Shown: positions 1-64,000 of the stretch, piece after piece | How the letters are laid out: each line of letters begins with the position of its first letter | How positions within the stretch are numbered: the first letter of the stretch is position 1 | Assembly: GCA_946965045.2 (NCBI GenBank) | Contig: OX337241.1 | Location: 1,178,001-1,242,000 of the forward strand | Source of the DNA: Epithemia pelagica | Lineage: Eukaryota > Protista > Bacillariophyta | Length of the DNA: 64,000 bases | Direction: 5' to 3' | Made by a program: the position numbers and the translations under genes | The notes under the pieces: generated by a model | What the model was told of the DNA's origin: nothing | Databases searched by the model: none | What the model saw: only the letters and a program-made list of their open reading frames with translations

Positions 1-33
1 TGCGGACGCACTCGCAACCGCAACGACCAGGCT

Positions 34-1155
34 GTGGACTCTCGCGCCGGTCACTTTCAACGTTGGTCTATCAAGTATGGATATGATACCGAACTTTTCC
101 GGCGACTCAGTGACGGCGAGCGTCTCAACACCCTAGCTCTGTTCCTCCATGACGTTGCCAATGGCCACAATCTGGTTACTACCGACACCCTCACTCCTTC
201 CACCCTCACCAATTATCTGGTGGCCGCCAAACATTACCTACAGTTGGTACGCGGCTGTTTCTTGCAGACTCATTGTCCCGAAAACCCCAACAATCTCCAC
301 CCGGTCTTGGCGCACCAACTGGCATTTCGACGCAAGTGGTTTCGTCCTAGCGACCGCCGAGAACCCATCACACATGACATGTTTGCCAACTTGGCCACTC
401 GCGTCCACCTTCTGCTGGACGCGTCCCCGGCCTCTCACATATTGTTTCTCCCAACCGTATACGATTGGCTCTGTTTGGGCATTTTCACTGGATCCCGTGC
501 AGGCGAATATGCCCAGACCAATGGCTTGAAGCACCAGTACTCTCCAGTCCCCCATTGTCCCAACGATCCTTCCTGGGTTGGCAAGCCCATAGCGTTTGTT
601 GCCTCTGATTTCACTTTCCTCACGGCGCAGAACCAAGAAATCACGGCCGCACGAGCACCGGCTCATCTTTCCTTGGTCGCCGTCCGCATTCGCTTCAGAC
701 ATGACAAAAGCAAACGGAATTTTACCACGCGCACCTTTCAACGGGCGCAACACCCTTTTCTGTGTCCCCTGCAAGCCACACTTCGCATCCTTATCAGGGC
801 CCAAACACTTCATCTGCCCCCTTCGGAGCCTCTGGCCTGCTACAAGGAGACCTTGTCCTCGCCGACACCTGTGTACCTCACCTCGGCCGTTATTGTTGCC
901 GAACTTCGCAAAACCTGTGTGTTAGCGTACCCCGATCCTTCTCATTATCACCGGCGCCACATCAAATGCTTAGTCGCTCACTCTACGCGAGTTACAGCGG
1001 CCGTTGCTCTTTGGAACTGCGGCGTTCCGCCTGAAACCATCGCGTTCCGCTTGCGATGGACGCAACAGTCCTCGGTGGAGCATTACTTACGCGACTGTTC
1101 TAAGGCTATTGGACCTCTTACCACCAAGGCCATCATGGGGGTTATGTCTATTTAA
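34..1155 (+). CDS. Tyrosine recombinase of a DIRS/Ngaro-like YR element; the 5' part and the rest of the element probably lie upstream of the window
   Basis: Catalytic set in the expected order: GIFTGSRAGEY (R), FRHDKSK (K), HSTRVTAA (HxxR), RLRW (W), EHYLR (Y). The ORF begins at GTG and the frame is open back to the window edge. Confidence 0.85.
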   Translation: MDSRAGHFQRWSIKYGYDTELFRRLSDGERLNTLALFLHDVANGHNLVTTDTLTPSTLTNYLVAAKHYLQLVRGCFLQTHCPENPNNLHPVLAHQLAFRRKWFRPSDRREPITHDMFANLATRVHLLLDASPASHILFLPTVYDWLCLGIFTGSRAGEYAQTNGLKHQYSPVPHCPNDPSWVGKPIAFVASDFTFLTAQNQEITAARAPAHLSLVAVRIRFRHDKSKRNFTTRTFQRAQHPFLCPLQATLRILIRAQTLHLPPSEPLACYKETLSSPTPVYLTSAVIVAELRKTCVLAYPDPSHYHRRHIKCLVAHSTRVTAAVALWNCGVPPETIAFRLRWTQQSSVEHYLRDCSKAIGPLTTKAIMGVMSI

Positions 1156-1592
1156 CGTAAACAAATCTTTCTCGTCATACGTTTCTCTTCCACGGCGACA
1201 CCCCCTTGGGTTCCACGTCCACTGTTATGGGATCTCCACTCCTTGTTCTGTTCGTTGTGTTTAATCCAAAACTTGTCCACGCTTTGTTGGAAGGTCTTCA
1301 GAGACCTGTTTTCCAAAAACGGTTCTTTCTTTTATATACACTGTCTGTTGCAGTGCACTATGTCCATATCTGGATTACTTAAAATTCTCATACACTGACA
1401 CTATCATTCAACGACGACAACTAACATTATCATGCAACAACGACAACTGACAGTACGTTTATTATTACATACAACTACTTACAAGTCACTTACTTGGAAA
1501 TGACGTTTACATTCTAAGGAATCTTGTCTGGACATCAACCGACATTGAATCTTGGAAATGAGTTAAGAACACTGTCGACGTACAGACACTAC

Positions 1593-1820
1593 GTGACTAA
1601 TACTTAAGCCTACCGTCACATTCCGTCAGTACGTTGTACGGGTCTCAATCTACCGATGGGTCGCAGATATGGACGACGGACAGTCAAGAGGTGACTACTA
1701 TTTAAGCCTTCCGTCGCATAGCGTCCGTACGTTGCACGGTTCTAAATCTCAACAACGAGTCGCATATAAGGAGGACGGACAGTCGCGATGTGACCAATAC
1801 TTAAGCCTTTTGTCACATCC
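1593..1820. repeat. Imperfect tandem repeat, about 98-bp unit, about 2.3 copies
   Basis: The motif GTGAC(T/C)A..A(C/T)TTAAGCC recurs at 1593, 1691 and 1790. The first two units also share gtacgttg.acgg, gtcgca.at and gacggacagtc. Confidence 0.7.
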
Positions 1821-2127
1821 AGTCTGTATGTCACCCGTCATGAGTTTTTCTGATTTAGCAGCTCGTTGGCAAACTCAACTCGAGTCCTGTCCGTCGAGCG
1901 TCCGCTGCTTTTCTTCCACCAGCGTCTCCAAATCGCGATATTCTGCGGATACAACCGATACGAGATGCGCCGTTTGTTCAGTCAGCGATCCTCAGTTGAT
2001 CCTTCTTCACTCATTGTACAAATGTGTATCTTTGCTGCCTCTCGTCTCGCTTCGTCCTTCTTTCACTACTCCTTCGCATGCTGGTAGCTGCGGTGGTCGA
2101 GAAGAAGTAGAAGACAGAGTGGCAAGC

Positions 2128-2252
2128 ACGCGAAGGAGTTACACTCCTTAGCGTTCCCTACGTCTGGTCTGGCACACGACAGCTAAGCTGTCAAATGCCA
2201 CAATCAACCAGAAGTAGTAGTCCTCTACATCCTTATCCACACCGCAAGCTAC
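2128..2252. repeat. Left part of a ~170-bp dispersed repeat, split by the AcademH insertion
   Basis: Nearly identical to 43468-43595 (acgcgaaggagttacactccttagcg...ccacaccgcaagctac). It continues at 35441-35483. Confidence 0.9.
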
Positions 2253-2412
2253 TACCCCCCAGCGGGGGTGAGTTTTTAGGATGCTAGAGAGTGAATGCAC
2301 AAAGTGCATTCTCTTACTCACCCCCAAGGCGCGATCTGGCTCACCCGTTTTTGACACAAACTTGCAAACCACACCACAGTCAATCCAGAGGGTAGAGGTG
2401 CAGCAGGTCGTC

Positions 2413-5400
2413 ATGTCGTCTAAGAAGTCATCCTCTTCACACAAACGCCATCGCAAGTCACAAGATGACGTTCGCAAGGTCTACGTTGCTCTCCCGGTCC
2501 GAGAAGAAGTCATAACCGATAGTACAGAAGCCCCATCGAGCCTCGCCGAAAACCCACCTTCATCTTCCTCACACCACAGTGCTGCCACTGGCCCTGACCC
2601 TCCTCCTCCAAGCGAAGGATCGCCTCCTCCTGCTCCCAACGAGATGGACGATTCAAGCCGCGACGATTCAGAGGATAGTAATGAAGACGAGGAGGGAGTG
2701 AATCCCTATGAAACTCTGGATGCTGTCAGACCTCCATTTTCAGCCGCCATCCTACAAGCACAACAAGATAACAACAACTACTCAGGACCGTCCACATTTG
2801 TACCGAGTGGTGACGCAAGTGATTTGTCCACCATTCCCTCGACTACCGATCACAGTCAGCAACAAAAACCGCCCCCACAAATGGATTCTTTCTTGGCTGC
2901 CTTCCCTTCTTCGAATGTTGCTTCTTCCCCATCAACCGAAGCACCTTTGTGTAACACCATCAATGCCCATCCACCCGTACCTTCGACGCATAACAGGCTT
3001 TCGGATTTCTCCTTCAATTTGTGGCATCGTCAACAAGTTTTGGCGCAGTTGAGTTCGGCACCCAGACCTCTCCACAGAAATCACTCAATCTTCTGTCTGC
3101 CATCGAAGGCAATGCTGCTCCTCCCGTTTCCTCCGCCCCAACTGCGGCCGACAGTGATGCCTCCTCTGCACCTAACCACCCCCCCCCCCCCCCCCCCCAC
3201 CACCACCACAACCCTTGGTCTGACACGGGTTCCTCCTCAGGCACAACGAACCACAGGTGTGGCTCACCCGAATCTTAAAGTAAAGGCACGAAAGGTAGAG
3301 GAGGGTGCCTTTCTCCTTCCATTGCGCCGCATCTCTCCTCTGTCATGCAACAACCCTGGACCCTCTACGGACAACATTCCCTTGGTTGTTGTTACTCCCA
3401 CCCATCTTGGTCCCAACAAGTCCCTCGGTTTAGTTAAAAACCACTGTTCCTTGCTCCTCAAAAGAGCCAAGAACTACTCAAAAGGCGTTGGCAGGTCTCC
3501 TACTGGTGTAAAAAAAAAACGGCGTTACCAAGACAACAAGAGCAACAAGCGCAAACACCAGGAATCTACGGCTTCTGAAGATCCCTCCAGTACCTCGTCC
3601 GACCAACACTCCCTGCAAGTTGTGACTTCGTTTTCCATGAGGACTCTTCTCCTGGAGGATCTCTGGTTCTTGAAAGAAGGCACTCCTGTTGCCCTGTTTT
3701 TCCATGACGAATCACTCCCACCGCGCTATGCCAAGAAATGGATGAAGATATGGAATGATACATTGCAATCAATGCATCTTCCACAAGTACTCTGTCAAGG
3801 TCGGTCATTTAAGCAATTGACTGGTTGGGTTTATCTCAACCCGGATGATCGAAGGTCCAAGGTCGTAGGCCTTCACCCCTATCCCGAGATTGAGGAGGCT
3901 CTCAAGGAAGTCCATCAACATGGTCTACATTTAAAATTTCCATACATTCCGCCCTCCTCCAACTTCAATTTAACCAATCCGCCAACGGACTGTATTCCGG
4001 AGTTGTTGTGTTGGTTCGAGGTCTTCCAGTTCCCTCAATCTATCTTCGTACAGGCCGACTATCACCCCAAACGACCCTGGCTTACTCAGTTTCGTGGGCT
4101 GAAAGCAAGTGGAGACGACCGATCAACCCTCCTTCATTGTTTGGTTCAAGAAACACCCGGTGACCGGTATATGTTGTCGGACTTGCGGCATGTCTGGGAG
4201 CATTGCAAATCAACAATTGTCCTAAATGACCTCAAGCAAGAGCACGAATCCGCCATTGCTTCCCTTCGCGAAGAACTCACCAACGCTGTTCCTCCACCAT
4301 TCATTGAACCAGATGTCATCAAGGACTTTTGCGAGAAGGTTGACAAACGAATCTTAGATAGAATGGAGGATTGCTTTGGTCGTTTTTGTAATATATTTGA
4401 CAAGTTCCTCTCAGAGAGTGAAACGAGAGAACTTGCAAATGATTTTGAGCGAATGCTTCCGGTGCATTTCAACAGCCTCATGGGCTCGAGTGGCTATACC
4501 AAGAAATTAGAAGAGGCCTCTGTTAGTTCCGAAGGTCCGAGTTTGATGCGCCAACGGTTTTCACTTGATGTACTCTTCCAGTTCATCCTCAAAGCTCGGA
4601 AGCAGAACAACCACCGCTTGGTCCCCTTCGCCATGGTTTTTACAATGGGGCAATACGCCTGTGGCCACCCTCTATTGGCAATGCAAATTCCTGTTTGGTT
4701 GGGACTGTCTGTGTCCAAAAGAACTATGGAACGTCGTATACAACCTTGGCTGGATACGTATGAAAATCGGACGAAGAAGGCCATTCGTCGTGTTACAAGT
4801 CTCCTTTGCGTCTTTGACAACTTGCAAGACGGTAGAAGACTACAGTTCCAGCATGGTGAGAGTTCTACGTTCACACGGGTGACCGCTAGATTCATGATGA
4901 CAATGTATCTGTCGAAGTTCCCACAATGGGTTTATTCTTTCATGGAGCGTCCCTCCATGACATCCATTCAGCAATCAATACCCGCTGCCTTCAACATGCC
5001 GGCCTTTGAACAATCACCGGATACCGCTTGGTACGATGTCCTAAAGTCAATGTTTTTCGGCACGTACATCAGTGATACACAACAACATGGCAATCCATTT
5101 GACTGTTCGGGCAAGAGGGTACGTTACTACCAACAAATTCGTAGTTGCTGTCGGGAACTTGGGACAATCAAGCGTTATTTATCAACAAGACGACAGTTGG
5201 ATTCCAATGTTGACTATACTTTGCAGCCTATTGTTTTCGCCCGTAATGCCTGTCGTCAAACTGTCTGTCGCAGTATGAACAAGCTAAGGAAGAACCGCCA
5301 AGGCAATATCTTTGCCATTGCAAAACAGTTTCCTTCGAAGGTCGTGCAGACATGGCGTAGCACTCCCCCTGCGGCTGAATTATTGATACTTCCTGTCTCA

Positions 5401-5547
5401 GTTTTAGACGAGACTACCAAAACAGGAGCGTCAGGAATTGTCCTAGACTTTATGGTGTTGCATGGCCTCCTCGAATGGAACCATGCTACTACAATGTACG
5501 AACCGCGTGATGGATGGGATCAGAAATGGCTCTTTATTGTTGGCGAT
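2413..5547 (+). pseudogene. Academ-like (DUF6589-like) transposase, N-terminal part, interrupted by the Plavaka insertion
   Basis: Part of ORF 2281-5568; the likely start is MSSKK at 2413. Contains VFDNLQ and ends WLFIVGD at the insertion point. Joins in frame to 30884. Confidence 0.8.
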
Positions 5548-5595
5548 GCGTCTAAGGAGGTTTTTTGAAGATAAGTGACTGGAATTCCACCAACA

Positions 5596-5776
5596 GGCGC
5601 GTGACACACGCCCAATAGGCGCGTGCAGCACCCCCAGAACACGGATCACGCGCATTTGGCGCGTACGAAGCGCGTGGCGCTCCAGATTGCGCGTGAATGC
5701 GCGTGAAACGTGTAGACAACGCGTGAAACGTGTTGACACCCGCGTGAACATGTTTATTGTATGTGGAAACGCGTGC
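5596..5776. repeat. Subterminal cluster of CGCGTG motifs
   Basis: About 8 CGCGTG copies plus one CACGCG within 180 bp of the left TIR. One further GCGCGTG lies about 10 bp inside the right TIR. Confidence 0.7.
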
Positions 5777-6077
5777 ACAGAGCCTAACCTTTGCCTAGAT
5801 ACCTAACTACTAGCTACACATATAACACCTAGTATTCCAGTCGCACGTAAACTCCAAAAGCGACCCACAAATTTCTCCTCCACCACCAAATCACGTCACA
5901 GTGACATACGAAGAACAATGGACACAAAATCACAGAAGAACGCTGAAAATTAGATTTTCCTCACACAACAACCACACAAAAGATATACTCTCCCACTTTT
6001 GTGATCACTTTTTGACGATAGTGTCATAGAGTGCCTCATCCAACTCACACCAACCCCCAACGCCCCAAAAAACACAC

Positions 6078-6141
6078 AGCAGCAGCAACAACAACAACAA
6101 CAACAACACAACAGCAACAACAACAACAACAGCTACAACAA
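6078..6141. repeat. (CAG/CAA)n microsatellite
   Basis: Direct reading: cagcagcagcaacaacaacaac... Confidence 0.9.
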
Positions 6142-6192
6142 ACAGGCGAACACAAAGAGAATCATTTCCTTTTTCAAATTGGAAAGGTGCTA

Positions 6193-6925
6193 GGTAAGCC
6201 AAGTCGACAAGACAACAGTGAGAGTTCGTTTTGTCGTTTTCCTATATGCCCACTAATCATTTTCTTCTGTTTCCATGAAAACCCAACCATGTGATCGCTG
6301 TTTGGCAACTATTTCTTCCCTCCTATCATCCCACAAGACAATTTTCAACGCTTTGAACGACTGGATGGTGGTTCTGTTTGAAAAAGGGCGAAGACACCAA
6401 GTTGGTGCACCCATTTCATTCTCCCATCAATTTCCATCGACCAAAACTGGTTGGATTGCTGGATTGCCGCTGCTTCTTCCCTCCTATTATCCCAGAAGAC
6501 CATTTTCAACGATCTGAACGGTCGGATTGGTGAGGATTCTATTGAACAAAGGGCAAAAAGGTAAGCCAAGTCGACAAGACAACAGTGAGAGTTCGTTTTG
6601 TCGTTTTCCTACATGCCCACTAATCATTTTCTTCTGTTTCCATGAAAACCCAACCATGTGATCGCTGTTTGGCAACTATTTCTTCCCTCCTATCATCCCA
6701 CAAGACAATTTTCAACGCTTTGAACGACTGGATTGGTGGTTCTGTTTGAAAAAGGGCAAAGACACCAAGTTGGTGCACCCATTTCATTCTCCCATCAATT
6801 CCATCGACCAAAACTGGTTGGATTGCTGGATTGCCGCTGCTTCTTCCCTCCTATTATCCCAGAAGACCATTTTCAACGATCTGAACGGTCGGATTGGTGA
6901 GGATTCTATTGAACAAAGGGCAAAA
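6193..6925. repeat. Tandem duplication of about 367-368 bp (2 copies), containing a diverged 105-bp monomer
   Basis: ggtaagccaagtcgacaagacaacagtgagag occurs at 6193 and 6560, and gacaccaagttggtgcaccc at 6393 and 6761. Confidence 0.9.
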
Positions 6926-8342
6926 GACACCAAGTTGGTGCACCCTCTTCCTTTACCCCTCCATCTCCATCGACCAAGACCCTGTTGGATTGCTGTGTTG
7001 CTACCCCTTCTCAATTGGAACAAGGGCCGAGACACCAAGTTGGTGCACCCATTTCCTTCACCCCTCCATTTCCATCGATTAAAACCCTGTTGGATTGCTG
7101 TGTTGCTACTCCTTCTCGATTGGAACAAGGGCCGAGACACCAAGTTGGTGCACCCATTTCCTTCACCCCTCCATTTCCATCAACCAAGACCCTGTTGGAT
7201 TGCTGTGTTGCTACTCATTCCCGATTGGAACAAGGGCTGAGACACCAAGTTGGTGCACCCTCTTCCTTCACCCCTCCATCTCCATCGACCAAGACCCTGT
7301 TGGATTGCTGTGTTGCTACTCCTTCCCGATTGGAACAAGGGCTGAGACACCAAGTTGGTGCACCCATTTCCTTCACCCCTCCATTTCCATCGACCAAGAC
7401 CCCGTTGGATTGCTGTGTTGCTACTCCTTCTTGATTGGAACAAGGGCTGAGACACCAAGTTGGTGCACACATTTCCTTCACCCCTCCATTTCCATCGACC
7501 AAGACCCCGTTGGATTGCTGTGTTGCTACTCCTTCTTGATTGGAACAAGGGCTGAGACACCAAGTTGGTGCACACATTTCCTTCACCCCTCCATTTCCAT
7601 CGACCAAGACCCCGTTGGATTGCTGTGTTGCTACTCCTTCCCGATTGGAACAAGGGCTGAGACACCAAGTTGGTGCACCCATTTCCTTCACCCCTCCATC
7701 TCCATCGACCAAGACCGTGTTGGATTGCCGTGTTGCTACTCCTTCCCGATTGGAACAAGGGCCGAGACACCAAGTTGGTGCACCCATTTCCTTCACCCCT
7801 CCATCTCCATCGACCTTGACCCTGTTGGATTGCTGTGTTGCTACTCCTTCCTGATTGGAATAAGGGCCGAGACACCAAGTTGGTGCACCCATTTCCTTCA
7901 CCCCTCCATCTCCATCGACCTTGACCCTGTTGGATTGCTGTGTTGCCACTCCTTCTCGATTGGAACAAGGATCAAGACACCAAGTTGGTGCACCCAATTT
8001 TCACTCCTCCATCACCATCGACCAAGACCTTGTTGGATTGCTGTGTTGCTACTCCTTCCCTATTGGAACAAGGGCCGAGACACCAAGTTGGTGCACCCCT
8101 CTCCATCCCTCCTTCATCTACATCGACCAAGAAGACCCCATTGGATTGCTATATCTTGATTGGTGGTTCTGTTGAAGGGCCGAGACACCAAGTTGTTGCG
8201 CCCCCATACTTCTATCTTCTATCTCTATCGACCAAGACCCTATTGGATTGTTGTATTTGCTACTGATTCTTGACTGGAAGGACCGAGACATCAAGTTGGT
8301 ACACCCATATCCCTCACTCCTCCATCCCTATCGACCAAGACC
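6926..8342. repeat. Tandem array, 105-bp unit, about 13.5 copies
   Basis: gacaccaagttggtgcac recurs at 6926, 7031, 7136, 7241 and onward at 105-bp spacing. The last copies are degenerate. Confidence 0.95.
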
Positions 8343-8460
8343 CTCCAGGGTTTCCATCACGCAAGCTTGAGAAACGGTAGTATCAAGTTGCATCGGAACC
8401 CTGCATCGAAAGAAAATTTCTCCTCGTTTCTTCCCCAAGCTGATTGAATCGCACGTTAAT

Positions 8461-11400
8461 ATGGCTGATTCGGTAGAAGATTCCGATCGATATTTCCCAG
8501 ACTTGATATGTTATGAATATACAATCGAGTGGTATCGTTCTGTTTATTCCAACACTGATAATTGGACAGATTTCTCCACTACATATGGAGGTGAAACCAT
8601 ATTCGTATCCCTCTTGCGCTGTGGATCAAGTATTTTCAGTGATATCGCCTCGCATGCTGCTGTTTGTTTCCCGAAGATACTGAGACTTGTAGAGACGATC
8701 GAAGAACAACAAGAGGGAAACAAGAGTGACGGAGCTGGTAGTTTTATTTCACCAGGAATCGACCTATTCGAACAAACTCTATATGGAGACGCACTTCGTC
8801 TGTGGGACAAGGAATTCCCGTCAACGACAAGATCAAAGTCGAGCGCAAGCTTTACTCGATCCCTCAAGGTGTTTCTTGGAGCTCATCCTATGCTCGCTGA
8901 TATTGTCCTCAACTCGTATTCGATGGAGAGACGGCTTAATGTCGTGGCTGCAAAAATATTGGACTACATGACGTCTGATAGATCGAAGTTTCGGAAAGAC
9001 AGAACAATAGCAGTCCGAGAAATGGTTTGGAGCGTTCAACATATGGCAGCTGTCTATCGGGTATTGGAATCTGACTCCTATGAAATGGAAGGAGTCGATG
9101 TTGAAAAAGCATTAGCCCTTACACTTCCTGATTGCTGGTTTCGTCCTTATTTTGACATACCAAGAGCTGCTAAGTATCCCGCGAACGACTATTCCAATTT
9201 GGCGGTTCTAATTTCATATTACCAGACGATGGAACGGGAATACGCTACAAAGACGAAGGAGTATCAGAAGGGGCGACATGAACAACGATCTCAAGACAGG
9301 AAACGCCGTAAACGAGCGTCAGACAGTAGATGTGATGGTGCAACAAGTTCTACCATTTTCACTGTTTCAAATAACGAGAGCAAATCACCATCTCAGTCTC
9401 TGTCGGCGACTGAGGAGGATCGGAGTTCCATTTTTGATACTCTTGCATTGAAAAAGAAACCACAAAAAGGAAAACAAGCGACGACAAAAAAAACTTCCTC
9501 TCAATCAAAGGTGGGTCTGTTGGAAAGTAAATCACATGTTGACCACGGTAGCGACAAACCTAAAGGAATACCAAAGAAACCACCTCCTCTCAAGAATAAA
9601 CCTGGTCCATCAGACGACCTTGCATCTTTCACTAACGACCGTTTGATTCATATGGCTAACTGGTCCCTCAAACAGTCGATGTCAGCGATCAATGAAGCTT
9701 GGGATCTCTGTAAAGAAAGTGCCGTTCGACGTAAGGGAAGCATCCATGAAGTTGTTTTGCGATTTGTCTTTACCTGTGCTTGCTGTAACAACAAGAATGG
9801 TTCTCTACAACATGACAATGGGAAAATGGACGTCCTTTTTGTCCCACATCGCCAGTACAGACGAAACCTTTTGCTACGGACGAATACTCAAGAGACGACT
9901 GAGTTTAAGGGGATCCCTCCCCTCATATTCAGGTCGATGCTTGTGCTGGTGGTTCATAAATGGCACAACAAGTCCGTTTGCTTTGAGCAAATTGACGAAG
10001 ATAGTCTGAGAATGGACACAACGACTGCAATGGATTTGAGTTCGTCATCTTCCGATACTACATTGGTCGTCGTCACTACCAAGTATGAAGCTTTTGATCC
10101 CGTCTTAATCCTCTTACAAGCACATCAAAGAGAAGTGTTGATATTTGATCCATTATCGACAAGGGATATTCGCTCGTGGAGGCCTACAGTGATTCGATGT
10201 CTACGGAAACTAAGGCTATTGGACGACGAAAAGAAAATCCAATCATTCTTGAGCGTTGATATAAAGGAAGAGCTCGTTGGATGTGACTGGAGATTCATTT
10301 ATAAGAAGTATCCGAATCCGGTGGCACCAAGTGCGTGTACGCTTCCCCAAGTATCAATCATATGTGTGATCGACGAGATCCTGTCAAAGGCGTCCCCTAA
10401 TATGTCCTGTGATCAGATGATGGGGAAATGGGCTCAAGAATTGCCATCGTGTAGGCGAGAATGTCACAAGGCCTGCAATCATATCGTGAGTACGGCTATC
10501 AATAAAGCGAAACGTGATTCGACTCTGCGTGTATGTTTCAAGGACGTTAATGACGATACACGTCCAAGGATCAAACGCAGTCGCCGGTTTATAATGGAAG
10601 GGAAAGATCGAGGGGAGGTAATGGAAGATATGCTGGATTCCGACGATGAACGATTCGAGGACATTAAAGTGATACAAGAGATTACAGAAGCGGACAAGGC
10701 GCTCGAACGACTTCACGAAGATCGGCGATTTTTGGATCTGGTACGAACATTGAACGATGAAGATCAGAAAGAGGCACTCTGTTCCACTTGTGGGACTTCA
10801 TTGCTTAAAAAGGATCTGGATAGAAGTCAGACCTTTTCTATCGTGAGTTGGACAAGGCAAGAAACCTCCAACTGTCCTCATTATCATTGTCCAACATGTA
10901 CTTTCATCCGGAATTCGGTGAAGAATCGATTTTGTTCCATATGCGGTCATATGCATGCTGAGCTAATACGACACGATCTACATGAGACAGAATTAATCGC
11001 GAAGAAAGACAAGACAATCGTCCTAGATGAATATGATGAAGACTCCGAACAATATTGTGCCATATGCCATGGACAGCGTCCTAACGACTGTCGGATCGAG
11101 AGATGCGGGCACAAGTTTTGTCGGGTGTGTCTTGGTCAAGTCCTTACCACCGAAAAACAAGTTCCTATGGGGAAACAGAAATCGACACCTCCTGAAATGA
11201 ACGAGAGTTGCCCTTTGTGCAACGGAGATATTGCTTCAATTACGTACACCAATGTACATGATGGTTCAGTTGAAGAAGTTGGCGTGTCAAAAGAGGAACA
11301 TCGTGGTCTCTACAGACCGGTCCCTGTATTTCCAGAGACAGCATGGGGTCGTGTACCGTTGGAAACTCTCCGTTTCATGAGTAAAAAACAGCAAAAGGAG

Positions 11401-11472
11401 AAGAATAGGAGAGACCAAACTGCATCTTCTACTGTCACGATCAGTAACACAGAAGCGAAAAGGCAAGTCTGA
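8461..11472 (+). CDS. Large cargo protein with two C3HC4 RING-like fingers; probably exon 1 (8461-11462) of a RING-TET/JBP fusion
   Basis: 1003-aa ORF with CSTC...CPHYHCPTC...CSIC and CAIC...CGHKFCRVC...CPLC, and basic NLS-like patches. Confidence 0.75.
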   Translation: MADSVEDSDRYFPDLICYEYTIEWYRSVYSNTDNWTDFSTTYGGETIFVSLLRCGSSIFSDIASHAAVCFPKILRLVETIEEQQEGNKSDGAGSFISPGIDLFEQTLYGDALRLWDKEFPSTTRSKSSASFTRSLKVFLGAHPMLADIVLNSYSMERRLNVVAAKILDYMTSDRSKFRKDRTIAVREMVWSVQHMAAVYRVLESDSYEMEGVDVEKALALTLPDCWFRPYFDIPRAAKYPANDYSNLAVLISYYQTMEREYATKTKEYQKGRHEQRSQDRKRRKRASDSRCDGATSSTIFTVSNNESKSPSQSLSATEEDRSSIFDTLALKKKPQKGKQATTKKTSSQSKVGLLESKSHVDHGSDKPKGIPKKPPPLKNKPGPSDDLASFTNDRLIHMANWSLKQSMSAINEAWDLCKESAVRRKGSIHEVVLRFVFTCACCNNKNGSLQHDNGKMDVLFVPHRQYRRNLLLRTNTQETTEFKGIPPLIFRSMLVLVVHKWHNKSVCFEQIDEDSLRMDTTTAMDLSSSSSDTTLVVVTTKYEAFDPVLILLQAHQREVLIFDPLSTRDIRSWRPTVIRCLRKLRLLDDEKKIQSFLSVDIKEELVGCDWRFIYKKYPNPVAPSACTLPQVSIICVIDEILSKASPNMSCDQMMGKWAQELPSCRRECHKACNHIVSTAINKAKRDSTLRVCFKDVNDDTRPRIKRSRRFIMEGKDRGEVMEDMLDSDDERFEDIKVIQEITEADKALERLHEDRRFLDLVRTLNDEDQKEALCSTCGTSLLKKDLDRSQTFSIVSWTRQETSNCPHYHCPTCTFIRNSVKNRFCSICGHMHAELIRHDLHETELIAKKDKTIVLDEYDEDSEQYCAICHGQRPNDCRIERCGHKFCRVCLGQVLTTEKQVPMGKQKSTPPEMNESCPLCNGDIASITYTNVHDGSVEEVGVSKEEHRGLYRPVPVFPETAWGRVPLETLRFMSKKQQKEKNRRDQTASSTVTISNTEAKRQV

Positions 11473-11569
11473 TCTATATTATTAGTACTCTCGATCAAAA
11501 GAAGAGACATTCTAGTTTCAGGTATTTGGCATTTCTATCCGCGTACTAACTATGTCTTTGTACTACAAG

Positions 11570-13595
11570 AAGTTCGGAAACGACAAGCACACATCCTAGA
11601 GCGGAGGTGACATCCATAAAGAAGAAACATATTCGTCCCACTTTCGAAGATATGGCATCGGATCAGACGATTTCGAGACTCACATGTACACAGGAGACAT
11701 ATGCCAAGTACGAAAAGAAGAAAACGCAACGTATAAGTGAAACAGTGGTCACCATGTCGCATCGGAACGAAAGTGCACACGAAAGAATGTGCTACTTTGT
11801 CTTGGACAAGGACATCGATCGAATAAGGATGCTATCGCATCTACTGCAGCGTTGCTTTGGAAGTTACGACGATCAAGATTGTTTTGGTTTGTCGTTCGAA
11901 AAAGAGATGATACAACGGAAGGTCGATATGAAAGATATCCCGAGTGTCTTTGCACGTATCCCAGAAATATACAACAAGGCTATGGATGATGTTGTGGAGA
12001 CAAGAGATGACGTTGTCAGTCATTCGAACATTATACCAGAATGTTGTCCTATGATTGTAACTCAAATCCCGGTGGGTCTTGTAACAAAAACGATCCACAA
12101 TGCATTCATATTGGAATGTACCTTGTCGAGGACAAGATATAGAGAAATCAGGAAAAAGACAACACATGTGTCGTCCTCTATATTCGAAGATCCTGTCATG
12201 ATGATTCGGACTAACAAAAATTTATGTCTTGACGAAAATGATCACCTCTTCAGAGATATCATTATCCTCTTCCCTTTGGCTGGGGTTTTTTATACATGTG
12301 TGCGTCAATTTCAAGAACTATCAAGGTCGTCCAACATCACATCGTCATCAGTCCCACTACCGTTGTCTTGGTTACGTCTGCGACACAAAGATGGCCAACC
12401 TGCAAGTAATGCATTCTTGAAAAAAATTCATCGTTGTTGGAGTCTAGATTGGGGTGAACATCTTACTAATAATGACAAAACTGTGAAGGAATGTTACCAA
12501 TGGTCCGATGTGGAGGATGGGAGCCCACTTTTACCTCCTGACGTGTACCTCGATGACAAGGGAAAGATCGAAAAGCCAGGGAATAAACAGTCGATGACAC
12601 ATCACATGTCACGGGAACAATATCGAACAAGGCTGATTATAAACAGGAATGACTCAGATAAGAAAGGGAGTCGGAGATATGTTAGTGGTGCTTTGCATCG
12701 AAACCTATGGTTGCAAATGTCGTCCGGTACACACCCAAGGCCACTGGTATACGACCATCGTATTCGGGGAAACATTACTTTCATTGTTCGGACACGCCGA
12801 AATGATGGGAGACCAGAGTCACTTAGTTACATTCGAGTGACATCCCTGTTACGGAAAGACCAGACGTTGTTGGACCTATTACACAACAGAGCAAGGGAAT
12901 TTACACGTACTGGGTCTCTGAGAAAGGCGGCCAATGCCAGATGTAATAAGGGAGACTTAGGATCTATGACTACTGTTGGTAATACTGCGGCAAGAGGAAA
13001 CGGTTCTACTTTCGTTTCCGAGAAATTATTTACAAAGGACAAGACATTATCGATGATACTGCCGAAAATAAGTACAGCGGCAAAAAGGTTTTGTGAACGC
13101 GAATATCCTGGGGTGATTCCAACATTCCGGTATCTAGAAGATTCAGCTGGCGAAGAAATGCCTAGTGAATTCGGAGGAAGAGTCGGAGGTATGACCTCAG
13201 CCATTACCCTGAGTTTGAACCTCATGAACACGACACACTATGATGTTCACGATGGTTCTGTTTCATTCGCAATCTGGACAGAGACAATCCCAGGTGACTC
13301 TCAAAATTGGTTCTTTGTTTTGCCGAATATTCTTGTGGAGTATGATGGTACTACATACCATGGTCTTTGTATACAACTATTTCATGGGGTTTCGGTTCTA
13401 TGGGATGGACGTGTGATCCGGCATGGAACGTCAATACACACACAAAGACAACATACAGATGGGAACATGAAGAACGACACTATTAGTTGGTTTTGGGCAG
13501 TAAGTTCCAGGTCTATGAATGCAACTGTCAACGAAACAAGAGAGGACCATGGTATAACCAAAACGGTTCAAGGCATTCGTAGCGGAACATTATAA
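11570..13595 (+). CDS. TET/JBP-like Fe(II)-dependent dioxygenase domain protein (ORF 11607-13595; predicted exon 2 starts at 11570)
   Basis: NLMNTTHYDVHD gives an HxD motif (His codon at 13236). It is followed by WFFVLPN, GVSVLWDGRVIRHGTS (distal His codon at 13422) and a final strand TISWFW. The spacing fits the double-stranded beta-helix of TET/JBP enzymes. Confidence 0.65.
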
Positions 13596-13634
13596 ATTCT
13601 TTCTGGATGCATTCATCACCAAGGAAAAACAAAT

Positions 13635-14510
13635 TCAAGGAGTATTCCACGTCTTTTGCTTCTTACGAGCACTCTGGTGTGGTACACCAGCAGCGTGTTT
13701 CTTTGGATTTTCCTGTGCTATGTGATAACATGCAGTAAAAATAGGCATATAGTTGCGAAAAGAGCAACCAGGTGGTGAAGAAATCAGCCACAATGCCCAT
13801 TGTTTCTCGGTGTGAATGAAATGAGATGGACTACGCCACTTGGTATCCTCGTCGTAATAAGGCTCCAATTTTTCTCTCCATACTTTACCGACCGTTTTTG
13901 TCAAGATGCCACAAGTTTCGGCTGGGATATATTCAAAAAAGGGAATCTTTCTGTTTTTTCCAAACTTGTGGAAGTCTAACCACGCTTGGAATGCCTCTCT
14001 TAAAGTCATACAGAACTCCCATACGAAGGACATGTTCATGGATGAAGTACAGGGAGTCTTTGCACAAGTGGTATCACAAGATGAAGACGACCCAGGTACT
14101 TGTAAAGGACGGAAACAATGTTTGCATGTGTATATTGTTGCCCGTTGATTACAGGTGAATTTACCGCAAACAAGACATGTCTCGAGGAAGTTTTGTTTCC
14201 AGATGAAGGGTCCGTCAAGGAATTCCGGTCTGTCTGCCCATGTGCCCATCTGACACTGGTGCTCTTCTGTATATCCCTCTTGATTACCATTCATAATGGA
14301 AATCACATCAAGTCGTCCCTCGTGATTAATAATCTTGTCTACAAGATCCTTGAATTCGTTTTTGATTCCTTCGGCTGCCGCTGCAACATCTTCAGTGAGA
14401 ACAACATTCCTATCGCTGCTACGAAGACAAAACGAAGTTTCAACATCAAATCTTGTATTCGAGATGAGATTCCATATTGCAACAGTATTCAACCAAGACG
14501 AGTCTTCCAT
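13635..14510 (-). CDS. Cys-rich protein of unknown function, paralog A
   Basis: 291-aa ORF with an ATG start. Motifs CKHCFRP, FVWEFCMTLREA, TEKQWALWLIS and FRNYMPIF align with the 21733-23004 protein. Confidence 0.7.
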   Translation of the reverse strand: MEDSSWLNTVAIWNLISNTRFDVETSFCLRSSDRNVVLTEDVAAAAEGIKNEFKDLVDKIINHEGRLDVISIMNGNQEGYTEEHQCQMGTWADRPEFLDGPFIWKQNFLETCLVCGKFTCNQRATIYTCKHCFRPLQVPGSSSSCDTTCAKTPCTSSMNMSFVWEFCMTLREAFQAWLDFHKFGKNRKIPFFEYIPAETCGILTKTVGKVWREKLEPYYDEDTKWRSPSHFIHTEKQWALWLISSPPGCSFRNYMPIFTACYHIAQENPKKHAAGVPHQSARKKQKTWNTP

Positions 14511-14699
14511 CTTTTATACGATATCGAACGGTCTTCTTGAAGAGTAATGGTACGAGGATTTCTGTTTGCGGTTGGAAGAAAATGTACTTCAGAGAAAACA
14601 ACTGATCCTGACTATCTCTCAATTCTTATCGTTTTTATGGGGAAAAATTCAAATAACGCTAAGAATTTCTGAGTCTTGTTTGCTTTGTCATACGAATCA

Positions 14700-17600
14700 A
14701 TGGAGGATGAAATGAGCGTACGAAATTTTTGGACGATGTCAAGGCCAACGCTATATCGGTATGGTCTATTGCAAGCCTTTCTCGTATCTGATCACGAGAT
14801 CAGATCCTATGGTATCCATAAAAATGAGACACTATGGGTCTCTTCCAAAATCTGGACCGATTCCATGAAGAGAAGGATCTCTTTGCTCCATGTCCATACA
14901 ATTTTGGCACGACGACAACGCCAAACCGATCTAATCTATTGCAAGCCTTTGTCTTGACGGCACATGAGATCAGAGCCTATGGTACACATGGCTATGATGT
15001 CCCGAGGATATGTACCAAGACCTGGGTCGATTAGATGAAAAGAAAAATGTCTTTGTTCCAAAAAGTCTATGGAAGATTGGGACGACGACATCACCGCACC
15101 GGTGTGGTCTACAACAATAATTTACGTCAATGATAGACGAGTTCAGCGCCTATGACGTCCGTGCCTATGATACCGCAAGTGTCTGTACCGATTTTTGGAG
15201 CGCTTCAAGTCATAGAAGGGTGTTGTTGCTCCATACCCCTCATGGAAGGTTGAGACAACGAAAACGCGATACTGGTATGGCCTACAACGAGACTTTTGGT
15301 CCGCGATAGACGAGATCAAAGACTATGACATCCATTCCTATGATACCCCAAGTGTCTCTATTGAAATTTGGAGCGATTCAAGTTATAGAAGGGTGACTTT
15401 GCTCCATGTCCATGGAAGTTTGGTACAACGGCAACACCACACCAGTATGGTCTACTACAAGACTTTTGGTCCATGGTACACGCGTTCAGAGCCTATGACA
15501 TCCATTCCTATAATACCCCAAGTGTCTCTACCGAAATTTGGAGGGATTCAAGTTATAGAAGGGTGTCTTTGCTCCATGTCCATGGAAGTTTGGGACATTG
15601 ACAACACTACATTGGTATGGTCTACAACGAGACTTTTGGTCTGCGATACACGAGTTCAGAGTCTATGACGTCCATGCCTATGATACCCAAAGTGTCTCTA
15701 CCGAAATTTGGAGCGATTCAAGTTATAGAAGGGTGTCTTTGCTCCATGTCCATGGAAGTTTGGGACATCGACAACACGTCACCGGTATGGTCTACAACAA
15801 GACTGTTGGTCTGCGATAGACGAGTTCAGAGCCTATGATATCCATGCCTGTGATACCCCAAGTGTCTCTAGCGAAATTTGGAGCGATTCAAGTTATAGAA
15901 GGGTGTCTTTGCTCCATGTCCATGGAAGTTTGGAACTTCGACAACACGACACTGGTATGGTCTACAACAAGACTTTTGGTCCGCGATAGACGAGTTCAGA
16001 GCCTATGACGTCCATGCCTATGATACCCCAAGTGTCTCTACCAATATTTGGAGCGATTCAAGTTATAGAAGGGTGTCTTTGCTCCATGTCCATGGAAGTT
16101 TGGGACATCGTCAACGCGACAGTGTTATGGTCTACAACAAGACTTTTGGTCCGCGATACACGAGTTCAGAGCCATTGACGTCCATACCTATGATACCCCA
16201 AGTGTCTTTACCAATATTTGGAGCGCTTCGAGTTATAGAAGGGTGTCTTTGCTCCATGTCCACAGAAGTTTGGGACATCGACAACGCGACACTGGTATGG
16301 TCTACAACAAGACTTTTGGTCTGCGATACACGAGTTCAGAGCCTATGACATACATGCCTATGATACCCCAAGTGTCTCTACCAATATTTGGAGCGCTTCG
16401 AGTTATAGAAGGGTGTCTTTGCTCCATGTCCATGGTAATTTGGGACATCGAAAACGCGACACTGGTATGGTTTACAACAAGACTTTTGGTCCGCGATAGA
16501 CGAGTTCAGAGCCTATGACATTCATTCCTATGATATCCTAAGTGTCTCTACCAATATTTGGAGCGATTCAAGTTATAGAAGGGTGTCTTTGCTCCATGTC
16601 CATGGAAGTTCGGTACATCTACAACGCAACACTGGTATGGTCTACAACAAGACTTTCGGTCTGCGATACACAAGTAACGAGTCTATGACGTCCATTCCTA
16701 CGATACCCCAAGTGTCTCTACCAATATTTGGAGCGCTTCGAGTTATAGAAGGGTGTCTTTGCTCCATGTCCATAGTAATTTGGGACATCGAAAACGCGAC
16801 ACTGGTATGGTCTACAACAAGACTTTTGGTCCGCGATAGACGAATTCAGAGCCTATGACATTCATGCCTATGATATCCTAAGTGTCTCTACCAATATTTG
16901 GAGCGATTCAAGTTATAGAAGGGTGTCTTTGCTCCATGTCCATGGAAGTTCGGTACATCCACAGCGCGACACTGGTATGGTCTACAACAAGACTTTTGGT
17001 CCGCGATAGACGAGTTCAGAGCCTATGACATCCATGCCTATGATACCCCAAGTGTCTCTACCAAAATTTGGATCGATTCAAGTTATAGAAGGGTGTCTTT
17101 GCTCCATGTCCATGGTAATTTGGTACAACGACAACGCGACACTGGTATTGTCTACAACAAGACTTTTGGTCCGCGATAGACGAGTTCAGAGCCTATGACG
17201 TCCATGCCTATGATACCCCAAGTGTCTCTACCAATATTTGGAGCGATTCAAGTTATAGAAGGGTGTCTTTGCTCCATGTCCATGGAAGTTTGGGACATCG
17301 TCAACGCGACAGTGGTATGGTCTACAACAAGACTTTTGGTCCGCGATACACGAGTTCAGAGCCATTGACGTCCATACCTATGATACCCCAAGTGTCTCTA
17401 CCATTATTTTGAGGGATTCAAGTTATAGAAGGGTGTCTTTGCTCCATGTCCACAGAAGTTTGGGACATCGACAACGCGACACTGGTATGGTCTACAACAA
17501 GACTTTTGGTCTGCGATACACGAGTTCAGAGCCTATGACATCCATGCCTATGATACCCCAAGTGTCTTTACCAATATTTGGAGCGCTTCGAGTTATAGAA

Positions 17601-20600
17601 GGGTGTCTTTGCTCCATGTCCATGGTAATTTGGGTCATCGACAACGCGACACTGGTTTGGTCTACAACAAGACTTTTGGTCTGCGATACACGAGTTCAGA
17701 GCCTATGACATCCATGCCTATGATACCCCAAGTGTCTCTACCAATATTTGGAGCGCTTCGAGTTATAGAAGGGTGTCTTTGCTCTATGTCCATGGTAATT
17801 TGGGACATCGAAAACGCGACACTGGTATGGTCTACAACAAGACTTTTGGTCAGCGATAGACGAGTTCAGAGCCTATGACGTCCATGCCTATGATACCCCA
17901 AGTGTCTCTACCAATATTTGGAGCGATTCAAGTTATAGAAGGGTGTCTTTGCTCCATGTCCATGGAAGTTTGGGACATCGTCAACGCGACAGTGGTATGG
18001 TCTACAACAATACTTTTGTTCCACGATACACGAGTTCAGAGCTATTGACGTCCATACCTATGATACCCCAAGTGTCTCTACCATTATTTCGAAGGATTCA
18101 AGTTATAGAAGGGTGTCTTTGCTCCATGTCCACAGAAGTTTGGGACATCGACAACGCGACACTGGTATGGTCTACAACAAGATTTTTGGTCTGCGATACA
18201 CGAGTTCAGAGCCTATGACATCCATGCCTATGATACCCCAAGTGTCTTTACCAATATTTGGAGCGCTTCGAGTTATAGAAGGGTGTCTTTGCTCCATGTC
18301 CATGGTAATTTGGGACATCGACAACGCGACACTGGTTTGGTCTACAACAAGACTTTTGGTCTGCGATACACGAGTTCAGAGCCTATGACATCCATGCCTA
18401 TGATACCCCAAGTGTCTCTACCAATATTTGGAGCGCTTCGAGTTATAGAAGGGTGTCTTTGCTCCATGTCCATGGTAATTTGGGACATCGAAAACGCGAC
18501 ACTGGTATGGTCTACAACAAGACTTTTGGTCCGCGATAGACGAGTTCAGAGCCTATGACATTCATGCCTATGATATCCCAAGTGTCTCTACCGAAATTTG
18601 GAGCGATTCAAGTTATAGAAGGGTGTCTTTGCTCCATGTCCATGGAAGTTTGGGACATCGAAAACGCGACACTGGTATGGTCTACAACAAGACTTTTGGT
18701 CAGCGATAGACGAGTTCAGAGCCTATGACATCCATGCCTATGATATCCCAAGTGTCTCTACCATTATTTGGAGCGATTCAAGTTATAGAAGGGTGTCTTT
18801 GCTCCATGTCCATGGTAATTTGGTACAACGACAACGCGACACTGGTATGGTCTACAACAAGACTTTTGGTCCGCGATAGACGAGTTCAGAGCCTATGACA
18901 TTCATGCCTATGATATCCCAAGTGTCTCTACCGAAATTTGGAGTGATTCAAGTTATAGAAGGGTGTCTTTGCTCCATGTCCATGGAAGTTCGGTACATCG
19001 AAAACGCGACACTGGTATGGTCTACCACAAGACTTTTGGTCCGCGATAGACGAGTTCAGAGCCTATGACATCCATGCCTATGATACCCCAAATGTCTCTA
19101 CCGAAATTTGGAGCGATTCAAGTTATAGAAGGGTGTCTTTGCTCCATGTCCATGGTAATTTGGTACAACAACAACGCGACACTGGTATGGTCTACAACAA
19201 GACTTTTGGTCCGCGATAGACGAGTTCAGAGCCTATTACGTCCATGCCTATGATACCCCAAGTGTCTCTACCAATATTTGGAGCGCTTCGAGTTATAGAA
19301 GGGTGTCTCTGCTCCATGTCCATGGTAATTTGGGACATCGAAAACGTGACACTGGTATGGTCTACAACAAGACTTTTGGTCCGCGATAGACGAGTTCAGA
19401 GCCTATGACATTCATGCCTATGATATCCCAAGTGTCTCTACCGAAATTTGGAGCGATTCAAGTTATAGAAGGGTGTCTTTGCTCCATGTCCATGGAAGTT
19501 CGGTACATCTACAACGCGACACTGGTGTGGTCTACAACAAGACTTTTGGTCCGCGATAGACGAGTTCAGAGCCTATGACATCCATGCCTATGATACCCCA
19601 AGTGTCTCTACCGAAATTTGGAGCGATTCAAGTTATAGAAGGGTGTCTTTGCTCCATGTCCATGGTAATTTGGTACAACGACAACGCAAGACCGGTATGG
19701 TCTACAACAAGACTTTTGGTCCGCGATAGACGAGTGCAGAGCCTATGACATTCATGCCTATGATATCCCAAGTGTCTCTAGCGAAATTTGGAGCGATTCA
19801 AGTTATAGAAGGGTGTCTTTGCTCCATGTCCATGGAAGTTCGGTACATCTACAACGCGACACTGGTATGGTCTACAACAAGACTTTTGGTCCGCGATAGA
19901 CGAGTTCAGAGCCTATGACATCCATGCCTATGATATCCCAAGTGTCTCTACCATTATTTGGAGCGATTCAAGTTATAGAAGGGTGTCTTTGCTCCATGTC
20001 CATGGTAATTTGGTACAACGACAACGCGACACTGGTATGGTCTACAACAAGACTTTTGGTCCGCGATAGACGAGTTCAGAGCCTATGACATTCATGCCTA
20101 TGATATCCCAAGTGTCTCTACCGAAATTTGGAGTGATTCAAGTTATAGAAGGGTGTCTTTGCTCCATGTCCATGGAAGTTCGGTACATCTACAACGCGAC
20201 ACTGGTATGGTCTACCACAAGACTTTTGGTCCGCGATAGACGAGTTCAGAGCCTATGACATCCATGCCTATGATACCCCAAATGTCTCTACCGAAATTTG
20301 GAGCGATTCAAGTTATAGAAGGGTGTCTTTGCTCCATGTCCATGGTAATTTGGTACAACAACAACGCGACACTGGTATGGTCTACAACAAGACTTTTGGT
20401 CCGCGATAGACGAGTTCAGAGCCTATTACGTCCATGCCTATGATACCCCAAGTGTCTCTACCAATATTTGGAGCGCTTCGAGTTATAGAAGGGTGTCTCT
20501 GCTCCATGTCCATGGTAATTTGGGACATCGAAAACGTGACACTGGTATGGTCTACAACAAGACTTTTGGTCCGCGATAGACGAGTTCAGAGCCTATGACA

Positions 20601-21722
20601 TTCATGCCTATGATATCCCAAGTGTCTCTACCGAAATTTGGAGTGATTCAAGTTATAGAAGGGTGTCTTTGCTCCATGTCCATGGAAGTTCGGTACATCT
20701 ACAACGCGACACTGGTATGGTCTACCACAAGACTTTTGGTCCGCGATAGACGAGTTCAGAGCCTATGACATCCATGCCTATGATACCCCAAATGTCTCTA
20801 CCGAAATTTGGAGCGATTCAAGTTATAGAAGGGTGTCTTTGCTCCATGTCCATGGTAATTTGGTACAACAACAACGCGACACTGGTATGGTCTACAACAA
20901 GACTTTTGGTCCGCGATAGACGAGTTCAGAGCCTATTACGTCCATGCCTATGATACCCCAAGTGTCTCTACCAATATTTGGAGCGCTTCGAGTTATAGAA
21001 GGGTGTCTCTGCTCCATGTCCATGGTAATTTGGGACATCGAAAACGTGACACTGGTATGGTCTACAACAAGACTTTTGGTCCGCGATAGACGAGTTCAGA
21101 GCCTATTACGTCCATGCCTATGATACCCCAAGTGTCTCTACCAATATTTGGAGCGCTTCGAGTTATAGAAGGGTGTCTCTGCTCCATGTCCATGGTAATT
21201 TGGGACATCGAAAACGTGACACTGGTATGGTCTACAACAAGACTTTTGGTCCGCGATAGACGAGTTCAGAGCCTATGACATTCATGCCTATGATATCCCA
21301 AGTGTCGCTACCAATATTTGGAGCGATTTAAGTGATAGAAGGTGTCTTTGCTCCATGTCCATGGAAGTTCGGTACATCTACAACGCGACACTGGTATGGT
21401 CTACAACAAGACTTTTGGTCTGCGATACACGAGTTCAGAGCCTATGACATCCATGTCTATGATACCCCAAGTGTCTCTACCAAAATTTGGAGTGATTCAA
21501 GTTATAGAAGGGTGTCTTTGCTCCATGTCCATGGAAGTTTGGGACATCGACAACACGACACCGGTATGGTCTACAACAAGACTTTTGGTCTGCGATACAC
21601 AAGTAACGAGTCTATGACGTCCATTCCCACGATACCCCAAGTGACTCTACCGAAATTTAGAGCGATTCAAGTTATAGAAGGGTGTCTTTGCTCCATGTCC
21701 ATGGAAGTTTGGGTCATCGACG
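14700..21722. repeat. Satellite array, 170-bp unit, about 40 copies, with higher-order structure
   Basis: The monomer gagcctatgacatccatgcc...gcgatagacgagttca repeats at 170-bp spacing from about 15090 to 21722, with degenerate copies from about 14700 to 15090. Confidence 0.97.
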
Positions 21723-21732
21723 TCTGTTTAAT

Positions 21733-23004
21733 TTAAGTCGCGGTATTCTCTTTGAGGTTCATGATGGCTTGGAAACAGTATCGGAATAACACCATGTAAT
21801 TGAAAAAGGGACCGAAGCAGGTTGATACCAACCATTTTGTCCACTCGACCTCTGTTCCCATGTGTATGAAGGGGCTAGAGAATTGTGATGATTCATTGGG
21901 GTACCGGAGGTCCTTGTACATCTGTTGAACTGCTTTGACTATGACTACCTGTGTGTATCGGGGTATCCCTCCTACCCCAGAAGTCAAGTCAGGCCTGTAT
22001 TGATTCAAGAGTAAGGCTCTTCGAACGATCATACAGAAACGCCATATGAAATATTTATTGTTGGACTTCCAACAGACCCGAATACTGACACATTCTCCAT
22101 TTGAATTGCATGGTCGGAGGCAACCCTTACATACGATTGGAATATAAGTACATGTGCGATCCACAAGTTTATCATGGAGTTTCCCATCGTGGTCGAAAAT
22201 GCATTGCCGGCATTTGTATTCATTGCCACCTGTTTCGCATACATCACAATGTACCCCACAACCGTAACAATGGTCACGGCACCGGTGAGTAGTACCAAAA
22301 GGATGCCAGAATTTTCCTGTTAAATACCGATCGGTTGTTGGGTTATCTTGAAACAAACAAACTGGACAAATGGCATCTGCTATATTCTCTGTAGAACCCA
22401 ATACCTCGTTGGCAAGTCTGGTGAACTTAACCACTTCAGGGTGAAAGTCTGCATCTCGGTCACCAACTCGATCAGAATAACTCGGTGATTCTGGAGCCAA
22501 TGGTATTGTCTTAAATTTCGCAGTGACCACAGAGGGGTCAATGATACGGCTTTTGACCGCATATGGATTGCGAATGACCGTTTTCTTGGGATTAGTATGA
22601 GGAACGATAGTTGTATCGGGAATGGATGGTGGTACAACAACGTTACCAGGAGTCTCTGTTTTCTTTGGCTGCTCTGTTTTCTCGTGATGCCCTTCGACGG
22701 ATATACCTGGTTCAGGAGAGCTGTCATCTACTACTCGTGGTACCAATTCGCCGACGTGGTTGCTGTTGTTATTTTTGTGATGTCCTTTATTCTCTTTCTG
22801 GAATTTCTCTTCTCTCAATTGAAATAAATCCTCGAGAAATGTGATGTCGCCGTCATTTTGGAACTGGGTTTCTTCTGGATGAAGATTGTTTCCACGGCTT
22901 TCACTAAGTACCCCCTTGTTTTGTGGTTTGGTACTTTGTGGTTTTCGGCGTTTGTTGTATGGGTTCGTCATGGTGCGTGGTTTTTTGTATGGATTGCTCA
23001 ACAT
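21733..23004 (-). CDS. Cys-rich protein of unknown function, paralog B, with an N-terminal disordered region containing three NPY motifs
   Basis: 423-aa ORF with CPVC, CYGC, CDVC, CRQC, CKGCLRP, FIWRFCMIVRRA, TEVEWTKWLVS and FFNYMVLF. Confidence 0.7.
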   Translation of the reverse strand: MLSNPYKKPRTMTNPYNKRRKPQSTKPQNKGVLSESRGNNLHPEETQFQNDGDITFLEDLFQLREEKFQKENKGHHKNNNSNHVGELVPRVVDDSSPEPGISVEGHHEKTEQPKKTETPGNVVVPPSIPDTTIVPHTNPKKTVIRNPYAVKSRIIDPSVVTAKFKTIPLAPESPSYSDRVGDRDADFHPEVVKFTRLANEVLGSTENIADAICPVCLFQDNPTTDRYLTGKFWHPFGTTHRCRDHCYGCGVHCDVCETGGNEYKCRQCIFDHDGKLHDKLVDRTCTYIPIVCKGCLRPCNSNGECVSIRVCWKSNNKYFIWRFCMIVRRALLLNQYRPDLTSGVGGIPRYTQVVIVKAVQQMYKDLRYPNESSQFSSPFIHMGTEVEWTKWLVSTCFGPFFNYMVLFRYCFQAIMNLKENTAT

Positions 23005-23379
23005 TGCGTAAGCCAGAGAGTTTTATCTCACCGCTTGTGTAAAAATGATTACTTGATGATCAAACAGAATGAACCTATCACATTCAAGAAAAAGAAGAGA
23101 CGAGACTTCTACTAAGATGTGTTTGTTTTTTTATGAAGAATAATGGGTCGGCTGCCGTTTGTGGATACCACATGGACATCTATCTCATACTATCCCTCAT
23201 CACGTGTCACTCTTTTTAATAAACGGAGTACCACTCCGACATGTTGGGGAGTATATTATTGGGACCACTTCACTGAAATAAATATTACGGATACCACTCG
23301 GACATCCCCCATGACCTTTGTTGGTGGTTGGAAACACACCCCCCCTATTGGTTATACAGAACGACTTTCACTGACACCT

Positions 23380-26300
23380 TCATGATCCAGCAGTGTTACG
23401 ATCTTTTGTTGTTGTTTGTGAAGGATCTGATGATGATGTATATCTTGCTCTCAACGAATCACTTGCTGAGTCATTGAACTCATTGGCCCATTTACTGGCA
23501 GGAAGTACCTCCCATACAATATCGGAATAGTTCCTGTGATTCCGAGTATATTCAAGCAATATTTCTCTTTCCGCATCAGAATGCAGGTATTCCGGTACCT
23601 TATCTCGGTGTTGGATCATTTCCGGGTTTTCATCGATCACTCCTACCAATTCAACTATATTGGTGATAGGAACCAATACAAGATCGGGAACACGGGAATT
23701 CCGGGTAAAGGCCTTGCTCCATCGAATGAAAAGGACGGAGGACTTCTCTTTATCCTTGTCACTACGACGATAAGTGGTTCGTAGTAAAGCATGTGTGACA
23801 TCTCTCGGTTTTTCTTGGTGGATTCTTGATGTACGAGCATCATTTCCCTGTTCTTGCATGTGACCAGCACTTTCCCGTTGTTCCCATGGTCTGCGTATGA
23901 AGCATAAAACCTGACAGAGTACCAAGATATTGTCTGTTCCCTGATTACCTGTTGCAGTGTCAGTGAATGGTGTTCGCTGGTGTCGTGGGATCCATGCTTT
24001 CACCCAGTCTCTCCAAGGACCCTCACTTTGGTAATTAGGATGACATCGGATACCACCTATGTTTTCGTCCCTGAATTTGACCTCTGTACACCCATGGATC
24101 ATGATGTAATCACTTGTGTCATTCTGTTGTATAATATTCATTTGTGTGAAGAGTGCACTTGCATGTTTCACCAGGAAGTCAAGGATTACTTTTGGGAGGA
24201 TCATACCGGTATTTGTTTTCGAAATATACTTGTAAGTACACTTGACCACGGGGCTCTCTGTCCGTCCAAATCTGACCAATTGGATTTGTATTGTTGTCCC
24301 TCGCCCCTTGAATTTACATCTATCTTCTTCACCGTCCTCGTCATTTTCCTTGCCACAATGGTTGGAGATTGACCATTTTTTAGTAGCTCCACGTCATCTT
24401 GTTTGATCCCTGATGCTTTACAGAGCAGATCCCATGCCTGCATCTGCCATATGTTATCACCAAGTTGACTGTCGAAGACACCCTTACCCCGCTTTTGTAC
24501 TGTTTTGGCATTCAGTTTGACAATTTCTTTGTGGTTACTCTCCTCTGATTCAGTGTCGGATATTTTAACTGGGCCGAAATTGGACACCTGTCGAACTATA
24601 TGTACCAAGTTGTGGTATTTTGGGATCATCCAACCATTGCACATCAGTTTCCCTTTTTTATCCAATCGTGGTGCATACCGCCGTATACCATCCATCATTA
24701 TCTTGACAGATTCAACTGATCGTCGCGCTGTTTCCTTCGCGGCAGGAGAACGTGGGTCGCTATCCCAAAATCTATCCATCCTTGTCCAGCTGTTGAAACA
24801 GAGTATTGTCTCAAACAGGAAGAGGAAATCGAGATATGGTTCCCGTTCACCTTCATCCCAGATCGATGCATATGCCACAGGGTCATCGTCGAATACTGTT
24901 TCGCTCGTAACCTGTACCTCAATGTCAGGTTCACAATATTGGTAATCTTCATTTTCCTGTACATGAACGGGCAGATTGTCGTTGATATTTGTGGTTATTT
25001 CTTCGTTACTATCATCCACAGGTGAGTCATTCTCATCCGAATCGGATGAAGCATCAGCGATACTGTGGTGTACAACCGGGTTTTTTTTCGATTGTCGTTG
25101 ACGTTTATTGTTGGTAGTGGATACGTTGTTTTGTCCAGCGCCCATTCGTTGTCGTTTTTTCTTTTTTTTTTCTAATTCATTTTTCTTTCTCTTCCGTTCT
25201 TTCTCTTCTTCCTTTTTCTTTCGTCTCTCTTCTTCTTCTTTGCACCATTGTTTCCACTCTGCAACTACTTTTTTCCATTTCTCCGCCATAGTCGAAGCGA
25301 AAATAAGATGACCACGAACAGAAACACACAAAGCGGCTGAGACAAACATAATACCAACCCATTCATTGGCTGTTACCTTTGTAACATTACTGATACCTGC
25401 AGAGAAGGATGTTCTGGGGTACCCCCAACTAGAAGAATAAGAGAATATCGACTGCCGGTTGGCTCGGAAGAAAGAGCTGTACAAGAAATCAAACATGGCT
25501 TTTTCTCTCATTGTCATCAGAGCAAAGAAATCAGTCATGATATATTTCATGATCCCCGATTTCAAAGTATGTAATACATCACAACATGCCGCGGTAAAAA
25601 TCCCATGTGTTTTATTAACACCCTCACCCAAATACAAATGGTTGTAGATGTTGTTCACTGGGTATTGTCCAATCTGATGTAAAATTTTCTTGGAATTGTT
25701 CACAGGTTCTCTCCAAGGATCCTCTCTCGGATCATCTATGCCGGGTTGTCCAGAATCGATAACTATTGGGTTTCCTGATGGTTTATCTAAACCAAGCACA
25801 CGGAGGCTTCTGAAATGGATAGGGTTTTTGAAGAGGTAGTTGCATGTGGACCATGGGTATCTAGACTCCCGAGGTGTGCAATCACACTGCCAAACAAGCC
25901 GGCCAACACTTTGATGATGAGATGCATATCTTCCTGCGATGTTATCTTGTGACTTCGCATCTCCCTTTATCATGATCACGGGTAATACTAATCTCACCAC
26001 CTTCTCGATCCCATGGATCCGTAATCGCATCCACAATCCACCTCGATTCTGTATCTTCAAAAGAGCTTGGTGTATTCGCGAGAGCTGTGCATGATAATTC
26101 CGACAGGGGGACCCCCTATCCAAGATGTATTTGGCCGCAGATGACTTCCGTTCCATATCTGTGATCAACCCTAAGATGATTTGTCTATTCGGTTTTCGCA
26201 TTTCAGACATCGTCAAAAATGAAGGTACCATAACAACTGGTTCCGCATTAAAGCGACCATCCCCTGTCGCGTGTGTCTTATCCATATAAGACAATAAACC

Positions 26301-27476
26301 AACAACGAAAGTATCGTTGTCATGTCTGTATTTCCGTACGGTACGTTGGAAAACATGGCCATCTTGTATGTTTTCGAGACATTTATTCGGTGTATAAGGG
26401 CGATACGGGTCGTCATCACATAATATTGTTTTATCCTTGGAAGTGGCTTCAGGATCTTGCAAGACACGTCGAAGTTGATGCACAAAATCAAATATAACGG
26501 TATCAACGGACTTCTCACTGTCTGGAACGATTATATCCTTTTTGGTTGTAACTTCCATTGGGACGGTGACAATCTTTGGTTTGGGGAAATCGAAACCTCT
26601 TTTTTCGAATTTCGCCATGAATCCCTTTCGCCGTGGATGTTTTTTATTGAAAAAACGTGAGCCACAACACTCGTTAGTATAATCAATCCATGCCAAAATG
26701 GCATCGAACATGAACTTCGGACACCCAGCATTCCGGAGGAGTATGGCCAACCTCAATAAAGCCTTGTCATCTTCGGAAAATTGGAGACCATTTTGTTCAA
26801 GATACACTGGAAATTCCAAAGGATTGTCTTTTGAGTTTTCATCGATAACATGGTCATCACTGGATGAACCTTTGCCTTGGACATCCTCATTGTCATCGAC
26901 AGTTTGTTGGAGCCCATCATCATGATCTGCTGATGGTCCCTCTTCTTGGTCCTCATCTGATTCTTCCTCATTCTCAGATGACAGCAAGGAATGAGCAATA
27001 TTTGTACTATTCCGACATGGCTGTCTCACGATGGGTTGTTTTTGTGTAGTGGGTTGCAGATCCTCTCTTTCCTCATCTTCTCGATCGTCCGCCCAGGGTA
27101 TCCCTACAGCACCATTGTCGGTTACTCCATTTTCTGAAATGCCTACAGCACTATCATCGGTTCCTCCATTTTCTAAATGATTTCCCTGATCTTTATCATG
27201 AGAGGTATTGTTCTCGACACCAGCAGTTTCGTGGCATATCATGGACGATTCGTGCTCCAATGCATGTGAGACCAAAGTGCCGTTTTCTCTTTTGGTGCTA
27301 CAAACCCTTTCATGTTGGAAGATCCCGGAGACGTGGAATAATACATGACAATTTCTACATTTACGACATGGAAGAATGGAACCACCTGTACTCGCATTTG
27401 GATCTTCGCCTACCCATTGATCTTTGATGACGGAAGGTTTATTTCTTAAATACCTTGGTTTACAAGGACGGCCCAT
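23380..27476 (-). CDS. Plavaka/CMC-family transposase, split by a -1 frameshift near 24375 (ORFs 24201-27476 and 23380-24279)
   Basis: N-terminal CxxC...H zinc-finger-like motif, YMDKT, KGDAKSQD, CDVLHTLKSG, PKYHNLVH, FGP and TESEESNHKEIVK. The second ORF supplies the C-terminal CHPNY..GPWRDW motif. Confidence 0.8.
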
Positions 27477-27910
27477 GGTATTGGTTTTGTGGTCCTTAGT
27501 CTTTGTGGAATGAGAATCATTGCTAATGTGACGACTGACACGAATGGTTTCGATTTTATGGTCGCCCGGCTCGCTTTTTCATTGGTTGTGGATGGATATG
27601 GTTTACCCCCACCCCCCCGCCCATCCACCCATACTATTCTACATAAACTATGAGTCTATCGGTACATGGGATCGGAACGAACACAAATGCCCATGTGGCA
27701 TTGGTCGTTTGAATGTATAATTGTCGCCTGTCGATTTGGTTCAATTCAAAAAAAACCGGGTGTACTCGGAACAAACGGCTCGACTTTTGAAAGTTGATAG
27801 TCGAAAGGTAAGACCTCAATGAAAACGGATTGGCATAACATTCTCCTCTTGTTGCACCCAAAACTCATTGCATTGTCAACACTTCTTATATCAGGTATAC
27901 TCTTCTTGTC

Positions 27911-30238
27911 ATGTCGCCCCCTTCTGAAATAAACCAGGGGACCAAGAATAGAAAACAAGGAAGCCAACGCTGTGGTGATCCAAAGCAAGATAAAAAGGAC
28001 AACCAAAACAGTAAGAATTCAGCGTTCCATGGTTTATCTGGTGGCAAAGATGTTGGAGAAAGCAGTACCGATGATGAAACAGACGACGAAGAAATAACGA
28101 TCAGAGATGTCAACAAGAAGAATAGCAATGATGACCGTAACCAAGAGGATTCAGGATCCGTATCTGAAAAGAGTCAGGTAATATATCAGGAAAGAGGAGG
28201 ACGGGGAGCTTCATCCAACGAATCCCAGGACCAAGGTAGTACCATGAGCTGTACAGGAACCCGTGGTGTTACTAATACAGGAGCACCTATGGAATCCGAA
28301 CACAATACTGCTGTTATGAATGGAGTCGACCATGGTCAGCGAGTTCCTTATAATGCGAATGGAGTTGCTCCATATCCGAATCATACCCATCCTTATCCTC
28401 ACCAGCAACCAAATCCATCGGTGTTGTCATTTCTTCCTCAAGGGCAACAACAACATCAGGTCCATACACAGTTCAATTATTCCCAAGCTCCTCTTGGGGG
28501 GCAACAACATCATCATTTCCCGGCGGCGTCATCATCTACGATTTATCCACAACAAGGAACTGGTATTATGGTGCATCAAGGATACCCACAACAGCAGATG
28601 ATGTCTGTCCCATACCCACCCAATGGGGGCGTTCTGATGCAAGGAGGCGCTGGTGTTCACCAACCACAGCAAACACATCACCATATGGATACAAATAATA
28701 TTGAGTGCGCAGCTAATGACAATGGTGGTGTGACTGTAATGTCGCACCAAGATGTTGAAAATATTATGGAAGAGGTTATGGGTGGTGGTGGTGGTGGTGG
28801 CGGAGGAGTCAGTCGCGTTTGTAAGTAAGGTGTACTTCCTTTGTTTTGTTTGTGCCCTATCGGTATTGACTGGTTAGAGTGGAACTCTAATCTGGGTTGA
28901 TGTGGGTTTGGAAATGTACAATCGAAAAAGATGTGGACTTCTGGATGGATGATGTTTCCTCACTTTCTGATCTCTCTTGGTCGTCATCATCTCTTGTAGC
29001 CATGGAAGTCGGAGGCGATAGCTCAATGGTTGCATCATCTATCTATGGTACTAGTGATGGTCAGAGTTCTGGGGCTAATGCAACGTCTGGTGAGAGGGAA
29101 AGAAGGAGAGAATACAAGAGGGAAAGAAAGAGAGAACAGCAAAGAAAGAGCAGGAGCAAATACAAGGATCTACCCTTAGCTTGTCGTACGGATGAGTTCC
29201 AGACTTTTGTGCCTGATGTTGCTTGGAGGTACGTGAAGTATTTCTCACTTGCCGATGATTGTGATGCAGATGATAATGGATTATGGCATTTGGGGAAGGA
29301 TCACTTCAAGGCGTATTTCGAACGAGAAAAGATTATTGGTGATGTGGCTAAGGCAAAGTGGTGGGAAAGGTATTCCCCCCATTTGAGGAAAGAATTCAGA
29401 CGCAAGAGATCAAATGTTCTACAATCGCTAAGGTTCAGGTTCATGAGTAAGTTGGTACTGTCTTGGTGCTATCTTGTTCTCATTCTTGTGGAAAGTTTTG
29501 TTCTAACATGAGCCTTCCTGCCTGGCAGAACATTTCTCGTTAAATCTATGGAGAACACATGGTGGTGGAATTGTTCCGCGACAATTCCCTAAGTTATTGG
29601 TTGACGATGAAAATCTAGGTCCTATGCCAAGTCTTGAAGAGATGATGCAAATGAGAGGAGTGAATGGAGACAATGATGCTTATGTTTTCATGTTTGAAGT
29701 ATTTGGGGGGTCGGTTTATGGAGATGGAATGGTGAGAGATATCATTAATCAAGATATTACAGCTAATACACCAGAAGCACAAAAGCAAGCAATATGGAAG
29801 GAAGCGATGAGTAAGTTTACTACGAGTGATGAAGCTTTCATTCTCTTGGCTCTTGAAGATTCATGGGATGCATGGGCTCTGAGGAGCAGACAAGAGTTCA
29901 AACAAAAGTTGTACAAAGAAGACCCTGCTTGGTGTCAAGCGCACCAAATTAATGAGGACATTGATACAGATGGAGTAGAACAATACAAGTATTCAGGTTG
30001 TGCAAACAAAAAGGGACGTGGTATGAGTGATATTGGCCTTGATCGTCTTGATGAATTGCAGCAGAAGGTGAGGGATGATCGAGAATATGTATCAGTTGAT
30101 GGACTGTTTCAGAGACAAAATGTGTTCATGGAGAATCTTCTTAAGAAACATCGGGAGAGGATGGGATATGTGGACAGTGCTGATCAAGATCAACCGCAGC
30201 AGAAAAAGCGGAGGAAGCACGGACTCTGGTTTTTTTAA
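27911..30238 (+). CDS. Spliced transposon accessory protein; predicted exons 27911-28820, 28931-29446, 29529-30238
   Basis: GTAAGT donors at 28821 and 29447 and AG acceptors ending at 28930 and 29528 join three ORFs in frame. Q/P/H-rich N-terminus and C-terminal TSDEAFILLALED..W and KY..G...G..R motifs. Divergent from the transposase. Confidence 0.6.
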
Positions 30239-30327
30239 ATAGTATCTCTTCATTAGCTTCTGTGCATGTTTTCACATTCTTCTGTGGATGGTATCGATTG
30301 TGTTGTGAAATGAGTTACCATAAGTGT

Positions 30328-30540
30328 GTGGCTTCTGCTGGTGCTTTTGGAGTCTGAGATGCAAAAGGTGGGTGGCTTCTGCCGGTGCTTTCGGTGCCTG
30401 AGATGCAAAAGGTGGGTGGCTTCTGCCAGTGCTTTCGGAGCATGGGATGCTAATGGTGTGTGGCTTCCGCTGGTGCTTTCGGAGCATGGGATGCAAAAAG
30501 GTGAGTGGCTTCCGCTGGTGTCATTGGAGAATGGGATAGG
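30328..30540. repeat. Tandem repeat, 44-bp unit, about 5 copies
   Basis: gtggcttc(t/c)gc.ggtgctttcgg.gc.tg.gatgc.aaaggtg recurs. Confidence 0.85.
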
Positions 30541-30883
30541 AGAGATTGGGGGTTTGCCCTTGTGTTATTGCACCTGTGGAGAGGGTGTATAGATGCCTTG
30601 TTCCGATGAGGTTGGTACTTTGTGTTCAGAGTGTTTTGGACGTGGAGGGCAAGGTCAGTGTGCTTAGAAGGTAAGTTCTCTGTGCGTGGAAGATGGGAGT
30701 GTGCGTGCGTGGAAGATAGGGTCGCCGTGAATGTGTATGATGTTGTATGTGCGTGATGGTGGGGGGGGATTAGTCAAAATGGTGTAAATCCGTATAAAAA
30801 AACCGGGTACGAAAAATGGCGCATGCCGACGGCGCGTATGGGGTGTGCGTTTTGGGGGCGCGTGACGCTGCCCTTAGACGCAT

Positions 30884-33022
30884 GGATTGTCGTTGGACAG
30901 GATATTCCAATTCATGGACGACATTCTTGGTATTCTGGATGCCAAGACATTGTCGTTTCGACAGGCCTATCGTCAAGCGCTCAACATCACCCAAGTAATG
31001 CACCGGATAGTCCCTATCAATGGCGACTTGCATGTGCGCTTTCACATGCTAGACGTCATTTATAGAATATTCTACGGTGGATTTCTTCAATGCTTTCAAT
31101 GGAGACTCAAGTGGAAGCGTTTGGATGCCAATGACGTGTCTCATACATACCGTCTGACCCATCGCTTGGCCGTCCTTGTTTTTGAGGAACTCGACAGGTT
31201 GATGCTTGATTTCTACGTCGCCAAGGTCTTAACGTTGAGCAAAGTAGATGAAATCCTCCATTTTGGTGATGGCAACGAATTGGCCATCTTTATTTCAAAG
31301 GAATATGTGAACTACCTGAACCAACAAGTGAGAGAATCAAAACACTGGTTAATGCGATTCTTGTGCAACTACCTTGTGCTCATGCGCAAGTATCTTACCT
31401 TCCTTGAGGCCGAACAACAAGGCGACGCAATCATAATGGAATCTATCATCGTGGAGTACCTTCCGTATTGGTACATCACCAAGAAACGTGTGTCCTTCAA
31501 TACACAGCTACGCTTGATAGAGCTGTATTATTATCGTCTTCCTATTTCCGTCTTGCAGCAGATCCGCCTCAACCGAACAAAGTGTCAAAAGCAAATGCCG
31601 AGTCCTGTTCTAAACAAGGAAAGTGCCTTGGACCAAATAATGGAGCGACTCATGCCCTTTTTCAAGGGCATGAGTCACAATGCTACTGAGATGGAGTTCG
31701 TTAAAGTGTCTAAGATGTTGACAGCTTGTCAGCGCTCTAAGCACTTTCTCGAATTCTATACACCGACTCGATCTGACGCGGAATATGAGCTGGCTGAACG
31801 GGAAAAAGAAATGATGAATGATACAACGCAAAATAAGGACACGAAGGTGCTTGTTGATCCTGGCCAACGACACAAGGCCACCACCAAGCCGTCAAATCTA
31901 ATGAACCGCGTCCTTGTAATGGAGATTCTCACCCTGGCCGGATGCCACGATATTGCACCAGACAAAGAGACGCCTGTTGACAAGAATTGGTTTTGGCAGT
32001 CTATCGAGTCGACGACCCTGGAAGTACACAAGAAAAAAACCAGGATTGATAATGGCAAGGTGGAAACGGATGCGACAGACAAATACGTCATGATCCAGGT
32101 TAACAAGATGATGGAAGGTTTGAGGAAGCGTCCGTCCCGAAAGAAAAAGGACGACACGGAAGAGAAGAACGAAAGTAGCGAGTCCAACTCAGAGGATGAC
32201 AGTGACGATGATGGCAACGTAGAATCCAACGATGACAATACCAAGGATGGCGAGGAAAGCACGGTCATTGATTTGGAAGCTGAGATGAAAGAATACAACG
32301 ACGAATGTGGGTCTGAAGCACATGGTATGTCGTACTTCAGCGACGACAAGGTGGCTGTTGTAGACGTCGAGAACGAAGCTTCAAGGTTCGCCATGAATCA
32401 GGAGGAAGCCCTGGATACAGTGCCTATTGGAGACTCGGCATTTGATGAGTCCATGGAGATGTCGCGCCAAGAGGAAGAGAATGAAGATGTCGACGTGATT
32501 CGGAACGGCACCCAAAAAGATGACGAGGACGAGATTCCTGAAACACAAATAGAGGAATTGATAATGGAAGATGCTGATGAAGTTGTGGACGATGACCAAG
32601 GCATTGAGGACGACGCTGAAGAGAGCAGTGATACGGAGGCAACAGAGTCTCCTTCCAATGACAGCCAGAAGGAACCAGCGGAAGTTAATCAGACCCTCAA
32701 CGTCAAGAAGAATGTGAAAGGAATGAAGGTGTGGGAGATGAATGACCTGGCTTGCAAGGACATAGTATCCGTAGCCTTACAGAAAATGGGAGAGAAGCAT
32801 ATATTGGATGCAAGGCAACGAGATGCCGAACGTAAGGAGCGGGAAAACCATTTCTTGCGTTTTAAACTTTATAATCGACTCGTCGAGATGGAAGAGAATT
32901 CTGCCCGACTTGGGTGGGACGAGGAAAGTACAGGTATGGAAGATGACGACATAATGGATGAAGACCCTTTAGACCGGGCGGGCAAGTACTTTGAAAATTA
33001 CAAAAGAAATTGGAGAACTTAA
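30884..33022 (+). pseudogene. Academ-like (DUF6589-like) transposase, C-terminal part
   Basis: Begins G-L-S-L-D-R immediately after the Plavaka right end, contains GDLHVRFH, and has an acidic tail. In frame with 2413-5547, giving about 1757 aa. Confidence 0.8.
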
Positions 33023-33075
33023 TTACTAACGGTACTACATGTTAAAATGATACTGGACAGTAGAGTGGCGTGTGG

Positions 33076-35250
33076 TTATTCCTTTGTAGGTAAGCTCTTG
33101 AAACCTGTCCATGAATCCGGATCATTAAGGCGTGGGTTCCCATTATCCATATAGCCAAGCTTTACAAGTAGATGTAGACCGTCAACCTCGGGTTCCAGAA
33201 TTTGGGCACAGAAGCACTTGATTATAAGTGCTTTGGTTCTTTGCCTAACATACCGGTTAGTTGTCAAACCCAAAACGGATTTCGGGAAAGCTTTGACTGG
33301 CTTACCACCAGGACCTGGAGTCTCTATGGAGAGGAGCTCGTCAAGAAAGCAGTCTTTGTGTAGGGAGAGCCTTGAAGAGGGTACCTTATCAGTGATGAAC
33401 AATCTCACGAGATATGCCTTGAAGTTTTCTATGTTGATTGCCGCATCAAGAGGCGTAGTAATCCGTGGTTTGGCACACCTCCAACAGGCGCCCCCACAAG
33501 ACGTAGGAATGTCACATTGTGTCTGTCGATGTGGATTCAACATCATTTGTTCCAACGCAAAATGCACGCAATGCCCGTCGTCCAAGCAAATAAGCGCTAT
33601 AACCTTTCGAATAGCGTTCCATTGGCGTTTTGCTAACGCATCAATGGACAACATGGTAGTAGATTTCATTGTAGAGGTAGGATTGCTTGACTGTTGGGAT
33701 GCCGCAGGTTTGTCGGACGCCTGTTTTCTTTTGGCAGCTTCGTATTTAGGTATAAGAAACACCCTCGTCATGAGCGCGACAAGGCTGTTTAGTGATATGA
33801 TCATGGTGAAGGAGGAGGTGTTAAAGGTTGCGGTCACGCTGCGTCCGCATCGTCCAGAACACTGAATCAGATCCTCCAGGCTCTGAGGGAAGCCATGGAA
33901 AATCACTGCGTCCACTTCATGGCAATCAATACCAGAGCTCGTGGTTCCAGCAGTAGCGAAGTATCCTACCGGGTCAAAGCGGAGAAGGCGTCGGGTGGTC
34001 GGACAGGTTTCCACAAGGGGCTTTCCCACGAAAAGATTTGTGTTGTGGAACTTTTGTTCCCTGTACATGTTTCCATGTACCAACACGAGATCTTTTTGGA
34101 TTCCCAGTACATTCAGCTGGTGTCAACATTTTTGATGAAGGTCGATAATGGCTTTCCGTGAATTGGAATATATCATTATCTTCCTTCCACCGGATGCACG
34201 AGATATTCTTACGAGGTCCCTCTTTATGCGACGAAGGGGGGTATCTTGAAAGCAAATGTTAAGCGATGTTGCGACGCTCTACCCCTGAGTGGCAATGGGG
34301 CCAAATAAGATCGTTTGTGGGACAGAAAGACAACCCTGTTAACGCTTCAAGGTCAGACACCATTGTCAGCGAGGCGGTAGCTGTCATGAAGAGAATGGGA
34401 ATTGGTGTAGTGGCCCAACGCTTGGCACACTGAAAGAGAACCTGCTTGAGGTCACTGAATTCCTGACGAAACTCCATGCCGTGACATGCATAAAGATGGC
34501 ACTCGTCAACAGCAATGAATCGTAAGGTTCCGTTTTGGAAACATTTGGTAATGGTTTGGCACCACTGAGGGTCTCGCGTCAACTTTTGGGGGGAAGAAAA
34601 CAGAGCGATTGTTGTTTTGGATTCTGGAGACAAACTCTCCAACCGTTGGCGAAGAAAGTCGTTGTTGTTGGTGGACCGTATGACATCCAAGTTAAAGACA
34701 CGAAGACGCTTGCCCAGGCCTTGATTGGAAGACAGATTTGTTAACTTCGAGGTTTGATCTGCTGATAGACTCAACAGAGGCACGATTGTAAGCGTGATGC
34801 CGCCGCATATGAAGCCACATACATCGCGTACGGCGGACTTTCCCCACCGGTGGACCGAACAAGGAGCAATGGACGCAAACGTTGAGAGGGAACGCGTTCG
34901 ACGTGACGACGGAGGACTTGTTGGCATGCCAGCATCTGCCACGGTCGAACGGTCTTCCCATGCCAGTCTTTGAATGATGCCTCGATGGACCTTGCAAGAT
35001 CAGGGGAGTCTTCGGAATGTTCAATCAAAGGGTCAGGTACGGAGTGTACCTCTTCGATGGTCGGCAAAGAGGCATTTGGGGCTTCGGAAGGATGGTCATC
35101 CATTTGGTTGTTGTTCGGTTGTTGTTGGTTGTATTGGTATGGAGCGATCGAAGCCGTCTGCAGGACTGGGCGCTCTATTTCAACGCCGTGGGGGTCCCTT
35201 GAGGTAGTAGAGACCACTTGTGCATGTCGGGGAGGATTGACAGGGTCCAT
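33076..35250 (-). pseudogene. RecQ-like SF2 helicase of the AcademH element, with three lesions
   Basis: Walker A TGG(G)KS is broken by a missing G at 34842-34845. PLLSLSADQ, SSPQKL, VDECH and MTATA are present. There is a frameshift near 34260, then IMIYSNSRK, an in-frame TGA at 34123-34125, and ATAGTTSSGID and QCSGRCGR. Confidence 0.85.
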
Positions 35251-35440
35251 GGGAGAAGATTGCGTTGTTACTAAATGGAGCTCGTAGTGGTTGCGTTGAG
35301 GTGGATGTGAGTTTTGGTCAAAAACGGGAAATCGCCAATTTTGAGGATCGCGCCTTGGGGGTGAGTAAGGGAATGTACTCGTAGAAAATGACTCTCTAGC
35401 AGCCTAAAAACTCACCCCCGCTGGGGGGTACGCAAGCTAC

Positions 35441-35483
35441 CACAGCAAAGGGCGACAGCAGGCAATTGGACGAAGACCGATTG
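35441..35483. repeat. Right part of the ~170-bp dispersed repeat
   Basis: acagcaaagggcgacagcaggcaattggacgaagaccgattg matches ~43598-43639. Confidence 0.9.
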
Positions 35484-35734
35484 TCAGCGATAGACCTCTA
35501 GCCAAGTAGCTAGACTAGTGATACCGACACTAGATATAGTAGCCTAGTGATACTAGCTAGACTCTAGTGATACCATCGCTATGTCTAGGTGACAGACCAA
35601 TGACGAAATGGAAATGAGCGATAAGAGCTCAGTGTTTTGGAACATCGCAACGTCCAATACGCTTTGTACCGTCTTTTTGCTCTCCCCTTGGACTTTTGGT
35701 TGGTGCGAACTTCTGATGTCGTGTCTTTTGCATC

Positions 35735-37762
35735 ATGGTTGTGGCAATGGTTGATGAGTACGATTATGATGATGGTATAACAATGGTGTCTGCAAAGTCT
35801 AGCGAATCTGGCAACTTGATCGTTCGGGGAGAGACAAACGAAGACTACAACAGCAATGGGTCCTCACATTCAGCTATCGCTGTTCCGTGCTCCTCAGAAC
35901 CTTTGCTGGAACAGTTGGGCCAAGCACGTCGCTGGATTTATGTGTCTCATTTTTTCTCTCAGTTTTCGGACGCATCGTGGCAATTCGCTTTAAGTTTGTT
36001 TTTGGCGGCATTCTCCAACTACCAAAGCTTGTTTCTGATTTCCAGTTATGGTATTGTTTCCCAGTTAAGCATCTGTGCCTTTGGTTCCATCTCTGGACGT
36101 TATGTTGACGAAACATCCTCCCATCGCTTACGAACGGCGCGGCTCTTCTTAGGAACTCAAACTCTCTGCGTTCTGATTGCCACGACTTGCTCTTATTATG
36201 CCTTACACCGTGTGGATCACATCATGATGATTTCGGTAATAGCATCTTCTGAAGGCAATACCTCGACTGTCGTTGAAAATCACGAACAAACTGAACCTTC
36301 AGAAAGTTCTGTTGAGGCCTCGCATCCGTGGTCAAAAGATATCGTGACAATAGTCTTGGTTTTGCTTATCCATCTATTTGGACCATTGGCCGAAATCCTG
36401 AATCGAGGGTTCCTCGTTGCAATAGAACGTGATTGGATTGTTACCATGATGCCAGCTGCTCCGAAAGCACGGCCTATCGACGACAACGACGACAATTCTT
36501 TAGATAGCAACTCTCCCGATGACCGCACGTCGACTGGCCAAGAACGGAGTGGTCGAGAGTGGTTGGTTGAAACGAATGTTCGCATGAAACAATTGGATTT
36601 GACTTGCAAAGTCGTGGCTCCGGCAGTGTCTGGTTTGATTGTGGGGTCTTTTGATGACGCCTCGAGCAGTAGCGAGGACAACCCACAGGAGCACAATAGC
36701 GTTCACAATCTCACCACTGCGGCCTTGTTAGTGGGACTGGTCCATGTGGCGGCCGTAATAGTGGAATACGTGGCAACCGCCCATGTCTATTACATGGTGC
36801 CTGCTCTCCGAGGATGCCAGGTATCTAAAACACCAGCAACAAGATCCACGACAGAATCAACTGCAAGAACGCTGGCGTTGACAGAGTCGGAAGAAGGAAT
36901 CGCGATACACTCGAGAGATGAACGTGAAACAGAGGGTACATCGGACAGCGAAGTAGAGGAAAACGATAGTTGCTTGTCCAGAAAGCTTTCCAACCATGAT
37001 GCTTCAGTTGGCGAGGACAGCCACTTCGATGACGGAGAAAACGAGAATCTGATCGTCGACAGTTGTGAGATGGCACTGAACAGCCCATCTCCGTCGTCCA
37101 CTAGAGAAAACTCTTCGAGTCTGTCTTCTTCCGGTCGTATTTTGCTCTCTGGTTGGACAATATTTTTCCAGCAACCAATTGCCTTTGGTGGCTTGGGCCT
37201 GGCGCTGTTGTACGTAAACATTCTGAACTTCAGCGCTTTGATGACAGCCTTCTTGGTATCCAAAGGCATGGCCTTGCAAACCGTTGGGGTACTACGAGGC
37301 ACTTCAGCCGCCCTGGGGTTGTTGGGCACTGTGGCCTACGACGTAAGCGTTAAGTCAACGTCACTCGTGACAACAGGGTTGTGGTCCATAGTGTTTGAAT
37401 TCATGTGTCTGAGTGTTTGTTTTGCAAGCTTCTTTGTTCCGTCTTACATTGGATCTATGGCACTTTTGGTTGCTGGGGTTTGGGCCAGTCGTATCGGACT
37501 GTGGGTTTTTGATATTTCCATATCGCAAATGATGCAAGAACTCATCCCCGAAGGAATTCGAGGTGTTGTGGGAGGAACGCAACAATCCTTGAATGCATTC
37601 TTTCAATTCATCCCATATGTTATGGGCCTTATATTCTACCAACCTGCTGAGTTTCACATTTATGCTGCAACTGGCTACTTGGCGGTCGGCATCGCTATGA
37701 TTCTGTATTTTGTTGGGGTTTACCAACGTGCCGATCGATTGTTCCCCGAATCGGGTGGATGA
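35735..37762 (+). CDS. FPN1: Ferroportin (SLC40/IREG family) MFS metal exporter
   Basis: IYVSHFFSQF, AIERDW, NVRMKQLDLTCKVVAP, SRIGLWVFDISISQMMQE and GGTQQSLN, with many hydrophobic TM segments. Confidence 0.9.
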   Translation: MVVAMVDEYDYDDGITMVSAKSSESGNLIVRGETNEDYNSNGSSHSAIAVPCSSEPLLEQLGQARRWIYVSHFFSQFSDASWQFALSLFLAAFSNYQSLFLISSYGIVSQLSICAFGSISGRYVDETSSHRLRTARLFLGTQTLCVLIATTCSYYALHRVDHIMMISVIASSEGNTSTVVENHEQTEPSESSVEASHPWSKDIVTIVLVLLIHLFGPLAEILNRGFLVAIERDWIVTMMPAAPKARPIDDNDDNSLDSNSPDDRTSTGQERSGREWLVETNVRMKQLDLTCKVVAPAVSGLIVGSFDDASSSSEDNPQEHNSVHNLTTAALLVGLVHVAAVIVEYVATAHVYYMVPALRGCQVSKTPATRSTTESTARTLALTESEEGIAIHSRDERETEGTSDSEVEENDSCLSRKLSNHDASVGEDSHFDDGENENLIVDSCEMALNSPSPSSTRENSSSLSSSGRILLSGWTIFFQQPIAFGGLGLALLYVNILNFSALMTAFLVSKGMALQTVGVLRGTSAALGLLGTVAYDVSVKSTSLVTTGLWSIVFEFMCLSVCFASFFVPSYIGSMALLVAGVWASRIGLWVFDISISQMMQELIPEGIRGVVGGTQQSLNAFFQFIPYVMGLIFYQPAEFHIYAATGYLAVGIAMILYFVGVYQRADRLFPESGG

Positions 37763-38461
37763 TTGCAAGTACATTGTGCCTGTACAACATTTCAGTTGTA
37801 TGTGGATATTCCATATGGTGTTGCATCGTACAAGTCCATGGTACAAAGAGATGAATGGTGTGGCAGAACAACGGTTCCATATTTGTATGCTTCTTCTTTT
37901 GGACTTCTTCATCGAAACGAGAAGACAACGCTCCATCTTGTGATTTGATGGAAAACTTTACAGACGTGTTCACCTCACAGGTGCCCAGAAGAGTCAAGAA
38001 TGGAATCAGCCGCCGCCCGTTGTCTACGCTCTGAATTCAAAGATGACTCTTGTAGTGCTCATACATCTTCGTTTGCTTCAGACTTCCAAGTTGCAAGGTT
38101 ATAAGTCTCAATGAATTTCAATTTAAGTGACACTCCTAGTATCACTATTTTAACACCAATCTATGTTACCCAGCAAGTATCTGCTTTCATGATGCGGGCT
38201 ACACCGAGCCAGCTCAAAGGATTCACAACGATCGACATGATCGAGAACCAGACCTTGATATGCGCATGAAGGCATCATCCTTCTTGTTCAGGACACAGGG
38301 AAAGCGAAGAAATCTCGAATAAGCCTCTGTTTGCCAATAATAAACCGATGGCGAACAGGTAATGAAACGGAGACACCAAATTCCTGTAGAATGGCTTCAT
38401 CTTCTCTCTGGTCTAATTCGACCTGTCATTAACCCGTCAATAAAACTGACTGAGTTAGAAG

Positions 38462-40467
38462 TCATACTTCTCCAGGTAGTGAGTAGCTGCCTCCACCTGT
38501 TTCTGGGAAAAGCCTTTTTGCCCGTTGGTAAACACCGACAAAGTACAAAACCATTGCAATACCCACAGCTAAATACCCGGTTGCGCCATAAACGTAGAAC
38601 TCGGACGGTTTGTAAAAGACTAAACCCATAACATTTGGAATGAATTGAAACAGGGCATTCAGAGATTGTTGAGTTCCGCCTACAACACCTCGGATTCCTT
38701 CAGGGATGAGTTCTTGCATCATTTGTGTCACGGATATATCAAAGACCCATAGGCCGATACGGCTGGCAAAACGCCACCAACCAAAAGTCGAATGGATCCA
38801 ATGTACGATGGAACAAAGAAGCTTGCAAAACAAACACTCAGACACATGAATTCAAACACAATAGACCACAACCCTGTCGTCACAAGTGATGTTGACTTAA
38901 CGCTCACATGGTACGCCATAGTGCCCAACAAGCCCAAGGCAGCTGAAATGCCTCGTAGTAAACCGACTGTAGCAAGGGCCATGCCTCTGGATACCAAGAA
39001 GGCCGTCATTAATGCACTAAGCGTCAGAATGTTGACGTACAAAAGCGCCAGACCCAAACCCCCATAAGCAATAGGTTGCTGGAAATATACCGTCCAACCG
39101 GATGGAAGCAGAAATCGACATGATGACAACGAGGTCTTATCAGTGACTTCGGGGGCGTCAGGCATCGAAATATCATCACTTCTCGTACCCATATCCCCAA
39201 AGTCTTCATTCTTCGCGCTTCCTGGCTTGTCTTCGATGCTTTCATCATGGTTTAACCTCAAGTTGTGAGAAGAATCGATGGTGCTTTCACCTTCACTCTG
39301 TTGACTCTCTTGCACCGTCGGCAATTCAATAGTGGCTGGAGATACAAGCGTGGACGATGTGCTTGCGGGACGATGGAGGGCAGGTACCCTGTAATAGACT
39401 CGAGCAGTTGCCAAATACTCCACAGCTACCGCAGTGACGTTAACCAACCCGACTAACAAGGCAGCCGTTGTGAGATTGTGTGAACTACTGTCATGAGTGT
39501 CCGTGGCTGCCTCTGTGCTGGCGTGATTACTCGTATCGTTCTCACTGGCATTGGCGTTACGATCAAACACTCCGACCACCCAACCCGCCACGGCCGGCGC
39601 AACGACTTTGCAAGTCAAAACTAACTGTTTCATACGAACATTGGTTTCAGCCAACCATTCGCGCCCAGTGATCACTCGACCAGTCGAAGTTGTGCCATAC
39701 TCAGAAGGTGCACCAACGGAGGCAACTGTCTGGTCATTCTCATCCTGAAGGGGTGTTGTGGTGGCAGGCACCATGGCCACAATCCAATCACGTTCCATTG
39801 CTACCAGAAACCCTTGACTCGCTAGTTCAGCCAGTGGTCCGAAAACATGAATAAGTATCACCAAAATGACTGTGACGCTATCCTCTGACCAAGCAAACGA
39901 AGCCTGATCTTCCGTGTCGCCTTCGATACTTTCACCATCCATTTCAGCAGGTGAACTCCCTACTGCTCTTCTTGTTGGTTGTGACGCAAGCATCATTTCA
40001 TGGACACGTTGCAAAGCATAGTATGAACAAGCAGTTGCTATCAGGACGCAAAGTGACTGAGTTCCCAAGAAGATACGAGCTGTTCTTAAGCGATTAATAG
40101 AGGATGTTTCATCCACAAATCGTCCTGAGGTTGAACCAAAGGCACATTTGCTCAACTGGGACACAATACCGTAGCTGCAAACCAGAAACAAACTTTGGTA
40201 GTTCGAGAAAGCCGCCAAAAATAAGCTGAGAGAGAATTGCCATGCCTCATCAGAAAACTGGGCAAAGAAATGAGATACGTAAATCCAGTATCGAGCATGG
40301 TCCAACTGCTTCAACGACGAAAAAGACGAGGTGGTAGAATAGTCGTCTGTGGCGTCCGATGACTTTCCTTCGCCTTCCACCAGTGACGACAAGTTCGTTT
40401 CACATTGTCTGGATGATATCGTGTCTTCGGTTGGAATGATAAAGGCGGCGACTTCCACAGACTTCAT
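38462..40467 (-). CDS. Second ferroportin paralog, with an apparent 1-nt frameshift at 38768-38771
   Basis: Same motifs as the first copy. ORF 38728-40467 breaks at GGV, and the SRIGLWVFD...GGTQQSLN C-terminus continues in ORF 38462-38845. One extra T would restore GVFASRIG. Confidence 0.85.
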
Positions 40468-40897
40468 TGTGCACTGCTTCTCGTCCCCATTTCGGCATCA
40501 GAGTGAGAAATCCGTGCCGCTTTGAAATTTTCTGGTTCAGTTTTTTCCTGTCTGTCGAGACACGTGTATCGCCGCTTCCCCACGTCGCAGTTCCGCAAAT
40601 CTAGCGGAGAGCAACCCAAGCGTCCAATATGATTTCGTCAGTGAATTTTATGATTTGAAAAGATATATCGAAGCGACAGATATTTCCCGAAGTGCGACCA
40701 GCACAGTCAGTGGGGGAGAATAAAAGCCAACGCACCTCACCTAGCTAGCTCTCGATAGCTCCTGCGCAACCAATAGGCCTCCATCAAACGCCACAAAACC
40801 AGGACACGAAAAGCCTTTTGATCAGCTTCCAACTTATTTCGTTTCACAAGATCGACTTTCAGAGTATAACAACCGCATGGGTAGTCTAGATGCGGAT

Positions 40898-42517
40898 CTA
40901 GTCTGCCACCGCAATGACAATCGTGCAGTCTGATCTTCGTTTTCGGCTTGTACCACCAGTACCTTGATTGTTTGTTCTGTCTGACTTGACACCTTTCTTT
41001 TTCTTGACAGCTAAAGAAGGAAGCTGAAAATTACTGGGAGGAACCTGCGCTTGACCCAGAACTTCATAGCCCAGTTTGGCAAGAAAGCGCCGCATTGTCT
41101 CGCTACTATTGACGTCGCTACCTTGCTTGAGGATCACAGCACAAGGTGTACCCTTGGTCAAGATTTGACGCGTGGATCCAAGGATTCTTTCATTCTCTTG
41201 TGAATAGGTTTTCGAATTCACTCCCCACGGAAGATTGCAAACCATACAGTCGATACAAATAGGAGGGACCAGATTCTCACCATTGCTCGGTGTTGTCGCA
41301 TCTTCCCAGACTTGACTACTGTCTCGCACGAGCAAGCGGCACTGTTCATTGGTCCACATATCAGTTCTGTTAACGTAGGAAAGTGGGATCCAACTGGCTC
41401 GTTCATTTGCATCGATGCTGTTCTCATTATCGTTGTGGCATGAGCTGGTTTCGACCAAATGTTGAAGATTGGCGTACGTGCCTTCTATACACTTGGGATT
41501 GGAGTCCCAACCAATCACATGACAGTTTCGATCCAAGGCGTAGGCGAGAAACGTTCCACTCCCACATGTGGGATCCAGAACGACGATAGGGGTAAGGTCG
41601 AGTGAATCAGTGTTTTGGAACCCAGTCCTAGTCTTGTCCATCTCGTTCCCATTGCGGCGACTGTATACAAGATTGATCAGGAGGTCCACAACTATTTCTG
41701 CCAAGGCAGGCTGAATAGCAGAACTGTATTGAAACGGGCGACGAGACCATTGGATGACATCCATCCTCAAGCTGCCACAGGGGGACCGAGACTTGTCGAC
41801 ACCTGAAGGTGGTAACAGTTGGACGAGAAAAAGACCCATCGAGCTCGTATCGATTACGAGCAGTCGACTGCTGAGGGTACAAGAAGAATTTAAGGCAGCG
41901 GGTAACGGCCAAAGTGCTTGCGCAATCGCACACGTGAGCGTTTGCTCCGTGTAGGCATGACCAAAATTATCGTGCAATGTCAAGGACGACTCTGCTGTAC
42001 TTCTCAAATAGAGGTGGTCAAGAATCCAAGAACCTTGCAACCCCAAGCTGGCCACCGCTGGTGAAATGTTCTCGACTAGTCCCTGTGCCGTCTCGTTGCG
42101 TATCAAAAGACGACCCATCCATTCACAGCGAGAGAGGCTTGGAGGCAAAAGGCAACCAGCTGATGTATTGTCGTGATTGCCCTGTAACAAGCATGATGCT
42201 ACATGTGGATCCTGAACAGTAAATTTCAACAAGGAAGATGCGGTAGATGCATCCACAAGGAGACGTTGACATGAAAAGCGAGGATCCAGGTTGGTTTCGA
42301 GGCTCAGTTCGAGCCACTGTAGGTCTGATAGCTTGAAGCTTTCCCGTGTTTTGGCAAGAAAAGTTGTAGTTGAGGCTATCATCCTTGTTTCCCTTGTCAA
42401 TGAGTAACCTCCACAGAAGGAAAAATTGAGGAGAATACAACAACAGAGGACAACCCGTTGCCAGTGGCGGACAGCCACAAGACCATCACAGGTCGAAGAA
42501 TTCGACGAAAGGTTCAT
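40898..42517 (-). CDS. SAM-dependent methyltransferase, Trm11/Trm14-like N-methyltransferase type
   Basis: VVLDPTCGSGTFL (motif I), GWDSNP and VCNLPWG (NPPY-like). The likely start is MNLSS at 42517 (alternative 42613); the track ORF start at 42733 lies inside the MITE. Confidence 0.75.
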   Translation of the reverse strand: MNLSSNSSTCDGLVAVRHWQRVVLCCCILLNFSFCGGYSLTRETRMIASTTTFLAKTRESFKLSDLQWLELSLETNLDPRFSCQRLLVDASTASSLLKFTVQDPHVASCLLQGNHDNTSAGCLLPPSLSRCEWMGRLLIRNETAQGLVENISPAVASLGLQGSWILDHLYLRSTAESSLTLHDNFGHAYTEQTLTCAIAQALWPLPAALNSSCTLSSRLLVIDTSSMGLFLVQLLPPSGVDKSRSPCGSLRMDVIQWSRRPFQYSSAIQPALAEIVVDLLINLVYSRRNGNEMDKTRTGFQNTDSLDLTPIVVLDPTCGSGTFLAYALDRNCHVIGWDSNPKCIEGTYANLQHLVETSSCHNDNENSIDANERASWIPLSYVNRTDMWTNEQCRLLVRDSSQVWEDATTPSNGENLVPPICIDCMVCNLPWGVNSKTYSQENERILGSTRQILTKGTPCAVILKQGSDVNSSETMRRFLAKLGYEVLGQAQVPPSNFQLPSLAVKKKKGVKSDRTNNQGTGGTSRKRRSDCTIVIAVAD

Positions 42518-42650
42518 CCATTGACGATCAAACGAGGCTTCCACGGATCTCATCACGCCATCCTCGTCCTCATCGTCTGCGCTTTGAGAACTAGTAGCGC
42601 TCAAACAAGGCATCTCATGCTCATACTCACCTGTCCGATCAGGGGACAGG

Positions 42651-43456
42651 TACCCCCCAGCGGGGGTGTTTTTGAGGGAGTAATTTCGTTGAAACACCCC
42701 CTTCTCTGTTCGCTGGATCTTGACGGTAGGCATATCTCATTATTTCCTCCACCACGATAATAACACGACAATCAAACTTTGTTGTTGCTGGTGACCTCCA
42801 ATGGCCACCCCATCATGATCCGACCATCACATGCTTCATATCGGTACCATGTCAGTGCATTGTGAGGGGCACAGTGCATGCGGGCCATTCTAGGAAATGA
42901 CCAATACAGTGACGCTGTAATACGGCTCAATAGGAGACCATGATGGCGTGAAAATACATGAGAGTTGCCGTTTTGCTATCAACACACTGTGTAACTACTA
43001 CTGTGATGTGTATTGTGTACCAATAGGTGTCCAAACAATGCATGATAAGAGCCATATAGTCCCTTTGAGTTGCTTCGTTCGAAATGGCAATACGTCGCTT
43101 CCGTACCTGTGCCACGAGGCATGGCGCCTATGAGTCTGATGCATAATAGCCTTAACCTTTAAATTTTGGTGATGCCGATGCATTCTACACTATTGGTTTG
43201 AGGTCTATGACTAGCTAGGAAGACAGGTTTCACGAGTCCAAATATGTGCACAACAACCTGTGCAACACCATGGCCCGTGTTGTTATCGTGGTGGAGGAAA
43301 TGAGATATGCCGGCCGACTGGAAACAGGTTATTTTTGGCAAATAGGTATGGGGGTGGCTCAGAGAAATTACACCCTCAAAGCCACCCCCGCTAGGGGGTA
43401 GAGAAGGGGGTGGCTACACGAAATTACACCCTCAAAGCCACCCCCGCTGGGGGGTA
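42651..43456. mobile_element. Non-autonomous AcademH-like element (MITE-like, 806 bp)
   Basis: Ends TACCCCCCAGCGGGGGTG / CACCCCCGCTGGGGGGTA are identical to those of the large element. 10-bp TSD AGGGGACAGG at 42641-42650 and 43457-43466. Extra subterminal inverted repeat at 42729-42766 / 43277-43311. Confidence 0.9.
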
Positions 43457-43467
43457 AGGGGACAGGG

Positions 43468-43639
43468 ACGCGAAGGAGTTACACTCCTTAGCGTTCCCTA
43501 CGTCTGGTCTGGCACCCGACAGCTAAGCTGTCAAATGCCACAATCAACCAGAAGTAGTAGGTAGTCCCCTACATCCTTATCCACACCGCAAGCTACGACA
43601 GCAAAGGGCGACAGCAGGCAATTGGACGAAGACCGATTG
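43468..43639. repeat. Uninterrupted copy of the ~170-bp dispersed repeat
   Basis: Matches 2128-2252 joined to 35441-35483. Contains the hairpin aaggagt-tac-actcctt. Confidence 0.9.
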
Positions 43640-44142
43640 CTATCTTTGTTCATCATCCAGTCACGATATTCAGGAATGCTCGTTATCATCCTTAACCCTA
43701 ACGGGAGAATATGACGAAAGTTCCGGATGTCGCATTCGGATGCTGTCACATCCCGTGGTTCAACGTAAGATTAGACTCGTAATCTGCTATCATCTCTACG
43801 ATCTACGATGCTACTCCTATCTCTCAAGGATCTACTCCTAATAGGAATAGGAGTGTCTCATCGATTCTACCATCCAATATCCTTCGATCAAAGATCCATC
43901 TCCCAAAGCTCTTTCAGCGGTAGACCGGCAAAGATCGTCCATAGACCGAACGATCACACCTCACTCCTACTGATACTGTCTAGTAGATTGAGAGATTCAA
44001 AAGGTCTTGGATGCACTGTTCACTCCTTGCCAAACACACCACCCGTACAGACACGAGCTATACAACACACACACAAGCTCGGAATGAATTACGACGAGGT
44101 TGTGGAGGGAGTTCGTCGTGGTCGGGCTCGTAGTTTCAGGTC

Positions 44143-45879
44143 TTAAAACAAGAGCGTAAAGGCATGTTCGACCCGTCCTTCGTCGACCAATTCCCAGTGC
44201 AATTCAAGCGCCAAGAGAGATAAGACGGTATTCAATTCGGTCGTGGCCAAGGCTTGTCCAAGGCAATTGCGTGTTCCCAAGGCAAAGGGCAAGACCGCTT
44301 GGACTTGATCCACCGATGCATCCTTCCATCGAAAGGGATCAAATTCCCTCGGACGGTCGGGAAAGACCAAGGGACTCTTGTTCATGACGTACTGGGGCAT
44401 CAATACCACGGAATTCTGGGGAATGACCATGACTGGTTCGTCGTGTTTGTCGTCCGTAGTCGTCGGATTGTTGCTGCTGTTCGTGTTCCATGAAGAAGCT
44501 GTCAGTGGTACCTCAAAGTCTCGTCCAGTGATACGTCCCGATCCAAAGGCAGCCACAGGTAGAACCCGATTGCTTTCCTTGAGGAACCATTGCACGTAAT
44601 TGACTTGGTCCTGTGTATCGTTCTGGTTCTTTGTGTTGTCGTTGTTTTGTTGTTGTTGCTGTTGCAAGGCTTGTACAACACGATCTTGCCAGTCGGGATA
44701 TTTGGCCAAATGGTAGAGGGCGGCTGCGACACTAAAGCCGGTCGTATCGTGACCACCAACCAAAAAGACGATCAATTCCGCCACTTTTTGACGATCGCCA
44801 CAGGCTGTCAAATACTCATTCTCTTCAATCAATCGAATGACTGTAGCCTGCGACGATTGTCGTCCCTCGGCCACCAAGTGACGATAGTGCTGCAAGAGTT
44901 GGACTCCCAACTGGTACAAATCGTCACAGGCCGCAAAGACGGCTTGTCGTTCGGGCAAAAAGGGCGTCGCAAATTGTCGCAACGGATTGGCTCCTTGTTT
45001 GCGATCAAATTCCAACATGCCCAAGTCCAAGGCTCGTCCAAAAATGCGAATTTCGGCATTGGTAATGTGGGGATATTCCAGGGCCGCCTCACAAATGATA
45101 CGAAAGGTCAAGTGAATCATTTCGGAATAAATGTCAATGGATTCTTGTTCTGGTTGTTGTTGGTTTTGCTGTTGGATCCACTGGTGAACATGAGTTTCCA
45201 CCACTTGCTTCATGCGTTGGACTTAATTGGCCGAAAAGGCCGGTGCCGTCGCTTTGCGGACCATTTACCAATGGGCATTGTTGGGACTGGTAAAGAAGGA
45301 CGTTCGACCAGCCGTAACGGCATTCATGGGTTCGTACAAGAGGGATGCCTTGTCGGTTGTGGCATCCGTCAAGATTGTTCGGGCCAAGCCGGGATGACCG
45401 ACAATGTACAAGGTACAGGGCCATCGAGGAATGAGAATGCGATAGACCAAGGACTGCAATTGGTTCGATTGATCCAACAAAAACTCATGACTGGTCGGAG
45501 TGTCCAATTGCAACAAGGTCTTCAATAAGCCTTCTGGATTGCGGGGAATGGGCTTGGTTTTGCGACGATGACGATGAGTGTCCTGGTCGTCCGCCGCCAA
45601 GAACAAGGGGCGATACCAGGCCGTAATGGCCGCCGTCACCAAAACAGTGCTCAGAGCCGTCCCTACCCACAACCACGACCCAACTACCGGTGCCAATGGA
45701 TCGTTACGTTGGTGGTGCTTGTCCCTTTGGTTGTTCATGGGACGAAGAGCAAGAACCGAGTTGAACCACCCCAACGTCCACATTGTGGATTCGTGGTAGG
45801 AACAATCTGGGAAAAACTGCGTCGTCGCACAGTGTCTCTCACTCTTCTCTTTTCTCTGCGATCGCTCCGGTTCCGACAA
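44143..45879 (-). pseudogene. Cytochrome P450 with two in-frame TAA codons
   Basis: N-terminal TM anchor, W..VRKA.APAF, GGHDTT (I helix), KESNR (ExxR), FDPFRW and FALGTRNCLG (heme Cys). Stops at 45265-45267 and 45223-45225 lie in the same frame. Confidence 0.8.
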
Positions 45880-46341
45880 GTTGTAGAGAAGACGATTCTT
45901 CGTCGCTCACGCGTCCCTTTCTCTGTCTTGTTGCCTTGTCAGAAGTCGATGGTATCGAGAGGGATGATGTAGATACTTGCAGTCGTCGAAAGATCCAAAT
46001 TTTGCTGCTTCGAAAGATCGAAATTTTGCAAGATTCCATAAATGAGACTTATCAGCGACTCCATTTTATGGAGTCGCACTTAGGACTCTTTTTTCTTTAT
46101 CCTCAACGCTAATCGATAACGTCACGTTTGAAGAGAAAGATATTAACCGCGACCGCTTGACATCACTATCCTTCACCACACGCATCAACAACCAACAACA
46201 CAATCCTTTTTGGTGGTTGGGAACGAACGACGACAACCATAAAACCTCTTGCGACTCTAGTCACAACAACAACATCAGAAGAGCAGCAACCGTCTGGTCC
46301 AGCAAATCCATAGAAGAGAGACTCACACGACAACAGATAGA

Positions 46342-47511
46342 ATGAGTTGCAAGCAGATGCGTATGAGCTCTGCCTGGTTATTGAATGTAGTAGTGGTGGC
46401 GGTGGGGCTGATGGTGGTGGTTGGTTCCGTGCCGCCCTGTCATGGATTCCACCTGACGCCAGGGACTCGGAGGAATTCGCACCACCCTGTCGACTTGTCC
46501 ATGATCTCCTTTGGTGGGTTGGGCGGCAACAACAACAACAAGGGCTCGGCCACATTGCCTCGAGATGTCAAGGATGCGGTTCAACAATGCCGAGAAGCGA
46601 CACAACAAGCCTTACAAAATCGTTGTTCGCGCATGACGATTGAATTTCCCGTAGGAACCAAATTTGGTGTCGAAAAGACCTCCTCCAAGGGTCGTCCTCG
46701 TGGTGGTGACAAGAACAAGAACATTGAAGGAGGACCCTCCAAGGCCCAATTGGATCAATCGGATCGAGAATTGGCTCGTCTCATGGTGGAAATGTTTCAA
46801 CCCGTGGGAAGTGAAAATATTGTTGTGGCCTTTAACGATCAAGGTTTGGCCGACCAAGCCAAACAACAATGGAAAGATAGTGGCACGGCTGCCTGTCGCA
46901 TCCAAGCCCTCAATCGAAGAGGGGGCAGCTTGGCCAAATCATCAAAGTCCAAGAAAAAGGCCAAGGGGTTTGCTGCCAAATTAGCCGCTGAAGTGGAAGA
47001 CACTGACAATAATACGAATAGCGGGCCGTTTGCCTTGCCCGACTCGTGCGAAGTGGCCTTGTTTGTCGCGCCTGGTCCCAAGGAATTGATTGTTGTGGAA
47101 CAAGTCTGCGAACAAGTGGGCATGGGAACCTTGGTCATTTTGCTCAATGCTCGATTGACGGCCGTCGCTGCAGTCATGAAGGATGACGAGGCCAACGAAG
47201 CATCCTCCTCCTCCTCCTCGTATTTTGGAACTCCGGCCGCCACCCACTTGTTTTTGGACGAATTTGAATCCGTCTTTTGTTTGGCCGCCGCACCACAAAA
47301 TGTCGCACCCAATGGCATGGTCTTTCGATCCTATCCAGGATCCTGGACCTTGGCTCGGAAACCCAAGGTGGGACCACCCAAACCAGTCTTGACACAAGAC
47401 GGCGTTCCGACCGTTTCGGAGTGTCAAGCCGCCTTTGAACAAGAAGATATTAGTGATATGGAGAAAAATGTCGAAACGGCCTTGGAAAATGTCGCCAATT
47501 GGTTTCGGTAA
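46342..47511 (+). CDS. DUF1995-like, probably plastid-targeted protein
   Basis: Hydrophobic signal peptide followed by CHG-F (ASAFAP-like). Core motifs RMTIEFP, DRELARL, LVILLNARL and FRSYPGSWTL. Confidence 0.65.
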   Translation: MSCKQMRMSSAWLLNVVVVAVGLMVVVGSVPPCHGFHLTPGTRRNSHHPVDLSMISFGGLGGNNNNKGSATLPRDVKDAVQQCREATQQALQNRCSRMTIEFPVGTKFGVEKTSSKGRPRGGDKNKNIEGGPSKAQLDQSDRELARLMVEMFQPVGSENIVVAFNDQGLADQAKQQWKDSGTAACRIQALNRRGGSLAKSSKSKKKAKGFAAKLAAEVEDTDNNTNSGPFALPDSCEVALFVAPGPKELIVVEQVCEQVGMGTLVILLNARLTAVAAVMKDDEANEASSSSSSYFGTPAATHLFLDEFESVFCLAAAPQNVAPNGMVFRSYPGSWTLARKPKVGPPKPVLTQDGVPTVSECQAAFEQEDISDMEKNVETALENVANWFR

Positions 47512-48171
47512 CGAGGTTGCGAATGAAAAAACACACTCACATGAACCACAATACACGTGTCCCGGACAAACTCGAGACAAACCTTTTTGGTCGCCAAGAC
47601 ACATGCTCTTGGACTATTTAAGAGGATCCATGAAAGGCAAGAGACTCGTTTTCTTCTCACGAAAGGTACCAACAAATTGGGGGGAAATTGGAAGTTTGCT
47701 ATGAGGGGCAAGGCTACCAAAGAAATGGAAGGAGGCTGGTGCAATTGGGACGACGAAGGAAACACCAGGGTTGAGGTCGGATGAAGCAAGCTTGGTTGGA
47801 GTGCTTGTTGGTGTCGACTGGTGTGTTTTCTCTGTTACCCAAGGTTTCGAGCGATGCCGCCTTTGGTAGGAGCCTCTAGGTGTTGACATGGAGGATGAGC
47901 TAGAGGGGACGAATACAGCGTGGTTGTCATGCGCGTTCTTAACAAGGCAGTGTAATGGAAGAACATGCACGTAAACTGAATTATAGCAAATCCATCGAAA
48001 GCAGCTTTTCATACATCAAACGAGTACATTTGATAGAGCGAGATCCACATACTCATCCTTCTCTAGAGAATCCGATTTTCAATAGCAGGAGTATAGCTAC
48101 CTTTGCTATGCGGCCTCTGCTTTTTGCAACGCAGACTTTTGCAACGCACTCTGCCACAGACGACGCACACC

Positions 48172-49062
48172 ATGGCCGAATCATTGGAATTTCCTCAAGT
48201 GTATGCGTCTCCCACAGAATGGAACGAACGGTTGATTTCGTTATTGTCTTCTATAGCGTTCAATCGTGTCTATCGACCAGCTTTTGAGGATGCCGCAGCC
48301 CAACGATTGCCCGCGTCTTTGGAGGTTCAAGATCCCTTGTTGCTGTTAAATAATGGGACGACAACGACGACAACGACCCGTGGTGATACAGCAACAACAA
48401 CAACAACAACAACTCCCATTTTGTTGATTGTGATCTCTTCCTCCTCAAACAATAGCCTTTTGGACTTGTTTCTCGAAACGGCGCAACAATCCGCGGCATT
48501 TCTAGTACATCATCATCATGATCCGTATCGTCATCATCAGGGTAGGGAGACGAACCAACATCTGGCCAACCTGGCCGAGTTTTGTGCCCATGTTTCCACC
48601 ACCCTTTTCACCTTTGTCATCGTGTTGGAGGAGGACAACGACAATACTCTTACAGAAATGTTTTGCCAGTCGTTGTTGCAGACCACAACCAACGTGTCAC
48701 AGAAAAGGTCCTCCTTGCTTCTGGGCATGGTCACCATTTCTGTACATGACCCTGAATCGGCGTCGGAGGTGCCATCCAAAACCAGCATCCACCGTACGTT
48801 CTTACCGTCGGCTTCCCACTTGCACATTGAGTCAGGACAACTCATGGCGAGGCACTTGTGGGTACGCAACCATCCCAACACCATTGTCTTGACCGTTCCT
48901 CCTCCAAGTGGTCCTTCTTCCTTGTCCTTGTGGATCTCGCTTGTCCTGTTCAAATTTGTCTTTGCCACTCTGCAATTAACCAAGGACCGTCTGCGACAAG
49001 AACAAGTAGACGACAAGAAAGACAACACTGAATTCAATTCAATGAGGAGAGCACGATTATGA
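48172..49062 (+). CDS. Hypothetical protein
   Basis: Within the 319-aa ORF 48103-49062; a plausible ATG gives MAESLEF. No recognisable motif. Confidence 0.45.
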   Translation: MAESLEFPQVYASPTEWNERLISLLSSIAFNRVYRPAFEDAAAQRLPASLEVQDPLLLLNNGTTTTTTTRGDTATTTTTTTPILLIVISSSSNNSLLDLFLETAQQSAAFLVHHHHDPYRHHQGRETNQHLANLAEFCAHVSTTLFTFVIVLEEDNDNTLTEMFCQSLLQTTTNVSQKRSSLLLGMVTISVHDPESASEVPSKTSIHRTFLPSASHLHIESGQLMARHLWVRNHPNTIVLTVPPPSGPSSLSLWISLVLFKFVFATLQLTKDRLRQEQVDDKKDNTEFNSMRRARL

Positions 49063-49603
49063 CAGAACCGCACACGAGCATTGAGCCTTGACTGTTGCCC
49101 TTTGAAACCCAACGAATGGATGGGTTTCTCAACAAACAACCCTTTGGATGGATTGGACGACAGCTGTGGCTCTCCATCAATAATTGTCCTTGCGCGACCA
49201 CGACACATTCGACAAGAATGGCAAACTTTTGAGCCCTTCGAACACTCTTGGAGTTTACATTCACTCACACTGTGACGATTGGATGCGGTTGGGAAAGCTC
49301 ATTGATTATGTTTTGGTCCAACTATTACCAGTCGTTCATCACCATGCACAACACGAGACGGAACGATTGGAACGAGAAACGATTCACCATTGTTCTATGG
49401 TGACAGGGTTCGACGACGAGGAAACTACAGCACCGTGATGGCCATATCTCTTCTGACAGAGGAGGAGTTGAGATGTCCGCCATTGCTGATCGCACCAAAT
49501 ACTAAATAAATCACTCACGCATGACCAACCGGAATCATTCCTACAACTGTATTCCATAGTTTAGTTCCAACTACCTACACATGTTTTCCGATATATCTTC
49601 CCG

Positions 49604-51022
49604 TTAGGATGCCGGACCATACCAACAATCTCCTCCTTCGTAGGGGACATCTCGTCTTCGAAATCCCGTCTCAAAAATCACATTGTTGACATTCATCATA
49701 CCGCATTCTTCCCGCAACAAACTTTCCGTCCAACATTTCATTCCATACTTGTTTTTCATGAGACCATGGTAATGAAATCGAATCACGAGTCCCACCCCAC
49801 CTTCGTCACTCGACGCCTCATGTTCCACCTTGGTAATGGAAAGCAAGTCGACACACGATCCCAGGACATCCAACGCCGGTTGCATTTGTTCGACAATTTC
49901 GACCGGGCAGTCACCTCGACGAAGGGTTCCAACCAAGGTTTGATACTTTTCGTAGGGTTCCCGAATTTTGGCATGAGCCTCCATCGAAACGTGACGGGGC
50001 ATCCATTCGGCATTTTGAGCACGGGCCATTTCCACGGCCAATTGTCGAGCCCGAAAGGGTGAGAGTTTGGAAAAGTCTGTCTTGTTTTCCGGTGCCGTAA
50101 AGCGATTGTTGGTAAAATTCTGCGGTCGGAAATGCGTCTGTTCGGGATAGCCATGCCATTTGGCAACGTGACGAGGAATTTCCATTTTCGCTGGTAAAAA
50201 GGGATCCAGATATGTTTCCATCAAATCCAAGGATTTCCGAAATTTGACGACATCTTCATTGTAGCCAAGTTCCAAATCGTCCGGCTCGAATTGCGGCGTC
50301 AAGCGCGTTTCATCCCGACTGGCCTCATCAATCATGTACGAATCGCGTGTGCCCAATATCGTGCGTTGATCAATGGGATTGGAAGGTCCAAAAAAGGGCG
50401 TATAGCCCACTTCGACACCTTCTTCATCCTTGGCCGTTTCGGGCAAGAGCTGATCGTACGCATGGTCCAAGGCCACTTGATTGGGATCGGGTTCTCCCGA
50501 TCGAGGATCCCATTCGTAGTCGAATTTGGATTGCAAATCATAAATGGTCCATGTTCCCAACGTTTCGGCATCCAAGGCTTCGGGATCTTCGGTATCGTAT
50601 TCCGCCTCGGTTTGCTCGGCCAATTCACCATAGTCTTGCATCGTTTGGGCATCATAATTACGTTCCTCCAATTGACTCAAAATCTCTTGTTTCAGTTCCA
50701 ATTGCTCAGCCGTTTCAATAATGGCACCAGGACGACCACCCGTTAAATCACCCAACAAGGCCTCGTCAAAGTGACGACGTTCGGCATAGTCGTAGGGCAA
50801 CTCGGAGGATGACGACGATGACGACGACGAGGCCCAACGACTCGTGAGCGTAGCGGATGATCTGGGACTTTGATGGAAAGCTTTTGCGTGTTGTGACGTG
50901 GGTGCCAAGGAACGAACCCGGTGGACCGTCCACGCCATGCTCTTGTTCCAGGGAAGATGAAACAGCACCAGCCATAGCCTTGCCAACACCAAGACGAGCC
51001 GGCCTGAATCAACGCCCTTCAT
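49604..51022 (-). CDS. Hypothetical protein with a signal-peptide plus transit-peptide-like N-terminus
   Basis: 472-aa ORF: hydrophobic stretch, SMA-W cleavage-like site, Ser/Arg-rich segment, then an acidic globular region. Confidence 0.65.
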   Translation of the reverse strand: MKGVDSGRLVLVLARLWLVLFHLPWNKSMAWTVHRVRSLAPTSQHAKAFHQSPRSSATLTSRWASSSSSSSSSELPYDYAERRHFDEALLGDLTGGRPGAIIETAEQLELKQEILSQLEERNYDAQTMQDYGELAEQTEAEYDTEDPEALDAETLGTWTIYDLQSKFDYEWDPRSGEPDPNQVALDHAYDQLLPETAKDEEGVEVGYTPFFGPSNPIDQRTILGTRDSYMIDEASRDETRLTPQFEPDDLELGYNEDVVKFRKSLDLMETYLDPFLPAKMEIPRHVAKWHGYPEQTHFRPQNFTNNRFTAPENKTDFSKLSPFRARQLAVEMARAQNAEWMPRHVSMEAHAKIREPYEKYQTLVGTLRRGDCPVEIVEQMQPALDVLGSCVDLLSITKVEHEASSDEGGVGLVIRFHYHGLMKNKYGMKCWTESLLREECGMMNVNNVIFETGFRRRDVPYEGGDCWYGPAS

Positions 51023-51232
51023 CTTGAGATTGTCCGTTATTGCAATCTAATTTGGAAACAGTGTAACAAGTAACTCGAATGCAACACAACGGCACAACGT
51101 CAAGAGAAAACAAGATTCCAATAATGTTCTCTGTTGTCGAAAAGAACTCGGATGTGGTTTTGATTTTTGATGGTTGTGATTGATGGTCTGATCTCTGTTT
51201 ATTTTATGATTCTATGCGTGTATGTGGAACTC

Positions 51233-54200
51233 CTAAGCGGCTAGTTCGCAGAGGAGAGGGGCGCCGTCTGTAGTAGACGCGAATTGTGCCGCCGGGGCAG
51301 GGGAGTAGATGGGAGTAATAGGTGCGTAATTGGGGGTTGAAAGATTTTGTAATTGTGTGGTTCGCAATCGAATTTTCGTGTTCGTTGCTCTGATGGCTGC
51401 CATGCTGTTGTTTGCATGAATGGCGAGGCTGGACACGATGGCGTGGCTTAAGGAAGCCTTTGCATAGTGGCCGAGGGAGTGAATTTGTGCTTCTGGGTAA
51501 CTGAAGCGTTTGGTTTCTCTGTTTGCGGCGGTCAGAAGGTTGGATGGAGCATGTGTTGCTTCTTGGTAGAGGGCGTAGGCCTGTGGGTGCGGATGGCTTC
51601 GTCTTGTGTCTTTACCGAAGTTTGGGTTGTCCCATGCTGGTGGTTGGGCGGTGGAGAAATTGTATGGGTGGTGACTAAACGGAAACAGGAAGTTGTCCGC
51701 GAAGGAACCAAGGGAGCCTAAGTGATCGACCGTAAACGGAAGCAAGTAGACTCCGTTCTGCAAAAGGTGTTGGGCGGTCGTTGGGTCTCGACAAAACTTT
51801 TCTCTGGCGGCATCTTGATGCGTCCTGGAAGCCGATTCGGCAATTTTTTCATGGTCGGACGGGTCAAGGATGGCCTGAGGCTGTTGAGGAGGTGGGATGG
51901 TTATGTCCAAGGCAAGGTATTGGAAATGTCTGTTCTTGTGTGGCTGACGAAGTAACAATCCAACGTCTGCGGGTCTGATGTTGCGATGGTGGCCGGGAGC
52001 CAGTCCAGGTGGTTCGACGTGGACATCGTGGACCGATTCGACTGTTCTTGCTGCTGGAGCTACTTGTTTCAACACATCGAAGAGCGTGTCCCGAATTGCA
52101 TTCGAGAGCGGTGTTTTGGATGCCGCGCTGCACGAGTACAGGTGATCTCCGGTTGGGTCGAGCCGTTTGTTGGAAGAGCAACGGCATCGGAGTGGTATAT
52201 GTTGGTGTTGTTGTGGGAGAAAGAGTGGTAGACGCAATTTACGTTTCAGAGCGGTTTTGAAGACGCTGTTTTCGATGCGAAATTGGCTGGCGGTGAGTGG
52301 CAACGTGAATGCCATGCTGGTTAAGGGTGACAAGACCGATGGAAGGAAAATCCGTTGCTCCGGTGGAGTGTCGGTGAAGATTCTTGGTACCACGTGTTCT
52401 CTGAGCGTGTGGTGCATCAATCTGTTGTGTGTCTCGGTGTCGTATCTACTGGGCACGTAAAGTGCCTCTTCGGCGAGTTCGTTGGCAAACAAGGACAGTG
52501 CCTTTCGGAAGTTGGTGAGCTCTGGGCTCGGGTTTTCCTCCCAGTTACTGAATGGTTGGCGATGGACGTCTGGGATGGGGGTTTCTGTAGAGCCGGCCAT
52601 TGAGATGGCTCGTGCTGTTTGCGTCATAAGTCTCGGGTATGCGGCCGCTGCGGCATGTTGGTACCCCAAACCACCGAGTCGTTGGGGGAGTGACGCGATG
52701 AGAGCCGATGGTGTTGGTACGTTGTCTTCCGGGATTCCAGAGAGTTTCGCAAGGAAATGTCTAATGATTTCTTCAGTTTTGTCGGTGGTGGGACTTTTCC
52801 ACAGTGTGCTTCTTGGGTTTTTCTTGGGGTGGGCCAAAGTGATATCCGAAGGTAGGAGATGGAGCAGCGATGCTACCATGGAGAATTTAAACAACGCGTT
52901 TCGCGTTTGTAAGTTGTCAAGTTGGTGCAGTTTGTTGAGGTTGTTCTCCAACTTGTGTAGTTTGCCCTCAATGTATTGCTTGGCGAACGTGCTTGATCCG
53001 ATTGGTTGGCCGAGGAATCGGACTCCACTGGTGATTTCTGCGCTTGGCGGGTTTGAGGCCGAGAGGAATGAAAGTGCTTCTTGAAGGTATGCTTGGTTGT
53101 CCGGGCTGAGGGTTTTCATGGGCGACGAATGGCTCGTGGATGAGAGAATTTTGGTTTTCTCGTGGTTAAGGATGATTCCCAGCGGTTCTCCCAGTTCTTT
53201 GAACCTTGTGAGGAACCATGGTAGGTCACAGTGTGGAAGGCAGATGGACGTATCGTCCATGATCGAAGCGGTATGGGCGATTCCTCCTTTACCGTCATCG
53301 TGGGGGTCTCCGTTTCGCTTTCGCTCTAACGCTCTTTGGGCCTGCTCTTTGTTCAGGCGGGTGGTTAGTGCCAGTAAAACAATGCATGAGAAGAGTGGAC
53401 TCAGTGGACACCCCTGTGGGAATCCTTCCTCTTGCAGTAAGTACCGAGCTTGTTTGTTTTCGTCGAAGTACCAAGAGTTGCATGGGTGGTTGGTTAACAA
53501 GTCAAAGAGTGGGACTAATGGTGTCGTTGCTTCGTCCGACAGCAGTATCTTTCTCGCCTCCGTACGGCTGACATTGTTGAACATGTTTGTCAGGTCGAGT
53601 AAGAGTAGCGCTCTTGACGGTGGGTTTGGGTCTTGTTCTATTGGTTGGTTGTTGTTGTTTGTGTTTTGGTTCCTGTCGATGAATCGTCTCACCGCCATGG
53701 CTGTTGTTTGTGCTACGAAGTCCACTCCCCCTGGGATCTGGATTCCGTACTGACCACCCTTCAAAAGGATGGGTTTAATGTCCTCGGTGAGATGAACCAG
53801 TGCTGTTTTGGCCGCCACTCTTCGGATGGCCGTACCGATGCCGATGGGCCGCAGTTTTTCGAGGTTGTTGAGATCCTTGTGGAGAGCAAGGAAATAATTG
53901 CTCGCGAGGATGGTTTGAATGGGAGGTGGAACTTGTGCCGTTACCACTAGTTGCATGAGTGCTTTGATTGTACCGAAGTATGGTCTGGTGGAATCGGGCG
54001 CTCGGGTTGTCCGGTGTAGGGCCATTGACACAATCGTGTCTGTGCAGTTTGCGAATGGACCGGAGGCGGTGCCGGGTTTCATTTGTCGCAGGGCGAGCTC
54101 GAATGGGCCGTCTTCGAGTTGTAGGAATTGTGCTGCTGGTGGTGGCATGTTGGGTTCTTGTCCTTGGGATCTCGTTGTTGGGGGTGGTTGTCGTCGGTTT

Positions 54201-55249
54201 GGGAACAGTTCCGCTTTACATCTTTGGATTCTTGGAGGGGTAAGCGTGGCTGTGGGGGTGTTGGTGGTGAGTATTTTGAGGGCCGCTCTGTAGTTTCCCA
54301 AGTTGGCTGTCTCTTGGGCTGCCCGGAGTTGCCATGGTTGCAGGGAGTTGTCCGTTGGCGGGTTTGGGTGTCGTTGTTGACGTTGTTGTTGTTTCTTTTT
54401 GTGTTCTTTTTGTCGGCCTTTCAGTTTTGGCACTGGAGGTGGGTTCCATACCACATCGTAAAGCTCTTGTAACCGGCCTTGTTTGAGCATTGCCAGTCGT
54501 GCCCGGAAGGCGTTGGAGTGTGTCAGATGGACCGTGTTCTTCGTTGGTGCTAGGAGGAGGGGCTCCAAAATGGTCAGCAGTTTCCAGAAGGGTGTTGAGT
54601 CGGTGTCGTGTTGTGCTGGTTGGTCGTCTTTGAGTATTGCTGGCGCCAACGGTGGTGTTGCCTCAATGACCCAGTTTGCGACATTGTTGTATACTGTGTA
54701 GTACTCGGCTCGTAGAGGTGGTTTGACTTTGTGCCAGATGGTTCTTCGGAATGGTGGCGGTGTTGGGTCCAGTCGGTGGAGGAAGGCCAAGCTCTGTTTC
54801 CAATTGTTTTCGGTTTCAGTGGTTAAATGTCTGTAGGTGTTAAGAACTAGTTGAATGTTCGTTTGGGACCTACTATGTTTCTTTGTTATGTGTTGTCTTA
54901 GGTGGCCCTGTGTGTTGAATATGGCCGTGGGAGTATCGCATTGCCGGCATAGATGGAAGCCGTGTTGATGGCAGTATTTTGGTGTCATGTAATCCGACGG
55001 GTGGGTGTCGCTGTGTTCGGTTATGATATGTTGCTTCATAGCAGCATGTGGTTTGTGTGTATTGGGGGGCACTGTCCAGCGGCAGTCGGGTACTGGACAG
55101 TGGACGGGATTCCTCGTCTTACTCATTTGGCCCTTTGGCCCATTTTCCATGTGGGACGTCATGGCTGGTGCGGGGGCCAGCGACGTGGCGATCGTCAGTC
55201 TGTACCAGAGACTGTGCGTATCGCCATGCGTCTTGCGCATCGGTATCAT
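51233..55249 (-). CDS. ORF2: N-terminal zinc fingers, reverse transcriptase, CCHC knuckle and RLE endonuclease
   Basis: CPVPDC...H...H and CRQC...H...H fingers; LRPIGIG, QYG...GG, LDLTNMFN, GFPQGCPLSP, IMDD, RFLG; CRC...GDHLYSC; RPADV...LDITI. Confidence 0.9.
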   Translation of the reverse strand: MIPMRKTHGDTHSLWYRLTIATSLAPAPAMTSHMENGPKGQMSKTRNPVHCPVPDCRWTVPPNTHKPHAAMKQHIITEHSDTHPSDYMTPKYCHQHGFHLCRQCDTPTAIFNTQGHLRQHITKKHSRSQTNIQLVLNTYRHLTTETENNWKQSLAFLHRLDPTPPPFRRTIWHKVKPPLRAEYYTVYNNVANWVIEATPPLAPAILKDDQPAQHDTDSTPFWKLLTILEPLLLAPTKNTVHLTHSNAFRARLAMLKQGRLQELYDVVWNPPPVPKLKGRQKEHKKKQQQRQQRHPNPPTDNSLQPWQLRAAQETANLGNYRAALKILTTNTPTATLTPPRIQRCKAELFPNRRQPPPTTRSQGQEPNMPPPAAQFLQLEDGPFELALRQMKPGTASGPFANCTDTIVSMALHRTTRAPDSTRPYFGTIKALMQLVVTAQVPPPIQTILASNYFLALHKDLNNLEKLRPIGIGTAIRRVAAKTALVHLTEDIKPILLKGGQYGIQIPGGVDFVAQTTAMAVRRFIDRNQNTNNNNQPIEQDPNPPSRALLLLDLTNMFNNVSRTEARKILLSDEATTPLVPLFDLLTNHPCNSWYFDENKQARYLLQEEGFPQGCPLSPLFSCIVLLALTTRLNKEQAQRALERKRNGDPHDDGKGGIAHTASIMDDTSICLPHCDLPWFLTRFKELGEPLGIILNHEKTKILSSTSHSSPMKTLSPDNQAYLQEALSFLSASNPPSAEITSGVRFLGQPIGSSTFAKQYIEGKLHKLENNLNKLHQLDNLQTRNALFKFSMVASLLHLLPSDITLAHPKKNPRSTLWKSPTTDKTEEIIRHFLAKLSGIPEDNVPTPSALIASLPQRLGGLGYQHAAAAAYPRLMTQTARAISMAGSTETPIPDVHRQPFSNWEENPSPELTNFRKALSLFANELAEEALYVPSRYDTETHNRLMHHTLREHVVPRIFTDTPPEQRIFLPSVLSPLTSMAFTLPLTASQFRIENSVFKTALKRKLRLPLFLPQQHQHIPLRCRCSSNKRLDPTGDHLYSCSAASKTPLSNAIRDTLFDVLKQVAPAARTVESVHDVHVEPPGLAPGHHRNIRPADVGLLLRQPHKNRHFQYLALDITIPPPQQPQAILDPSDHEKIAESASRTHQDAAREKFCRDPTTAQHLLQNGVYLLPFTVDHLGSLGSFADNFLFPFSHHPYNFSTAQPPAWDNPNFGKDTRRSHPHPQAYALYQEATHAPSNLLTAANRETKRFSYPEAQIHSLGHYAKASLSHAIVSSLAIHANNSMAAIRATNTKIRLRTTQLQNLSTPNYAPITPIYSPAPAAQFASTTDGAPLLCELAA

Positions 55250-57752
55250 TCGAAAATGATTTTGTTTGTGCCAGGTACTCTGTGAGTTCTGGTAGTCGCG
55301 ACGGTCTGTTGTGGCGAACGTATTGAACTATGAGTTCGATTTCGTGTCCGGTTGCGGCCGAATATTGTTGTTCGTTGTTGTTGTCGACGTCAGTGACTTC
55401 GTCGTCTTGGTCGTCGGGGATGAGGGACCGGGAGCGATCGTCGTCGTCTTCTGTTTCCATTCTGTTGTCATGGTTGTGCTCATCTGTTTCATCGTAGGAG
55501 AAATGTTGCTCGGCCAGTGGGGCGAATTGGTTTTGTTGTGCCGGTGGTTTTGAGTCCTCTTCTGGTTGTTCTGCGGAGTCGTTGTGGTGGGAGGCGTGGG
55601 CGGCTATGGTTGTCCAGTCTGCCTTGTCGTCATATGGGTCGTCGTCGTCGTTTTCGTCCGTGTCCTGCATGGAGGAGGCACTTCGTTTGTTTGGCGGAGG
55701 GGTTTCCAAGGAGTTGTTTCGTGGATGAGTGGTTGGTGTGTTCGGTACGTTGTCGTGGTTGTCTTGGTCGTCGGCCAGGGAGCTATGTTTTCGCCGCAAG
55801 AGTCGGTTGGTAAAGGCGAGGAGTCGGTTGGTGTGGGAGGAGGAGGATGGTGTGGACGCTTCTTGGTTGTTGTTTTGTTGGCGGGGAGGAGTCGCCGCTA
55901 CGGCCGCCAATGTTGGTAGGAGGATGTTTGTTGGAAACTGGGGGTGCTGCCTAATCGTGTTTGTTGTCAGGTGGTGAGTATCTGGGGTGGCCCTCAGATA
56001 CAGGGTGTAATATTGGGCGGATGGGTCAAGGTTGTCGTATTCGGGGAACACCGCCACGTATTCACGGATGTGCCTGAGTTGGGCCCAGTCTCCGTCGGTT
56101 GCTTCATGGTTGATCGGCCTGAGGCGGATTTTTACACAGGCCCCATAGAACTGGTCTATATCTTTTAGGGCTTCCAGCGTTGTTGTTCGGTTTGCCTGGG
56201 TCTTCGGCATTGGAATGAGTTGCACTTTGTTGTCGTTCCATGTGAATTCCGTGTTGCGATTCGCCTGTTGGAATGCGTTGTAGCTCCTGAGTAATGACTC
56301 GAAGTTAATCCTTGATGAGGCGGTGACGTAGATGACTGGCACCTGACCTCTTTGTTTCGATTTGAGTTCTCCACTGAACGTACCCGCTCGGATGCCGATG
56401 TGGTCGTAGAACGACATGTCGTTGAGTTTGCGTGGAAGGTGTGCCGTCAGGGACCTCTGGATTCCGTCCGTCAGATCCAGTGCTGCGCGGCGATGTTTCA
56501 CGGTTTGGGCGGGGACGCCCACGATGATTCCGAATGTGTCACTGGTGCGGTTGTTGCACGCGGGTTGATACACATTTATCTGGTCATATCGGGGATTGAT
56601 GGTTGGGTTGGATTGCCGTGTGCCGGGACGGAGGATGTTCTGGTCGCCGTATTCGTCGAAGACAAAATCGTCGACGTGATGACGGTGCCACATCTGAAGG
56701 ACGAAACGAAGGCCTTGTTCGTAGAAGACGTCGGAATCAAAGGCGTCGTTTTCGGGTGCGGGCGACAATGTGACGTGGAACGTCGAGGTGTGGCCGGTTG
56801 TTTTGGTTCGGTTGTTGTCTCCTTGGTTTTGGCGTGGGCTGTACCTGCCCGACTGCTTTGTCTCGATGAAATTGACGGTGTGAACTTGGAGCCACATGGG
56901 TTCTTCTCGCTTCCGGTGATGAGCGAAGACTTCGTTGAGGTGGTTTTTTAACGATTGTTCGGTGAGTCGCGGGAGACTGGACTCGACCTGATGGTTCTGG
57001 TGGTGGTTAACGGCCACGTGGATGTGGAAGAGGATGGCCGGTTCAGGGGAGGGGGCTCTCGTTTTGGTTGGGTTTTTCTTTCGGTATGGGTTGGAAAGGG
57101 GAGTCGATGTGGTTGTTCCACCGTTGTTGTTGTTGTTGTACTCGGGTTCTTCGTTGGGGTTGCCACTGGGGTCGTCGTTGTCGTTGTCCGGTTCGTTGGT
57201 GGCGTTGTGGTTGTTTGTTGGCTGGCGGTTCTGGTCGCTCTCGTGGTTGTTGTGGAAACTGGTTGGGCTGCTGTTCGTGTCAGTGGGGGCCATGGTCGTG
57301 GAGGTGGCTGGGTTGTCTTCTGGACGGTGGTGGTGGTGTTCTCCTTGGGTTTGGTTGGTCGTGTTGGTTTTTTCTGCGTTTTTTTCGTTTTCTTTTTCGA
57401 TGTTTGTGGTATTTTTGTTGTTCTGGTGGTGGTGGGTTTCTTCATGGGTGGATCGTTTGGCTGGGTGGATGGGACGGCGGTCCGGGGTGACGGAAATGGT
57501 GGTGACCTGCATCTTGGTTGTTCCGATCGGTTTGGTCGGGCTTGGTCCTAGGGTAGACTCGGCTCGGGTTTTGTTGCGGGTCTGATGACGGCCGGCGGTC
57601 GGTTTAGAGTGGAGTTGCATCGTTGAGATGGAGGGCTGGCTGCTGGTTCTTGCTTCTGCTCGGGACTCTTGTTGAAAACTCGTTGTTGATGGATGTCGGT
57701 CGCACAATGGTTTTGGAATGGGGCATTCAGTCGCCAAAAGATTCCGTGACAT
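55119..57752 (-). CDS. ORF1 of the non-LTR element, with N/T/D-rich disordered ends and a globular centre
   Basis: 877-aa open frame on the same strand, directly upstream of ORF2 and overlapping it by 131 nt. Confidence 0.7.
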   Translation of the reverse strand: MSRNLLATECPIPKPLCDRHPSTTSFQQESRAEARTSSQPSISTMQLHSKPTAGRHQTRNKTRAESTLGPSPTKPIGTTKMQVTTISVTPDRRPIHPAKRSTHEETHHHQNNKNTTNIEKENEKNAEKTNTTNQTQGEHHHHRPEDNPATSTTMAPTDTNSSPTSFHNNHESDQNRQPTNNHNATNEPDNDNDDPSGNPNEEPEYNNNNNGGTTTSTPLSNPYRKKNPTKTRAPSPEPAILFHIHVAVNHHQNHQVESSLPRLTEQSLKNHLNEVFAHHRKREEPMWLQVHTVNFIETKQSGRYSPRQNQGDNNRTKTTGHTSTFHVTLSPAPENDAFDSDVFYEQGLRFVLQMWHRHHVDDFVFDEYGDQNILRPGTRQSNPTINPRYDQINVYQPACNNRTSDTFGIIVGVPAQTVKHRRAALDLTDGIQRSLTAHLPRKLNDMSFYDHIGIRAGTFSGELKSKQRGQVPVIYVTASSRINFESLLRSYNAFQQANRNTEFTWNDNKVQLIPMPKTQANRTTTLEALKDIDQFYGACVKIRLRPINHEATDGDWAQLRHIREYVAVFPEYDNLDPSAQYYTLYLRATPDTHHLTTNTIRQHPQFPTNILLPTLAAVAATPPRQQNNNQEASTPSSSSHTNRLLAFTNRLLRRKHSSLADDQDNHDNVPNTPTTHPRNNSLETPPPNKRSASSMQDTDENDDDDPYDDKADWTTIAAHASHHNDSAEQPEEDSKPPAQQNQFAPLAEQHFSYDETDEHNHDNRMETEDDDDRSRSLIPDDQDDEVTDVDNNNEQQYSAATGHEIELIVQYVRHNRPSRLPELTEYLAQTKSFSNDTDAQDAWRYAQSLVQTDDRHVAGPRTSHDVPHGKWAKGPNE

Positions 57753-58155
57753 ACGAAAACGCCATCAACTCGGTTGCTCGAGTGTAAGTCGCATGAATGT
57801 CGCCATTCCAGAATTCTTCAGTTGCGCTACTAACAAAAAGTCTGACGTCAACCAAAATTCGTCCTGTCAATGAATTCTGAAGAATGTCTGGCGTAGGCCA
57901 CGTATTTCCTGTTTTATTATTAACAAACGAGAGAGACAAGAGATTCTGACAAGATCACTCACTTTTTGAGTTAAGCTTTTTGGTGTCTTTTTGATTGGAC
58001 ACGTACTTCTTGGTTTGATGAATGGATGATTGATTGTTGATGCCTTTCCATCATCCATTATTTCTATTATCTCCTCTCTATTCATTCCCTTGTCTCGACA
58101 TCGTGCGTTTGCTGACACTGTAGAGTCAGTTTGCAGAGCGAAATCATAGGGAGAC

Positions 58156-59301
58156 ATGCAGCATTCTTCTCCACCATCATCCCAGGGTGCTACCATGGGC
58201 GGTGGTAGGCCTACGGTGCATGGAGGCGAGAACGAGGAACGGGTGCAGACGGTGGTGTTTTTACGCCATGGCATTGCGCAGCATAATTACAGTGGTGCCA
58301 ATCTAACGTCTCCCACCTTGTTTGATCCTCCCTTGGTCCATGCAGGCAAAGTGGGAGCCTTGGAGGCGGGTCAAAAGATTCAACTGTGGTTCCTCTCCAC
58401 CAAGGGAATCTCCAGCCCCGAATTGGTGATTAGTTCACCCCTCACACGTTGCCTCCAAACCGCAAGTTTGGCCTTTTTACCGGGGGATCGGTATCCGACA
58501 CCAACGAATCCAACACCCACTACAACTCCTACGACCCCGCAGGACCACTCCATGGACCCGGATCGTCCTGCTGGTGAGAGGAGGGTAGCAAAGGACGCCG
58601 AACAGGACGTGGTAGTGCGTGCGACTACACCCTCGCTCCGTACACCCATTGTTTGTGTCGAGTATGTTCGAGAAGCCTACGGAATGCATTACCCGGATCG
58701 GCGAAGGCCCCTATCCGTATTAAAGGTATGGACATTATTTGCGTACTTGCTTTTATCCCGTAACGACAGTCGATGCCTAAAATCGTGTAGTTTACGTACT
58801 TTGTCTACAACACTTAACACTGTCCTCACGTTCTCCTACAATGATCATGATATCCTCACATACATGTACTGTCTTTTTTCTCGTGTGCATCACCCAATAC
58901 GACTCGTCTCGACAACAACTCAAAAGAGTCATTGGTCGCCGCCCATTCAATTTGATCATCGCATGACGGAACAAGATGAACTGTGGTCGGAACAGACACG
59001 GGAATCTTATACGCAGTTGGAAACTCGCATTGCCGAGTTTTTGACCTTGTTGTGTCAGCGACCAGAAACCAACATTGTGGTAGTATCACATGGAGTGTGG
59101 ATGGAAACCCTCTTCCAACGCCATGATCCACAAGCCTTGCAAGGTCCACCCAACAAGGACGGTGGCATGACTACTCGTCGTGTCTACAACTGCAATGCCT
59201 TTGCTTCCCACTGTGTCTCGTCATTGTCGTCGTCGTCATCGGGCAAACATGGTGGAGGATCATCGTCCTTTCTACGACTGGAGAATACCCATCTCATTTA
59301 A
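58156..59301 (+). CDS. Histidine phosphatase / phosphoglycerate mutase-like protein; predicted exons 58156-58725 and 58927-59301
   Basis: FLRHGIAQHN, SSPLTRCLQTA and VVSHG. A GT-AG in-frame 201-nt intron (58726-58926) would remove a non-protein-like stretch. Confidence 0.85.
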   Translation: MQHSSPPSSQGATMGGGRPTVHGGENEERVQTVVFLRHGIAQHNYSGANLTSPTLFDPPLVHAGKVGALEAGQKIQLWFLSTKGISSPELVISSPLTRCLQTASLAFLPGDRYPTPTNPTPTTTPTTPQDHSMDPDRPAGERRVAKDAEQDVVVRATTPSLRTPIVCVEYVREAYGMHYPDRRRPLSVLKVWTLFAYLLLSRNDSRCLKSCSLRTLSTTLNTVLTFSYNDHDILTYMYCLFSRVHHPIRLVSTTTQKSHWSPPIQFDHRMTEQDELWSEQTRESYTQLETRIAEFLTLLCQRPETNIVVVSHGVWMETLFQRHDPQALQGPPNKDGGMTTRRVYNCNAFASHCVSSLSSSSSGKHGGGSSSFLRLENTHLI

Positions 59302-59885
59302 ACACAGGGCGACGCGCAAGCAGACTGAGAAATCGTGTCATGCGTCGCCAGCAGATCATTCGAGGAGGAGCACGCTTGAAGAATCTACGCTTGAGACGCT
59401 TTCAAGGTATCTCCAACAAGGACATGTTCTCATAGATGAGCTACACTGTCGGTCCGTTTTGAGGATGGACCATGACGAGGTCAACACTGGGCAACGCAAG
59501 CATTCAAGTGGATGGAGATCAATGAGCATTCTGTATTCTGGATCATGGCACACAGTATACTTTCGACAGGTGGATGCAAAGAGATGTGGTATCTTGATAT
59601 TCATTCCAAGACCGCCTCATAGGTGAGTCAGCGATAGGACTAGGACCGTTTGTGAAACACCTTTGAGAAATTATAGCTCATAGCAAGCATGGATAGACTA
59701 CACTTCGCTCTCTAGCCTTCTATCTACTTAGTGACGTGTTTTCCAAACTACAATGTGAAGGAAAACTGTTGGAGAACATGCGCATACTAAAAACTGCAAA
59801 TTTAGATAAATGTATCAAGTATCAACTGCAACGGGAATCGACTGTGTACGAGTAAAGAATGTGCATACATTGGACCTTTCGGTGT

Positions 59886-62800
59886 CTAAAAGTGGGAGCT
59901 TTCAGAAACTTCTCCTCCAGAACCTTCCGATACATCCGACAGAAGCAAGTTGGGTTCAGTCTCTGCATCCAACGCGCTCATGATTGCTTTCGCTTCGGCT
60001 TCGCATTGCAGGGCAATAACAACCGCATCTTCGGTCGCTTGTTGTTGACGGCAACGCTCTTGGATCATATCAATGATACGAGCCATTCCGCGCTGGTACT
60101 CTAGACGGGCTTCCGCCTGTTCCATGTATTGATCTTGGATCTTGAACACCTTCCCTCGTAGCTTTTTGTTCTCCTCCTTTGTTCTGTCCAACACGAAAGT
60201 GATATCATTCATCTTGTCGTTGTGAACACGAGCGATCTCGTTGAGATCATCGAAATCACAACACATGGAAGAGTTGCTTTCGTGAAGCAAGACATTGTTG
60301 TCCTTGAGTGCATCCCATTTCTTTTGGAGCTTTTCCTGGGCTTTGCGACTAGTCGTGCCTTCTCGTTTCAGGAATTCGATAAGTTTCTTGTTTTCACCCA
60401 ACTTTTTCTTCTGTTCCACCTGGACTACATGATCATGCTTAGCTTCCTTCTCGCGCTCTCGCAAGCGTTCTGCGTACGTCTCGTTCTCCCGTCGGGCTTC
60501 TCTGCGGCGATCCCTCAAGGTCTCCACTTGATCGTTCGTGCTGCGGTCTGATTCTGACATTGCATTTTGGAGATCACGCAACTGAGATTTCAATTCCTTC
60601 AGCTTTGATTCGCGCTCTCTTTGCCGGGCCCGCTGTCGTTCTAGTCGCTCGCGCCGTTCTAGTTCTTCGCTTTCGCGGCGTTGTCGTTCGACCTGTTCCT
60701 GTTGCTGTCGTCGAGACCTTCGCGATCCTCCTCCATTTCTTCCTTGTCGCACAAGCCAACCACGAACAACGCGTTGGATTGTAATGGCCTGGGCATCCAA
60801 GTCTCCCAAACGATTCATTTCCAACCACTCCAAGGCTCCTGCCCTGAAATAGGATTTGGTCTTACCAACCACAAAAGCTTCCACCATTTCTCCCGTCTGC
60901 TTATTGCGGACTCGCTTGGAATGGAGGAGGGTGCGAAGTAAGGCGTTGCATGCCTGAGCACGTTGTTTCGCAACCGAGGAGCCTCCAGTTGTCGACAACA
61001 GATGTGAATCGGCCATACTGGAATAACGTGCCAGTACTGCCGTATTTTCCAAACTGTTGGGAAAGACAGATCGGGTAATGGTAATCCCGGCAACGACACC
61101 TGCGCATTGGAGTTGCTCTACAACCGGTTTATGCTCCATAATCAAAGGAGCCTTTTGCGTATTTGGTTTGATGCATCGAATGTATCGTGACTTGGTTTGG
61201 TGCAACAAGTCCATAAGATTGTGCAATTGATTCTTGTATTTGGTCCAAACGGTTGGGGCAACCAAGTTGCTTTCTTTGCGACCCACTATCCGACCTCGTG
61301 TGGACGAGGACTGTTTCTTGTTTTTGTCACTCTTTTTGTTGGAAATGGCCGGTTCACTTCGGGGTGCTCGCACAATGTCGTTGGAACACTTTTCGGCACA
61401 TTCCTGCAAGTCGGTGGGTAAGGTATCTTGATTGCGTTCCACAAAGCCCTCGGCGTCGTACATGACGTCGCCAGCATAATGTTGGATTGCAAACGACAAT
61501 CGGTCCGTCGGATGAATCTTGAGGCAGGGTGAATCCCGGTTGGCCTTGAGGGCCTTTTGGACATATTCCATGGCATTGCCCCTGGGTCGAACACATTCTT
61601 CGTTCAGCAAGGCCAACAAACCAGTGGGTCGTCCTTCAATCAAGTCCAACACGTCCGTGTTATCATCGTAGTAAATTTCCTTGAGAGGAATGCCCTCAGC
61701 GTGGTACTCTTCTTGGACAACACGGAAGACATCTTGTGTAAACTTGTGTTGCAGCTTTTCGTTGGCATAATTGATACAGAGTTGCTCAAATCGATTCACT
61801 TGGAACGTTTCAAAGCCAAAGATATCGAGCAAACCAATGAGTCCAATGTCTCGTTTTCGTGACCCATAGTATCCATCGTACTCATCCTCTGGATCGTTGG
61901 CATCAACCGCAGTGGCCTGGTTGATCTTTTGTACCAACCACAAAAAGACCTTTTGATAAATTTCCTTGGCCAATGCATCACACGCTTCCTTGGCTGAGGT
62001 TGCATTCAATGGAACCTTGTGCGTTTCGCATTGTGTTGTAAAGGTCCTTTGCGTAAACGCCAGAGTCAAGTCTCTCTCCGTGACATTCATGAGCTCGGCC
62101 AAGTCGGCAAGCTCTGCCTTGGTACTAACCACTGAGTGATCGTGATCGGCTGGATCGGGCGAAAACCCAATGTTTCCCAATTGCAATACCACACATACAG
62201 CCTGCATCAATGTCGTGAGGAGTTGGTCCTTGACATTGATCAATTTCAAGGCACGCAAGGTTTCTTCAAACTGCGACTCATCATCAAGAGGATCCATATC
62301 GGACGTATCCGTTCGGCGCTTGTGCAAAGGATTCACTGGTGCCGTGGCGCCGACATATCCAAAAGATGAGGCCGTGGCATGGTCCAATTTGTGCCAAAAT
62401 TGTGCCCTGTCCGGACTGGCCAAGAGTTGGTAGAAAATGTGAAAGTTGCGTTCTGAATCTTCATGCTGTACGACACGATTCTTTTCCAACAAGTATACCT
62501 CACACTTGCTTCCCACCAAGGCACAATGACGGCTGCGATTGCCCGTGTCCAACATGGAAGAATCATTGCCACTGCTACTGGTCTTGGACCAATCAAATTG
62601 CAACTGCAAATACTTTCCGAATCGTGAAGAGTTGTCGTTGCGACGCGTCTTGGCATTGCCAAAGGCTTCCAACAAGGGATTTGAATCCACAATACGCTGG
62701 ACAATGGGGTCATTCTGGTTGCTATAGTCCGTGCCGTATTGAGCCTCTGGTCCCCGTTGTGTGCTGGCAATGTGATTCAAGCAAATCTTGACCGTTTCTG

Positions 62801-63561
62801 TCTTGCCTGCTCCCGATTCTCCAGATACAAGAATCGACTGATGCTCTCTACCGTACTCCCCACCAATGGTCAAACCCTTGTAGGCCAAGGCCGATACTTC
62901 GTAAACATGTGGCTCCATACTCGCTCGTGGATCCTCCTCAAGATTCTGATCCCACACAAGGCGATGAGAGTAGTAGACACGCTTCTTCTCCGTGTACAAG
63001 TCCGAATACCATTGGTACGGATTAACGGCAATCACAATATCTCCTGTACGTGTGTATGGCTTTTCAGACAGATGACGCTTCTTAAGATTGTACAAGAGAG
63101 CAGCCTGTCGGAGCGTACCATGCAGCAACGAAAAGGTTGTGAGAGACACTTTTCGTACAAGGACACAAAACGACAACAACGACGACGAAATGCATTTTGA
63201 CACTAGAAAAACGTACCTCGTGCATAAACGGAAGGGAAACCATGTCTGGGAAATCTTGAAGGTTTCCATTGACATCGACATTTTGCATGGGCAACAAACC
63301 ATTGGGATAGTCGGAAAGATCCACCTCTTCTTCCCTTGAGTATTTTTGAGTTTTGCGACTTCCGCATTGAACCATTTGTTGCTCTGTCTTGAACAAGGGC
63401 CTCACAACCGTCGCTCGGGATGGTTCGCCATGCTCATCTGTTGTGGCCTTGACCTGAATGGCTGGAATCCAGGAATGATCTTTGGAACGAAGGTACACAT
63501 ACGTGTTCTTGTTGCCCTTTCCGGCTGCTTCGTCCTGTTGATTTCGTGACGTTCTTGCCAT
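59886..63561 (-). CDS. Myosin heavy chain, about 1187 aa (motor, one IQ, coiled coil); predicted exons 63561-63217 and 63104-59886
   Basis: GESGAGKT, NDNSSRFGK, LLDIFGFE, NEKLQ, RYIRCIKPN and IQRVVRG. The intron GTACGT...GACAG (63216-63105) joins FMHE to AALLYNLK in frame. Confidence 0.92.
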
Positions 63562-64000
63562 GGTAACGAGTCGATCAAACCTCCTTGTGTCCTGTAATAG
63601 AATTTATGGAGGGAAAAGTATGCAAGAGGAGCCAAAGAAGCAAACGTCGAGACTCTCTAAATCAATGAATGGGTGAAGGGATCTTGCCAGATCCAACAAA
63701 AAATGAAGATGATTGGGATCGATTGATTCCTTTTTTCTGTTATTGCCCACCCAATTCATTATGGGACCCTGGGAATGAGCGGGCTTAGCTAAAACGATGG
63801 TGCCAACTGGTTGTCATCACTCGCAACAGGTTCACTTAGCCGACGCGATTTCGCAGGGAAAGATTGTCCTACACAATAATTATACAAGCTCTGTTGACTG
63901 GTTGGGTGGGGAGTACTTTTCTCCCAAGACAAGACATGAATGCGAGGCTGATTTGTCTCTTGGGCAATTCTATTTTGGTCTTGATCTTGTATCATTAAGA

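Follow-up and report, generated by a model that had tools for sequence, protein, structure and literature searches.

Positions 5549-30880 of the window (the whole 64-kb stretch of DNA analysed here) are one 25.3-kb copy of a multi-copy, recently amplified cut-and-paste DNA transposon; of this, boundaries included, we are highly confident. Among its genes is one for a TET/JBP-type enzyme that is very probably selected cargo. Overall, we think it likely that the element is a transposon of the Plavaka branch with a fixed cargo set, whose dioxygenase may act on the element's own DNA. The features are collected in Table 1.

Table 1. Features of the element and of the open reading frame that it interrupts (window coordinates)
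Feature	Position	Strand	Remarks
Host ORF, 5′ part	2281-5547	+	no Pfam match
Left TSD	5547-5548		TG by the family rule (earlier note's parse: AT, 5546-5547)
Left terminal inverted repeat, CGTCTAAGG	5549-5557	+	homology with copies C and D begins here
Left subterminal repeats with GCGCGTG	5590-5780		six of the window's eight GCGCGTG fall within the first 300 bp
Tandem repeats, 367 bp x2 and 105 bp x13.6	6192-8344		also in copy D
Accessory ORF, 1003 aa	8461-11472	+	intact; conserved N-terminal domain, zinc-finger region, C3HC4 RING at residues 866-925
Predicted GC-AG intron, 107 nt	11463-11569	+	branch site TACTAAC, 11545-11551
Dioxygenase ORF, 662 aa from GTG	11607-13595	+	intact in window copy; first ATG at 11655
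TET/JBP-like double-stranded beta-helix domain	12807-13592	+
Dioxygenase iron ligands	H544-x-D546, 13236-13244; H593, 13383-13385	+
Dioxygenase conserved Arg	R602, 13410-13412; R605, 13419-13421; R445, 12939-12941	+
Cys-rich accessory ORF, 291 aa	13635-14510	-	homologues in L002 and L010
170-bp satellite, 39 copies	15065-21721
Cys-rich accessory ORF, 423 aa	21733-23004	-	41% identical homologue in L002
Transposase C-terminal domain, out of frame	23380-24279	-	34-bp deletion near 24345
Transposase, N-terminal 1091 aa	24201-27476	-	intact family members 1376 aa
Transposase candidate catalytic residues	D399, 26280-26282; D506, 25959-25961; E979, 24540-24542	-
Three small ORFs, 305, 204 and 213 aa	27911-30238	+	last two conserved in L002
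Right subterminal 44-bp tandem repeat, x4.5	30324-30520
Right terminal inverted repeat, CCTTAGACG on + strand	30872-30880	-	copies B, C and D cease to match beyond this point
Right junction	30881-30884		extra bases CA (30881-30882), then right TSD copy TG (30883-30884)
Host ORF, 3′ part	30884-33022	+

The boundaries are defined by the termini and by comparison with other copies. The 64-kb window contains CGTCTAAGG just twice, once at each end of the element and in opposite orientation, where 0.26 occurrences are expected. Of the further copies that the earlier note had suggested looking for, three (B, C and D) were identified in ENA assembly ERZ21939226, 98-99% identical to the window element and sharing its ends to the base: their homology to the window ends exactly at 5549 and 30880. 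The tie between the window's assembly and ERZ21939226 we infer solely from these copies. In B, C and D, a 2-bp TSD (TA, TG and CA, respectively) directly adjoins CGTCTAAGG and CCTTAGACG, which gives the family a TIR of 9 bp in place of the GCGTCTAAGG that had been proposed. The other part of that proposal, an AT duplication whose excision restores the host ORF, stands: AT does flank the window copy on both sides (5546-47 and 30882-83), and the frame is restored. By the family rule the junctions of the window copy read TG-element-CA-TG, that is, with two extra bases at the right end, and a parse with G..C as the ends plus AT would fit this copy equally well. A 3-bp TSD (ATG) is also compatible with the window copy, but is at odds with the other three copies (B, C and D). 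All parses yield one and the same empty site, GGCGATGGATTG, and all restore the interrupted ORF.

Once the element is removed, 2281-5547 and the sequence from 30884 onward form one frame (..FIVGD/GLSLDRIF..) of about 1,800 aa, for which an exact look-up found no identical product on record. The transposon is nested in the ORF of another gene, which may itself be mobile, perhaps as part of a transposon.

The four copies, 22-25 kb in size, agree in inner gene order and in ends. Most of the size range is due to the 170-bp satellite, the length of which varies between copies. Common to all is an accessory set comprising the RING protein, the dioxygenase, two Cys-rich ORFs that are paralogues (E 2e-12 between the 291-aa and 423-aa products), small ORFs and internal satellites; every item of cargo listed in the earlier note (RING protein, Cys-rich paralogs, two satellites, accessory gene) is present in the sequence. 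A diverged related family, L010, is 26-47% identical and keeps the RING-to-TET-to-Cys-rich order. A composite of independent insertions was considered and rejected on account of the shared inner order and ends of the four copies and the order kept in L010. The earlier note had conceded that its reading would fall if other copies lacked the dioxygenase and the gene proved to be an independent insertion; all four copies and L010 hold it in the same position. The N-terminal and middle parts of the RING ORF recur in L010 and in the related transposase family L002 (54% identical). In L002, neither RING fingers nor a dioxygenase are present over 10 kb on the upstream side and, on the downstream side, over the 7.5 kb to which its contig extends. 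The RING/dioxygenase cargo is therefore not universal in the lineage.

The transposase had been described as Plavaka-like, and an HMM search of 24201-27476 against PF18759 had been proposed. That search gave no match, even at E 10, with the window ORF, P0001, P0003 or P0004. The relationship is reached transitively: profile A3 matches the protein P0155 (E 1.8e-56), BLASTP aligns the window transposase with P0155 in two segments, one of them 567 aa long at E 2e-32, and P0155 itself scores 38.9 bits against PF18759, for which the cut-off is 26.3. Through this single bridging protein, the transposase can with good confidence be regarded as a Plavaka-lineage relative, so that the earlier description is borne out, for an enzyme whose frame is broken. 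Plavaka clusters are also the nearest by protein-language features (50 of 100 matches at score 0.95). Searches of PDB sequences with the transposase, by profile and by single sequence, found nothing. The candidate catalytic columns D, D and E are invariant across the family and P0155, and a DDE-type transposase is predicted; the AlphaFold model of the core, built from five input sequences, had a pLDDT of 38.5 and was discarded. Plavaka elements have a TSD of 2 bp (or 2-3 bp), and the fungal ones end in TGT..ACA (PlavakaA) or CATCA..TGATG (PlavakaB) (Kojima, 2025, PMC12730594). The TSDs of copies B, C and D are of this length and the window copy is compatible with it; the fungal termini are absent, the element ending in CGTCTAAGG..CCTTAGACG. 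From its sequence, we would place the element in the Plavaka branch of the CACTA/EnSpm (CMC) superfamily.

The window copy is not autonomous because the 34-bp deletion shifts the frame of its transposase. Copy B has a 19-bp deletion in the same gene, and the intact 1376-aa form is found in at least three copies. The window copy would be movable only with transposase supplied by such intact copies.

The dioxygenase ORF with its HxD...H signature, noticed earlier inside the element, holds up well. Its iron ligands H544, D546 and H593 are at least 90% conserved among 30 relatives, and all three are present in the window copy. The arginines R602 (28 of the 30) and R605 (25 of the 30) follow H593 by 9 and 12 residues and are candidates for binding 2-oxoglutarate; R445 and a WDGRxIRHxTS motif are conserved too. 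Relatives number 614 in public data; several are 'hypothetical proteins' from the diatom Fragilaria crotonensis. These, and Bacillariophyta clusters among the database matches, are the leads to a probable diatom, as the earlier note called the source; for the window's myosin, clusters from haptophytes, diatoms and animals lie about equally near.

The closest structures are those of the TET family. The AF2 model (pLDDT 90.3) finds TET2 as its best Foldseek match (E 5e-9), and upon re-alignment of the Foldseek matches by VIA-align, ranks 1-16 are all TET-family chains. In a Foldseek-independent search of 48,161 representative chains, NgTET1 (15.1), TET2 (14.5), CcTet (13.2) and CMD1 (12.9) occupy ranks 1-4, ahead of prolyl hydroxylases at 11.9. 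Taking both searches together, prolyl hydroxylases reach Z 11.5-11.9, and the TET proteins have a margin of 1-3 Z units over them. The first-ranking AFDB clusters bear the name 'Tet-like 2OG-Fe(II) oxygenase', and Tet_JBP appears in 72 of 100 matches by Atlas features. Best hits to 2OG oxygenases that do not act on nucleic acids would have spoken against the earlier reading; the best matches are nucleic-acid oxygenases. Sequence identity to the characterised enzymes is 9-17%. The proposed HMM search came back empty for the window protein, with no match to Tet_JBP (PF12851), 2OG-FeII or PF20515 even at E 10, although one of 36 relatives matches PF20515 (2OG-FeII_Oxy_6; E 2.6e-4). Among PDB sequences, neither the dioxygenase profile nor a single-sequence query gave any match, and so no TET chain.

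What the enzyme would do with this fold is a separate matter. We favor the view that it oxidises a modified base, most likely 5-methylcytosine. A rival account, which we consider rather unlikely, keeps the TET/JBP fold and dispenses with 5mC demethylation: the enzyme would hydroxylate thymine as JBP does (with a base-J-like mark), attach some other group to 5mC, in the way CMD1 does with vitamin C, or act on RNA, and the outcome on the element's DNA would be a new mark, not erasure. CMD1 is indeed one of the four nearest structures (Z 12.9-13.7), the first-ranked NgTET1 uses thymine as well, with 5hmC not detected in Naegleria (PMC12344493), and no characterised enzyme exceeds the low identity given above. 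The arginines 9 and 12 positions past the distal histidine, together with the conserved N-terminal arginine, nevertheless fit ordinary use of 2-oxoglutarate.

RING matches are weak both in Pfam scans of all element ORFs, which yield nothing else, and in PDB sequence searches with the accessory ORF; a homologue search with this ORF returned its own family only. The predicted GC-AG intron would join the RING and dioxygenase ORFs in frame into 1675 aa without an internal stop, and perhaps one RING-TET protein is made in this way. In copy D, a 340-bp insertion between the two ORFs falls inside the predicted intron. The three runs that hold the sequence of 8400-14300 behave as DNA assemblies (contigs of up to 509 kb), and 11463 and 11569 are unjoined there. 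P0009, which extends N-terminally, has no similarity to the RING ORF and hence lends no comparative support to a fusion. An extended version of our reading is that the element makes one 1675-aa RING-TET protein, which sits at the element's repeats, rewrites or erases cytosine methylation there and, as an E3 ligase, attaches ubiquitin to a chromatin or silencing factor of the host. The diatom lineage would have gained this anti-silencing effector separately from the TET captures in fungi. Taken as a whole, this version is doubtful.

The RING ORF immediately precedes the dioxygenase ORF on one strand and may be fused to it, which also lends itself to another reading, in which the dioxygenase is a protein hydroxylase paired with a RING E3 ligase, the two hydroxylating and then ubiquitinating a host chromatin or silencing factor. 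Prolyl hydroxylases are close behind in the structural ranking. We find this improbable, as no protein hydroxylase ranks above any of the four TET-family representatives, either in the re-aligned Foldseek matches or in the Foldseek-independent search, and Tet-like or Tet_JBP families come closest in AFDB and Atlas.

Copies differ mostly at synonymous sites in both genes: in three pairwise comparisons each, the dioxygenase has a pN/pS of 0.13-0.16 and the RING ORF one of 0.23-0.36 (the transposase has 0.25-0.47). The RING protein and the dioxygenase are thus selected cargo, which the element lineage needs. From the broken transposases of the window copy and copy B, the stop and insertion in the dioxygenase region of copy C and the insertion in copy D, one might suppose that the cargo is carried along without function, that the window copy is dead and that the dioxygenase contributes nothing to the element. 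This is quite unlikely given purifying selection as the copies diverged, a gene order retained in L010 at so low an identity, and the intact transposases.

We therefore return to the preferred reading, a Plavaka-branch transposon with a selected dioxygenase for which the element itself would be the target, its repeats perhaps guiding the enzyme there. Host silencing methylation might thereby be removed or masked, as proposed for TET-carrying fungal transposons. Anti-silencing by 5mC oxidation is a tentative proposal, to which we give somewhat less than even chances. The earlier note's suggestions, that the element may alter its own methylation marks and that it is a self-contained chromatin-manipulating unit, are likewise proposals.

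A selected TET-fold gene in a Plavaka-like element of a diatom-like alga would place a fungal strategy outside fungi, and the RING finger, the Cys-rich genes and the satellites are new partners for a transposon-borne TET-like enzyme. As current Pfam models miss an enzyme family with 614 relatives, much TET-like activity in marine algae may have gone unnoticed. Since one genome contains both intact and broken versions of the dioxygenase, it offers a natural test of whether methylation is lowered, in cis or in trans.

Known precedents are the TET-carrying transposons of fungi and, in red algae, giant Plavaka elements that have a 2OG oxygenase. For fungi, TET-carrying Plavaka (PlavakaB) and other TET-positive DNA transposons are on record (Iyer et al., 2014, as cited in Kojima, 2025, PMC12730594). 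These resemble the present element in belonging to a cut-and-paste, CACTA/EnSpm-related lineage, in the 2-bp TSD, in the TET/JBP-fold dioxygenase inside the terminal repeats and in the proposed role, escape from methylation-based silencing. They differ from it in host, in termini and in size, the present element being much larger (22-25 kb). Its transposase and dioxygenase, moreover, fail the Pfam models built on fungal proteins, and it adds the RING protein (possibly fused to the enzyme), the Cys-rich paralogues and kilobase-scale satellites. In the red alga Bostrychia moritziana, giant Plavaka of 17-19 kb carry accessory genes PAG1-3, of which a putative 2OG-dependent oxygenase adjoins tandem repeats, and the authors propose modification of the element's own sequence (10.1101/2025.02.11.637652). 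The likeness is in the several accessory genes, including the putative oxygenase; PAG3, compared here with our dioxygenase by description, is weakly matched to a generic 2OG oxygenase and a ParB-like DNA-binding domain, and nothing in the present element corresponds to PAG2 (DNA methylase plus SET domain).

Among solved enzymes, NgTET1 (Naegleria), TET2 (human), CcTet (Coprinopsis) and CMD1 (Chlamydomonas) are the best structural neighbours; the HxD...H iron ligands, and conserved arginines, are present in the element's enzyme. Unlike them, the element's enzyme, distant in sequence, has an N-terminal region of about 400 aa of unknown fold, and it is without the Cys-rich or CXXC domain of TET1-3. 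VANDAL21 of Arabidopsis, a member of the Mutator superfamily, encodes an anti-silencing protein, VANC, which lowers the methylation of VANDAL21's own copies; it is no oxygenase but binds specific DNA sequences. The VANDAL anti-silencing accessory protein is mentioned in the red-algal study as well (10.1101/2025.02.11.637652). The present element, as we propose it to work, would be alike in being a DNA transposon with an accessory protein against its own methylation, but would differ in superfamily and in the type of protein used.

The ends of the 25-kb element are defined by its other copies. ENA assembly ERZ21939226, reached through the element proteins, contains many of these (at 90% clustering, 17 variants of the RING ORF and 26 of the transposase, on different contigs). 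Three were compared with the window copy at both ends: copy B (ctg1362l; stretches L005 and L001/L004), copy C (ctg1299l; L006 and L007) and copy D (ctg1293l; L003 and L008). Outside the satellites, their identity to the window copy is about 98-99%, and the homology ends exactly at 5549 and 30880. At these two positions lies the inverted nonamer CGTCTAAGG, whose two occurrences are the only ones in the 64-kb window (0.26 expected by chance). The junctions read TA/CGTCTAAGG and CCTTAGACG/TA in copy B, TG/CGTC and GACG/TG in copy C, and CA/CGTC and GACG/CA in copy D. The family rule is therefore a 9-bp TIR with a 2-bp TSD, the chance probability of perfect 2-bp matches in three of the four copies being about 0.001.

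The window copy, with TG/CGTC on the left and GACG/CA-TG on the right, has two additional bases at the right junction. Formally, this is the same as counting G...C into the TIR and taking AT as the duplication, as the earlier note did, or as assuming that ATG was duplicated (3 bp) and a single C added. The AT is indeed present on either side, and the earlier parse is equivalent for the window copy, but the other copies follow the 9-bp and 2-bp rule. The empty site, GGCGATGGATTG, is identical under every parse. Removal of the element together with one of the two duplicates restores the host ORF, as had been claimed: the join ..LFIVGD/GLSLDRIFQF.. is in a single frame, because position 5547 falls in phase with the codons of ORF 2281..5568, and 30884 with those of the ORF downstream. 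The insertion lies in a ..FIVGDGLS.. motif of the host ORF. When joined, this ORF would have about 1,800 aa, of low complexity at the N-terminus and very acidic at the C-terminus, and it has no match in Pfam. Near the ends, the motif GCGCGTG is concentrated (six of its eight occurrences in the window are in the left 300 bp of the element, and one more is in the right 300 bp). These are subterminal repeats such as are known from CACTA-type elements.

Coordinates of features in the window
Feature	Position	Strand	Remark
Left-end nonamer	5549-5557	+	inverted pair with right end
Right-end nonamer	30872-30880	-	inverted pair with left end
Flanking AT	5546-47; 30882-83		
Host ORF, two parts	2281-5547; 30884-33022		
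RING ORF	8461-11472	+	1003 aa
Predicted intron, GC donor	11463		intron of 107 nt
Predicted intron, TACTAAC branch site	11545-51		
Predicted intron, AG acceptor	11568-69		
Dioxygenase ORF	11607-13595	+	662 aa
Transposase ORF	24201-27476	-	1091 aa
ORF with transposase C-terminal domain	23380-24279	-	other frame; 44% identical to end of database protein P0001
Ferroportin (FPN1)	35735-37762	+	
Ferroportin (FPN1)	38728-40467	-	
Two long overlapping ORFs	51233-57752	-	1338 and 877 aa

The dioxygenase occupies the identical position in all four copies, and it thus lies inside the element boundaries, as the earlier note held. Its proposed kinship with TET/JBP enzymes finds no support in Pfam, where the window protein has no match, with Tet_JBP and 2OG-FeII absent even at E 10. 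An exhaustive phmmer search gave 614 relatives, including 'hypothetical proteins' of the diatom Fragilaria crotonensis. In 30 of these, aligned over the last 262 residues of the dioxygenase, the conserved elements are a NAR motif, NxSHYDxxD (which holds the HxD), NWYFVLPN and LxHG...WDGRxIRHxTS; the conserved positions in the window protein are H544, D546, H593, R602, R605 and R445. Two well-conserved arginines follow the distal histidine by 9 and 12 positions, the place of the 2-oxoglutarate-binding arginine in AlkB, TET2 and JBP1. Both are candidates for this role, and a loss of the binding arginine from the enzyme is not borne out.

The model of the dioxygenase (pLDDT 90.3) has TET2 as its top Foldseek match in the PDB (E 5e-9). 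When the Foldseek hits were re-aligned by VIA-align, ranks 1-16 were TET-family only (NgTET1 15.2, TET2 14.7, CcTet 13.9, CMD1 13.7), with scores near 12 for FTO and prolyl hydroxylases, which came next. A VIA-align search that did not rely on Foldseek, over 48,161 representative chains, gave the same four at ranks 1-4 (15.1, 14.5, 13.2 and 12.9, respectively), the next chain scoring 11.9. Hence TET-family chains, and not oxygenases acting on other than nucleic acids, lead these searches, by a modest margin. The top AlphaFold DB cluster is a 'Tet-like 2OG-Fe(II) oxygenase domain-containing protein', and Tet_JBP accounts for 72 of 100 Atlas matches by features. By shape, the two leading clusters are unnamed eukaryotic ones, and Bacillariophyta make up most of one of them; Tet_JBP (TM 0.66) and PF20515 (0.68) follow, with other 2OG families lower, at about 0.5. 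The Atlas clusters near the dioxygenase are mostly Bacillariophyta. Some distant relatives (P0104, P0126 and others) are 1,600-1,750 aa long, two of them with DEAD/Helicase_C domains, which suggests that the family has other domain partnerships.

In the element itself, the partner may be the RING protein. Removal of the predicted intron joins the RING and TET ORFs in frame into a stop-free 1675 aa, and a RING-TET fusion protein is predicted on this basis. The three runs containing RING-TET sequence are DNA-like assemblies and show the joint unspliced. The dioxygenase could alternatively start at ATG 11655, where the ENA gene calls start it (647 aa). The RING itself, at residues 866-925 of its ORF, is there as the earlier note proposed, and it matches E3-ligase RINGs weakly. 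The Cys-rich paralogs claimed among the cargo are true paralogues (E 2e-12 between the two ORFs). The element also has tandem arrays of 367, 105, 170 and 44 bp; the length of the 170-bp array differs among copies and accounts for most of the size range of 22-25 kb.

By Nei-Gojobori counts of the window copy against copies B, C and D, pN/pS is 0.13-0.16 for TET (e.g., 15.5 synonymous vs. 8.5 non-synonymous changes), 0.23-0.36 for the RING ORF and 0.25-0.47 for the transposase. It follows that most differences between copies arose while active lineages were under purifying selection. Signs of decay occur as well. The dioxygenase is intact in the window copy and in copies B and D but broken in copy C, where TET is interrupted by a stop and about 420 bp are inserted at window ~11596 (L006 ~13190-13610), downstream of the predicted splice acceptor and upstream of the dioxygenase ATG. 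One DNA run (X3) has a loose end at 11596 with the junction sequence of this insertion. Copy D has a 340-bp insertion past the RING stop (L003:13021-13360; window ~11479). The ends of this insertion, AAGACTGATTCCAT...ATGGAACCAGTCTT, are inverted, a short AT-rich sequence seems to be duplicated, and the whole resembles a MITE lying within the putative RING-TET intron.

The transposase of the window copy is broken: 34 bp are absent near 24345 relative to copy B, which has its own 19-bp deletion. The intact protein has 1376 aa (e.g., P0172 in copy C). P0181, from the transposase cluster (2696 aa, on a 772-kb contig), is about twice the usual length and perhaps reflects read-through or fusion in the gene call of another copy. 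The window ORF has no match in Pfam, even at E 10, and only a handful of relatives by word-indexed search. A profile of four such relatives (A3) finds the database protein P0155 at E 1.8e-56, and BLASTP links the window transposase to it directly (E 2e-32 across 567 aa), a second segment spanning the region of conserved glutamates. P0155 passes the Pfam Plavaka model PF18759 with 38.9 bits (cut-off 26.3). In protein-language features, Plavaka clusters are nearest, then Transposase_21 and RAG1. The candidate catalytic residues are D399, D506 and E979, in columns invariant in the family and P0155. The AlphaFold model of the core was unusable (pLDDT 38.5). The Plavaka TSD is 2 bp, or 2-3 bp (Kojima, 2025; PMC12730594); the element is alike in its 2-bp TSD but differs in its termini. 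The earlier assignment to Plavaka thus holds as relatedness through P0155, but not as membership by the Pfam model or by termini, and we call the element Plavaka-like, as a relative of that lineage.

Two related families bear on the history of the cargo. In the L010 family (TET 47% identical), the order is RING-ORF domains, RING, TET and then the Cys-rich genes on the opposite strand, kept despite a Copia insertion. This Copia-type retroelement (RVT_2) is at L010:13703-20016, within a decayed RING-TET element. The sister family L002 (ERZ21939226 ctg1263l; transposase 54% identical) shares part of the cargo: the Cys-rich genes both have homologues there, as do two small ORFs and the N-terminal domain of the RING ORF. 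Over 10 kb upstream and the 7.5 kb downstream to which the contig extends, neither RING fingers nor a dioxygenase occur. An older accessory gene set therefore seems to have gained the RING and TET modules. Upstream in L002 is a 1264-aa protein with a weak DEAD-helicase match.

Outside the element, the window has a myosin, two ferroportins, side by side and convergent, and a DUF1995 protein, all as long intron-free ORFs, which marks it as part of a protist nuclear genome. 'Diatom-like' is a reasonable description of the host in view of the Fragilaria relatives and Bacillariophyta clusters of the dioxygenase; for the myosin, haptophyte, diatom and animal clusters are all near. The pair of overlapping ORFs, one with a reverse-transcriptase domain, lies in a region where GC skew (+0.24 to +0.33) and AT skew (-0.24 to -0.43) are both strong, and is probably a retroelement.

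TET-carrying DNA transposons, Plavaka included, have been described in fungi (PMC12730594), and red algae have giant Plavaka elements in which a putative 2OG oxygenase adjoins tandem repeats (10.1101/2025.02.11.637652). A full-text literature search found no paper linking Plavaka to a diatom or stramenopile host. The present element thus belongs to a known type, in a new form. To the description of its family the analysis adds the base-exact termini, the pN/pS values and the TET-less sister family, and for the window copy the frameshift and the peculiar right junction.

Follow-up and report, generated by a model that had tools for sequence, protein, structure and literature searches.

This locus raises the question of whether two adjacent ORFs, one encoding a double-RING protein and the other a TET/JBP-like oxygenase, are separate genes or exons of a single gene. 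In the window, that is, the whole stretch of 64,000 nucleotides that was analysed, ORF1 occupies positions 8461-11472 of the forward strand (1003 codons, with the stop codon TGA at 11470-11472), and the first ATG of ORF2 lies at 11652-11654 (+). A sequence-only reading had proposed that a GC-AG intron joins the two ORFs, and the donor AG|GCAAGT at 11463, the branch-point motif TACTAAC at 11544-11550 and the first downstream AG ending at 11569 were all found exactly where it had placed them. The outcome of our analysis is a refinement of the gene structure: ORF1 and ORF2 are probably two exons of one 1675-aa protein with a double RING and a TET-like domain, and a model with one GC-AG intron is the best reading, the support for it being comparative.

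The predicted donor, AAG|GCAAGT at 11460-11468 (+), agrees with the MAG|GCAAGT consensus of U2-type GC-AG donors. The GC at +1/+2 is offset by the flanking positions, since -3 to -1 and +3 to +6 all follow the consensus, and +2 is left as the only deviating position. The exon would end at 11462, in phase 2 and 8 nt before the stop codon of ORF1, and if the intron were retained this TGA would close a RING-only form of 1003 aa. TACTAAC corresponds to a branch site of the YNYURAY, CTAAC type at 10-50 nt from a first-AG acceptor, with the branch A at 11549 (+), 20 nt before the acceptor. At the acceptor (11568-11572, +), the first AG past the branch site (11568-11569) is followed by a second, in-frame AG (11571-11572), and the two form a NAGNAG pair. 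The acceptor is weak, since A at -3 makes it AAG, the weakest YAG variant, instead of CAG or TAG, and the tract preceding it, TATGTCTTTGTACTAC, is only moderately pyrimidine-rich. The predicted intron (11463-11569, +) would be 107 nt long, with stops in all three frames and a GC content of 36%, compared with 43-44% in the exons. Introns of the U2-type GC-AG kind account for about 1% of the total in most eukaryotes. The one predicted here shares with them the compensated donor and a canonical branch site 20 nt before the AG, and differs in its AAG acceptor and in being a prediction.

As a reference for the host, a single convincing GT-AG intron was found in the window, a probable one at 29447-29528 that uses TTCTAAC; a P450 'junction' considered as a further reference proved to be a frameshift plus a stop rather than an intron. 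A GT donor at 11522, which had been put forward as a possible substitute for the GC donor, lies after the ORF1 stop and cannot extend ORF1. A search for CTAAC enrichment downstream of GTAAGT or GCAAGT in approximately 100 kb of the genome was powerless, with few true donors and many satellite-borne GCAAGT. A search for RNA runs containing this stretch returned only three DNA-like contig runs of one study; in these, which had high multicopy depth, the 11462/11570 joint was absent, no indels were seen and no intron-less retrocopy was found.

The arrangement of reading frames leaves few ways of connecting the two ORFs. The ORF2 frame opens only at 11550, within the predicted intron, and all three frames hit stops between 11470 and 11549, so that neither read-through nor frameshifting can link the ORFs and splicing is the sole way of doing so. 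Removal of the 107 nt joins the frames, as had been predicted: the spliced coding sequence (8461-11462 plus 11570-13595) is 5028 nt long and encodes 1675 aa plus a stop codon, without an internal stop. The predicted junction reads ...GAAGCGAAAAG|AAGTTCGG... at the nucleotide level and ...TEAK-R-SSETTSTHPR... in the protein, thus containing the expected EAK-R, and codon 1001 (AG|A, Arg) spans the exon junction. We infer the splicing itself from these signals.

Exon 1 (8461-11462, +; 1000 codons plus 2 nt, from the ORF list and its translation) begins at an ATG in the context AATATGG and comprises approximately 730 N-terminal aa of unassigned fold, two RING fingers and a basic low-complexity tail. 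The description of ORF1 as a double RING was borne out, since a regular-expression search of the translation detected the cross-brace C3HC4 spacing twice: at residues 774-828 (10780-10944, +), with the pattern C-x2-C-x26-C-x-H-x2-C-x2-C-x11-C-x2-C, and at residues 866-920 (11056-11220, +). In Pfam, the second finger matched RING_XB3-XBAT31 (E 3.9e-5), and the region of the first gave only a weak FYVE_2-like match (734-830). The scores of the window ORF1 are below the Pfam cut-offs (zf-C3HC4, 19.9 bits versus 21; RING_XB3, 24.1 versus 50); its paralog P0184, from the diverged locus L048, also contains two matching patterns and exceeds the cut-offs (zf-RING_2, 36.9 versus 27.3, in two stretches; zf-C3HC4, 28.6 versus 21). 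A word search with ORF1 retrieved nothing beyond its own 90% cluster, and the RING ORF of the diverged locus L006 likewise retrieved its own cluster only. The Atlas feature search yielded nothing usable for the N-terminal domain, and the AF2 model of residues 1-730, based on a six-row alignment, was unusable (pLDDT 36). A ULP-like H...D...Q...C pattern that had been seen by eye in ORF1 was rejected; its Cys is not conserved in L006 or in a third locus, L007.

Exon 2 (11570-13595, +) consists of 1 nt, 674 codons and the stop codon TGA at 13593-13595. Its first 37 residues (11571-11681, +) form a linker that is predicted to be disordered (AF2 pLDDT <50). Within this linker, at 11619-11639, lies the basic motif KKKHIRP, which aligns with the N-terminal basic/PQPPGE motif conserved in stand-alone relatives of the oxygenase. 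There is no in-frame ATG before 11652, and this conserved motif lies upstream of the first ATG of ORF2, at which position the homolog of the L006 family has an Ile.

Residues 172-666 of exon 2 (12084-13568, +) are predicted by AF2, Foldseek and VIA to form a TET/JBP-like double-stranded beta-helix dioxygenase domain. The AF2 model of ORF2 has a pLDDT of 84 and a pTM of 0.88; the top 26 Foldseek matches in the PDB are all TET2, CMD1, CcTet or NgTET1. The VIA Z scores were 19.0 for TET2, 16.0 for NgTET1, 15.9 for CcTet and 15.8 for CMD1, in a set extending down to 15.6, compared with 11.5 for AlkB/FTO. Phage Tet_JBP and fungal Tet-like clusters were among the Atlas neighbours of the oxygenase. 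At the sequence level, neither ORF2 nor any of 67 relatives matched a Pfam family, including PF12851 (Tet_JBP) and PF20515, at E values up to 1, and no sequence or profile match to ORF2 was found in the PDB. The name TET/JBP-like given by the sequence-only reading can thus be kept as a statement about the modelled fold, in which respect TET2, NgTET1, CcTet and CMD1 are closest, and not as membership of a Pfam family.

The alignments also provide candidates for the catalytic residues. The HxD iron-binding motif, consisting of H556 and D558 in the numbering of exon 2 (1557 and 1559 in that of the fusion; 13236-13244, +), is nearly invariant in the 67 relatives and invariant in alignment A3. An invariant WDGRxIRHxT block (R614, R617 and H618) follows the candidate for the distal histidine, H605 in the motif LFHG (together 13383-13433, +, from alignment A3). 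In this alignment, H605 is conserved in seven of the eight sequences and H618 is invariant. An HxD...H iron triad is present, with the distal ligand as a candidate and a putative residue assignment, and R614 and R617 of WDGRxIRH, both invariant in A3, are candidates for the 2-oxoglutarate-binding arginine.

The main comparative evidence comes from diverged families in the same genome. The proteins of the family represented by L006 and L048 are only 28% identical to those of the window family over the RING part and 54% identical over the oxygenase part, and in this family too a RING ORF is located directly upstream of a TET-like ORF. Where the two meet, AAG|GCAAGT again stands in phase 2 and the branch site is GCTAAC; 72 nt further on comes the first AG, the acceptor being TAG. 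The donor block, AAGGCAAGT, is invariant between the two families, the ORF1 tails and the intron interior being otherwise unalignable; in both families, a stop codon occurs 8 nt into the intron and the intron is AT-richer. In L006 the splice preserves the frame, which then stays open for 26 codons. L048, the better-preserved copy, has both ORFs intact (807 and 882 aa), its TET ORF having its own ATG; a 16-nt indel in the linker sets it apart from L006 and puts a splice to the proximal acceptor out of frame. The conservation of donor, phase, branch site and acceptor in this family supports the predicted intron independently. A third, decayed family, L007, is collinear, with an ORF1-like part, a RING, a W/G-rich linker and a TET-like part; it is tiled by same-strand ORFs and offers no space for a second gene. 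A candidate donor in L007, GTA|GCAAGT at 6186, was discarded, being in the wrong phase, without a branch site and within an open frame.

The six near-identical copies of the window gene are 97-99% identical to one another, and all six have the same donor, branch site and acceptor. There are variable sites at 3 of the 107 intron positions and at 3.3-4.5% of exon positions, a contrast without power at such high identity. In one copy, L001, the intron accommodates an insertion of 344 nt. Two of the six, L002 and L003, have each independently lost 1 nt at a distance of 67-74 nt upstream of the donor, and the fusion frame would be broken in them; both exons and all splice signals are intact in the window copy and at least in L005. 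The gene is multicopy, with 17 and 23 cluster members and a contig word depth of approximately 1000, and many copies are shortened or broken, the lengths within the clusters being 507-977 aa and 155-620 aa. The proposed GC-AG fusion is supported in part, by the signals kept in L006 and L048 and by the basic motif upstream of the ATG, and is weakened by the broken frames of L048, L002 and L003.

The gene appears to be part of a mobile element. A sharp 5' boundary at 5548/5549 is common to three copies (L001-L003), and tandem arrays flank the gene on both sides in the window element. The 1091-aa ORF at 24204-27476 (-) has no Pfam match; in a language-model comparison its neighbours, at 0.95, are PF18759 Plavaka clusters. 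It is likely, as a putative classification, that the multicopy element is a DNA transposon of Plavaka type, residing in a diatom-like genome, and that the RING-TET gene is an accessory gene carried by it.

Outside this genome, the closest relatives of the oxygenase are stand-alone proteins of approximately 560-640 aa without a RING, which begin with a Met, a basic stretch and PQPPGE. An exhaustive profile search retrieved 853 relatives, and no RING was present in the same chain in the eight scanned among the longest matches listed, three of which are helicase fusions. Nor was a RING found upstream in 39 metagenome loci, most of them on short contigs. The sequence-only reading had suggested looking for homologs with both domains in one chain and had named homologs that are always separate genes as a point against it. 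A collinear arrangement of the two domains was found in L006/L048 and L007 of the same genome and not in the relatives scanned from elsewhere, so that this point holds in part, and the predicted fusion is specific to a lineage rather than the architecture of the whole family. The helicase fusions P0178, P0145 and P0143 are likewise larger multidomain proteins with an oxygenase of this family as their C-terminal part; the partner there is a DEAD/Helicase_C helicase encoded in one continuous ORF, whereas here it is a RING protein joined through a predicted intron.

Several other readings of the locus have to be weighed. The intron may be real and act mainly as an alternative-splicing switch, with frequent retention, the 1003-aa RING-only protein as the main product and the fusion as a minor one. 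The weakness of both the GC donor and the AAG acceptor, the intronic stop shared by the two families and the NAGNAG acceptor pair are all consistent with such a switch, and alternatively spliced introns are known to include more than their share of the GC-AG type. We regard this as a real possibility, although short of probable; it is a sub-case of the explanation that we favour and does not contradict the fusion.

Alternatively, the locus could comprise two cistrons, with the RING protein ending at TGA 11470 and the TET-like protein being translated from ATG 11652 by means of a second promoter or reinitiation, in which case the donor block would merely encode a conserved KRQV tail. This ATG is in a good context, with G at -3 and +4, and the nearest relatives outside the genome stand alone. 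Moreover, both ORFs of L048 are intact although its fusion frame is broken, its TET ORF begins with ATG, and the frameshifts of L002 and L003 are confined to the tail of ORF1. Against this, the identity between the families spans the donor from -3 to +6 and then ends (GTC TGA versus GTT TAA), and there is no synonymous variation in the K, R and Q of the block, in spite of an unalignable upstream tail. Such a limited identity without synonymous change fits an RNA signal and not a peptide. The occurrence of TACTAAC or GCTAAC with first-AG geometry would require a coincidence in both families, and a start at 11652 would lose the conserved basic motif. In addition, the spacer, which measures 98 nt from the ORF1 stop to the acceptor and 180 nt to the ATG of ORF2, is very short for two transcription units and gives a terminator and a promoter little space. 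We therefore consider two cistrons unlikely.

A silent relic, in which the family is no longer expressed and the inherited splice signals are unused in this copy, appears more doubtful still. It would agree with the many shortened or broken copies and with the giant Plavaka elements of a red alga, which are mostly degenerate and lowly expressed (10.1101/2025.02.11.637652). Yet the window copy and at least L005 are intact in exons and signals, and the 97-99% identity of the copies points to recent activity.

Each motif alone occurs in the window at chance frequency (one AGGCAAGT versus 1.7 expected; five TACTAAC versus 3.2 expected). The sole AGGCAAGT in 128 kb of both strands is nevertheless at most 30 nt from the end of an ORF, has a TACTAAC within 160 nt and gives an in-frame join. 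A chance co-occurrence of splice-like motifs between unrelated ORFs is practically negligible, given that our own arithmetic from motif frequencies puts the joint placement of donor, branch site and in-frame join at approximately 1e-6 and that the motifs are kept in a family with only 28-54% protein identity.

In the one-gene model, removal of the intron would give a protein composed of the N-terminal region of approximately 730 aa, the two C3HC4 RINGs, a disordered basic linker and a C-terminal Fe(II)/2-oxoglutarate dioxygenase of TET/JBP fold. The linker would span the exon junction and carry the NLS-like motif of the oxygenase family. By analogy with what has been proposed for the TET/JBP genes of fungal transposons, the oxygenase may oxidise 5mC or T in the DNA of the element itself and so counter silencing by methylation, and the RINGs may, as an E3 ligase, modify a chromatin target. 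Ubiquitination might in this manner be coupled to base oxidation in one chain, as the sequence-only reading had suggested. If the weak GC donor or the AAG acceptor were skipped, the retained intron would stop translation after 8 nt and leave a RING-only protein. Tentatively, and with the odds rather against the proposal as a whole, the weak GC-AG intron might serve as a switch between RING-only and RING-oxidase fusion forms, by which the element would tune its anti-silencing, both rewriting DNA methylation at its own copies and ubiquitinating a chromatin or silencing factor there.

TET/JBP genes are reportedly located on fungal KDZ, Plavaka and other DNA transposons, as Iyer et al. are said to have described in PNAS in 2014. 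The fungal transposon genes (PMC12730594) similarly place a TET/JBP-fold accessory gene beside the transposase of a giant cut-and-paste element, with action on the element's own DNA methylation as the proposed role; Met usually begins the TET/JBP domain in that account, which does not mention a RING. The locus described here differs from the fungal systems in its diatom-like host, in an oxygenase that falls outside Pfam Tet_JBP and 2OG-FeII_Oxy_6, and in the predicted joining of this oxygenase, via an intron, to a 1000-aa double-RING protein. Giant Plavaka elements with the accessory genes PAG1-3 occur in the red alga Bostrychia moritziana (10.1101/2025.02.11.637652). Like the putative Plavaka element of the window, they measure 17-19 kb and have an accessory gene for a 2OG-dependent oxygenase and adjacent tandem repeat arrays. 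Their PAG3 combines a ParB-like part with the oxygenase, no RING fusion is described and the host lineage is different. With regard to characterised structures, human TET2, Naegleria NgTET1, Coprinopsis CcTet and Chlamydomonas CMD1 are the best matches, with 246-298 residues aligned, at an identity of 9-15% and without an HMM-level match; the N-terminal helical part of ORF2, approximately 170 aa in length, has no counterpart in them.

Provided that splicing does take place, calling genes from ORFs alone, as has been done for the assembly in its public record, splits this gene, and the correct gene model is a prerequisite for expressing or knocking out the protein. The RING-oxidase architecture is not described in PMC12730594 or in the Bostrychia preprint (10.1101/2025.02.11.637652). 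Rather than two adjacent genes, the locus would then encode one protein of 190 kDa linking a ubiquitin-ligase module to a DNA-base oxidase, and this protein would be a candidate transposon-encoded anti-silencing factor in a group whose DNA-methylation turnover enzymes are poorly known.

This analysis indicates that the double-RING ORF1 (8461-11472, 1003 codons) and the downstream TET/JBP-like ORF2 are probably joined by splicing of a 107-nt GC-AG intron (11463-11569), yielding, at least from intact copies, a 1675-aa RING-RING-TET-like protein. The donor, branch-site and acceptor coordinates of the sequence-only reading were all found to be exact. ORF1 ends in ...GAA GCG AAA AG|G CAA GTC TGA, which places the donor AAG|GCAAGT after 11462 in phase 2; the branch-site motif TACTAAC lies at 11544-11550, and the first AG past it at 11568-69, followed by a second in-frame AG at 11571-72. 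The predicted joined frame of about 1675 aa was also recovered: 8461-11462 plus 11570-13595 make 5028 nt, or 1675 aa and a stop, and the residues across the predicted junction are ...TEAK-R-SSETTSTHPRAEV... The ORF2 frame opens at 11550 at the earliest, within the putative intron, and a stop is present between 11470 and 11549 in each of three frames, which precludes a link between the two ORFs by read-through or ribosomal frameshifting. Many other, trivial GY...AG pairs preserve the frame too; 11463/11569 alone unites a consensus donor with a canonical branch site and an acceptor at the first AG. The GC content of the predicted intron is 36%, compared with 43-44% in the exons. As the splice sites are weak, frequent retention giving a RING-only isoform is plausible, and is compatible with splicing to the fusion. 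No 11462/11570 joint was found in the DNA contigs of three runs covering the stretch.

With regard to ORF1, the term "double RING" is borne out by two C3HC4 RING patterns, one spanning residues 774-828 and the other 866-920. Their Pfam scores are slightly below the cut-offs, and the paralog in L048, a copy of a second, diverged RING-TET family, exceeds those for zf-RING_2 (two stretches) and zf-C3HC4. The first ~730 aa had no match in Pfam or the Atlas, and their AF2 model was unusable (pLDDT 36). The TET/JBP-like label of ORF2 holds by fold and not as membership of a curated Pfam family, since neither ORF2 nor any of 67 relatives matched Pfam; no PDB entry was matched by sequence or by profile. 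The AF2 model built with the 67 relatives was good (pLDDT 84, pTM 0.88), with disorder only in the first 37 residues, directly after the acceptor. In a Foldseek search of the PDB with this model, the top 26 matches were all TET/JBP enzymes, led by TET2 (E 1.4e-10), then CMD1, CcTet and NgTET1. VIA-align Z-scores were 19.0 for TET2 (290 residues aligned) and ~16 for NgTET1, CcTet and CMD1, with AlkB/FTO next at 11.5. An Atlas fold search additionally returned a Bacillariophyta cluster, phage Tet_JBP and fungal Tet-like clusters. Conserved in the oxygenase family are an HxD motif (H556, D558) and the block LFHG...WDGRxIRHxT. On the modelled structure, ORF2 is thus TET/JBP-like by fold.

Five further copies of the element (L001-L005) are 97-99% identical to that in the window, and the splice signals are identical in all six. 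Clusters at 90% identity contained 17 members for ORF1 and 23 for ORF2, all in one ENA assembly; in the DNA contigs of the three runs, word depth is near 1000 over the stretch, with breaks at variant sites. L001 is the sole copy with a 344-nt MITE-like insertion (L001:9019-9362; window equivalent ~11474-11478) within the putative intron, 11-15 nt past the GC donor at a TA-rich site, with inverted ends AAGACTGATTCC...GGAACCAGTCTT. Diverged paralogs were recovered in the same assembly by word search with ORF2. In L006, of the second family, the RING ORF ends in ...GAG AAA AG|G CAA GTT TAA, GCTAAC lies 43 nt past the donor hexamer, and the next AG would close a 72-nt intron, whose predicted splice falls in phase 2 and leads into the TET-like ORF in frame, with 26 codons open. 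Protein identity between the two families is 28% in the RING part and 54% in the oxygenase part. The longest invariant run in the junction-region DNA alignment is AAGGCAAGT; because identity ends directly past donor +6 (GTC TGA versus GTT TAA) and the upstream tails are unalignable, the conserved block bears the mark of a splice donor rather than of peptide conservation at the C-terminus. L007, of a third, decayed family, is collinear (ORF1-like, RING, W/G-rich repeat linker, TET-like), and its same-strand ORFs tile 7.8 kb, as would be expected of one long frameshifted ORF. Its linker (L007:5925-7140) is a ~400-aa repeat tract rich in W-G/G-W dipeptides, resembling Argonaute-hook motifs. L049 proved to be the Copia-separated front of L006.

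The foremost alternative, that the RING and TET-like parts are two separate cistrons, is considered unlikely. It is favored by L048, which is 98.5% identical to L006 and in which both ORFs remain unbroken, at 807 and 882 aa. L048 (8415-8550) lacks 16 nt of the acceptor-to-first-ATG linker found in L006 (7850-8001; n=2 copies), so that splicing to the proximal acceptor would lose the frame, and the TET ORF starts with its own ATG; L006, where the splice is in frame, is otherwise broken by two 1-nt indels besides a Copia insertion. Two-gene organization would also tolerate the differing 1-nt deletions of L002 and L003, 8 nt apart in the A-rich ORF1 tail (window 11389 and 11396) and 67-74 nt before the donor. 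These bring ORF1 to 1007 aa and would put the fusion out of frame; they may instead reflect mutational hot-spot decay or homopolymer assembly errors. The AAG acceptor and the good start context of the ATG at 11652 also speak against the splice. Against separate cistrons, the 98-180 nt spacer would scarcely accommodate both terminator and promoter, and donor, phase, branch site and first AG are kept in the L006 family.

The N-terminus also bears on this question. An exhaustive profile search found 853 relatives of the oxygenase, most of them stand-alone proteins of 550-640 aa whose N-terminus consists of Met, then basic residues, then PQPPGE; in the fungal genes, likewise, Met usually begins the TET/JBP domain (PMC12730594). 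In the window the equivalent motif, KKKHIRP, precedes the ATG at 11652, the earliest in frame; the L006 family has Ile at that position. Keeping the motif requires translation entry from exon 1. A RING in one chain with the oxygenase was not seen in any protein outside this genome, among eight long relatives scanned with Pfam, which favors separate cistrons; three of these eight are DEAD/Helicase_C fusions and five have no Pfam domain. In P0178, P0145 and P0143, proteins of other organisms, a single uninterrupted ORF encodes a DEAD/Helicase_C helicase at the N-terminus followed by a member of the TET-like family. No RING was seen upstream of the oxygenase in 39 metagenome loci, most of them short. 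Homologs that are always separate genes had been named as an outcome against the fusion; this pattern was found outside this genome, not among the element's own diverged lineages. That the fusion gene is a silent relic is judged slightly less probable than two cistrons. Chance co-occurrence is highly improbable: neither the donor motif nor TACTAAC alone is commoner than chance in the window, but the two together, placed as they are, would arise with a probability of about 1e-6 by our own arithmetic.

Homology starts sharply at 5548/5549 in three copies (L001-L003). A tandem array of ~105-nt period (6559-8344), differing in copy number among element copies, lies directly upstream of the ORF1 ATG; a 170-nt satellite begins ~1.1 kb downstream of the RING-TET gene, and a 66%-identical one follows the L006 gene. 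A 1091-aa minus-strand ORF (24204-27476) has no Pfam match, and its protein-language-model neighbours are Plavaka (PF18759) clusters (0.95). DEAD and Helicase_C fragments in two minus-strand ORFs (34262-34942 and 33079-34086; window 33076-34942) showed no similarity to the helicase-TET fusions, with no TET-like part nearby. The host genes in the window, namely two ferroportins, DUF1995 and a myosin that lacks introns, are in keeping with a photosynthetic protist poor in introns.

GCAAGT donors followed by TACTAAC branch sites appear to recur in this genome. Within 32982-33060 a second donor, GG|GCAAGT, lies at the very end of a 711-aa ORF without Pfam match (30887-33022), followed by TTACTAAC at 33023-33030 and a first AG at 33059-60; splicing there would swap the last 13 codons for a 9-codon terminal exon. 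Three same-strand ORFs (27911-28828, 28897-29511 and 29597-30238; window 27911-30238) resemble a single gene interrupted by two GT-AG introns, of which 29447-29528 (82 nt, TGA|GTAAGT ... TTCTAAC ... CAG) is the clearer. At 45213-45270 a cytochrome P450 gene (44143-45879, minus strand) carries an in-frame TAA as well as a frameshift of 1 nt (HW|K MVRK...); this reflects either pseudogenization or misassembly, not an intron.

As to mechanism, what the analysis shows for ORF2 is its fold and its HxD...H motif. Fungal transposons carry TET/JBP genes (PMC12730594), and red-algal giant Plavaka elements carry an oxygenase accessory gene (10.1101/2025.02.11.637652); by analogy with both, DNA-base oxidation by the TET-like part, E3 activity and an anti-silencing role may be proposed. 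A RING fusion is absent from both accounts. Transposon-borne TET-like oxygenases are of a known kind, and what is new here is that one of them, in a diatom-like host, is predicted to be joined to a double-RING protein by way of a GC-AG intron.
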